Assembly: GCF_009914755.1 (NCBI RefSeq)
Contig: NC_060943.1
From: the human T2T-CHM13v2.0 reference genome, Homo sapiens
Length of the DNA: 64,000 nucleotides
Direction: 5' to 3' (one strand)
Both the position numbers and the translations under genes were made by a program. Positions 1-64,000 of the stretch are shown piece after piece. The notes under the pieces are model-generated. The model worked only from the letters and a program-made list of their open reading frames with translations. It was not told where the DNA came from and made no database searches. Position 1 is the stretch's first letter. Every line of letters starts with the position of its first letter.

Positions 1-2405
1 GGTCTGCGTGACAACCTGAGGGTGGGCCCGCTGTCATCTCATCCCTCTGACAGCTGGGGACACTGAGGCCAGGGAAGGGGTGGCTCACACTCTAGACTTT
101 TTCCCCCCCAGGCCTGTGGGGAGCAGGATACTAGGTGAAACTGACAGGGAGGATGCGTCCCTGCGAGGTTCTGGGTGTGAGGCTCAGTGCCCGACCTTGG
201 GGTAGCCAGGATGAAGCGTGGGGTGGGATAAGCCAGACTGAGGAGGGGCTCGTGGGCCCCAGGAAGGAGCTGGGATTTCCCCGTGGAGGCTCCTTGGGCG
301 AGCGAGTTGGGTGATCAGATTGGCAGCGTCTGGATATTTCACGGCTTGATGGTGGCATGAGCGGGAAGCAGGAGAGAGGAGGGCCAGATGGCAGGGCTGG
401 GGGGACTGGGCAAGGTGCAGGAGCAGATAAATGCAAGGAACCTGGTTGGGAGGCAGATGTGGCAGTGAGGGGGATGCGGGGCCCTGGAGGCCTCCCTCTA
501 GCTGGCCTCAGGACCCAGATGGGGGACAGGCGGAGTGTCAGTATCAAGAAAAGATGTCCCTGGGAGGAAGGGCTGAGTCTTGACTTCTTAAAGAGGCACT
601 GCCCAGCTAAACACTTGGGGGTCTGATGAGTCTCCAGGTCGGACTCCCTCCCCGCCATTGTGTCACTGCCAGGGGCACAGATAAGCATCCCCCCCGCCCC
701 AGTTTGGGGAATTTTCCAACACCTCATGGGGAGAAAAACAAGGAAAAACCAACAAGTGCAGGTGGAAATTATTCCATGGTGCTGCTGACAACAGTGGGAG
801 GGAGACAGTGCAGCTGACGGGGACCTCACCCTCCACCAGCCTTGAGGACAGGGTGGGTGGGAGCTGACAGTAATGTTCGCCTGGATCCAAATCAAAGCCT
901 GGAACGACCAAGTAACCGGCCTGCTGGGTCTGAACCACAGCCCTCTGGCCGCCTTTGGCCCCACTGAGCCCCCGTGTCACAGTGTCACTGAAGCGCCTTC
1001 CCTTGACGGGTCTGTGTTTCCAAATGAAAGGTGTCAGCAGGAAAGTTCCTGGTGCCTTCAGAGTCGACCGGTTCAAGGCCAGCTCACGAATCCACTGTGG
1101 AGACTTGCATTGGTGAGGTCTGTATGCACTTAGGAGGCACGCTGGGCTGTGAGGCCTGGGAGAGCTCTCCTGAAAGGGGACTCCGCAGCTCCCTCTGTGT
1201 CTGCTGTCTTAGCCCTGGACGGGGCCACCTTCTAGTTCTCGTATCTGGGTGGGTCACACGGGCCAGAATCTGGATGTCTGTGGCCGATGCAAAACCAATA
1301 GTGGCTGGGAAACACACTGGCTCTGATTTCTGCTTCCCTCTGGCATTACCATGGAACCGAGACACCGTAGGGGCATGACACCACCCTAGCCGAGGCCTGC
1401 CCACTCAGGATGGGGTTCATTTTCAGAAGCAAATAAGTGGTTCATTTCAGCAGCCTCTTGGAAATCCGCAGTTTAGACAGCTCGGCACGCTGGGCGATGG
1501 GATGGCCCCGGGAGGCGCCCGGCACCTGTCCTCACTGGCGCTCCAAGGTGTCTGATGGCACTTCCACCCCACCATGTGCAGGACATGCCTAGCCACTTCC
1601 CATTCATTCATTTACCGACAATGAAATTGTATCCAACTCCTTCAATAATTCGAAGCACGGCCTAGCTGATCTGGTATTTGCACTACTCTTAATGCGAACT
1701 TCCAAAAGAACCGTTCCGCTAACCTAGAAATGCCACTTCCTAATACACACATTTGCCTGAGACAGAAAGGCCTGCTTTTAAAGAAATACCAGAGAGGGAA
1801 GAGGTTTCCCGGGAACAGCCACACACGCAAATAACCCATTGATGGAAATTTGGGGTTTGTAAATTAGAGGGTTCTGGAGAGGCACCGCCGGGGCACCACC
1901 TCCACAAGTGAGGTGCGGGTGACCTGGGCCCCCCTGACTGCCAGCATGGACTGGGCTGCTCCTGCACAGGTAAAAACATGCCCTGAACAGCAGTCTCAGA
2001 ACGTCCACGCTGAAAGAGTCACGCTGCCAATCTGCCGGGCAGTCAGACAGCCCTCTTGGCATTTGCTCAGGGAAGTGGAATCATTCAAACCAGAGGAAGC
2101 AGCTGTGCCCTCTTCTAAGTTAGCACAAATAGTCAAGATCCAGTGAACCCAGAAACCACCAGCTGATCGGCTGAGCCCCCGAATGCCGTGAACATGGAGA
2201 GACGTCATCTTGAGTCCCCAGAGGAGAGCTGGTTATGGATGATTTTAGACAATGATACGACCCAAGGGGACAAACAAAAACAATTAAGGGTCCTGTCTTC
2301 ACTCAACCCATCCCTTCAGAGTGGCTGAAGTACACTATCTGATCATTTCCTCTGGAAAAAAACTGGGGTATTTGCAGTGGGAAAAGTGATTTTAAACAGA
2401 AAACA

Positions 2406-2735
2406 GGCCGGGCACAGGGGCTCATGCCTGTAATCCCAACACTTTGGGAGCCTGAGGCAGAAGGATCATTTGAGCCCAGAGTTCAAAGACCAGACTGGGT
2501 AGTAAAGTGAGACCTTGTCTCTATCAGAACATTTTAAAATTAGCCAGATGTGGTGGTGCGCGCCTGAGGTCCCAGCTACGTGGGAGGCTGAGGTGGGACG
2601 ATTGCTTGAGCCCAGGAGGTCAAGGCTGCAGTGAAGCTGTGACTGCACCACTGCATTCTAGCCTGGGCAACAGAGCGAGACTCATCTCCAAAAATGTAAA
2701 AACCAAAAACTTAGGGAAAAAAAAAACAAAAACAG
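2406..2735 (+). mobile_element. Alu (AluJ-like)
   Basis: Dimeric Alu with AGGTCAAGGCTGCAGTGA right arm, A-tail and AAACAGAAAACA TSD. Confidence 0.92.
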
Positions 2736-3306
2736 AAAACAACAGGGCTGCATCCAGGCCTGGGTGGAATTTGCTTTCCCACCAGGAGATGAGGGTGATA
2801 AAATGGCTGGCGCTATTTTAAAACTGAAGTTAACAATTGTTCTGGAACTACCAGAAATGCTAAGCCAAATGATACCTTGAAACCTTGGGTGTTTTTTTTT
2901 TTTTTATGCTTTTCGAAAAAACGAGCCCTTTGCGGGTTGGGGTCACAGGAAATAGAATTATGAATTTCAGAAAGAGAACAGTCATTTCTTCAAGCTGCCG
3001 TTCACCCCACTTACCTAACTCTTCCCTACCCAAGACAGAGTACCTGAGTCATGTGTGAAGAGTTCTGTTTTTTTTAAATCAGCGTTTAATATTTTTCCAC
3101 CAGAAAATAAATGAAGGGCTATTCAAGAAACTCTAGATAAAGCAGGTTTTGTTTCTGGCTTTTATTAACAATGTCACCATTTTGTATAGACCCCCAGTGC
3201 GCATCTAGGGTCAACAAAATCAAACTCACTGCCGTTGTAAAATATTTATAGGTCACCAAGAGCCAGAAACAGGTCAGGGTCTTGGGCGATTTAAATAAGC
3301 CACATG

Positions 3307-3590
3307 GGCCAGTCACGTGTAACCCCAGTACTTCAAGGTGGGAGGATCGCTTGAGGCCAGGAGTTCCAGACCAGCCCAGGCAACACAGCAAGACCCTACC
3401 TCTACAAAAAAAAAAAATTAAACATTAGCCTTGCGTGGTGTTGCACGCCTGTCGTCCCAGCTACTCAGGAGGCCAAGACAGGAGGATCGCTTGAGCCCAG
3501 GAATTCGAGGTTACAAGTGAGCTCTGATCGCGCCAATGCAGACCAGGCTGGGCAACACAGCGAGACCCTGTCACTAAAATAAATAAATTG
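3307..3590 (+). mobile_element. Alu (AluJ-like, small left-arm deletion)
   Basis: Left and right arm motifs, A-rich linker. Confidence 0.88.
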
Positions 3591-4421
3591 ACAAATAAGC
3601 CATAGGATAGCTGTGCACGGTAGAGATTATCAAGACGGCTCAGAAACAAATCGGGTGCTTTCTGTGCATTGACATGGCAGGGCTGTGTTCAAAGAGCCAT
3701 CCCAGGAGTCGAAGCATCTATAAATAACACGTCTCACACCTAATGATGAAGGAACTAACAAGCCCAAAGGAAGAAAGCGAGGGCATCACACATAGTGAAA
3801 CCAATTCTGGGAAGACAACACCTGAAGCTTTCAGAGAACAAGATTTTCATGTATCAAGGAAGCTGCTAAAAACTCCTTGAAGCGACCGCATGTTACAATC
3901 TGGAATATTTTTTCACACAGAGAAAAACAAAGCCAGGCTTTCGAAATCCCGAGATTTGCTTCCGAAAAGGCACTTAACTTTGCTCAACAGTTTTTTGGAG
4001 CTCTTTTTGTTTTGGCTTTCAGAGTGGCTGTTCTAGACTGGATTTCTTTTTTCATTGGAGCTGGTAACTGAAATTTAAAAGCTTTAAAAAAAAAAAAACT
4101 TCAAATTGCTCTTCCCTGGCGCGATCTGCCTGAAGTCCTTCAATTTGCACTTGTGGCACAAAATGCATGGGGCGGGACTGTGAGAACTTGTGCACAAAGG
4201 GCTTTTTGGGGACAGCAGAACCCTAATGTAACTTTCGCAATCTTCTTTTCATACTTCGGAAGTGTTTGACATCTTGGCTTCCAAAAACCAGTGAACACAA
4301 CAGCCTCGGTGCGTCAGAAATAATACAATGAATCTACCGTGAAGGACAGATAGGTCCCGCCTCCCTGCTGGAAGAAAACGTGCCCTTATGATAGAGCATC
4401 CAAACTGCGGCTCTTTTTTTT

Positions 4422-4427
4422 TTTATT
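4422..4427 (-). terminator. Candidate AATAAA poly(A) signal for the isoform ending ...FTSVS*
   Basis: AATAAA on the minus strand ~170 nt after the stop; it runs directly into a genomic A-tract, so apparent cleavage could be internal priming. Confidence 0.45.
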
Positions 4428-4597
4428 GAGAAACTGTTTTTCTTACAGAAGTGGCAGTGTAGAATAAATAACGCGAGGGACAGAGAGTGTGAGGTACCAA
4501 GAGGCTAAAGAAGCTGGGAGGTTTGCCTTTAAAAGGAGACAAAAATCCCAGGGAAGCTGCAAGCGGAAGGGAGTGGGGTGGCCCGGAGGCGGAGGAC

Positions 4598-4812
4598 TCA
4601 ACTTACAGAGGTGAAGTCTGCAAAGCCCGAGGCAGAGGCCTTAGAAGGTTTAGCTGCAGAGGAGGGGACAAATGGGTCTTTTCCACTAAACGGGTCCCCA
4701 AACCCCTTTTTACTTTGGAACGGGTCGCCGCTGTCAGCCCCGAGTGGCTGGAATGGATCGGGGGCCTCGGGAAAGTCTGCGGAACCAAGCTGGCTTACAG
4801 GTGTACTTTTAC
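4598..4812 (-). CDS. EPS15L1: EPS15L1 exon ~23: (G)[68 protein letters not shown], then VS* if the internal donor after 4607 is not used
   Basis: Long pyrimidine tract and TTCCAG acceptor; 4 DPF; GTAAGT at 4606-4601 followed by TGA at 4600-4598. Confidence 0.97.
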
Positions 4813-5334
4813 CTGGAAAGTTTAGGAGAAAAAAAAAAGGAGAAAGAAAGAAATATGAGTTACTCACCCGGACAGAGCAGAATGCTGGTGGGCACAAGCC
4901 CGGGGCGCTTCTCTGAGAAAAGCTTGTAACTTGGCTAACAGGCTGGACGGGGGTACCCTGGGGAATCCCAGTTTTAATCAGCTTTATCCCAGGGGCTTAA
5001 CGGGTTGTGAACAACACAGGAAAAACACTTCAGATGACTCCCATACACAACGCACACAGAGCAGCTAAAACTTGAGTTGTCCTAGAATAGTTTGCATGCA
5101 GGTACGTTTCAAACAGATTCATTTTAGCATGGCAACACATTTATTAACATACTAATTTAAAAAATCATGGCTGAGCAGAAAAATACACTGCAAGCTTCTA
5201 ACAGTAAAAAAAAAAAAAGGCAGAGGGGAGAGTTACTTGCAAATGAAAAGGAGGAATTAGTTTCACAACGTGGTATGGTTATTCGGTGTGTTAGTTATAA
5301 GGGTCTGCACACAGCTCTGCCATGCTGAGGTTTA

Positions 5335-5340
<6 letters not shown>

Positions 5341-5366
<26 letters not shown>

Positions 5367-5637
5367 TCAGAGACAGAGTCTTGCTCTGTCACCTGGGCTG
5401 AAATGCAGTGGTGCAATCATGGCTTATTGCGGCCTTGGCCTCCAGGGCTCAAGCGATCCTCCCACCTCAGCCTCCTACAGGCATGAGCCACCATGCGTGG
5501 CTAATTTTTGTATTTTTAGTAGAGATGGGATTTTGCCATGTTGCCCAGGCTAGCCTCAAACTCCTGCCCTCAAGTCATCTGCCCGCCTCAGCCTCCCAAA
5601 GTGCTGGGATTACAGGCATGAGCCACTGCACCTGGCC
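5341..5637 (-). mobile_element. Alu (AluJ-like) with long A-tail
   Basis: Reverse Alu; TTAAGTTCTTTT TSD on both sides. Confidence 0.9.
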
Positions 5638-8074
5638 TTAAGTTCTTTTTTAGCCCCCACTTCTGTCCCTCTGGTGTTGGTGGCTCCAAGGGGCAGCGTT
5701 TATCTGGGCCTTTCTGGGCTTCTGCCAAGCAGGGAACTCCAGGATGCCCGGTCCCAGCAAGGTATATCTTGACAGGGAGGTGAGAGAGAAGTGTTCAGAA
5801 ATGGAGGAAAATGACACTGTGTGGGGGACATGGCCTGAGGATGGTAGCTTTTCCCAGTGCATCCTGCCAATGTACCAGAACATTCCACCAAGAAGCAGAG
5901 GCCTGTTAAGATCTGCTTGGTGACGGGAGGTCCCACCTGACGGGCCTTCCAGCATCTGCAGTTTGCAGGCCAGCCGGGCTGACTCCATGCTCCTGACACC
6001 CCTCTATCTGCCCAACGGAGTCCCTGGGCATTCAACGTGGTCCACGCAGCACCCCAGACTGGAAGCTCAATAATATGCAACACGATTCCGGCGTGTTAAC
6101 TCTGGAAGTTTCGAAGCTAATGTTTAGAAAAAACCAGGAACTGCCTGTCCCTCCAGGGTTGACCTTGGATCTCTGGCTGCACCTCCAGAGAGCACCCTGG
6201 CTCCCAGCCACACCTGCCCCGCCCACCACCTGAGCCTGGGACACCTGCCTTCCTCATCCGGTAGAACGAGCCCACACAGGCCAGCCTCGGTCCCTCTCCA
6301 TGCCCAGATCTAAAGCCTTTCCCTCTGTTCCCCCAGCAGATCAGCCATCCCAGGCCTCATTTTTGAGGCCCCAGGTGTCCTTGTGGGCTCCGGGGCTACA
6401 GCCCCCATCTGCCACCTTTAGCTCTGGGCCTCGGCAAGGGAAAGTGCCTCCTCCCAGCTGGCCTCCGTTTCCTTATCTGTGAAGTGGAAATGAGAAGGAG
6501 GGCGCCAAACAAGGTGACATTCCTGGGGTCCAGGAGTCTCCTCCCACTCAGTGTCCTGCACCGCCGTGCCCAGCATAGGCCAGTGAGAACCTGGCCCGTA
6601 GCCCCCCCTTGCCTGTAGCCCTACTTCTGGAAATGGAAATTCACTTTTCTCTCAACCGGCAGTTCTGGGCCAGCATAAGGACTGCTGCTTTCTTTTTGCA
6701 TATTCAAGGAAAAACAGTCTTCCTTCCCACGGTTTGCACAGAAGGACTCGGAGACAAACTCCCCTGCAGCCCACCCTTGCGGCCTGCCTGTCCGCCTCTG
6801 CCCGTCCCACAGGGTTCCACCGGGGTCGCCGTTGCATCCTTAGCTGACCTCTGGCCACCAGCTGCGGGAGATCCTTCCAGACTCCTTGTCTGTGTGAGTC
6901 CATCTAAGAGGCTCCTCCTCAGGGTTGGAGGGCGAGCTGTCCTGGGCTCTATTAGGACTCACATGGATGAGAAAGAGGGGAGGTCGAGGCCTGGTATCAG
7001 TCTCCTCCTGTGGCCTCAAATCAATTCACTGTCAGACCCAAGGCCCAGTTAGCAGAGGGGGCCCTGCAATCTGGAAGGGGCCTATCTTTGCCAAAACTTG
7101 TGGGCAAGCCATGCTGGAGACCCTTCCCTAGAGGGGCAGTGCCCAGCCCACGCGGGCAGGACAGGAATGTGGCCCCTCTCCTTCCGACAGCGCCTGCCCT
7201 CTCAGGGCAGTCCCCACACCCGAGCTTTCTAGGTGTCTCCCTTTTTCTATCCCCAGATGTCCCTCCCACCTTCAGCTCTACTGCGGCCTCCTCCTACCCC
7301 GACCTCCCCGGGGCTGCAGAGAGCAGGGTGATCTGGCCCAGCCCGCAGACCCCGGGCTGGTTCCGCTGGCCTTGAGGAACTGCCTCACACCCCCACCTTG
7401 AGACAGCCTCCCATGCAGGGCCACTCCTGGTCCCAGGCATGAGCCAATGGTAAGCCAAGGCCTCGCTGCCAGGTCTCCCGGAGTTGCCCCGTTCCCTCTC
7501 CTAAGGGACGGGCAGGCAGCTCTGGCGGGCGGGGGTCAAGTGAGGCCTGCCCAGCCTCCTGTGAGCCCCAGGCTGTCCACTGGAGCAGAAGGGGCTCCCT
7601 AGGGCTCCTGAGCAGGATGGAGGGTGGGCGAGGGCCCCTCACCTCCACCCTCCCGTCCCTAGAAGCCTCATCTCCCTATCGGCCGCCCACCAGCTCGGCT
7701 CCCTTCCCTGTGAGCCAAACCCACCCAGCAAAGTGGCCTCAACACAGGTGGGCCCCAGCACCCTGCCCAGACTGCTTGAGGGCTTCTCCCGCTTGGGGAT
7801 GACACCCCAGTCTTGTCCAGGTGGCACCTCCTTCCCCAGGAACCCCCAAACCCAGGGCTTCTTTCCTGGCTATGCCTTGTCCCTCTGCCTGGAAGGCACT
7901 CCCAACTGGAATGCCATCACAGGCAGTGGCCTTCTCAGGGAAGAAATGGCAGCCCCTTCCCCATCATGCCTGTGTTCAGCTCTGCAGCCAAGCCCTGGGG
8001 CTGGGAGTGGCCCTGGAAGACGGTGTGGGGCATGGCGGCCACCCCCCTCAGCCTGTTTCTTAATCCAAACAAAG

Positions 8075-8400
8075 GGCTGTGTCCCCCCAACAATTGTTCA
8101 TACGTTCAAGTCCTAACCCCTGTGCCTTAGAATATAACCATACTTGAAGATAGCATATTTAAAGGGGTAACTGAGTTAAAACGAAGTCAAAGGATCAATG
8201 ACTGTCTTCACTGAAAGAACTTAGGACACAGATCTACACACAGAACAGCAATGTGAAGATGCACCAGGCCAAGGAGAGGTCTCAGAAGAAACCAACCCCA
8301 CTGGCGCCTTGATCTTGGACTTTGAGCCTCTAGAACTGCGGGACAATCCATGTCTGCTGTTTAGGCTGAGATAGAGCAAGTGTGAGCAGGGAGCCACCAA
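8075..8400 (+). mobile_element. MLT1-family (ERVL-MaLR) solo LTR remnant
   Basis: TGTGTCCCCCCAA..TTCATACGTTCAAGTCCTAACCCC start and CCTTGATCTTGGACTTTGAGCCTCTAGAACTG motif. Confidence 0.75.
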
Positions 8401-10321
8401 AGCCACCGGCAGGGGCACCCTGGGGGACAGTGTGACAGTGTCCTGCACCCCAGCCTGTGGGTTTGCAGGGGATAGGGACAGTGACCTCAGCCAGTCCCTC
8501 GAGCCCCTGCCTGCTTCTGCCCAGCTTCTCCCTCCACGGGAAAGCCCCCCCTCCCCCAGGGTCCCTCACCACTCTGCTTCCCGTGGCACTGGCCTCTGGC
8601 ACGGCTGAGGGTCAGCTCTGTGAAAAGCGGGCCCAGCATACCACAAATGCCAGCCAATACTGCCCCATGTCCCTGGTGCCCTCCAGCCCAGGGCTCGGCA
8701 CACAGTGGGCTTCAGGAGGTCCTGGTGAACCAGGTGCCACCTGTTACAGATTCCACGGGTCTCCAGGGACCTGGGGCCCTTTGGAGCAACACCCTGGGGA
8801 GCGAGAAGGGAATAAAGGCATCTGCCCTTCCTGGTTTGCAGGAAACAGCAATGTTACTGTGCATGCTTGGGTATTTGATTTTTCCTCGAATACCTATGTG
8901 ATATGGATCAAATAGCAAGATTCTAGCAGAGGAAACAGTTAAGTGTTTCCAGGGGAGAAGCTCAAAGTCCCAGGACACGGTGTAGCCCCCTGGGACGGGC
9001 AGCAAGTCCAGGGTGGACACTGCTTGATTTCTCGAAGCCGTTCCTGCAGGGAGTGATCACCTGAGGCAGATTTGCAAGAATGTGGAGGGAGGTGTAAAGG
9101 GAGGACGCCCCAGCCAGGCCCCCAAGAGCGACTGCCACGGTACAGAAGGTTCAAATAAATCAGTCATTTTTGAGCTGCTTTTCTTCTTCTTTTCAATGAA
9201 GATCTTCCTCCCTTGGTTTGGGGGGTTTAAAAAAAAGAAATTGGTTTTTGGGAGGAGCGGTTAAGAATTCTCCCTGCTACCATTTCAAGCTGAGGTTTCT
9301 GATGCGCAAAGAGATGTTCAGAGAGATGAAAAGCTTCGTTCACACCAAGAACTGCCTGTGCCTGGTTTTGCTCTGTTGCCGAAACCGTTGTTATTTAGAA
9401 ATCATGACTATGGTAATATGAAACCAGGGCACATCAACTGCTGGCCTCTTGTTTTCAGAAGGAACATCAACAACAACAACGGTTTTTTTCTCAGTTGTTA
9501 GTGTTTGTGCTTTGGTAAGAGAGGAGATTTTGGACCTGACACGTGTGAGGTCAGCCGAGTGCCCGGTCCAGCTCTCGACCTTGCTAATGACCAGACGCTT
9601 TGAGCAAAGAAAGCCCCCGGCATCACTGTAGGGCCACGGCCCTCAGCCCAAACTTCCCACTTTTGCTCAGCGATTTATTTTTAGCGGCTGTATTTTTCAA
9701 ACCTTCTAGGTCTAGTTCCTGCTTTTATGTAACCACTTCTGCTAACTCCTTAATCGTTTTTTCCGATTTTGTGAGGTATAGCTTATCTCAAACGTGACAA
9801 AGTAACTTTAATCTGCCTCCAGGCCCTGAAGCAAAAGCTGCCACGCGCACCCACGCCAGGGTTTTATACTTTTTTATGGCTCCAGAAAACATGAGTAAGG
9901 AGAGAGCTTTACTGACGCGCATTTCAGAAAAGGGGATGGAAATCATGAAAACAAAACCCAAAAAAGTGGGTATAGAAACATCTGGGAATGATGGCATCAA
10001 ACCAGGTGCCAGGCATCATCCTGGCACCTGGTTCGATGCCATCAATCCTAGATATTTGCAGCGGGAACTACCGGGGACCACAGCAGACGGCAGTGAATAA
10101 AGACAAATGAAATTAAAGACCCTCTTGGGTGTGCTGACTGCCTACCGCAGGGAGACTTCATTAACAGGGGGCAAGGGATACAAGACTGAAGAAAACACAA
10201 AATAGAACTTATTTTCAAACCACAGCAGTTTCAACAGTTACCCAAGCGGTGTACCGAAACCACACACAGGACTGACTTTAGCAAAAACAATATGAACCAA
10301 ATGGTTTACCACAGTATGTGC

Positions 10322-10357
<36 letters not shown>

Positions 10358-10794
10358 TGGTGGCCGGCTCCACCCTGATAGAAATTTCTTTAATTCTCCT
10401 ATTTCTCAAGCTTCTTCTCGAGGCTGCGCACGCCCCTAGCACCCGGGATCGGGGCTGTGATGGGGCTGGCTCTGCTGCACTAGCGTTCTTGGTCAGCAAA
10501 GTTTTTCAAGGTTCTGACTTTTCTATCTTGCTTTGCAGGAAGCCCTCCGCTTAAAAGCATCCTCAAGAGCTGGGTGCAAAGCAAAAAAAAAAAAAAAAAA
10601 AACCCAAAAAACAACAAACAAACAAAAAATTGAATAGAAATATACAATTGCAAACCATAAAAACGGTGAATGCTATAAAAACCTTGGAAAGGAAACTCTC
10701 TTGGTTTAAATTTTTTGCTTAGGAGGAGCATAAAAGGTTCAGGTGAGGTATGGTCTCAATCAATCCGATTAATAAAAATATTAGTAATAAACAT

Positions 10795-10836
10795 GAGAGT
10801 GAGAGAGAGAGAGAGAGTGTGTGTGTGTGTGTGTGT
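10795..10836. repeat. Compound (GA)n(GT)n microsatellite
   Basis: Seen directly. Confidence 0.9.
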
Positions 10837-10989
10837 TTGATCCTGGCTAGGTTCTGTTTATACAGTTCAGTTCAGTGCTGTACTTGGAAAATGCAGTTCT
10901 GCAGATGAGAGATACATACAAAAACAAAAAGAAAACAAAAAAATACAAAACAAGGGTTTGTGGTCAGGGAAGCTGCCCACCTTCGCTAT

Positions 10990-11702
10990 TATCCTATACA
11001 ACACAGAACGATCACACAACTCTCACTCATCCTACACAACAGTGGACACACATACACAACCATCATTGATCCTACACAATGGGACACACACACACAAGCA
11101 TCACTGATCCTACACAACAGTGGACGCACACATACAACCATCATTGATCCTACACAACAGGGGACACACATGCACAAGCATCATTGATCCTACACAACAG
11201 GAGATGGCTACACAACTGTCATTCATCCTGCACAATATGGACACTCACACAACTCCCATTCATCCTACACAACAGAGGATGCCCACACAATTGTCATTCA
11301 TCCTGCAGAACACAGACACCCACACAACTGTCATTCACCCTACACAACAGGTGATCCCACACATCTCTCGTTCATCCTGCACAACATGCACACCCACACA
11401 ACTGTTATTCATTCCACACAACAGGTGGTGCCCACACAACCATCATTCACCCTACACAACACAGGCACCCACCTGTCATTCACCCTACACAACAGGCGAT
11501 CTCACAAAACCATCATTCACCCTACATAACACAGACACCCACCTAACTGTCATTCACCCTACACAACAGGTGATCCCACAAAACCATCATTCACCCTACA
11601 CAACACAGACACCTATGCAACTGTCATTCACCCTACACAACAGGTGATCCCACACAACCACAACTGTCATTCATCCTACACAACACAGATGCCCATACAA
11701 CT
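10990..11702. repeat. Minisatellite, ~19 degenerate units of 37-40 bp (core TCATTCACCCTACACAACA)
   Basis: CCTACACAA-type core recurs about every 40 bp in the first units and every 37 bp after. Confidence 0.92.
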
Positions 11703-12504
11703 GCCAGGTTTCTGAGAGTCACGCTGCCTAGGAGAGCAGTGGCCCGGGCGGGGCACCACTCCAGCAGAGCTCATCCAAGGCCACTGACATGTCTTATTCC
11801 ACCCTCCCCATCCTGCCAGAAAAAAAGCTTAGCTGCGGGGAGAGGGGAGAAAGAAAACAGTATAGGTTCTAAAATTCATCACTGCTCGGGGACTTGTCTT
11901 GAAAGAGTGCTTTTCCCCAACACACGTCAACGTCTTCCTCTGACTCCCATCTAAGACACATGAGGGGAGTTTGTTTTTTACAATGTGACACACGGGACCA
12001 CGTAAGGGACCTGCAGGCTGGGAGTCCTGCAGGCACCAGCCCCGCGCGCACTCTGCCTTAGATCAAAGCTGTGTCAAGCAGCACAGCCCTGGGAGATAAG
12101 AATCTGAGGTCCCTGCGATCGCAGCGTTGAGATTTTCCACTAAAAATATTTACCGAATTTTGAGAAAATCTGCTTCATGCATTGAAGGGAACAGGATGAG
12201 GTTTGGTTCTGAACTGTTGAGAAAAGCTGAACAAATATTTACTACGAGCCACTGCTGGCCGCTGTGTTTTCCTGCCCTGTGAGGTGTGTGAGGTGGGCAG
12301 GGGGCTGTTGAACCCAATGGCTGTGGCCTCATCTTGCCATTAAAAGAAGAAAGTGGGGAAAAGGTGCTGTGCCTTGGGGTCCTCAAAAGGCAAATATCAT
12401 TTGAAGTGAGAAATAACAATTTTCTAGAGGTCACCACAAAAGGCTCCCATGACATTTACATAAAACCTGCCAGGCAAGGGCTGCACCAGCCCTGGAAGAA
12501 AAAA

Positions 12505-12506
<2 letters not shown>

Positions 12507-12536
<30 letters not shown>
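12507..12536. repeat. (GT)15 microsatellite
   Basis: Seen directly. Confidence 0.95.
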
Positions 12537-12538
<2 letters not shown>

Positions 12539-15500
12539 GGTGGGGTATGTGATTTGGAAATGAATTTACAAATCACAAGCCAGTCTTCATGACAAAAATA
12601 ATACAGACTGGCAGGTGTCACAATTCTGGCTTCTTTGAAAATTCGCATTTGTTCTCTGGCGGGCACCTTTGACATACCCTGCGTGAACACCCCTGGGTGT
12701 CAGCCCCATCCTCTGGGGGGATTTCCAGGGAGAGATGCTATCTATGCATGAGCCAGGCACGGGGAGCCCTGACAGGGCAAGGGGGCCCAGCTTTGTTCCT
12801 CCCTACGGAGTGTGCCAATGTCGCAGACGCCACCTCTGCAAAGGGTAGGAAGGCGCCTTGCCCACATGTAACAAGATGCCTGAGAACGCCGTGCAGCGAG
12901 TCTGAAAGCTGGTTAGGGGTCGTGCATGAAAGGACCCAAAAGAGCCCCTGGGAGGGGAGCAAGTGAGGCGCAGAGCCCACCAGGAGCTCCCATGGTGGGG
13001 GACACTTTTGCTCTCTTTATGGCCAGATTCCCCATTGCCCGAGTGCATGTGATATTTTGCAGTTAGCAGTGGCAGGCAAGGGGCGCGCTGACTCAGGGCT
13101 TTGAATAGGAGAGATGAAAGATGAGGGGCCATGTTCACCCCGCCAGAAAAGCAGGGAGGCGGTGCCCAGAGCTGCACCCAGAGCCCCCTTCTGAGGCGTC
13201 TGCCCCAGCCCTCACCTCCCTCAGGTGCCAAGCAAGGGGTTGAGGTGTCCTGGAGGCAGGTACACCCGATGTCCCCAGGGCGATGGCTCCCGTCTGTTCA
13301 CACCTATACTCAGATGCTGGGGTGGGAGCCCAGCCACTCTAGGCCTGCACCCCACCCTGCAGCCCCCCAGGCCTCAGCATTTGCACCCCACTGAACACCA
13401 GATGATAATCGAGTCACACGACACTCCCTGGATCCGCCTCTGGGTACAGTGTGCCCAGGAAGGCAAATGCTTCTATTTTCAAACTCAGTGGTCTTTACAG
13501 AACAGAAAGTGCTCCAAACGGCAATCTGCCTGCAGTCAGTTTAAACATACAAGGCTGACATTCCTCCCTCTCAGAGTGGGACCGTTCCTTGGCACCGTCA
13601 GCAGGTCCCACCCAGCCCTAAGACAGACCTTCCAGAGGGCTCAGACGGAAGCTCTGAAGCTTCCTTGAACACAGCAGTGCTGGGGGATGGGGGGCGTGGG
13701 CAGGAAAGAGGGACTCCACCTGGTTGGCCGTTTTAGGCTCCTTGGGACCCCCTCCCCATCCTGGCTGGCAGGCAAGTGCCAGAATTTTCCAGGCCCCTTG
13801 AGATGGTGGAACCACTTGTCCCATTGTAGAATTTCACATGTACCCACCGGATTATCTCTCTGAGATCATCGTGGGAACGAAATTGAAGTAGTTAAGTTCA
13901 AGGCTGAGGTGCTAACCGCAGGGTTCAAATGGAGATGCCATTTTTAAAGTGGATCTTGTGCAATCAACAAAAGGTTTTGGGACCCACATGGGCACATGAT
14001 GGGGAGAGGTCACTGAGCCCTGGTTTCGATGTTGGCCTGGCATTTCAGAGAAGTGGGAGAGCTGGCAGCACTTAGGACCTCAGGGCTTCCTCGGTGGCTG
14101 CATCCTGTGTGGCACCCCCGGCAGGGAGGTCAAGAACTCACGGCCACCCTGGGTGGATGCCACACACAGGTACGGGAGGGGCTTGTTTGCAAGGGGAAGA
14201 ATGACTTTTGTCTTCTTCTTTTGTTGAGAGAGCTGCTCAAATCAAACAGGACAGCCGCTGGTTAAACTTAGGTAAAAGCTGTTCGTTAGTGCAACTGTGG
14301 GGAGGGGGCGAAAAGACATGCTCATCACCATCACCTATGCGGCTTTGTTTAGGAGGTGAAAAGGTCATTAGCAGTAATAAAATAATCATTAAATTGGGGA
14401 GAGGTTAAAGGTGACTGGCTGGTTAGCGGTAGAACTGCGCTGGCTGGTGTCACCGGGCGCTGCAGGCAGGAACCGCAACGCAGGGCCGCGCTGGCAGGAA
14501 GTGGCAAGGGTGGGGCCGGTCGCAGGATCCCACTATCGCAGCAGGGCTGAGGCCCAATCACTGACACCCACACAGCCGTTTCCTGCACTTAAAAAAAAAA
14601 TCTGTTTCTCTCTTTGCAAATCAACAACTTTTACCTAGAAACTCTTCAGCGGTGAGCTCTGACTGATCTTGATCTCCGGTCCGTTGCAGAAAATATACCA
14701 TTGTTTACCTGGGGGAGGTGTGTGCCACGGCTAACTTTAACCTAACTCTAACTGACAGGTTTCGGCAGCCTGCCGGGTCTGTGCTGCATCTGCCTGAAAG
14801 AAACCAGTTTCTTCTGCCCAAAACAGACACCTGCTGGTTATTTAATACCTTGATACACCTTTCTTGAAAAGACCTCCAGGCAAGAAGAACTTAGTGCCCA
14901 CACCAAAGCTCCATGCATGCCCCAGGAGATGGCCCTTGGTGGTCCCCAGAGTGCACTTTCTGGCTTAGATGGAGACAGAACTGAGTATGTGGCCTTGAGG
15001 GCAGATGGCCAACTGTGGGCTACTCAGCTGTACGCTGTGACCGGAACTCTCCCTCGAGGAACCTCTGCAGGTTCCCAGGTGGAGGGGTCCACCTGTGACT
15101 GTCCAGGTCAACACCTGTCTGCCCGTGCACCCACACTGCATGCCAGCCACACCAAATGTCAATTTCACCTCAATTGACCTTTAAACAAAATAAGACAAGC
15201 AGCTCCCACGGAATTTGAAAACTGCAGCCTCTAGAACACAAGAGATGGCACCAAAGCCACACGTGACTCAGACCCAAACTCACATTTGGTCCTGTATGAG
15301 CGATGACCCACAGAGGACGCTGGAGCCCTCTTTGAAGTTCAACTCCCTGCACGCTTTTTTTAACGGAAAAGATTTCCACTAAACTGTGACCTCACAGGGA
15401 GAAAAGGGCCCAATTAATGACTCCCAGAATGTGTGCAGCCACCTCAGCTGCCCAGCCTGTCTTTCCTGGAAAAGGTGCCCATATGGCAGAAGCCTGCGTC

Positions 15501-17589
15501 CCGGTCCCTGTGCCGCAGGGTGGGGATGGGGGCTACAGACCACATACAGCACGTCACCGTGCAAGGCGCTTCACCCACACACCCACCTGCTAGGCCTGAG
15601 TGGGTCCCATGGTCAGGCAGGAAAACTGAGGCTCAGGGAGGTTAAGTGACCCACCCGGGGCCTCCCTTTCCTCCAATGTCCAGAAACCAGCCTGATCAAG
15701 CAGTCCCCTGGATTCTAGCAGAATTGGCTGCCCAGAGGACAGAAGGAAGCGGCCTCAGTTCTCCTGTCCTGGCCTCACACATCAGCCATTTCCTGGCACA
15801 GAGGCCTAGCAGGGTTCTAGAAACCTCTGGGTGCCCTGGGATGGACAAACCCTGGATGGGAGCATGGGACATCAGACATGTTCCATGTGCCAGGCGGAGA
15901 GATGACAGAAAAGCTTGTTCCTTCATTGTGATTTCCATGAGTGCAGGTGTCAACGCTGTGTGCATGTTTAAGACTGCCCACTGGACAGCCTATGGGTCCT
16001 TCAGACTTTTTGTCAGTCTGTCTATCTCCACCAGCTCAAGGCTCGACCGCCAGGCTCACAGGGGGTCGCATTTCACCTTCCTCCTCACTCAGCCACGCTG
16101 GGACCCACGCATCTCGCGCAAAGCCCCAGCATCTGGGAAGCCCTGGGGTGGCCAGGGGAAGGCGGCCGTCACTGTGTGCTGGCCGTGTGGTCTCCCTGAG
16201 CAGAAAAAGCCTGGGGTAGCAAGAAAGGCAGAAAGGCTTTTTTTGGTTTGTTTGTTTGTTTTAAGAAAACATAAAGTCCAGCAGTTTGAAAACGTTGGAC
16301 TTTATGCTTAAAAAAAAAAAAAAAAATTCACAGATTAGCTTCACTATCTTCTGTCTTAAAGAAGCCAAGAAAACAAGAGATCTGCCTTGTGTCTTCCTGG
16401 CGAACTTTCTGAGCACGACTTCACCCGACACTCATCTGCTGACCGCTCTTGCCCATAACCAGAGGCCTCCTGGGCTGCACGTGGGTCTGTGCCGTGTGGC
16501 CAGGAACCGGGAAGGGAATTGTACAGAGCCCGGCTCTGATTCCCTTGACCAGAGAGCAAGGGTAGGGCAAGCATCTTCCTTTGCAATTCCCCAAAGAGCC
16601 AAACACTTCTCCCCAACATGTGACTCACCAAAGGTCAACCACTGGGTCAACTCAGTGTTTGGACTGTTAGAGGTTAGTACGGAATCACAGCACAAATAAT
16701 GCTGCAAGCTCAAACGGCAACCACCACACGGTCTGTACCTACCACCCAGCAGCGAGTACAATGCAGAATTTTTCTGTTCAGCCATTGCTTCTGGGTAAAA
16801 GAATCAAATGAGAAATATTTAGGCCTCCACACAGATCTGCAGTTGCTCCGGACTTAAAATGCTGCGCGTGCATTGGCTGTTTTAGAGAATGTTCTGAAGC
16901 TCATGGCTTGGTTCTCGTTACTCCTGTCTTGGGGCAGGAGGCAGGTCACTGGGTGTAGACCTGGCCCTGCTGCCACCTTGCTGTGTGACCTTGGGGAGCC
17001 CCCATGACCTCCCTCCCCGCCTTTCCTCTTCCAGGAAATGGGCATGGCCTGGCCTGTCTCCCTCACGGGTCTTGCTGGGACCTAGTGAGATAAGAACTGT
17101 TCAAGCACTTCCTAAGGGCCCATCAATGTTAATATATTTCTGCAGAGCACCGAGTGGCACAGCAACCATCAACCACAGCAGAACAAAGATGCAGTGGCCT
17201 GTGCCACGAGTAAAGGAGCCCAGGACCCCCTGGGTCTCAAATTGTGCAACAGCTCCCTAAAAAGCCTGAACCCTGAAGCCAGGCCCAAGGAAGTCACCCA
17301 AACTCCCGTTATCAAACGTTCTACTTTTAACAAGCATTCTTTTCTGCTTTCGAAGCCCACAGTACACTAACAGCAGAAGCCAAGGTGGGGTGGGTAGGCT
17401 TGCAGAGGGAGACACGATGGGAGGTGATAACTGAGGGAAAGTTCAAAAGCAGACCCAGCGCCGGGTTTAGGTACGTGGGGAGGCGGGGGTGGCGGTTTCC
17501 ATGAAACACTGAAAATGAAGCTTTGCACCTGTGAGCTGTTGAGTGGGATGGCTCCTCCTCAGGGCCCAGCAAATACGGCACTGCTCGGC

Positions 17590-18289
17590 AAGTGTGTGCA
17601 CCCATATGAGAATACGTGCACATGTGTGTAAATGTGTGTACACGTATGTAAGCACAGAGTGTGCATGCCCGGGTGTGTATGAGCACACACGCACGCATAT
17701 GTGTGTGCACGTTTGCATGCATGCATTATGCAATATCTGTGTAATGCTCACCTGTATTCATGTATATGTTCACATGTGAATATGTGCATGTCTCAATGAA
17801 TGCATGCACATATATAAGCATGGAGGGTGTGCATGCCCAGCTGTTGTCTATGAGAGCATGTGTGTGTGCAGGCATGCACAATGCAGTATGTGAGTGCATG
17901 CTGCTCATCTCTATGCATGCATGTGTGTACTGACAAGAGAATATGCACACATGTCCACAGATGCATATAAGCATGGAGAGTGTGCACGGAGGGGTGCATG
18001 GGAGAGTGCGTGTGTGCCTGCATATGCGTACATGCAGGCACATGCGAGAATACTCATGTGATGCAGTATGTATGTGAATGCATGCTCACCTGTATGCATG
18101 TGTGTTCATGTGCAAACAGGTGCATGCATGCATGTGTCTGCAGGCGTGGAGGATGTGTGTACACAGGGTACACATGTGCATGCAAGAGCATACACGTGTA
18201 CGTGCACATACATGCATAAAAATACATGGCCGCACGTGGGAATGTGCACATGCATGTGTGCCAGCTGTGTGCATGCATTGTGATTATGC

Positions 18290-18320
<31 letters not shown>
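17590..18320. repeat. Alternating purine-pyrimidine low-complexity tract (CATG/TG-rich) ending in (TG)n
   Basis: About 730 bp of mostly RY alternation with many TGCATG/CATGCA words. Confidence 0.9.
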
Positions 18321-18321
<1 letters not shown>

Positions 18322-19947
18322 TTCTGCTCCCATCTTTTAGGCAGAGTGAAGAGGCCCACTGCCGTTCCATCAGGAAGCCAACAAGGATCCCTGAAGAGCC
18401 ACTGCCTCTGTGTAAGGCACAGGTGGCCTCTTGCAGATGGAAGGGAGTCCCTTTGTTGTTTTGTTTTTCCTCCTGATGGTAAATGTCTTTGATGTGTGGC
18501 TTACAGAAATGATCTCTTTACGCATCTGTATCTGCTCAACAGTTCACAGAAAATCTGCTCTAAATCCACACAGCCCATACTTGGTCATACTTTTTCTCCT
18601 GACTCATCCACAAGAAAGCCAACCTGGGCACTGCGGGCTGGGTCCCCATCCTCCTGAGAGAAGGCCATGGCCAGCCCAGGGGACAGGAGGAGAGAGGCGG
18701 TGTTCTAAAAATAACTTCCCCTATGTTCACCTCTACTGACAGGTGGCCGAGGTGCAGGACCGAGGGTCACTCGTAACTAGTGAGCTGGGGGCATGCGGAG
18801 CCTGCTAGGTCCATTCCAGGACCTGCGATGACACAGGGGCTGCAAAGTGAGGCCAGTGGCAGATTCCAGGGGAGGGGCAAGTGTAGGCAGGAGGGTGAGC
18901 ACCACTTCCCTCGCTGGAGCTGATGGAAAGGGCTCGGGGGCATGCCCTATCTAGGGAAGACAGGTAACAGAAGGCATGATCCTGGGAGTGCGTGGGTCTC
19001 CTGTGGCTGCCCACAATTCAGGGACAGTGTGGGGAACAGTCTGCCTGGAGGTTAGAGAATAGGAGGCGTCCCAGACCGGGGCACAGATGGAACAGGCAAT
19101 GACCGGGTAGATAAATGGATCAGGGAGCTGCAGTGACTCCTTCTGCCACTTGAAGCAATAGCTTTCTGTTTGAGAGTCTGGCCAACTGGCCGCCGGCCTA
19201 ACTCTGTCACACGAGAGAAATCCCACGTGTGAGTTAAAGGGCTTCAGAATCCTCAGGGGACCCTCGAGGGCCAAGGCTAGGAGACATTGGCAGCACTGGC
19301 CATGGGGAAGAGGGGCAGGGCCTGTAGGAAGTCCCCTCCTCAGAGCTGTGCGTTGAGATGCCTGGGCAAGCTGGGGCAGAGGGGAGCCCCGAGCCATCCT
19401 GCCTCCTCACATCAGATGCCACCAAGGACAATCTCCCGCTCCCTCCACTCTCAGTCCTGAAGCAGCTGGGAAGGGACTGGACCAAGCAGCGACTCCTGCC
19501 ACCCTCACCCCCAACAGGCCCTCCCTGAGCACGGACAGGGAGAAGGACGGAAGAGAAGGGGCCAGAGTGGCCACAGGGCTGCCGGCCATGAGTGGCTCCT
19601 GAAGTATAGCCAGGGCGTCGGGGTGGCACTGACATGCTCAGGCGGAGGCCGCACGAAGCGCCCCCAGCCACAAGGGGAGCTCTAAGGCCAAGGCTTTGTG
19701 CACTCCAATACAGAGCCAGAAGCCCAGGGGCCCACAGGACGGGGCGAGGGCGGGCAGGCAGGAGGCACACACCACGCACATACGGCACTTGCGTGGACCT
19801 GGGCAGCTGGGCCGGGGGGACCCTCTTGCTCCCCACACAGGGTCCCACGGCATCTGCTGCTACTCTGGGCTGGTGAGCAGGGAGGCCCTGGTCCCCCGCC
19901 ATCCGGCACCGGTAGGCGGTGGCTGCGAGAGAAGAAAGCTTACTGAC

Positions 19948-20080
19948 CGCTGGGCGGTTTAGGCCGTGGAGGAGCAGGTTTCTTCGGAGGCAGAGCAGGA
20001 GTGTCCTGTTTACTTTTAAAGGGGTCATCTGAGAATCCTGCCCCTCCCAAGGAGGAGGTGAAAGGGCCAGAAGGTGGGGG
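19948..20080 (-). CDS. EPS15L1: EPS15L1 exon ~22 (133 nt): [44 protein letters not shown](G), proline-rich
   Basis: Acceptor CCTCTCTTACAG, donor GTCAGT; PALPPK SH3-type motif; phase 0 to 1. Confidence 0.97.
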
Positions 20081-20839
20081 CTGTAAGAGAGGACATGAAA
20101 GAGAGGCAAAAATAGTTGTTAAAACAAAGGTGACGGATGTCCACTGAACAGACGCTCATGCTCCAAGGGCCCTGGCAAGGCCTCCTACCCTCTGGACTGC
20201 ACAACATGGCCCTGCTTGGACGTGGGGTCTCTTTCAAGCCCCATGCTTTCCTCCACCCTCAACAGCAGGGGCCCTCTGGCCTGTGGGTGATGAGCTGCCC
20301 AACATAGGGTGGCAGAGAGCAGTCCCATACCTCCACGGGCTTCTAGCACCAAGGGCATCCCCAGTCACACGAGGCACACTGGGTCTTTCCTGACTCCAGG
20401 ACTTGGCACATAGGGTCCCTTGGGCCTCCTGCTTACACTTCAGAGACACGCCCCACCCTCACCTGTATGCTGGCTGTGGTGCTTGGCACATGCCCTGGTG
20501 TGCCGCCTCCCCACTGAGCTGGCCGGTGTGGTCACTGCCTTCAGTTAGTGATGGACAGCTCCAGGTGCTGGGTCAGCTGGCACCAGACTTTCTTCCTCCA
20601 TGCCTCTGGGCTGCACATGCAGCACCTCAGGTGGAAGTGCATCCTCACATGCCCGGCCACCCGCACTGGTCAGCATGCCCACGCCACCTCCACTGGGCTC
20701 TGACCACCTCTGGCCCGGACCCTCGGTCAGCCTCCATCACACCCATCCACATCCTCCACCCCACACCTGCTGTCTCAAACCCAAATCGGACCATATCCTC
20801 CAGCTTAAAGAGAGAGACAGTCAGAGATAGTTATAACAA

Positions 20840-21045
20840 TTGGATAGATGAATGGATGGTGGGTGGGCAGATGGATGGAATGGTAGTTGGATGAATGGAT
20901 AGACATATATGTGGATTAATGGACGAATGAATGGCGGGTGGGTGGATGGATGGATGGATGGGCAGGTAGAGACAGGGAGGCGGGTGGGTGGTAGACAGGG
21001 AGGCAGATATGTGGCGACGTCTTGCAGGTAGGTAGGTAGGTAGGC
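20840..21045. repeat. Degenerate (TGGA)n/(TAGG)n simple repeat
   Basis: Seen directly. Confidence 0.85.
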
Positions 21046-21847
21046 ACTTCCTATAGGGAAGCTCCAAGCTCTCATTAAGGCATGCAGGGACTTCATCGCT
21101 GCCCCAGCTGCCTGATTTTTCAGGCTCACCTCTGAAGTCACCCCTCCCCTCACAATGCCTCCTTAGTCCCCAGAACCCACTGACCCCCCAGCCGCTGACT
21201 CAGCCTCCTGTTTCCAAGTCCTGCAACACTCAGGTCTCCTGCTGGGGAACTCGGCCCACCTCGTCCACCAGGAACCCCTCTCCTTGCTCAGAGCCTGGCT
21301 GGACCCCACTGCCGTCCCCCAGAGCTCTCCCAGGGCTCTCCCTGGGGCTGCTTCCTGCCACCCACGCCTGCACTGCTCACTGAGCCACAGAGACACGCTT
21401 CCAGGCCTCTCCCACCTGGAGGGCAAGCACAGTCCTCTCCCCGGCACCTGCTGCCTCCAGGCCTGTGATGAGCAGATACTAAGCGCCGCCACCTGGGGGG
21501 ATGCTTGTCCCTCACTTGGAGCGCCGGTGAGGCACAGGGGAGCCAGGGTCTCCATCAGCCACAGAAGGGCCAGCATATCTCAGGCGTCTGAGGGAAGGGG
21601 CTGGGGTGTCCCAGGAGGGAGAAAATCACTTTCTATGGGCAGAAGAAGGATGAGTAACCACTCTTACTAAAACAGAAAATAATTAAGTCTGTAATAAAAT
21701 AGAAAATAACTACATTTTTACTAACAGAGGAAACACATTGTTACAAAAATGCAAAATAACTAGGAAATTATAGGACAAAGAGATAACACTGCGACAGGAA
21801 ACAAAAGGAATGGGCAGAAATAGGGGTAAAAATGATCATGTGTTCCT

Positions 21848-22152
<305 letters not shown>

Positions 22153-22394
22153 GATCATGTGTTCCTCCAAGAGCATAGAAGAGAAAGATCAGAGTGGGGC
22201 AGAGGTGGAGGGAGGGGCCGGGGGTCTTTAACTTTCTCCCCAGCAGGGAAGGCCTAGAGACAGAGAACAGGTCAAGAGTACAAAGGCACACTCCCAGGGT
22301 TTCCCTCGAGAATCTGAATGCAACAGATTGCAGATGTGGGGGAAAAGGTCTACCACCACGTCCAGCAGACAGTCTTAGAGGTATGGCTGCCTCT

Positions 22395-23735
22395 GCCTCC
22401 AGCATCTAGTCACACCGATGCAGCTGACTAAGGCTCCAGCGTCTAGTCACACTGACACGGCCATCTAGGCCTTCAGTGTCTAGTCACACAGACAAGGCCA
22501 TCTAAGGCTCCAGCGTTTAGTCACACCAATGCAACCATCTAAGGCTCCAGCGTCTAGTCACACAGACGTGGCCGTCTAAGGCTACAGTGTCCAGTCACAC
22601 CAGTGCAGCTGTCTAAGGCTCCAGTATCTAGTCACACAGATGTGGCCATCTGAGGCTCCAGCATCTAGTCACACAAAAGTGGCTGTCTAAGACTGTAGAC
22701 TAGCCACACCAATGCAGCCATCTAAGGCTCCAGCACCTAGTCACACAGACACGGCCATCTAAGACTCCAGTGTCTAGTCACATAGACGCGGCTGTCTGAG
22801 GCTCTAGCTTCCAGTCACACCAATGCAGCTGTCTAAAGCTCCAGCATCTAGTCACACTGATGCAGCCAGCTAAGGCTCCAGTGTCTAGTCACACAGATGC
22901 GGCTGCCAAAGGCTCTGGCATCTGGTTACACAGATGCGGCCGTCTAAGGCTCCGGCATCTAGTCGCACAGACGCAGCCATCTAAGGCTCCAGCATCTAGT
23001 CACACAGACGTGGCCGTGTAAGGCTCCAGCATCTAGTCACACCAAAGCGGCCATCTAAGGCTCCAGTGTCTAGTTACAGCAATGCAGCCATCTAAGGCTC
23101 CAGCATCTAGCCACACAGACACGGCCACCTAAGGCTCTGGCGTCTAATCACACAGACGTGGTCATTTAAGGCTCTAGCGTCTAGTCACACAGACACAGCC
23201 GTCTAAGATTTTAGTGTCCAGTCATGCAGATGCAGCCGTCTAGGCTTCTAGCGTTTACTCATACCAATGCAGCCGTCTAAGGCTCTAGTGTCTAGTCACA
23301 CAGACATGGCCCTCTAAGGTTCCAGGGTCTACTCACACACACGCAGCCATCTAAGGCTCTAGCGTCCAGTCACACCGACGTGGCCATCTAAGGCTCCAGG
23401 GTCTAGTCACACAGACGCAGCCATCTAAGGCTCTAGTCACACTGACACAGTCACACTGACACATCCAGTCACACTGACACAGCTATTTGAGGCTCTAGCT
23501 TCCAGTCACACCGATGCGGTCGTCTGAGGCTCTGGCATCTAGTCACACAGATGCGACTCTCTAAGTCTCTACAATTTAGTTGCACAGACATGGCCGTTTA
23601 GGCCTCTGGAGTCTAGTCAGAGACGTGGCCACCTGTGTCTCTGGCAGCTAGTTATAGAGATGCAGTCATCTAGGCCTCTAGCATCTAGTTACAGAGATGC
23701 ATCGATCTGGGCTATTTGCGTCCCGTCACAGAGAT
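22395..23735. repeat. 37-bp minisatellite, ~36 degenerate copies (CTAAGGCTCCAGCATCTAGTCACACAGACGCGGCCAT)
   Basis: Period measured at 22502 to 22539 and 22981 to 23018. Confidence 0.95.
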
Positions 23736-26700
23736 ATGGCTGCCTCGGACCTTGTGTAGTCCTAGAGTCGAGGTTGCTCGGCCCAGTCAGAGCCACATCA
23801 GAGACAGAACAGGGAGGTGGCCCCTCTAAGAGGCAGCCTACCCATTCCAGGTCCCCCCGATAAGGGCAGTGGCAGGTGCCCCCAGGGAGGGGAAGGGGCC
23901 CCAAAGGCTCCTGCACAGATGACCCCACCAGATCCCTTCCCTGGGCTTCACGCCGCCCTCTGAAGCTGCCCAGGCAGGAGACACTCGCTCTGTGCTGATC
24001 TTCTCACCTAATAATAGGCCCAGTGACCTGGCAGGGGGTCCCACTGTCAGCACCTCTGCCTTACACACAAGGAAACTGAGGCACACAAAGGAGGCGCAGC
24101 CTGCCCACATCACACAGCAGGTCCACGGCGGATCCAGGGCTGCCACATCGTCTGCCTCCCAGACTGGGGCCACCAGACGCTGCCCTCAGCTGCCGAGGGC
24201 CACCCCAGTGGTGGGTCCAGGGCCTCGTCCTGGGCAGACTGTCCTGCCCAGGCTGGAACCCCAACCCTGCCACCTACTCAACACCCTGTGCCTTGGTTTC
24301 TTCATCTGTAAAATGGCAAGAGTGACAGAGCTCGGAAGGCTCCGGCAAGAAGGAAATGAGGTGCCATGTGACAGGCATCAGTCCACTCACTGGCACTAGA
24401 TAAAGTTGGCACATGGACCACACGACAATGATCACACCAAGTACGAAGCTGCGATTGGAATCTGGGAGTGCCCCCATCTGCTGCCCCAGTTGTCCCCAGG
24501 CCTGTCCGAGACATGAGGGGCAGTGTCGGCCTGCAGCTTAGCTTTAAAATGGGCCGTTTAGGGTCGGCTGTTTGGGAAAGAATGGGGGAAAAACACTGGC
24601 CCGTCTGTGGGTGCTTCTGCGATTCATGGAACATGTCCCTGGGCCTAGGGCCCGTGCGAGTCCCCCGCGGCCTGGGATGGGGAGCCAAGCAGGTCTAGAT
24701 GGGAAGTGGTGTGACCGGCTGGGCCTTGTCCTCCCTGGGCATGTGCTGGCTTCTGGGCCACATCTCCAGACTCGGAGTGGGGCCTCGGTTCCAGTGGCTG
24801 CAGTGAGCCTTTCTACCCTCTGTGTCGCGCAATAGGACCCGGGCAATAAAACCACACTCAGCCTGGACGTCCAAAGTTGTAAGACCTGGTGACACACTCA
24901 AATCAGAGCCGCCTAACCCTCCAGGCTGACCGGGGACACCTCGGGCCAAGCCGGCTTGGCGCCTCCCATGTGTGTTTAAACCCACGAGGCCAATTGGCAA
25001 CTCGCGAGGCGACAGGCTTTCAATAAACGCCTGGCACTGCCTCCGCAGTGAATCAGATCACTCCTAGCTCCAGAATGCCCGCGTCATTTCCGAATCCCAA
25101 TTTTCATGACTTCAAGTTTCCCAAGAAGCCTCCTTGGGGACTCAACTCTTTCCTACTCGGGCAGCGGCTTCAAGGAAAATCTCTATTTTTAGAAAGGTTT
25201 CAGTAAAGCTGTCAGGGGCTCTCTGGGCTCGGCAAGAGTGAAGTGTGCTTAAAATAAAAGGAAGACAGAAAAAGCTACTATGAAAACCAGCTCTAAGAGA
25301 AACACGTTTGAGTTCACCAGTTGAAGAACTGGTTCAAAACAGAAGACTGAATTTGTAAACAGCAGCCCTAAATATCAATGCACAGCTTTAAACAATTGAG
25401 AAGTTGCTAAAAATGGGCTGACGACTAACCCAGTATTTCACAGATGGCTTTTTTTTTTTTTCAGGGCAGAAGAGGGTGAAATAAGTTGGACTCTTGTTTT
25501 TATTCTCAAATGCTCCCTGGAAACATACTTTGGGGAATCTGTTTTTAAAGTGAGCTTATGTCACATAGGCTTGATACTGTCTAGAAAAATCTCTTCAGGT
25601 GAGGGTGGGGCCTCAACTAAGAGTGCAGGCCCGAAGAGCCTCCCAAAGGAAACTTCTAGAATCAGGCTGTGGGCTGTGACTCTCCTCAGCAAAGCCACGC
25701 AGAGGTAAGGTGCTTCAATTCAGGGACTTACAAAAGGGCCTCCCTGCTCTGCTCAGATGGGGAAAAGTTGATGATGGTTTTTTTTTGTTTTTTAAAAAAA
25801 CACCTTCTTGCCACTTTCATTTCCCTTAGCATTTTATTTATATCCACAATGTTGTTCTTGAAAAACAGATAGGTAACCAAAAAGGAAAAACAGAGCTGCA
25901 AGGTCAGGGTTGAGCTCAGAATGCGGCTGTACAAGTGTCATGAAGGCAGCTGATGGAACGCTGGAATCAAAACAAGATAGTATTGGAGACCCATTTTCCA
26001 CAGCTCTGTCCAACTCTGTCCTGGCCCGGCACCGCCAATAGGAAGTGAGACCGGCTCTGAAATCACAGCTGCATGTGTGTGAAGAGCCCCTGGTTTCAGG
26101 GCCCAAGGACAGGCAGAGGGCGGTCATTAGATCCCGGCCCTAGCTCAGGCTCTGCTAGCTCTCCCTCCCTCTGCTCACAGTGAGAGGAGGAAGACAGATC
26201 CAGCCTCCCAAAGGAAGAGGAGTCCACTTGCGACAACCAGAAACGACCAGGACGCCTGAGGGACTGCTGCCACCGTGTGGCCAACGTTTTCTGCTTTCGG
26301 GAGATGGTTTCCCGCCTGCCCAGGAGCCTGTGCACTGGGCCCTAAATCTTCTGCCAGTCCCAAACCGTGTCACAGCGTGGCATATGAGGGATGGAGGCCT
26401 TCTCCGTGTGCTGGAAGGAGGGGGGCGCCATGCCAGGGCCTCTGGGCTCCCTCTGCCCAGGCTCATCTGTGTAAACACACACCCTGCCTCGGTCAGAAGT
26501 GGGATCTGCTGCGCCGCCAGGGCACGCACACACGCGTCTTTGAAAACCTGAACAGAATCTCAAGTGCTTCTCGGAATCTGTGTTCTGTGATCACAAGTTG
26601 CGACCGCTGCCAACCCCAAGATGCTCAGAGACTCATCTGCTCCACCAGCTGAGTGAACACGGGGCAGCCAAGGGAGACTGCCCAGTCACACTGGCACCTG

Positions 26701-27954
26701 GGGCACCTGGGCATGGGGCCGGTGGGGCCCCGAGGGGGCCTCATGCCTGGGGCACGCGTCTTCCAGGTACTCCCGGGGCTCCCTCCCCTCACCACCTTCA
26801 GGCTGACAGCAGCGCTCACAGGGACTGGGCCCAGCTGCTCCAGGGGACCCCCCACACCGGCCACCCCTTACCACCTGGGCCATGGGCTCCAGGAGGGGGG
26901 CTGTGTTCTGCTTGTGGCTACTGCCTCTTCCCGCAGCGTGGATAATGCCTGGGCCTCTGCAGGTGGAACTCGTGAGGAAAGCAGGCCCCTGCAGCCCCCC
27001 GAAGACAGAGCCCATCTGCCCCTGCCTGGGGGCTGCCGAGAAGGGACAGAGTGGACGCAGGTGTCAGGGACGGGACACACCTCATCTGCTTTCCTTCATT
27101 CCTGCCAAAGAAAAATGCTCCTCACTCAAACAGGGAAACATACAACTCACAAGGAAGCACAATGGTGCCGCAGCCCTGTCCTTCCCACTCACCACAGCCC
27201 CCATTTCCAACTTTCCAGCAGTTTCTTCCGGAAGGCACCTCAGTCGTAAGGGGCTTCTATTGTTGTTTTTTGACTTGTCCATTCTGGATGTTCCCTGTTG
27301 AATTCTCTATGCTACCTTAAAGATGAGCTCCAACCACACTGCCAGCGTCTGGAGAAGCCCTACAGCTGTCTGGGACCAGAGCCACAGTGAGTTCAGGTCA
27401 CCGTGTGGTGAGGGCCGGACACCAACGGGTCCAGTCTGGTAACCAGCCTCGCTGCTGTCCTCCTTCAACAGTTCACTCCTCACCTGTGGATCTGTCTGCA
27501 TTTATTCAAGGAGGCCGGCCCTCACTTTTCAACACCCCTTGAGAGTTCTGTCACATGGGCGACTCTGAACACTCGCTGGCCCACTTTCCCTGGACGCCTC
27601 GCACCTGCAGGCCTGCTGCCCATGGCCCTCTCGAGACGCCTGTGCCCAACGCCTTCTCAAGTTTCTACTCGGCCATGGCAATGACTTCACCGTCTGAGAC
27701 CTGATGGTCGTCAGACACCAGTGGGAGCCAGGGGAGCCCAGGGCACCTATGCCACTGGGAAGGGTCAGGGCTCACCCCACGGGACTGCCGTGCATTGGAT
27801 CACAGCCATGGATGCTTTCCAGACCTGACCTTGTGTTGGAAAGGTGCCGGGGAGATACATACGTGACATGAACAATTACGCCTGGCAGCCCACACCATGA
27901 CAAGAGGCACAAAGACACTAGCAGAGGCGCGGGGGCTCCGTGGAGGGGCTTTAC

Positions 27955-28037
27955 CTTGGACATCTGGCTGAAGTCGGCAAAGCCTTCAGCACTATTGAAG
28001 GACCCACTTCCGAAGGGATCTAAGGTTCCAAAGGGAT
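27955..28037 (-). CDS. EPS15L1: EPS15L1 exon ~21 (83 nt): [28 protein letters not shown]
   Basis: Acceptor GATTGCAG, donor GTAAAG; 2 DPF plus GFADF; phase 1 to 0. Confidence 0.97.
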
Positions 28038-28996
28038 CTGCAATCGGCACCAACAAAGTCAGAGTTACAGGTCTTTAAGAGAACATGCCTTCTGGGGTGG
28101 AGGGGAAATGCTAGATGGCCCCTGAACCAGGAGACTCAGGAAGGCTGCATTTATTCATTAGACACGTGTGTCTGCATGAAGGCCTCTCAGCAAGGCCCCC
28201 CTGCCCACTCTGGCATGGCAAGACGGTTTCTCACTGTGACGACCACTCTGGGAGGGCCAGCATCATTCACGGTCATCAGAAGAGTGACAAGTTGCCACAG
28301 AGGCGTGGCCCCTGGGTCCCACTGGGTCTCAATGGGTCAGGAGGCGAGGAGCAACTCCAGGGCGACCTGCCACCCACATGATTTATACAGGGTGGTGTCT
28401 TTGGATAGAGGTTTTTGCTGTGTTTTCTCCTCTAACCTGGAAGGGATTTGCCTAGAGTACTGGATACACTCGCCTATGATACCAAACACTGCTACCCGCC
28501 CCACGCAAGCTGCAGGACCAAGCGGGGCCTGTTCCCAAAAGAAAGGGGGTGTCCACAGATGCTCCCATTGCATAAAGGCTCGAGCGTGCATCTGCGAGTT
28601 CTACACTGTGAGATGAGGTTCCTTCAAACACAGAACCCACAACATAGGCCAGTACCTGGGGTCAAATTCTGGATTTCTTTTAGGGAAAAAACCCAAAGAT
28701 ACAAACCAAAGATTTATAAGGAGGAGTGAGTAAACAGTAGTTAATATCACTGGTGCTATTACTGAATTCCTACTGCCAAAATTCCTTTCTGGAAAGATGC
28801 CAGCGCATGCCCAGGAAGGGGAGCAGCAGCGGGTGCTTGTTTTGGCCTAATGGGCTCAGGCCAGGATCTGGGTGCCACTGACTGATGACACAAACACAGA
28901 GGCCACGCTGGCTTTGGGAGTGAAAGTGTTAACTGCGGGGGAGCTCTGCTACTGCCCAAGGAATAGTCAGGAAGAAAAATAAGTCATGGGTCTCAC

Positions 28997-29057
28997 CTGA
29001 TCCTTTTGAGGAGACACTGGAGGATGAAAAGGGATCACTGGATTCAAAGGGGTCGAG
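28997..29057 (-). CDS. EPS15L1: EPS15L1 exon ~20 (61 nt): LDPFESSDPFSSSSVSSKGS(D)
   Basis: Acceptor CCTTTCATTTAG, donor GTGAGA; 2 DPF; phase 0 to 1. Confidence 0.96.
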
Positions 29058-30054
29058 CTAAATGAAAGGAGAGAGGAAAGAGTAAAAAGCAGTTCGTTGG
29101 TTCCATCACCCATTCATTCAACCAGACCTTCCTGACGTCGATGTACAACATCCAGTGCTGAGCCAGAGGGAAAGTGGAATGATTAAAACTCAACCCAGGC
29201 AGAGTAAAATCCCAACAGATCAACCCTCCTGCAGATAGCACCTATCAACCTGGACGGAATATCCCCAAAATTACAAATACAAAAAGCAGTGGCCTGAAGG
29301 CTGGGAAGTGAACAAGACAGGAAGAAGACTTTGGAGGAGAATTTGAATGTGGCAGAAGAACATAGCAGGAGGTTGAGTTTCCATTCCGCCAGCTACAGCA
29401 GGAAGGCACAGTGAGGGTGCCTAAGATTCTGGTAGAATCTGACCACCAGAGGATGGAGCCCAGAGACAACCACTCCCAGGGGAAAGGAAGGGGAATCGGG
29501 ATGGAGGGGCAGAGATGCAAAGATGCAAGCCCTGAACTTCATGATCCACTCTCCCCCAAGTCTCAGGCTGGCCTCTGCACACGCAAGCCTGGGGGGACTC
29601 GAGGCAGCCTGTAGCTGAGGCCACAAGAACTGAGCTGGGATTGGAGCTTCTGCCATCTGCTGGTGAGTGTCTGCAGTGTGAGTGGCACCAAGTTAACTGC
29701 CTGCTGAAACAAATCCATTCCTGCTCTTTGGAGAAAACAGACTACAGTCTCTACACAGAACGCTCACCATGTATCAGATACATTTCTAAACATATAAAGA
29801 ACTGGAAAAATGTGACCACCTCTCACCGGAAAAGACAATCAGTGTAGCCAATCTCAAAATAACCCAGATGGTGGAACTCTGAGACAGGGACAACGTAAAA
29901 CGGTGATTATAACTGTGCTGAATGAGGAAAAGGAAAATACACTTAAAATGAGTGAAAACACAGGTGACCTTAGAAGAGAAATAGAAAATATACGAAAGAA
30001 ACAAATGAAAGTTCCGGAACTGAAAAAGTGTATCTACAATAAAAACTTCATCAC

Positions 30055-30615
<561 letters not shown>

Positions 30616-30869
30616 TCATTAGGTTAGCTAAATAACCAAGAATAAAAGAAAGAGTAAGTGAAGTTGAAAACAGAGCAGTAGAAATTACTCAATCTGAAGA
30701 AAAAGGAGAAAAAAGAATGAAAAATAAATAAATAAATAGAGCCTCAGGAACCTGTGGGACAATAACAAAGGGTCTCATATCCATGTAACTGGAATCCCAG
30801 AAAGAGAGGGGAGAGAAAATTGGGCAGAAAAAACAAATTAGGAGAACTGACAGCTGAAAGCTTACCAAA

Positions 30870-31163
<294 letters not shown>

Positions 31164-31371
31164 AATGAAAACTTATCAAATTTGTTGAAAAGCATAATTT
31201 ACAGATTCAAGAAGCTGAGCAAAGCCTAAACAGTATAAACACCAAGAAAACTACACCCAGAAACTTCAAAAACTACTGAAAACCAAAGATAAAGAGAGAA
31301 TCTTGAAAGTAGCCAGAGAAAAACCACCTATTACATACAGGATAACAATGACCTGAAGAAATACTCCTCTC

Positions 31372-31756
<385 letters not shown>

Positions 31757-31792
31757 CTACATCAAACACAATGTCCTTCAAGAATGACAACA

Positions 31793-32440
<648 letters not shown>

Positions 32441-33707
32441 CTACTTTTTTCCTCTTTCTTTACAATACCCACAATGGATTAATACAAAAATTGTAACAGT
32501 CTTATGGAGTTTCTAATGTATTTAGATGTATGAAATTCACATGACGGCTATAACATAAGACATGCTGGCTGCAAGGGTGGGTGGACAAATGGACCTACAT
32601 GGTTGCAAGTTTTCTATATTTTACATGAGATAATACAATACTAACCTCAAGTAGACTATGAAAAGTTAAAGCTGTACATGATATTTCCTAAAGCAACCTC
32701 TAAACAATCATTAAAAGAGGTATGATTAAAATAATAAAAGGCCAATAGACAGAATTCAAAAAAACATTCAAACAATTCAAAAGAAAGCAGGAAACAAAAC
32801 ATGGGATAAAAAGCAAGCAAATAATAAAATAGTAGACTTAAACCATATCAATAATTACATTAAATGTTAATGGACTAAACATTACACTTACAAGGCAGGG
32901 ACTTCTGACTGGATTTTAAAAAAAAAAGCAAGCCCCAACACTATGCTACTTACAAAAGACACCTATCAGTTTTAAAGATCCAGGTAAGTTGAAAGTAAAT
33001 GGTTGAAAAATGATGTATCGTGTAGTGAATAACATGAGGAGAATGAAGTGATTAAACAGACTTCAAGACAAAGAACATCACCAGAGATCAAATGGGAATC
33101 TTTTATAATGATAAAAAGGTTGTTGTGTCAGAAAGACACAACAATCATAAACACCTATGCACCTGACAAAGCTTCAAAATACACAAAGCAAAACTTGATC
33201 AAATTAAAGTGCAGTATGAACAATTCCACAATCATAGGAGAATGTTTAACGCCTCTCTCTCAGACACTGGTAGGACTAAAAAACAAACAAACAAGACACA
33301 GATAATCTGAACACTATGAGGAACCTCAACCTCACTGCCATTTGTAGAGCATTACACCCAACAACTAGATACACATTCTTCTCAAGTGTACATGGTTTGT
33401 TCACCAACATAGGCCACAAACAACAACCCTTGATTAATGTGAAGGTATTGAAAACATACAGAATATGTTCTCAAATAACAAATTTAATTAAAAATCAATA
33501 ATAATAGTATTATAATATACCTAGGAGAAAAAGCCAAGTATCTGGAAATGAAACAACATACTTTTAAGTAATCCATAAGTGAACAGAATTCACAAGGGAA
33601 ACTGGAAAATATCTCAAAACTGAATGGCAATGAAGAGATAAAGTATTCAAATATATGAAATACATGTAAAGCAGTGCTTAAGGGAAATATGTTGCTTTAA
33701 ATTTATA

Positions 33708-33944
33708 CAGATGCTCCTTGACTTACCATGGGGTTACATCCTGATAAACCCATTGTAAGTTGAAAATATTTTAAGTTGAAAATGTACGTAATATCCCAAT
33801 AAACCCATCACAAAGCAAAAAATCAGAAGTCAAACCAATGTTAAGTCCAGACACTCCTTGACTTATGATGGGACTGCATCTCGATAAAACTATTGTAAAG
33901 TCAAAAAACTGTAAATTGAACCATCGTAAGTCAGGGACCGCCAG
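33708..33944 (+). mobile_element. MER47-type Tigger (TcMar) non-autonomous DNA transposon
   Basis: CAGATGCTCCTTGACTTAC start, CATCGTAAGTCAGGGACC end (imperfect TIR), internal repeat of the TIR core, TA on both flanks. Confidence 0.8.
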
Positions 33945-35129
33945 TACTAGAAAATGAAGTCTAAAATTAATGAATGAAGCTTGGATCTTAAGATGTTAGA
34001 AGAGCAAAGTAACCCCAAATAAATAGGAGTAAGGAAATGGAAAAAAATAGAAATAGAAAAGAGAAAATCAATGAAATAGAAAACAAGCAGTAGAGAAAAA
34101 TGAAGCCAAAAGCTGGTTATGGGAAAGGTCAATGAAATTGGTAAACAGATCACCAATACCAGGAATGCTAGGGAAATTCTCACTACAGGTCTTAAGGACA
34201 TTAAAAAGGGGCCAATAAGAAAATACTGCAAATGAGTCTTTGCCTTCAAGGAGCTTCAAGCGCTAAAGACCAAAAGGTCCACAGGGAGTGAGCGAGGTGG
34301 GCGCCAGGGTAGCAGGAGCCCTGAGAAGGAGGGTGAGTGCCCGTCTCTGAGCAGGCCCCGGGCCTGGGTTGCAGCCTAGAAAACGGAAGAAGGCTATGAA
34401 GCACGCTCACTCCATCATGAACATCCTCTGCTCCATCACCGAGGCTGCTTTTTTTTTTTTTTTTGGTTTTGAAATCCAAGTTGACACCTATTTAACCCAA
34501 TCTCTTGGGCATAATATGCAAAATACCCGGTGTCTGCCACGCCCGGGGATGGGAGTACAGGTATGCTGGAGTTGGAAACTGGAGGGTCAGAGTTGGCTGA
34601 TGCTCTCAGGAGACACCAGGCAAGGCAGCCGGGCTGAGACGCCTGCACTTACTCCTGCCGTGACGGGAGCACCTACCAAACGTGACTCTAAGGTCCCCAC
34701 CAGTGCTGTGTGTTACAAGGACCGTGCAGGGTGGCCGGGTCCATGCGAGCATGTGGTGCTTGTGTGATTTAGTCTTTTTTGGGAGATGAAGGGGCAGTGG
34801 GGGCAGATGACTAGAGTTGAGGGGTAGGAATGGGGATAGAGAAATAAGAACTATGGGTGACATCCTCCTTGCCCTGATGTGGGGCCACTGGACTGCTAAC
34901 TGCACCTTGGGGCTCACAGGATGTCACTGCAGTGACTAGGCCAGTGAGCTCCCTCACTCAGCAGGAATGAAATCAGCCTGGGATACCAGCTCCCGGAGAA
35001 CAGACACCATGGCCCACACTCGCAGGCACCATGTACGCTCCACGAAGGGAAGGGGGCCTTCGGGAAGCGCCACCCTTACCACACAGAGCAGGCACGCAGC
35101 TCTCCCGGGCAACGTCCCACCCCACTCAC

Positions 35130-35266
35130 CTTCGAAGGTAAGGAAGGGTTTTTCGTGAATGGATCCGAGGTAAATGGGTCATTCTTTGTCTGTTTCTTGA
35201 AGAAGTCGTCAGTGGCAGAGCCACGGAATGGGTCACTTTCTTTGAAAGGGTCCCCTCCAAATGGAT
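35130..35266 (-). CDS. EPS15L1: EPS15L1 exon ~19 (137 nt): [46 protein letters not shown]
   Basis: Acceptor TTTTTCCTTCTAG, donor GTGAGT; 5 DPF; phase 1 to 0. Confidence 0.97.
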
Positions 35267-35284
35267 CTAGAAGGAAAAATGCCC

Positions 35285-35901
35285 CATAAGTAAACATTAT
35301 ACCAAGTGAAAGAACCCAGACATAAAAGAACACATCACAGAATGATGCCGTTTACATGAAATTCTAGAAAGGTAAGAACGCTAGTGACGGAAAACAGGAT
35401 AATGGTGGCCAGGGGACCCTGAGGAGAGGGTGGAGGGTGACAACAAAGGGGCCTCAGGAATGACAGAAGTGTTCTCAAATTGCACACAACCGTGCATATT
35501 TAATGAAACTCATCTTATTACATAGTAAAATGGGTGAATTTTGTTCTGTGTAAATTATGCCACTCAATAAAATTGACTTTAAAAATAATAATATCCTGGC
35601 CAGGCACAATGGCTCATGCCTGTAATCCCATCACTTTAGGAGGCTGAGATAGGAGGATCACTTGAGGCCAGGAGTTCAAGACCAGCATGGGCAACACAGA
35701 GAAAAATAAAATAAAAAATTAGCCAGGTGTGGTGGCACACGCCTGTAGTATCAGCTACTAAGGAGGCTGAGGCAGAAAGGCTGCTTGAGCCCAGGAGGTC
35801 AAGGCTGCAGTGAGCTATAATTGCGCCACTGCACTCCAGCCTAGGCAATAGAGTAAAACCCCATCTCTAAATAAATAAATAAAATATCCTGCAGGAGCTG
35901 G

Positions 35902-35941
<40 letters not shown>

Positions 35942-36178
35942 CAACGCAGGTAAATCCATAGAGACAGAAAATAGGTTGGTGGGTGCCAGGGGTTGCGGGA
36001 GGGAATGGGGAGTGACTGCTGATTGGGATGGGGTCTCCTTTTGGGGGGATGAGAATGTTGTGGAACTAGATGAAGGTGATCATTGCACAACACTGTGAGT
36101 GTGCTCAATACCACTGAATTGGATGCTTTAAAACAGTGACTTTTATGTTACATAAATTTCACCTGAAAAAAAATAAAT
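35285..36178 (+). mobile_element. L1M 3'-end remnants interrupted by an AluJ-like element (35598-35885) and a (TAA)n run
   Basis: AAATCCATAGAGACAGAAA...GGTGCCAGGGG...TGCACAAC L1M 3' UTR motifs. Confidence 0.8.
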
Positions 36179-36179
36179 C

Positions 36180-36731
<552 letters not shown>

Positions 36732-36764
36732 CTAAAGACCGGTCCGGGAAACACTGAATTTTAC

Positions 36765-36815
36765 CTGTTGAAGTTGTCTGCTGTTCTGCAAAGGGGTCAT
36801 TCTGGAACGGGTCGC
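36765..36815 (-). CDS. EPS15L1: EPS15L1 exon ~18 (51 nt): (G)DPFQNDPFAEQQTTST(D)
   Basis: Acceptor CTCCTCTTCCAACCAG, donor GTAAAA; 2 DPF; phase 1 to 1. Confidence 0.96.
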
Positions 36816-37752
36816 CTGGTTGGAAGAGGAGAGAAATGCTTATTAGCTCTAGGGCACAGGATGCGGGCCGGGCCCTTGGACACAGCCACCCACCTCCCAA
36901 GCCTTTCATTGCCTTCTACTCCTCCAGTGTAGGGAGAGAATGTTAGTTCCTTCTCTACTATCCACCTGCCCTCAAAACCTTGGCAAATCAAAGAGGGGGA
37001 CCTGGAGGAGGCAGCTGTTTCTGGCTAGGATGTTTAAGATGAGAAGGAAGGTACTGCTGGCTGTCCCACACAGACTGGAGTTGGGGAAGACACAGAGTGG
37101 GCTAGAATTCACTCCTCTCTTCCCATGCTGGGTTTCCTTTATCCCATCTGCCTGCCAGCTCCCTGGGTAAGAGGACACAGGACCCTGGGCTGTCCCTCAC
37201 TTTATCACCGGCCCTGCAGCAATGAGGCGGCGGCACCCCTGGGCTTCAGGGGCTGCCAGATTCGCCTCTCAGACCCGGCAGGCTTCAAACCCAAGCTGAA
37301 GCTCAAGCTCCCGCTGCCCTCTCCCCACCTCAGTGTTTTTCTCAAAAATGTAGAGAGCCTTCCTCCTGGAAATACTGTTTTGCTCTGAAACATGGACAGA
37401 AACTTGGAAATCTTGTTTCTGGAATTCTTAGTTATTCTTGACTCAGGTGTGGCTCTGGACAGACTCCTAAAATTATCCAGACCTTAGGTTTATGTAGGAA
37501 TCCATGGTTTTCCAGGTACTTTCATGATCATTACTAGCTCTGATTATTTTATCAACCCTGTGAGGTGAGCAAGGAGGAAATTTATTAACCTGCTGAGGGA
37601 TTAGGAAACTGAAGTACTGAAGGGTTCAAGGGGGCTGGCCAAGCTGCCTTCAAATGTGGGTCTTGTGGTGAGCTTGGAACACTTCCCACTGTATCTTGAT
37701 GCCTTGGCTCTCTGGTTAACAGGGTGAGATAAGAAGCTTAAAAGGCGTTCCT

Positions 37753-38032
37753 GCTGGGTGCGGTGCCTCACACCTGTAATCCCAGCACTTTGTGGGGCTG
37801 AGGCGGGTGGATTACCTGAGGTCAAGAGTTCGAGACCAGACTGGGCAACACAGTGAAACCCCAACTCTACTAAATATACAAAAATTAGCCGGGTGCGGTG
37901 ATGGGCGCTGAGGCAGGAGAATTGCTTGAACCCAGGAGGCGGAGGTTGCAGTGAGCCGAGATTGCGCCACTGCATTCCAGCCTGGCTGACAGCAAGAGAG
38001 CGAGAGTTCGTCTCCAAAAAAAAAAAAAAAAA
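37753..38032 (+). mobile_element. Alu (AluS-like, right-arm deletion)
   Basis: AAAAGGCGTTCCT / AAAAGGCATTCCT TSD. Confidence 0.9.
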
Positions 38033-38157
38033 AGGCATTCCTTTCCCCCTCCATTTCAGATTGTGGCATGTCCTTACTTTTCTAGTTGAAGAACCACTCT
38101 AAATTCGACATAAAACACACAGTCTTTCAATGAGAAAGTGGGTAGCAAGTGAGATAC

Positions 38158-38281
38158 CTTTGAAGGGGTCAGCTCCTTTAAATGGGTCAGATTTGAAGGG
38201 GTCTTCTGTCTGGAAAGGATCCGGATGCAACTCTTGCGTGTTGTTGCTAAATAACAAGGCTTTATTTTTGAAAGGATCATC
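38158..38281 (-). CDS. EPS15L1: EPS15L1 exon ~17 (124 nt): [41 protein letters not shown](G)
   Basis: Acceptor TTGTAG, donor GTATCT; 5 DPF motifs; phase 0 to 1. Confidence 0.97.
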
Positions 38282-38404
38282 CTACAATTTTGTGAAGAAA
38301 CAGGACAGGGATTTTATTATTTCTGAGTTAAAGCAAAGTACGGAATTCCATACTTAACTCACATTTCCACTTTGAGTAGCATGACCCTAAAAAGAATGAT
38401 TTAG

Positions 38405-38930
<526 letters not shown>

Positions 38931-39080
38931 ATTAATTAAAGATCATTGAAGAAGTATGAACTTGAGTGAATAATAATGTTTAATACTGGTTCATTAGTTG
39001 TGACAAATGTACTATATATGATGTGACTAACAGGAGGAACTGGGTGTGGGATATAGAGGAACTATGCACTATCTTTGCAG

Positions 39081-39396
<316 letters not shown>

Positions 39397-39439
39397 TAAA
39401 TCTAAAAACTATTCTAAAATAAAAGTTCATTAAAAAATC

Positions 39440-39893
39440 ATTGAGTGGAAGCAACTCAAATGTCCATCGATGAATGAATGGATAAACGGAAAAACAAAAT
39501 TTTTTTCTAAGTCAGAAAAAAATAATGAATTTGAAATGTCATCAAGAAAATTGTAACGAGCCACACAACAGAATCTGATTCAGCCTTCAAAAGGAAGCAA
39601 ATTCTGACACATGCTCCAACATGGAAGAACCTTGAGGAGAGGCTGCTGAGTGAAATCACAGTCACAAAACAACACACAAGGTATGATTCCACTTCTATGA
39701 GAACCCTAGAGTCATCACATTCACAGTGACGAAGTAGAACAGTGGCTGCCAGGGGCTGTGGGTGGGGGGATGGGGAGTGGGTATTTCATGGGGATGAAAA
39801 CGTTCTAGAGCTGGGTTCCACAACAATGTGAATATACCTAACACTACTGAACTGTACACTTAAAGACAGTGAAGATGGTCAAGTTTATGTCTA
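39440..39893 (+). mobile_element. L1MB-type 3' end remnant
   Basis: AAATGTCCATCGATGAATGAATGGATAAAC and GTATGATTCCACTTCTATGA motifs. Confidence 0.8.
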
Positions 39894-40203
<310 letters not shown>

Positions 40204-41482
40204 GTTTGTCTATTTTACCTGAAAGTTAAACAATTTTTTTTTAATCAATGAGTCAGAAAAAAATAATAAACTTGGAAATGCCATGAAGAAAACTGTAAAG
40301 AGCCACTCAACAACAGCAGCACAGGCCTCATTTCAGAGGTGTGACCTTCCTCAATCATCCTTTTCTCGGTGAGTATGTACCTAGGTGGGCATTTGGGAAA
40401 ATGGAGTTTTCATACCAAGAAACATGCTGGTTGTTTCTGTCCTATGAGGAAATGAGTACTTATGCAGTTAGAATTACTAGAGCATACACAATGCTTTGCA
40501 TTTTTTTTTTAAAGTGTGTATTTCTAGAAACAAACAGGTTCATTTAAACGAGAAGAAAAAATATTTACTTTTGAAGAGCACATTTTTGTAATGGGAAGTA
40601 GTCTGAAAAGGGTGGGTTTGTCATATACATGGGAACAATACAGTTGGTTTAAATAAGGACTCTGTTTTAGTTAATAAAGACACACCCTCAGTGAAAACAT
40701 GAATGTTTCACTGTGATATTAAAAAAACAGCACAACACCCTCATTGAATTTGGCAGACACACTGGCATTCCTGCGTAGGACTCACAAACCAGTCCAGTAT
40801 TCCAACCGACCAAAACAAAATCATTAAAAAGCCGGGGCGTCCACAAAAATAGGGACAATGGTGTGGGGAAATGACATCAAAGGTCCAAAAGAAAGTTTCC
40901 TAGCAAGGCTGCCACCACCCTGGGGCAGCCAACTTAGGGGTGCAGGACAGTTATGAGAGGTACAGAGTTAAGACAAGCCACCGGTCTGGGCTGTGAATGA
41001 GTGTGAATCAGCATGAGTGCCGCTTCCTCGGCCCCCACTTCAGGAGAATGCACCCACATCCCTGCCATCTGATGAACATGGAATGGTTTTTCTTACCTGG
41101 GAAAGAATAGCTGGAGCCTCCGACCACAGGGTTTTCCCAAGGTGGGGAAACCAAGCCGGGTTCTTAGACAAGTTAAGTACAGATGTCCACAAGCACTGCA
41201 GCTGGAGACAGTGCTGAGTGGACGTCAGGTGCTGACGACCACAAGACACACACGCCCAGCAAGCGTCTGATGGGGGTCTCGGATGCAGATAAAGATGGAG
41301 AAGTCCTACTCTAAAGAAGCCAGGAGGCCCACGTGGAAAATCTGCCTTTCACACTGCCCCATGGAAGGAGGAATGTATTTGTTCCAGAAGAAAGAGAGGA
41401 ATCATGACCTGGATAAAGCAGCGAGTTAAGAATGCCAGCTTGACCTCAGAATGAAAGCTTCTATTTAGTTTGTTTTTAAAGG

Positions 41483-41773
41483 TAGGATCTCACTACGTTG
41501 CCCAGGCTGGAGGGCAATGGCTATTCACAGGTGCAATCCCACTACTGAGCAGCGTGGGAGTTTTGACCTGCTCCGCTTCTGACCAGGGCAGGTTTACCTC
41601 TCCTTAGGCGACTGGTGGTCCCCTGCTCCCAGAAGGTACCATACTGATGACTAACTTAGTGTAGACACCCAATCAGCATAGCACACTACAGCCCAGAACT
41701 CCCGGGCTCAAGGATCCTCCTGCTTCAGCCTCCCAAGTAGCTGGGACTACAGGCACTCGCCACCATGCCTGGC
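41483..41773 (-). pseudogene. RN7SL844P: Full-length 7SL (SRP RNA) retrocopy
   Basis: Reverse complement follows 7SL including the S domain absent from Alu (CTACACTAAGTTAGTCATCAGTATGG, GGAGCAGGTCAAAACTCCC, CCTGTGAATAGCCA); TSD TCTATTTAGTTT at 41460-71 and 41774-85. The pseudogene number is from recall. Confidence 0.9.
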
Positions 41774-42501
41774 TCTATTTAGTTTTTAATTGGCATTTAT
41801 TTATAAGGTTTTTTTTTTTCAGTGTTTTCAGTCGTCACTTGGAAGACTGCCAAGTAACAGTGAACAATGGCAGAGAAGAGACTGAGGTTCTGGGAATGCT
41901 GGCTGCAAGCCCCCTGCACTGACAGTCAGGCCTGCAATCACTTTCTCAGGAGTCATTGGCCTGAAGCCACAATCACTCCTTCCCCTTCCAAGGGGAAGCC
42001 TGAGACCCCAGCAGGATTCAGGAGGTCAGGGTAACTAATAGTGGTTTTGATTCCATTGCACAGAATCAGAGTGGGAAACGAGATTTCCCTGTTACAAAGA
42101 TACCATCAACTCTACCCCTTGCAGACCACCTACTAAGGAGAACAGACCCATCTGCCAACTTGGGGGACACGAGTACAGCAGACAAGGGCCAGGATGAATG
42201 ACACGGCCCTTGGCAGAGATGTAATATCTTGAACAAGTTCAGCAACCAGTGTGAAGTTGTACCCTTCTTAGGAAATACACACGGCAACTCTGAAAGGGGG
42301 CTGAAGAAGCTTCTGTGACATTCCCGCCCTTTAGAGGAGTGCTGGGCAGCAGGGGTGTGCTGGGAATCAGTTCTCTCAGAAAAAAGCCCTGGTTTAGAGC
42401 TTCTGCCAATTCCTGTGGTGTAAACAGTCTCATCATGGTTGATTTCAAGTTTCCAAGCAACTAGCTCACAAGTTCCTGTTTTTTGCTTTTTGGGGTTTTT
42501 T

Positions 42502-42635
42502 TTTTTTTTTTAGAGATTGAGTCTCGCTGTGTCACCCAGGCTGGAGTGCAGTGGCACGCAGCTGGCCTCAAGCAATCCTCCCACCTCAGCCTCCCAAAGG
42601 ACTGGGATTACAGGTGTGAGCCATTGTGCCCGGCC
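42502..42635 (-). mobile_element. Internally deleted Alu
   Basis: Right-arm 3' end fused to left-arm 5' end. Confidence 0.8.
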
Positions 42636-42855
42636 AGTTCCTATTTAATAATCGGTTCTGGAAAGTCAATAAAAACTGGCTCCAGCATGCCACTGGGTCT
42701 GGATGTGACAGATCAATCAACCTTTCTTAATCTGTCCTCAGTAAGGCCTAAGTCTGGGATGATTTATTAGCTTCTCTCCATAAGTTGATTGGATGGTGAG
42801 CAAGAGGTCAATATTCTCATAATCAGATGATAGACAAGAAATAAATATGGCTTTA

Positions 42856-43206
<351 letters not shown>

Positions 43207-45118
43207 TCACACTGCGTGAGCTTCACATGGAATTTAGTAACCTGAGTAGAACTGTCCAAACATAGGAAGTTCCAGATGTACCACTGTGGATACACTATTC
43301 TCAGGGACCTAAAACCCCCAACTTCGACCCACAAGGGAGAACTAAGACACCTCTCTCTCGGCTCTGAAGCAGTCTTGAAGTGTTCAGGAGTAAACAAAAA
43401 TCTCTCTTCCAAGTATTTATTAAGAAATAGAAACAAGCCAGAAAAATGCTTTAAAAACTGTATTTGTACAACAGGATAAAAACAGTTTTTCTTTCGGATG
43501 CCAGTTGCAAGTTTCCATGTAACGTATCTTAATCTACATTCCCAAAGTAATTGTGTCTCAGGTAACCTTTGCCCTGCCCAAAAGATGAACAAAAATAACC
43601 AGAAAGGTAAAAATCTGTCTTTGGAGTTGGGGGAATCACTGGCCACTTGCAAACTGCCACTTCACTGCCAACTTTTATCCAAGAAAACCGGTTTCTAAAA
43701 ACCTGCAAAAGGGACATTTAAGAGGAAGCTGTTCCCTGAACGAAGACTGAGCAGGACAAGCCAAAAGCGGTGCCAGGGGACAATGCCAGATGGGGAAAGT
43801 AGGAGCCGGGTTGTGAGACGGAAACACACACGCCAAGAACAGCCAGGGAGCAAAGCGAGGAGTTCTGGCTTCTCGTAACTCATGAAGGATGAATGCTCAT
43901 CGTTTAAATTTAGACGATAAAGCTGATGATGACGGGCCCGGGGGCGGCTATGGAAACCACCTCATTACGAGTCCACGAGAAAAGAGAGTATGGGAGGAAA
44001 GAGGGAGGCGGTGCACCCAGCGGGGGCCAGACACAAGAGACAGATGAGCTCGCCAGCAGTGCCTTCCCAGCAGCCCAGGGGACGCGTGTGCTTCCCCATA
44101 AATCCTTGGGACTGAGGACTTGGCTGCTGAGAAAAGAAACACATCAAGCATTGAACATAAAGAGGCAAGTGTGGTGTTTAGAGAGCACGAGCGCTCACTC
44201 TTATTCCAGGGAGGAAGAGGAATCCATGACGTACAGAGGCCCAGGAGCAGAAGGGCTCCAGGGAGGAGCCCTGGGAGAGAGGGTGGCAGCACGGAGAGAG
44301 CTGCTGGAGGCAGCAGAGCACCAAGGAAACATCCAGACATGCGCGGCCCGGCCCATCCGCTCCCGGAACAGCACCAAGACGAAATGGGAAACTACATGTC
44401 CCCAGGTTCGAGGCTGCAGGGGCAGACTCTGGTGTGAACAGGGGGGATGTGACCACCTAAGGAAAAGGTCACACCTGTCTTGGTATCAGGGGCTCAAGAG
44501 CTCTCAAAAATGTAAGGGGCCGACAGTCCCCTGCCCCAGGCCTGATCACAACTCCAGGGTCATGAGGTCAGAGTAAAGTGCAGAGGTTTTTAAACATAAC
44601 CAAAATTTCAGGAGAGGCCAATTCTTACTTGAAAGAGCAACACCCTGGGGCGCTGCTTGCCATTACTTCCTCATCTTTAGCAACACATTTGCTTTTCAAG
44701 GTGTTCCTTGTGGAAACACACATACACATAGACACATGCCCCTCAGATGTCCCCTGCCCCCTGATTAGTAGAATGTGGGGTTTCCACAATGAGCAGAAAC
44801 TGATCCAATTTTGGTTAAGTTTGAGAAGCCCTCTGAATTTGGGTGGTTGGCCCAATGTAAATACTTCCGCAGAGATGGAGGGCATTCAAAACAGGTTCTG
44901 AAAGGATCCAGGCCTATCTTGGACTTTGTTCTGGAAGCCAGGATTCAGCATGGCCACCTGTGCCAGGCTGCAAGGCCTGGTGTGAACGCGCAAAGTGGCA
45001 GCAAAAACAACAGACAGCCGCCTGCACTTGGCTGGAACCAACGTTGGCCATGAACAGATCTGGCGGGTGGGATGTTCTGCTGTCACACCAGGGGACCAGA
45101 GCCCCATACTGTAATACG

Positions 45119-45124
45119 TTTATT
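45119..45124 (-). terminator. Intronic AATAAA overlapping the read-through stop of exon ~16 (…GAM-VKVE*)
   Basis: Minus strand reads ATG|GTA AAG GTT GAA TAA ACG; the TAA stop lies inside AATAAA. Confidence 0.6.
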
Positions 45125-45134
45125 CAACCTTTAC

Positions 45135-45299
45135 CATGGCTCCAAAACTGCCCCTCTCTGCCAGGGAGACGCCTTCGCTCAGGTTGGCCAGGTCGGTCAG
45201 GCTGGCACCATGGGCTCCATCGAGCACCTGGTCATACTGCTCCAGGCTCCTGTGGGCCTCCTGGCGGCTTTCATGCAGCTGGGAAAGTTTGCTCCTTGC
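45135..45299 (-). CDS. EPS15L1: EPS15L1 exon ~16 (165 nt): [55 protein letters not shown]
   Basis: Acceptor TTTGTTGCACAG, donor GTAAAG; phase 0 to 0. Confidence 0.97.
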
Positions 45300-45360
45300 C
45301 TGTGCAACAAAGACATCATCAGCATTAAGCAGGGTCAGGAAAACATGTCAGAAAAGACGC

Positions 45361-45697
45361 TTTTTTTTTTTAAAACACAGGGTCTCACTCTGTCACCCAG
45401 ACTGGAATGTAGTGGAGTGATCATAGCTCACTGTAGCCTTGAGCTCCTGACCTCAGGAGCTCCTCCTGCCTCAGCCTCCTGAGTAGCTGGGACTACAGGT
45501 GCGTGTCACCACCTATATTTTTGGGCAACAAACCAAGACCCCATCTCTGCAAAAAATACAAAAAAAATTCTGTATTTTTTGTAGAGATGGGGTCTCGCTA
45601 TGTTGTCCAGTCTGGTCTTGAACTCCTGGCCTCAAGTGATCCTCTTGCCTCAGCCTCCTAAAGTGCTGGGATGACAGGTGTAAGGCACTGCACTGCG
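45361..45697 (-). mobile_element. Alu (AluJ-like) with an internal inverted duplication
   Basis: Reverse Alu containing a forward-oriented copy of its own left-arm end. Confidence 0.87.
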
Positions 45698-46547
45698 CAA
45701 AGCAACATATCTTTGCTCCTGACACCCAACTACAAACTCTAAGGGTTAGAAGAGAAAACACTGAAAGTAATCCTACAGATATTAACCATAAAGCACAAGA
45801 AAGGGTGGTAAATCTCTGAGCGGTCCATGCTTGCGATCAACTGTGGCCTATAAACTGGCTAATGGAGCACAGACAGAGACCAGTTCAATTGGTAAAAGAA
45901 GTGTGCCTGGCCACTCCGACACAGGCGAGGGCCAGTGTCACAACCACTGTGTAGACTGGATGCCCAGGGCCAGGACAGAGGCCTTCATCTACTGCCCACA
46001 GGAGAGCAGGGAAGGGCAACGGCTGCAGGCCACGAGAAGCCAGCGCCCCCCCCTGGACTGGGAAGAGGGTGGGGGCGTCCCAGGCAGCTTAGAGAATGGG
46101 GGTCCTGCATGGCGTGATGCTCCAGGGTGGCGCCTCCTGAACACACCAGTGGCTGTGGAGGATGACGTCTGTTCTCTTGCCCAAGGACAAAGAAGTCATC
46201 TCTCTGACTTTGTCCCTCTTGTTTGTGTGAGGACCAGGCTGGAAAGAACCCCAAGTTCTCTCCAAATGAGCCATTAATTAAGTGTTCCCACCCCACCCCG
46301 CCTACTCCTTGAAGATGCTGTGTGCTCAGGAAAGGAAAGTGAACTCCTCCAGGCCAATGCCAACAAACTCTGGAACATGCCCTGGGGAGTCCTTGGCCCT
46401 GCGCCTCCAGGCCAGCACCACAGCCTCCCAAAAGAGACCCTCACGTAAGTAACAAGGGTGAGAGCAAAGGAGTTCAGCAGTGGCAGCCTCGGCTCTTGGG
46501 GCTCGCTGGTCCCTGGCATGTGGCAGGGACCCGACTCCGTGAAGTAC

Positions 46548-46745
46548 CTGGTTGATTTCGTCTTGCGTTGACTTCAGGGACTTGATGATGGTTTCCAGCT
46601 GGACTCGCCCAGCCTGAATGCTCTGCTCCAGCTGGGTTTCCTCCTGCTGCAATCGGTTCAGCTCCGACTTGGCTCGGTTCAGATCGTCTTCCTGGGACTT
46701 TAAGTCAGATTCCTGAGATTGGATTTGCGTTTTCAGTGATGAGAT
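46548..46745 (-). CDS. EPS15L1: EPS15L1 exon ~15 (198 nt): [66 protein letters not shown]
   Basis: Acceptor CTCATTTCAG, donor GTACTT; coiled coil; phase 0 to 0. Confidence 0.97.
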
Positions 46746-47402
46746 CTGAAATGAGATGTTAAAAGATGTTAAAGAGATTCACAGTGCAGGATGAAATGGG
46801 ACTCCGAGAAAGAACTCTTAGCCCCCATCCCCGAAACAAGCTAAGCCAGGGACGCAGACACCTAACCCAGGCCCGACACCTGGCTTCCTTACAGGCCTCT
46901 TTCTACACCCAAAATAGAGACACAAATGAAAAGGCAGATGGGCTCATCCCACTGTGGCTAACGGAAGATCACTTTGGAATAATGAGGGGCATGACCAAGC
47001 ACGAACAATCTGTCCATCCCCCCAGAGGCTGAACGTCATAGAGTTTTCTGAGGTTGCAGCCTCCGGGATCTGTGAGGAGCCTCAGAGACACCTGAGGAGG
47101 GGACACAGGCACCCTGGAACTCCCTGTGTTGTGGGGCACAGCCAGGTGGGGTGTGTTCAGGGCACAAGTTCGCAGGGACCAAGGCCATTCACTTATACAA
47201 CCTGACTTCTAGGAGTACAGGGGGGTGGCCAGGAAGTCAAGCCACAGGTGCTTGGACACTTTTCCACGTGGTGTTTGGAGGAACTCTATTGACCCAGTAG
47301 GATGTCTAAGTGTTGTGTTCCCAGGTAACACGAGCTCAGGGGAGTCCTTGGGAAGCCCCTGCCTGTGCATAGGGCGCTGCCCCGGAGGTGGCCGGGACCC
47401 AC

Positions 47403-47564
47403 CATCTGAGTCTCATCCTGGCACTTCTGCCGGACGTCGCTCAGCATGTCTCGGAGCTTGGCCTTCTGCTGGTCCATCTCGTCCAGGCGGTCTTGAGCAT
47501 CCTGTTTCTGAGCCTCGAGCTCCTGCAAACTGCTTGTTTCCCGGTCTAGGTCATTTTGTAATTC
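47403..47564 (-). CDS. EPS15L1: EPS15L1 exon ~14 (162 nt): [54 protein letters not shown]
   Basis: Acceptor CTCCTCCCTAG, donor GTGGGT; overlaps ORF 47286..47528; phase 0 to 0. Confidence 0.97.
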
Positions 47565-49639
47565 CTAGGGAGGAGTTGCAGGGGTTTACGTGAGGATGGG
47601 AAAAATGAAGCATGTCCAAGATAACGGGGGGCAGCCTGGGCCAGAAGTCCAGGGGAAGCCTCCGAAACCACCCACTGTGACCGTGCTCAGGGCCAGCATT
47701 CCGTGCACACCCACGGCCAATGTGTGCCTCTTGGGCTGGAGGCCCAGGGCCACTGTCTCACCAGCTCCCTCAGCAGGTATTTCCCGATGGCCTAACAGAG
47801 GCCAGGTGCGAGAGAAGGGGCTGGGTCCCTGTGAGAAAAAGGCCCCAGCTCCCGGATGACATGCAGCTGTGGCTGCGGAGGGGAACATCACCCAAACGCA
47901 AATAAACGTGGACAAGTGGCACCAAGGGGGTCACAGGGAAACTACAGTCACACCTTGTGGGCAGGGAAGATGCCCACAAAAGCAGCATTTAGGATGGGGC
48001 CAACAGGTGAGCAGGTGCCAGGCAGGTGAAGAGCCAGGGACAGAGCCTGGCGGAGGGAACCACAGGGACCCCAGGGTCGGGGGGTGTCGCACTCCAGCTA
48101 GAGCAAAAGGGAATGGGTGGAGGCATCAGAGGCTGCACCCCACAGGCCACGCCAAGGAGACTGCGCTGGGCTCTGTGGTGGGGAGCCCGGTGGGATGTGT
48201 GAGTGTGGGAGGCGGGACATCATGATTCTGTTTCTGAAGCTCTCTCTGACCCCGTGGGATGGATCCAGATGGTCAGCCCGAGGCTCCAATGCCCCATGAT
48301 TCCACTTCCAAGAAAAGCATCCTGGAAGCATACAGCGTGTGCAGAGGTATACAACGTCTATGACAGCAAAATCCGTAAACAATGCAGATGTCCATGAGGT
48401 GCTGGCTGGAAGGTTCCAGCACAGCCCACACTGTGGGACGCTCCTTGGCCATGGAACGGGATGGCGCCGTGTGCTTTGCCTTACAGTGGGACATGAGCAC
48501 ACTGCATTTGTGCGAACGGGAAGGGGAGGGTATGTGTGGTATGCATCAACCTTTCTGGAAGGCCCCCTCCAGGAGCTCATGAACAGCACCTCCGGGGATG
48601 GGGACACCCAAGAAGAGGGCAGAGGCTTCTCACCTCCTGATTTTCAACCACGCAAATGCATTATCTGTCTTTAAGATAAATAACCAAAGCTGAAATAGCA
48701 CAACGGGCATTGTGACAAGCCTCCTCCCTCCAGCTGCCATGTGGAGCGTGGTGCAAGGGGCCATCAGGACGCAGGAACTGCAGGGGCCTCGGGTGGGGTC
48801 CAGGGAGAGGCAGCAGCAGCTGGGGCCTGAGTGAGGTGGTGGTCGTGAGAATGGAGAGGAGGGGTGGGTTTGCGGGGAGCCATGGCTGGGTGGTGGGGCT
48901 GAGTCCGAGAGCCAGCCTGGGCTGCTGGGGTGGCTGGTGCCCTGAGATAACAAAACCAGAGGTGGCCCAGGGTCTCCCCTCTCCTCACTATGGGGACAAA
49001 AACATCCTGGTGCTTCCCTGCCTCGATAGGCAAATCATGCCTCAGGAAGCTGGGGTCTCCGTTCCCCAGTCTCCCTGCCCCTGGCCTTTCACTTGAGGGC
49101 TGGATCTGGAGGGGACAATCAGGGTCACTTATGGACATGTTCGACAGGAAACTCAGGAGAAAGACTCCAGTGAGTGTGCCAGGAAGGGAAGATGCTGGAA
49201 ACATAAAGTCAGGCGTGTCAGCATCAAGGTGGTATTTAAACACGTGGGAATGGGTGAGGTGTCCAGTGGGGGGCACAGAGAGAGCCTGAGGTAGCCCAAT
49301 GCTCCGAGCGATGCTCCCACCAGGGACGGAAGCCTCTAGAGCCTCCTAAGTCTAACCCTGGCCCCATCACCGGGTAACGCTGGCAGCAACTCCCTGGTGT
49401 CCTGGGCCTCAGGGTTCTAGTTAGCGCCACACTGGCTCCTTCCAGGCCACGGCCCATGGATCCAGGACACTAGGGGCTCCAACACCTTTGGCCTGCCCAG
49501 AGAAGTTCCCTCCTTTACCTCCTCCTCAAACCAAAGATGCCAAAATGTGTACATCACATCCTTCATGCACAGAGCAGAGAATATTTGCCCAGAAGAGGCA
49601 TGACAGGAGGACAAGAGGGAACTCACTGGCCACATGCCG

Positions 49640-50477
<838 letters not shown>

Positions 50478-51079
50478 TGATATATAAAATCAATAAAGCT
50501 GAAATACACAATTGTTTAAACCTTGCTGGGTAATTTTTTGCACATAGTTTCTCCCCCATTTAGGAACCTGAGCTGCAGTTTCCTTCAGGGCAGTCTCCGT
50601 CTTCCCCCTTCATTGAAAAATGTCATTGCTCCGTCAGGCCACAGCGCAGCCAACCCCTGTGACGTGACAACTCCTGGATTCCCCTAGACACTAGTGGAGA
50701 CCCTGGGCCAGAAGGGGTGGCTGCTGATGGGACAGAGACTGTGTCTCCAAACCCCTGAACTGAGGCATTAAGTCTAAGAAGTTTGGGGGTGATAACACAG
50801 AATAACTGAAACAGAGTTAGTTGTGGGAGCTGGGGATGTGGGTGGCCACATCTAAGGGGAGTGATGGATAAGGGAAGGGAAGATGGGAAGAGCGTTAGGC
50901 CGGATGGGGTAGCTCTGGACACCAGGTAACAACAGTGTGGAACTGAAGGAACCTGGACCTCATTCCGTAATGGAGAAGGAGCCATCAGAAAGTCCCAGAG
51001 GGACAAAGACCCACCAGCTCGAGGTTAGGAAGGGGAGCTCAGAGCAAAAAGAAGACAAAAATAACCCCAACAGTCCACG

Positions 51080-54399
<3,320 letters not shown>

Positions 54400-54400
<1 letters not shown>

Positions 54401-54995
54401 ATAGCCATCCTTCAGATTGGTATTAAAATTTGCAGATGCTCAAGTGTGACATAAAACGGTTCAGTGTTTGCATATAACCTACACATGTCCCCTACCCTAG
54501 CACCACCCCATATTACTTATTCATTTATTTTTGAGGCAGGGTCTCACTCTGTTGCCCAGGGTGGAGTGCAGTAGTGCAATCACAGCTCACTACTGCCTTA
54601 AACTCCTGGGCTCAAGTGATTCTCCCACCTCAGCCTCCTGAGTAACTGGGACTACAGACACATGCCACTACACCCGGCTTTTGCAAATATTTTTGTAGAA
54701 ACAGGGTCCCACTGTGTTGCCCAGGCTGGTCTCAAACTCCTGGGCTCAAGCGATCCTCCGGCCTCGGCCTCCCAAAGTGCTGGGATTACAGGTGTGAGCC
54801 ACTACAGCCAGCCTCGTATACTTTAAATCATCTCTAGGTTATTTATAATACCTAATATAATGTAAATGCTATGTAAATAGTTATCATATTGTATTGTTTC
54901 ATCAATTTGGATTATTTTTTATTTTTTTATTTTTTTAATCTGTGGTTGGTTAGATCCAAAGATGCAGAACCCTTGGATACAGAGGGCCAACTTGT
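54400..54995 (+). mobile_element. MER2-type Tigger DNA transposon interrupted by a reverse AluJ (54515-54812)
   Basis: TTTGCATATAACCTACAC, CTTTAAATCATCTCTAG..TTATAATACCTAATA, GATGCAGAACCC..GGATACAGAGGGCCAAC. Confidence 0.8.
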
Positions 54996-55054
54996 CTCAA
55001 TTTTAGAAAAAGAGAAGCCACCGTCTATGGTTATAAGCAACTTTAAAAACTTTA

Positions 55055-55450
<396 letters not shown>

Positions 55451-55472
55451 TATATATATATATTTTTAAAAA

Positions 55473-56445
55473 CTTCTTCTTCTCCGAGAAAACACCGAAT
55501 GGCGGATGACACCGGTGCAGCGGGGGGTGGGGGGGGGGGGTGTCAGAGGCCCTGGGATGGGCAACCACAGTAACTTCCACGGAGGTTTCAGCAGTGGCAT
55601 CTGGGGCTGGGGTCGCGGCCGTGGACAGCACCGGAGCCGGGACCAAGGCCACGGAGCTTGCAGAGGCAAGGCCGAGGATAAGGAGTGGATGCCCATCACC
55701 AAGCTGGGCCGCCTGGTCAAGGACATGAAGATCAAGTCCCTGGAGGAGAGCTATCTCTTCTCCCGCCCATCAAGGAATCTGAGATCATTGACTTTTGCCT
55801 GGGGGGCTCTCTCAAGGATGAGGTTTTGAAGATTATGCCAGTGCAGAAACAGACCCGCGCCGGCCAGTGCACCAGGTTCAAGGCGTTTGTTGCTATCGGG
55901 GACTACAATGGCCACATCGGTCTGGGTATTAAGTGCTCCAAGGAGGCGGCCACTGCCATCCGCAGGGCCATCATACTGGCCAAGCTCTCCATTGTCCCCG
56001 TGTGCAGAGGCTACTGGGGGAACAAGATCAGCAAACCCCACATTGTCCCTTGCAAGGTGACAGGCCACTGCAACTCTGTGCTGGTGTAACTCATCCCCAC
56101 GCCCAGGGGCACTGGCATTGTCTCAGCACCTGTGTCCAAGAAGCTGCTCATGATGGCTAGTATCAATGACTGCTACACCTCAGCCAGGGGCTGCACTGCC
56201 ATCCTGGGCAACTTCGACAAGGCCACCTTTGATGCCATCTCTAAGACCTACAGCTACCTGACTCCCAACCTCTGGAAGGAGACTGTATTCACCAAGTCTC
56301 CCTATCAGGAGTTCACTGACCACCTTGTCAAGACCTACACCAGAGTCTCCATGCAGAGCACCCAGGCTCCAGCTGTGGCTACAACATAGGGTTTTTATAC
56401 AAGAAAAATAAAGTGAATTCAGCCTGAAAAAAAAAAAAACAAAAA
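55473..56445 (+). pseudogene. RPS2P51: Full-length processed pseudogene of ribosomal protein S2 (uS5)
   Basis: Pyrimidine 5' end, ATG at 55499, intronless RPS2 peptides ([53 protein letters not shown]), frameshifts at the G-run (~55530) and ~55765, premature TAA 56087-89, AATAAA 56407-12, poly(A) tail, AAAAACTTC TSD. Parent gene is certain; the number P51 is from recall of the locus. Confidence 0.93.
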
Positions 56446-56585
56446 CTTCATTCTGCAGCCCCCAAGAGCTCATGTTTCCATCCAGGGCAGACCCCTGCCC
56501 TTCCCCACCACCAGCCAGGGAGGGAAGTTTTCCTGAACTACATTTAGCACAAAGTAGATGTAACCAAAACGAACGAGACCCTTAC

Positions 56586-56658
56586 CTGCACCTCGCTGGT
56601 TTTCTGTCTGATTGCCTCTTCCTTTTCTCGAATGTCTTGTTCCAGTGAATATTTCTCT
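56586..56658 (-). CDS. EPS15L1: EPS15L1 exon ~13 (73 nt): (R)[24 protein letters not shown]
   Basis: Acceptor CATTCAG, donor GTAAGG; coiled coil; phase 2 to 0. Confidence 0.97.
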
Positions 56659-56734
56659 CTGAATGTTTAAAAATATTTCATGAAAACAAGAGTGAATAAT
56701 AAGCCTCCACCCCTTCCCAAGGCCTGATTCTGTT

Positions 56735-57818
<1,084 letters not shown>

Positions 57819-57944
57819 CTTCTTTTATTTTTAAACTGAGATAGAATTCGTGCATGTATTTCCTAGCACTGCTGTAACAAATCACCAACTGGGTGGCTTG
57901 GAACAGGAAAAATTGATTATAGGTGTGAGCCACAAGGCCCAGGG

Positions 57945-58172
57945 TTTAGTGCCCTTATAAGAAGGACCCCAGAGAGCTTCCTTTGCTCCTTTTGCCCTGT
58001 GAGGACACGGCAAGAAGGTGACTCTCCAGGAATCAGCAAATGGGTCCTCAGCAGACCCGATCTGCCGGTATCTGGAGGTTGGACTTTGCAGCCTCCAGAA
58101 CTGTGCGAAATGTCTGATGTTTCAGTCACCCATTCAGAGTGGTTTGTTATAGCAGTATGAATGGACTAAGAC
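57945..58172 (+). mobile_element. MLT1A-type LTR, 3' half
   Basis: TTAGTGCCCTTATAA...GTGAGGACACGGCAAG...ATGGACTAAGAC. Confidence 0.8.
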
Positions 58173-59167
58173 CCTCCTCTTGTGCCCAAAGAGGCTGCCT
58201 CAGGGACAGGAACACCATGTGTCTAACAGACCCTGCCTCCTGCCCAGGGACCCAGGACTTGTGCAACAATAAGGCCCTCTCAGGGACATGTCGCCAGACA
58301 CACAGTAAGTGATCATTGGAATATTCATTTCCACAAGCCCAGAAACTTACAATACAAAGTGCTCTTTAAACTGAAGGACCTGACATGCCCTTGCTGGCTT
58401 ATGGCAGTGTGAAATCATAAGAGGAAAGCTCAGCCCACACTCCCCGAATCAAGGGCCACTCTCAGAGCCACCTGCTCAAGGGGCCACTGCAGGCCCCAGC
58501 CTCCTACAGATGGGCACTCTGCACACACCAGCCTGTCACCTCCACATTGGGGAAACAAGGCTTCTGGCTGTCTGAGGCCACACTGGGGTGATTCACGCCC
58601 CAGCGTCCCTTCCTAGACCCTGACCCTTGCACGACAGGGGCTCCCTCCATCCTTGGCCTGCCCGGTCCTGATTCTCAGGCCTGCCCAGGCTCTAGGATGC
58701 TGGCCCTGCATCCTCAAGACACCCTCAGCCTTGTCAGGCTGCACATCCTTGCTGATCGCCAGTTTGGATAACACGGCCCCCAGGAGCTGAGACAGAACAG
58801 GAACCATCTGCTGCACTGAACATGAAGTGGGATGCCTGACTCAGGCCGTGGCTCAGGTTTTCTAACCAGCCACCCACCTTGATCCCCTCCAAGACCTAAC
58901 CTGCCTTTGCTCATCAGGGCTCTGCTAACAGCACAAAACCAAGGCCAGAGGAGCTGATAGAATACTGCACCTGTTAATATGACCCCCGGGGATCCCCCAG
59001 CTAGGACCAGGATCCATCCTCCCTGGGAAAGTCAAAGCCCTTTCCATTTTCAGCCAAGTAAACAATCTCTTTCCCACAGAGGGCAAAGCACCTTTGGGCC
59101 CTTCTGCATGGTGCCCCGTCATCACAAGAGTCCACCCTGTCCTAGAATCGACTGGAAAAAAGATGCT

Positions 59168-59631
59168 GGCTGGCACAGTGGCTCACGCCTGTAATCCCAG
59201 CACTTTGGGAGGCCAAGGCCAGAGGATCACTTGAGCTCAGGAGTTCGAGACCAGCCTGGGCAACATGGCGAAACCCCATCTCTACAAAAAATATAAAAAA
59301 ATTAGCCAGGCATGGTGGCATGCACCTGTACTCTCAGCTTCCTGGGAGGGTGAGTGGGAAGATCACTTGAGCCCAGGAGGCAGAGGCTGCAGTGAGCTGA
59401 GATCACACCACTGCACTCCAGCCTAGGTGACAGAATGAGACTCTGTCTCAAATTAAAAAAAAAAAAAAAAAATCTAGCCAGCATGGTGGTGCGTCCTAGC
59501 TACTCGGGAGGCTGAGGTGGGAGGATTGCTTAAGCCTAGGAAACAGATGCTACAGTGAGCCATGATCACACCACTACGCTCCAGCTTGGGTGACAGAGCG
59601 AGACCCTGTCTGAAAAACAAACAACAAAAAA
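59168..59631 (+). mobile_element. AluJ-like element plus an adjacent right-arm Alu fragment
   Basis: Alu motifs and A-tails. Confidence 0.88.
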
Positions 59632-59919
59632 GGATGTCATTCTTGAAGAGGATCCAGAGGGGAATACAGGAAGTGACTGCATTTCTTTATACCAGACTCT
59701 AAAAGTACAGACAGCCCATCCAAAGCCCTCGTTTACACATGAGGAAACTAAGGCACTAGGCAAGAAGGGGAGCCACAGACCTGGAGGCCCCTTCACACCT
59801 TCAGCTGCTGGGTCCTAAGCCCGCTCCTCGCCATCTGAGACCCAATTGCCCTAGCTGTCAAGGATAACAAGGCCTTCCTAGCACTGGGGAGGGGCTGATG
59901 CCTGGGGCTACTGAGCTGC

Positions 59920-60170
59920 GACCTGCCTGAGACCACAAAGCTGCCACAGGCTCTGCCCATGACCTGCCTGGGACAACACAGCTGCCACAGGCTGTGCCCA
60001 TGACCTGCCTGGGACCACACAGCTGCCACGGGCTCTGCCCACGACCTGCCTGGGACCACACAGCTGCCACAGGCTCTGCCCACGACCTGCCTGGGACCAC
60101 ACAGCTGCCACCCACAGGCTCTGGTCAAGACCTGCCTGAGACCACACAGATGCTACGGGCTCTGGCTGAG
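59920..60170. repeat. 41-bp minisatellite, ~6 copies (GACCTGCCTGGGACCACACAGCTGCCACAGGCTCTGCCCAY)
   Basis: Unit starts at 59920, 59961, 60002, 60043, 60084, ~60129. Confidence 0.95.
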
Positions 60171-60364
60171 GCTGATTCAAATGGAAGATGTCATTCTTCA
60201 AGCCCCTTGAGCCAGTTTAGGACCTCAGAAGCTGTATCTTTTCCTTCCTTCTGAATAAACCTGTGATGAGCAAACTTCCAGGTGAGCCTCTGATATTTCC
60301 GATAACAACCTGGGAGAGTTCGTGTAACATCTGGATGTGGAGGGAAGGGCCGTTTCCAACATAC

Positions 60365-60450
60365 CTTTGTAACTGGGCAATCTCTTGACTGATGTCATCA
60401 AGCTCCTTCACGCCAGTAAACTCCCCGGAGCCGAGAGAGCCTGAACTGTC
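60365..60450 (-). CDS. EPS15L1: EPS15L1 exon ~12 (86 nt): [28 protein letters not shown](R)
   Basis: Acceptor TTCTAG, donor GTATGT; start of coiled coil; phase 0 to 2. Confidence 0.97.
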
Positions 60451-60760
60451 CTAGAATTGAATTCAGAGGCGAGATCTCTAATTAGCAACCTGACATCACC
60501 TGACAGGAGGCACCAGCAGTTCTCGGGCCCAGGGATAAAATTGTCCCTTTAGTACACAGGGTGAGGTAGCAAAAGTGTCAGCCCCCTGCCTGGGGAAATA
60601 CCTGGGCAGCCAAGCCACCCTCCCGGGGGCCCCTGTTGAGGAAGGCAGGGACCACAGGCAGCACCCGCCACCGTGGGCTCATGTGTGCCACCAGTGCCAC
60701 CTGGTGGCAGGCGGTGGGAAGGGATGTCAATACCCCCAGGGCATGACCAGCACCACTCAC

Positions 60761-60917
60761 CGGGCCGGGCGTGCCTCTCTCCGAAGGCGGGACCATGTCC
60801 GGCGAGAGGACTTGAGGAGGGTCGATGCCTTTACTGACCTTCTGCTGAATGAAATACATAGCTAACGCGAATTGGTCTTTGCTTAACTTCCCCGTTTGCC
60901 TCGTATCGGCCAGGGCC
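60761..60917 (-). CDS. EPS15L1: EPS15L1 exon ~11 (157 nt): (W)[52 protein letters not shown], end of EH domain 3
   Basis: Acceptor TTTCTCCAG, donor GTGAGT; EH-domain signature FALAMYFI; phase 2 to 0. Confidence 0.97.
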
Positions 60918-61429
60918 CTGGGAGAAACGTGGGGATGCTAATTACACATCACAGGCGCCGACTCAGCCTGAACCCAAGTCACCGATCCCTTGCTTTTCAA
61001 AAACGACAGCGACGAAAACAACGGCAGGGCGTGGTGGCAAGCCCCAGCTCCTTCCCTACTTCACATCTCCTTCCCAGGAAGTGGCCCAGGGGTTCCCCGC
61101 TCCCAGTGTCCCCCACCCTAGGAGGGCTGTCAGGGCTGAAGAACCCCAAGCCCCTGACCTGGGCTGAGGAGCCGACCCCCTGGGAAAACCTCACTAGGGC
61201 TGAGATGCAGCTGCCTCTTCCTTTGGCTTATCTCGTGCGTGGGGCAGGCTCTGATGCTGCAGGCATGGAGTAGACCAGCCCTTCCGTGGAAATGGGTGCT
61301 GAGACCAAGCATTGTCCCTGTAGCTCTGGGTCATCTGAATGGCCCCGGCTACTGGCCTTCAATGGGGATGACAGCAGCACTTTGGGGTGTCATCATGATG
61401 AAGAAAGAATCAGCAACGACTCTCTTTCC

Positions 61430-61787
61430 TTGTTATGAACGGAACGTTTATGTCCCCCCAGATTCCTATGTCCAAATCCTATCCCTCAATGGGATGGTGT
61501 TGGGAGGTGGGGCCTCTGGGAGGTGATGAGGTCATGAGGGTGGAGCCTCAGGAGTGGGATTAGTGCCCTTATAAAAGAGGCCCCAGAAGGCTCTCTCTGC
61601 TCCTTTTGCCATGTGAGGACACGGCAAGCAGGTGGCCGTCTACAAACTAGGCAGTGAGCCCTCACCAGACACTGGATCTGCTGGTGCCTGGATCACAGAC
61701 TTCCACCCCCCAGAGCCGTGAGAAATGTCTGTTTCTAAGCCACTCTGTCTATGGCACTTTGTCACAGCAGCCCAATGGTCTAAAACA
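61430..61787 (+). mobile_element. MLT1A-type solo LTR
   Basis: TGTTATG..start, GGTGGGGCCTCTGGGAGGTGATGAGGTCATGAGGGTGGAGCC, TTAGTGCCCTTATAAAAGAG. Confidence 0.88.
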
Positions 61788-61990
61788 CTCCTCTTGTGCC
61801 CAAATGAGGCTGCCACAGGGGCATGGCCACAATGCACAGGACAGTCCCCCACAACTAAGCGTCCCCTGCCCACATAGCTCTTGGATGTCCTGAAAGATGG
61901 GCCAAGGCAGCATCTGAATAGCAGCACACAGTGGTCCTGTGGAGCTGAGGTGAGAGGCTCCGCGACACTCACAATCAAGGAGCCAGCCAG

Positions 61991-62289
61991 GGCCGGGTGC
62001 AATGGCTCATGCCTGTGTTCTCAACACTTTGGGAGCTGAGGCGGGCAGATCACCTGAGGTCAGGAGTTCGAGACCAGCTTGGCCAACATGGGGAAATCCC
62101 GCCTCTACTAAAAATACAAAAATTAGCCGGGCATGGTGGCGCGCGCCTGTAATCCCAGCTGCTCAGGAGGCTGAGGCACGAGAATCACTTGAACCCAGGA
62201 GGCAGAGGTTTCAGTGAGCCAAGATTGCGCCAATGCGCTCCAGCCTGGGCAACAGTGAGTCTCTGTCTCAAAAAAAAAAAATAAAAAAA
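61991..62289 (+). mobile_element. Alu (AluS-like)
   Basis: Full dimer; AGGAGCCAGCCAGG / AGGAGCCAACCAGG TSD. Confidence 0.92.
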
Positions 62290-64000
62290 TGAGGAGCCAA
62301 CCAGGAAGGGAAGGGACCCTTGTGGAGTAAGGACAAGGCCTTTGGCATCTATGAAAAATGTCTTCCTTCACCCATGCTGCCCTCTCAACGAGGGACCTCG
62401 TTTCCCACCTCCCGTGTAGCTGCGGCAGAAGCCATTACAACAGAAGTTTCCCCTTTTACCAAAAGAGAGCTGGGACCGTTCTAACAGACTTATTTATACC
62501 CAAATGCAGTCCGTGAACAGAGCTGCGGAGAATGAGCAGATCTCAAAGAACATTGCTGATAAATGCCTAGTTATCCCCACAGTTCGAGGCCCTGACGATT
62601 TCATACTGCCACTGTCTCTCCCCAGTCTGCCCCCGCGGGCCCCAGCCTGCTCGTGGGCTGCAGCTGCCTCTCCACTCCCGCCCCTTCTCTGCTCCTGCCA
62701 TCTCTCAAGGAGTGTGGGCTCCAAGGCCCACCTGTGGAAGGTTCTGAGAGAAAGAAGGAGAAGCAAGCTTAGGGGTGGCTCAGTCAGCGGCCATCCGGCT
62801 CTGACACCACATCCTGCTCTGCTGACCCGTACGGTGGCAGCCATCGCAGGGAAAAAGCCTCTGTCTTCATGCTCCCCCTCCTCCCAGTCCCTCCTGGTGT
62901 GTCATCTACATTGGGCCATGCCCCGCCCCAGCCACTCGCAGACACATCTAGACTTCTTTTCTCATGGTTATTCAAGAGCCTGATCATCCTTTCCTTCCCC
63001 TTTGCTGCCCGCATGGAATGACCTCTGAGTTCCTTCTTTTGATCCAGGTGGATTAGTGATTTCCTGTGTCATTTCCATGTCATTACATCATGTGTCAATT
63101 GCAGCATGCATTATAAATTACTTTCCCTCTACTGACCCCTAGACATGACAGTCAGGGTGTCAGGGCGCTAACCAGGAACTGTATGTGTGTTGGTTTCAGA
63201 GTCATAAAGGGGACACTGTGTTTTGTTGGTTTCTAAAAGGGACACTGGATCTGAGGCAGCTGAGACCCACTGTCCCTAGCCAGTTGGAGGCGGCTTGGCC
63301 ATTTGGGTGATGACTCTGCGACAGCTAGTTCTCAGGCTCCCACCTCACAGTGTGGTCATCTGTGAATTACCACTAAGGACAGTCATTTCCCCCAAGCCAC
63401 TAAGTAACATCCTGAATTTCACTGCTCTACTTGGAGGTATTTGCCTCTCGAGAATTATCCAGCAATTCTTTCCTTTTGATAGCTCCCAAGTGAAGCCTTC
63501 TCTAAGGCCACAAGGCTCTGAGCAACAAGCTCAAAAGTGACTTCAGCCCTGGCCAGTGGCAAGAGGAGTGCCCCAGCCCTATGAAGTCGGCTGTGTCCAG
63601 CCCTGGGGGAAAGAGGGGTTGAGGCCGACTCCTCGACTGGGCTCTGAGGCACTGACAGGGTCTCCTTGTGCTCACCCTCCCGCCAGGAGCCAAAGCACTG
63701 GCCTTTCCAGAGCAGGGCCTCCTGCCCCCGCCCTCACCCTGCCAGGCCACTCTGCTAGAGGCTCCAAGGCCCTGCTGCCCGCACCTCCCGGAGGCGGCTG
63801 TGACAAAGTCCAGGCCTCCTGTTAGAGCCAGCATCACAGCCAGCAAGAATAGGGCCCAGCTGTGTAAGCAAATGGCCTGGGAGCACTTAAGACGGACCAG
63901 AGGCCCTTCCTACTGAAAGACAGTGAACTGACCGTCACGGAGCGCGGGCTTCGAGCCTTGGCACGTGCACCTTGCTCAGCCTCTGTCAGGCCAGGGAGAA

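What the first reader, a model, noticed from the sequence alone, without database searches (positions are those of the whole stretch)
1616..25900. Possible unannotated system for diversifying the EPS15L1 C-terminus in the last three introns
Seen: the 1-28 kb region has only four Alus, against about 25 in 29-64 kb. It contains at least a dozen pyrimidine-tract+AG acceptors on the sense strand. In the phase set by the upstream exon they give either stop-free symmetric cassettes (108 nt phase 0; 45, 15, 60, 6 and 48/162 nt phase 1) or short, often Lys/Arg-rich tails (LPAPMKKEIQSRTATLKAKTKRAPKNC*, ALEDAFKRRASCKAR*, GRKIFIEKKKKSSSK..., NNIVDINKMLREMKVARRCFFKKQKK...*). QKI, RBFOX, YCAY and UG-rich arrays lie between them. 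Established: the EPS15R C-terminus carries AP-2-binding DPFs, an SH3-binding Pro-rich motif and, in the long form, UIMs. Inference: tissue-specific splicing and polyadenylation may swap the UIM tail for polybasic (membrane-binding or NLS-like) tails, or send the mRNA to NMD. Caveat: AG/GT pairs and Lys codons in A-rich DNA arise by chance.
Basis: partly seen in the sequence, partly recalled or inferred. Interest (0 to 1): 0.8.

Follow-up and report, generated by a model that had tools for sequence, protein, structure and literature searches.

The report
EPS15L1 tail splicing: known, extras chance

Summary
The sequence facts hold. All 16 listed acceptors have an AG at the stated coordinate, the phases and peptides reproduce, and there are 4 Alu-like segments in 1-28 kb against 25 in 28-64 kb.

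The proposed "unannotated system" does not stand out from background. Acceptor-like AGs occur at 5.19/kb on the sense strand, 4.91/kb on the antisense strand, 5.99/kb in the gene's other unmasked introns and 4.88/kb in 85 kb of unrelated chr19 introns. Symmetric stop-free cassettes number 35 in the true phase, 39 and 46 in the wrong phases, and 44 antisense. Lys/Arg-rich tails and the QKI, YCAY and RBFOX motif counts also sit at background or are strand-symmetric.

What is real is already known. RefSeq lists 11 coding transcripts. Nine different proteins come from these introns, with or without the ubiquitin-binding tail. One reader site, 16790, is the annotated 48-nt cassette. A published RT-PCR spans the same introns in mouse.

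The Alu-poor 28-kb block is unusual, in the lowest 0.7% of chr19 windows, and I could not explain it. Junction reads and cross-species conservation could not be tested here.

The parts
27955..28037 (-). Constitutive coding exon. Its donor (first intron base 27954) leaves phase 0 and is the branching point for four annotated outcomes.
   Evidence: RefSeq exons, phase, donor sequence. The forward primer of the published mouse RT-PCR maps here at 28012-28031.
25815..27101 (-). Annotated alternative last exon (NM_001438228). It adds one residue and then a stop, giving a 750-aa protein without the Pro-rich segment or the UIMs. AATAAA at 25838-25833 lies 18 nt before the annotated end.
19948..20080 (-). 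Annotated 133-nt alternative exon carrying one DPF and the Pro-rich segment. It shifts the frame by +1.
   Evidence: A 133-bp EPS15L1 exon is shown as differentially used in single-cell long reads in a figure legend of PMC10925193. Identity with this exon is inferred from the length.
16743..16790 (-). Annotated 48-nt in-frame cassette (16 residues) in NM_001438224, XM_054321639 and XM_054321637.
   Evidence: Acceptor score 8.82 (36th percentile of real sites). Donor score 6.1, with a stronger unannotated donor at 16629 (score 8.3) giving the 162-nt version.
4406..4812 (-). Annotated 206-nt exon 4607-4812 with four DPF motifs; with the 133-nt exon it restores the frame. Alternative donor after 4714 gives a 99-nt form. 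Read-through of donor 4606 reaches a stop at 4598-4600 and a poly(A) site at 4406 (AATAAA at 4427-4422), giving the 864-aa UIM-less form.
17620..18320 (.). Low-complexity block rich in CA, CATG and TGCA. It holds 12 of the 21 sense-strand TGCATG in 1-27954 and 18 TGCATG on the antisense strand. It lies 830-1530 nt upstream of the 48-nt cassette.
10998..11703 (.). Minisatellite, 37-bp period, about 18 copies. It is G+T-rich on the sense strand and is the main 'UG-rich array'. It contains no acceptor-like AG scoring at least 6.
22397..23433 (.). Minisatellite, 37-bp period, about 28 copies, unrelated in sequence to the one at 10998-11703. It contains no acceptor-like AG scoring at least 6.
1..30069 (.). 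Block poor in interspersed repeats. It has four Alu-like segments (2406-2702, 3313-3595, 5345-5637, 21843-22157). No masked repeat of 100 nt or more lies in 5644-21946 or 22158-30069.
1616..25856 (-). The 15 listed acceptors without RefSeq support: 25856, 25247, 14708, 14459, 12213, 11832, 10898, 10569, 10185, 9825, 9211, 4912, 4067, 1756, 1723. I read these as background pseudo-acceptors.

Best explanation
The last introns of EPS15L1 hold a known and annotated set of alternative 3' processing choices, plus ordinary intronic background. The annotated logic is as follows. The 133-nt exon (19948-20080) and the 206-nt exon (4607-4812) each shift the frame and together add 339 nt. The ubiquitin-interacting motifs sit in the distal last exon, just outside the window. 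They are therefore read in frame only when both exons are included (910 aa, or 926 aa with the 48-nt cassette) or both are skipped (797 aa). Four other choices give UIM-less proteins of 750-864 aa that end after one to five extra residues: skipping one of the two exons, using the donor at 4714, reading through donor 4606 to the poly(A) site at 4406, or using the alternative last exon 25815-27101. The 15 further acceptors, the cassettes, the Lys/Arg-rich tails and the motif 'arrays' are what any 26 kb of intron yields when searched by eye. Shown here: the exon structure, frames, tails and statistics. Inferred: that the listed sites are not meaningfully used.
For: - Annotation: 13 RefSeq transcripts, 11 of them coding, give nine different proteins from these introns. 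Three keep the UIM exon in frame and six do not. The frames were worked out. A weak Pfam UIM match (E 0.025, below the gathering score) falls in the last exon only. AATAAA lies 18 and 16 nt before the two annotated intronic ends.
- Literature: a preprint validated complex splicing in N2a cells with Eps15l1 primers (10.1101/158519). Those primers map to exon 27955-28037 and to the UIM exon. An 'alternate terminator' event for EPS15L1 appears in TCGA SpliceSeq-based work (PMC9485890).
- Acceptor density: AGs scoring at least 6 occur at 5.19/kb sense, 4.91/kb antisense, 5.99/kb in the other unmasked introns of the gene and 4.88/kb in 85,316 nt of unrelated chr19 introns.
- Cassettes: symmetric stop-free cassettes number 35 in the true phase, 39 and 46 in the other forced phases, 44 antisense, and 36-43 in the gene's other introns.
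- Tails: 18 of 453 tails have K+R of at least 25% in the true phase, against 16 of 477 and 23 of 472 in the wrong phases and 13-24 on the antisense strand.
- Motifs: ACTAAY 7 against 4.9 expected, YCAY 498 against 489, TGCATG 21 against 13.6 with 28 antisense, TGTGTG 58 sense and 58 antisense.
- Poly(A) signals for the basic tails: none within 3.9 kb after the 9211 tail, the nearest 818 nt after the 4067 tail, and the 25856 tail runs past a known cleavage site.
Against: - The acceptor count exceeds first-order block shuffles: 140 against 117.5 +/- 7.7, with 0 of 100 shuffles reaching it. The antisense strand (127 against 102.9, 0 of 100) and the gene's other introns (197 against 173.1, 1 of 60) exceed their shuffles as well.
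- A few listed sites are good by sequence: 11832 scores 15.3 (95th percentile of real sites) and 10569 scores 11.2 (63rd).
- The repeat-poor block is a real outlier and suggests constraint of some kind.
- TGCATG in 17620-18320 is about twice its dinucleotide expectation: 12 against 5.9, with 4 of 1000 shuffles reaching it.
- My acceptor matrix is crude. It rests on 315 sites from GC-rich chr19 genes with pyrimidines pooled, and 5 of the 15 annotated acceptors in the window score below 6.
- RefSeq is not the fullest annotation. GENCODE, junction reads and conservation were out of reach.
Confidence: 0.85

Rival explanations
1. One reading: an unannotated, regulated set of a dozen cryptic exons and terminal exons replaces the UIM tail with polybasic tails or sends the mRNA to NMD, under QKI, RBFOX, NOVA or UG-binding factors.
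For: The sites exist as described. One of the 16 is a true annotated cassette (16790). The region is Alu-poor. There is a TGCATG-rich block upstream of the 48-nt cassette. Site 11832 is a very strong acceptor by sequence.
Against: There is no enrichment of acceptors, cassettes, basic tails or motifs over the antisense strand, wrong phases or other introns. Three of the four basic-tail acceptors score poorly (9211 at 0.04, 4067 at 0.27, 25856 at 6.09) and lack a suitably placed poly(A) signal. No GCATG lies within 300 nt downstream of any of the four annotated alternative exons. No paper found links EPS15L1 splicing to these factors (only the listings and the passages of the papers I opened were seen).
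Confidence: 0.04
2. Some of the listed sites, most likely 11832, 10569 and 10898, are used at low level as splicing noise or unproductive NMD-bound events without a designed function.
For: These three score at the 95th, 63rd and 45th percentile of real acceptors. The gene is described as having high-complexity splicing in this region.
Against: They are not in RefSeq. Site 11832 pairs only with a frame-shifting 44-nt exon, and 10898 and 10569 have no donor scoring at least 2.5 before their stop. There were no expression data to test this.
Confidence: 0.35
3. The Alu-poor 28-kb block reflects selection at the DNA level, on enhancers or other regulatory elements for EPS15L1 or a neighbour such as KLF2, and not on splicing.
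For: The block is in the lowest 0.7% of 8812 chr19 28-kb windows for masked repeats, with sharp edges near 0 and 30 kb. RefSeq lists seven reporter-active or hESC enhancer elements in 1-28 kb. Reader sites 9211 and 14708 fall inside two of them (9169-9238 and 14551-14720).
Against: Annotated elements are about as frequent in 29-64 kb. There are no CpG islands; CpG observed/expected is 0.21-0.53 per kb bin. Conservation could not be measured. Old repeats under 100 nt are not in the mask list. No paper was found; none of the 15 listed papers (of 534 holding at least two of the terms) contained the word EPS15L1.
Confidence: 0.3

Closest known systems
RefSeq-annotated EPS15L1 C-terminal isoforms (NM_001258374, NM_021235, NM_001438224 to NM_001438228, NM_001258375)
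   Same: Same introns, same donors and same principle: exon skipping, an alternative donor, intronic polyadenylation and an alternative last exon keep or remove the UIMs, DPFs and Pro-rich segment.
   Different: The annotated UIM-less forms end after one to five extra residues that are not basic.
High-entropy (complex) alternative splicing events described with Whippet (preprint 10.1101/158519)
   Same: Mouse Eps15l1 was one of the events tested by RT-PCR in N2a cells. The primers map to the exon before these introns and to the UIM exon.
   Different: I saw only the methods text, one results paragraph and figure legends. The figure with the Eps15l1 bands is not held, so I do not know which isoforms were seen.
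Eps15b, the endosomal short isoform of the paralogue EPS15 (PMC2373575)
   Same: Isoform diversity in an Eps15-family adaptor with a change in localisation. I saw only the search listing and the start of the abstract.
   Different: From recall, Eps15b differs at the N-terminus and not the C-terminus. I did not test this here.
Transposon-free regions of mammalian genomes
   Same: Stretches of 16.3 kb (5644-21946) and 7.9 kb (22158-30069) carry no masked repeat of 100 nt or more, on the most Alu-rich kind of chromosome.
   Different: The class and its usual link to developmental regulators are recalled, not tested. Whether short old repeats are present, and whether the desert is conserved, could not be checked.

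Membership tests
Annotated EPS15L1 exons (RefSeq RS_2025_08) | The acceptor coincides with the 5' end of an exon in a RefSeq transcript. | tested here: not met
   Only 1 of the 16 listed acceptors (16790) coincides. Site 25856 lies inside the 3' UTR of exon 25815-27101. The other 14 are intronic.
Functional cassette exons as a set | More acceptor-like sites, or more symmetric stop-free AG...GT pairs in the true phase, than in control sequence. | tested here: not met
   Acceptors: 5.19/kb sense, 4.91/kb antisense, 5.99/kb in the gene's other introns, 4.88/kb in unrelated introns. Cassettes: 35 in the true phase, 39 and 46 in the other forced phases, 44 antisense.
Intronic polyadenylation isoforms (composite or skipped terminal exons) | AATAAA or ATTAAA 10-30 nt before a cleavage site, downstream of the in-frame stop and within a plausible 3' UTR length. 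| tested here: inconclusive
Met for the two annotated ends: hexamers at 25838 and 4427 for ends 25815 and 4406. Cleavage-site data were not available.
RBFOX-regulated exons | (U)GCAUG within about 300 nt of the regulated exon, typically conserved, on the sense strand. | tested here: not met
   There are 0 GCATG within 300 nt downstream of any of the four annotated alternative exons, and 0-2 upstream. The cluster at 17620-18320 is 830-1530 nt upstream of the 48-nt cassette and is richer on the antisense strand (18 against 12). The 300-nt rule is recalled. Conservation was not testable.
NMD-coupled poison exons | A stop-containing cassette with high conservation and junction reads that rise when NMD is blocked. 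| not testable with these tools
Transposon-free regions | At least 10 kb without any transposon-derived sequence. | tested here: inconclusive
   There is no masked repeat of 100 nt or more in 5644-21946 and no Alu-like match there. The repeat table omits stretches under 100 nt and gives no family names. The whole-genome search scored only the Alu candidates.

The most novel reading that the evidence does not exclude
The sharply bounded 28-30 kb Alu-poor block over the last introns of EPS15L1 is kept free of insertions because it holds dense cis-information. That information would set the choice between UIM-bearing and UIM-less isoforms, through frame-coupled exons and two intronic poly(A) sites. 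On this reading a few unannotated sites with strong signals (11832, 10569) would be real tissue-restricted exons or terminal exons.
Probability: 0.08. Interest if true: 0.45.

Novelty: already known. Interest (0 to 1): 0.1.

Why it matters
The evidence here points to something more modest. The switch between forms with and without the ubiquitin-binding tail exists and is already catalogued. In the papers I could search, I found no functional comparison of these EPS15L1 C-terminal isoforms, so that question seems open. It is a bench question, not a new sequence feature. The unusually repeat-poor block is the one observation worth a look with conservation and chromatin tracks.

Tried and rejected
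- **First acceptor matrix.** It was trained on 315 chr19 acceptors and favoured C-rich tracts, so it under-scored this gene's own T-rich acceptors. I replaced it with a version that pools pyrimidines at -20 to -5. This is still crude and is not MaxEntScan.
- **Rfam scan of 1-30 kb.** No family reached its gathering score, so no intronic small RNA explains the repeat desert.
- **CpG islands.** None were found, so a CpG-island or Polycomb-type domain is not the explanation.
- **The two 37-bp-period minisatellites.** They are unrelated in sequence (local score 29, shuffles up to 31) and hold no good acceptors.
- **Long ORFs.** There are 18 ORFs of at least 130 aa in 1-28 kb across both strands. 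I did not pursue them.
- **Whole-genome search with 6001-26000.** Only the single Alu's relatives were scored (39 of 7485 candidates), so it says nothing about old repeats.
- **Literature.** Searches on EPS15L1 with splicing, Rbfox, microexon, nuclear splice variants and transposon-free or ultraconserved terms gave no paper on the proposed tails or regulators.
- **Searches not run.** I did not run the search for homologous proteins or the Atlas search. Only single exons (70 aa or fewer) can be given by reference, and the length filter would hide full-length isoforms, so a blank would mean nothing.
- **Not testable here.** Junction or long reads, poly(A)-site atlases, GENCODE, and conservation in other vertebrates.

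Full report
**Setting.** The window is chr19:16492001-16556000 of T2T-CHM13, and EPS15L1 runs on the minus strand. RefSeq has 13 EPS15L1 transcripts here, 11 of them coding.
- 27955-28037;
- the alternative last exon 25815-27101;
- the 133-nt exon 19948-20080;
- the 48-nt cassette 16743-16790;
- exon 4607-4812, with an alternative donor after 4714 and a read-through form ending at 4406.

The distal last exon lies just outside the window, at window coordinates -1926 to -1322. I fetched it as L021.

**Checking the observation.**
- All 16 listed acceptors have AG at the given coordinate on the sense strand. The donors 27954, 19947 and 4606 are the annotated ones.
The four quoted peptides and the cassettes of 108, 45, 60, 6 and 48/162 nt all reproduce. 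I could not place the 15-nt cassette among the listed acceptors.
- The Alu count is exact. A blastn with the window's own Alu copy finds 4 segments in 1-28 kb and 25 in 28-64 kb. The masked fraction is 3.5% against 26.6%.
- Acceptor 16790 is the annotated 48-nt cassette, so 1 of 16 matches RefSeq. Acceptor 25856 lies inside the 3' UTR of the annotated alternative last exon.

**Is the acceptor set more than chance?** I built an acceptor matrix from 315 annotated AG acceptors in 200 kb of other chr19 genes. I pooled C and T in the pyrimidine tract after the first version proved biased.
- On this scale 273 of 315 training sites and 10 of the 15 annotated acceptors in the window score at least 6.
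Site 11832 (15.3) and 10569 (11.2) are good. Sites 9211, 4912, 4067 and 1723 score between -0.6 and 2.5.
- Outside exons and masked repeats, the sense strand of 1-27954 holds 129 AGs scoring at least 6, or 5.19 per kb. The antisense strand has 122 (4.91/kb). The other unmasked introns of the gene have 5.99/kb. Sense-strand introns in 85,316 nt of unrelated chr19 genes have 4.88/kb. At the score of the real 48-nt cassette (8.8) the figures are 1.57, 1.77, 2.36 and 1.77 per kb.
- Against first-order shuffles in 500-nt blocks the sense strand does show an excess: 140 against 117.5 +/- 7.7, with 0 of 100 shuffles reaching it. The antisense strand (127 against 102.9, 0 of 100) and the gene's other introns (197 against 173.1, 1 of 60) show the same. 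The excess is therefore a general property of genomic sequence and not of this strand or region.

**Cassettes and tails.**
- With loose thresholds (acceptor at least 6, donor at least 3, length 6-200 nt), the three introns give 333 AG...GT pairs. Of these, 113 are symmetric and 35 are stop-free in the true phase.
- The two other forced phases give 39 and 46, the antisense strand gives 44, and the gene's other introns give 36-43.
- Every AG must yield either an open cassette or a tail with a stop, so the description alone carries no information.
- Tails of at least 10 residues with K+R of at least 25% are 18 of 453 in the true phase, 16 of 477 and 23 of 472 in the wrong phases, and 13-24 on the antisense strand.
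- The four basic tails are weak on other grounds too. The acceptors of 9211 and 4067 score about 0. The 9211 tail has no AATAAA or ATTAAA for 3.9 kb after its stop, and the 4067 tail has none for 818 nt. The 25856 'exon' would meet the annotated end at 25815 only 41 nt after its acceptor, before its stop at 25728. Only 10569 has both a fair acceptor and an ATTAAA 129 nt after the stop.

**Motif arrays.** Counts on the sense strand of 1-27954, against block shuffles:

| Motif | Observed | Expected | Antisense |
|---|---|---|---|
| ACTAAY | 7 | 4.9 | 5 |
| YCAY | 498 | 489 | 569 |
| TGCATG | 21 | 13.6 (z 2.1) | 28 |
| TGTGTG | 58 | 24 | 58 |

- The TGTGTG excess comes from simple repeats and from the 37-bp minisatellite at 10998-11703.
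- Twelve of the 21 TGCATG lie in one 700-nt low-complexity block rich in CA and CATG (17620-18320). There the count is about twice the exact dinucleotide expectation: 12 against 5.9, with 4 of 1000 shuffles reaching it. The antisense strand has 18.
- That block lies 830-1530 nt upstream of the 48-nt cassette. No GCATG lies within 300 nt downstream of any of the four annotated alternative exons.
- I read this as a degenerate microsatellite. A distal RBFOX role is not excluded.

**What is really there.** Translating the RefSeq models and following the frames gives a compact logic.
- The 133-nt and 206-nt exons each shift the frame and together add 339 nt. The 48-nt cassette is neutral.
- The last exon carries the UIM region. 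A weak Pfam UIM match (E 0.025, below the curated cut-off) falls there, and there was no match in the two upstream exons.
- The UIMs are in frame only with both exons included (910 aa, or 926 aa with the cassette) or both skipped (797 aa).
- Four routes lose the UIMs. Skipping the 206-nt exon alone gives 796 aa. The 4714 donor gives 829 or 845 aa. Read-through to the 4406 poly(A) site gives 864 aa, or 754 aa when the 133-nt exon is also skipped. The alternative last exon 25815-27101 gives 750 aa. All end after one to five extra residues, none of them basic.
- The same choices change the number of DPF motifs and the presence of the Pro-rich segment.
- AATAAA hexamers lie 18 and 16 nt before the two annotated intronic ends.

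**Literature.** For every paper below I saw passages only.
- The Whippet preprint (10.1101/158519) lists mouse Eps15l1 among events tested by RT-PCR in N2a cells to validate complex splicing. Its primers map, with three mismatches each, to human exon 27955-28037 and to the UIM exon. The amplicon therefore spans exactly these introns. The figure itself is not held.
- PMC10925193 shows a 133-bp EPS15L1 exon in cell-type-resolved long reads. I infer from the length that it is exon 19948-20080.
- PMC9485890 uses an EPS15L1 'alternate terminator' event, and PMC11311179 reports PCR of four EPS15L1 isoforms.
- PMC6093180 names EPS15L1 among genes with PUF60-sensitive exons, but the exon is in a supplement I could not open.
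- Reviews and the knockout paper (PMC6912373, PMC6350104, PMC11889595) do not compare C-terminal isoforms in the passages that matched my search terms.
- No listed paper ties EPS15L1 splicing to RBFOX or to microexon programmes.

**The repeat desert.** This is the one observation that is truly unusual.
- The first 28 kb has 3.5% masked sequence. That is the lowest 0.7% of 8812 overlapping 28-kb windows on chr19 and the lowest 0.55% of 1083 windows lying wholly inside genes. The edges are sharp, with neighbouring 5-kb bins at 54% and 36%.
- At the Alu rate of the rest of the window, 19.4 would be expected and 4 are seen (Poisson P about 3e-5).
- It is not a CpG-island domain and holds no Rfam family.
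- RefSeq lists seven reporter-active or hESC enhancer elements in it. Two of them overlap reader sites 9211 and 14708.
- I could not measure conservation, so the cause stays open. Candidates are constraint on splicing and poly(A) choice, DNA-level regulatory elements, or something else.

**Verdict.** The sequence facts are confirmed. The claim that they form an unannotated diversifying system is not supported by any statistic I could compute. The real diversification of the EPS15L1 C-terminus is already annotated and partly published. Expression and conservation data, which I could not reach, would settle whether any of the 15 extra sites is used.

Noticed in passing
window 1-30069: A sharply bounded block poor in interspersed repeats: 3.5% masked, in the lowest 0.7% of chr19 28-kb windows. 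It has no CpG islands and no Rfam hits. The cause is unexplained.
   Followed up: partly
window 10998-11703 and 22397-23433: Two intronic minisatellites, both with a 37-bp period (about 18 and 28 copies) but unrelated in sequence. Neither appears in the masked-repeat table.
   Followed up: partly
window 17620-18320: A 700-nt degenerate CA/CATG low-complexity block starting from a (CA)n run. It has 17 GCATG on the sense strand and 22 on the antisense strand. It could act as an RBFOX-binding platform, but its strand symmetry points to a repeat origin.
   Followed up: partly
window 16629-16790: The annotated 48-nt cassette has a stronger unannotated donor 114 nt further on (16629, score 8.3 against 6.1). 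That donor would give a 162-nt in-frame, stop-free version. An ACTAAC lies between the two donors at 16678.
   Followed up: no
window 19948-20080 and 4607-4812: The 133-nt and 206-nt exons are frame-coupled (together 339 nt), so the UIM tail is read only if both are in or both are out. RefSeq marks the 133-skipped, 206-included, distal-exon transcript as non-coding (NR_047665).
   Followed up: yes
window 55476-56426: The processed pseudogene RPS2P51 lies on the plus strand inside an EPS15L1 intron. It ends 160 nt from coding exon 56586-56658, whose acceptor is the weakest in the window by my matrix (-0.14).
   Followed up: no
This hints that any function of these spots is at the DNA level.
   Followed up: no
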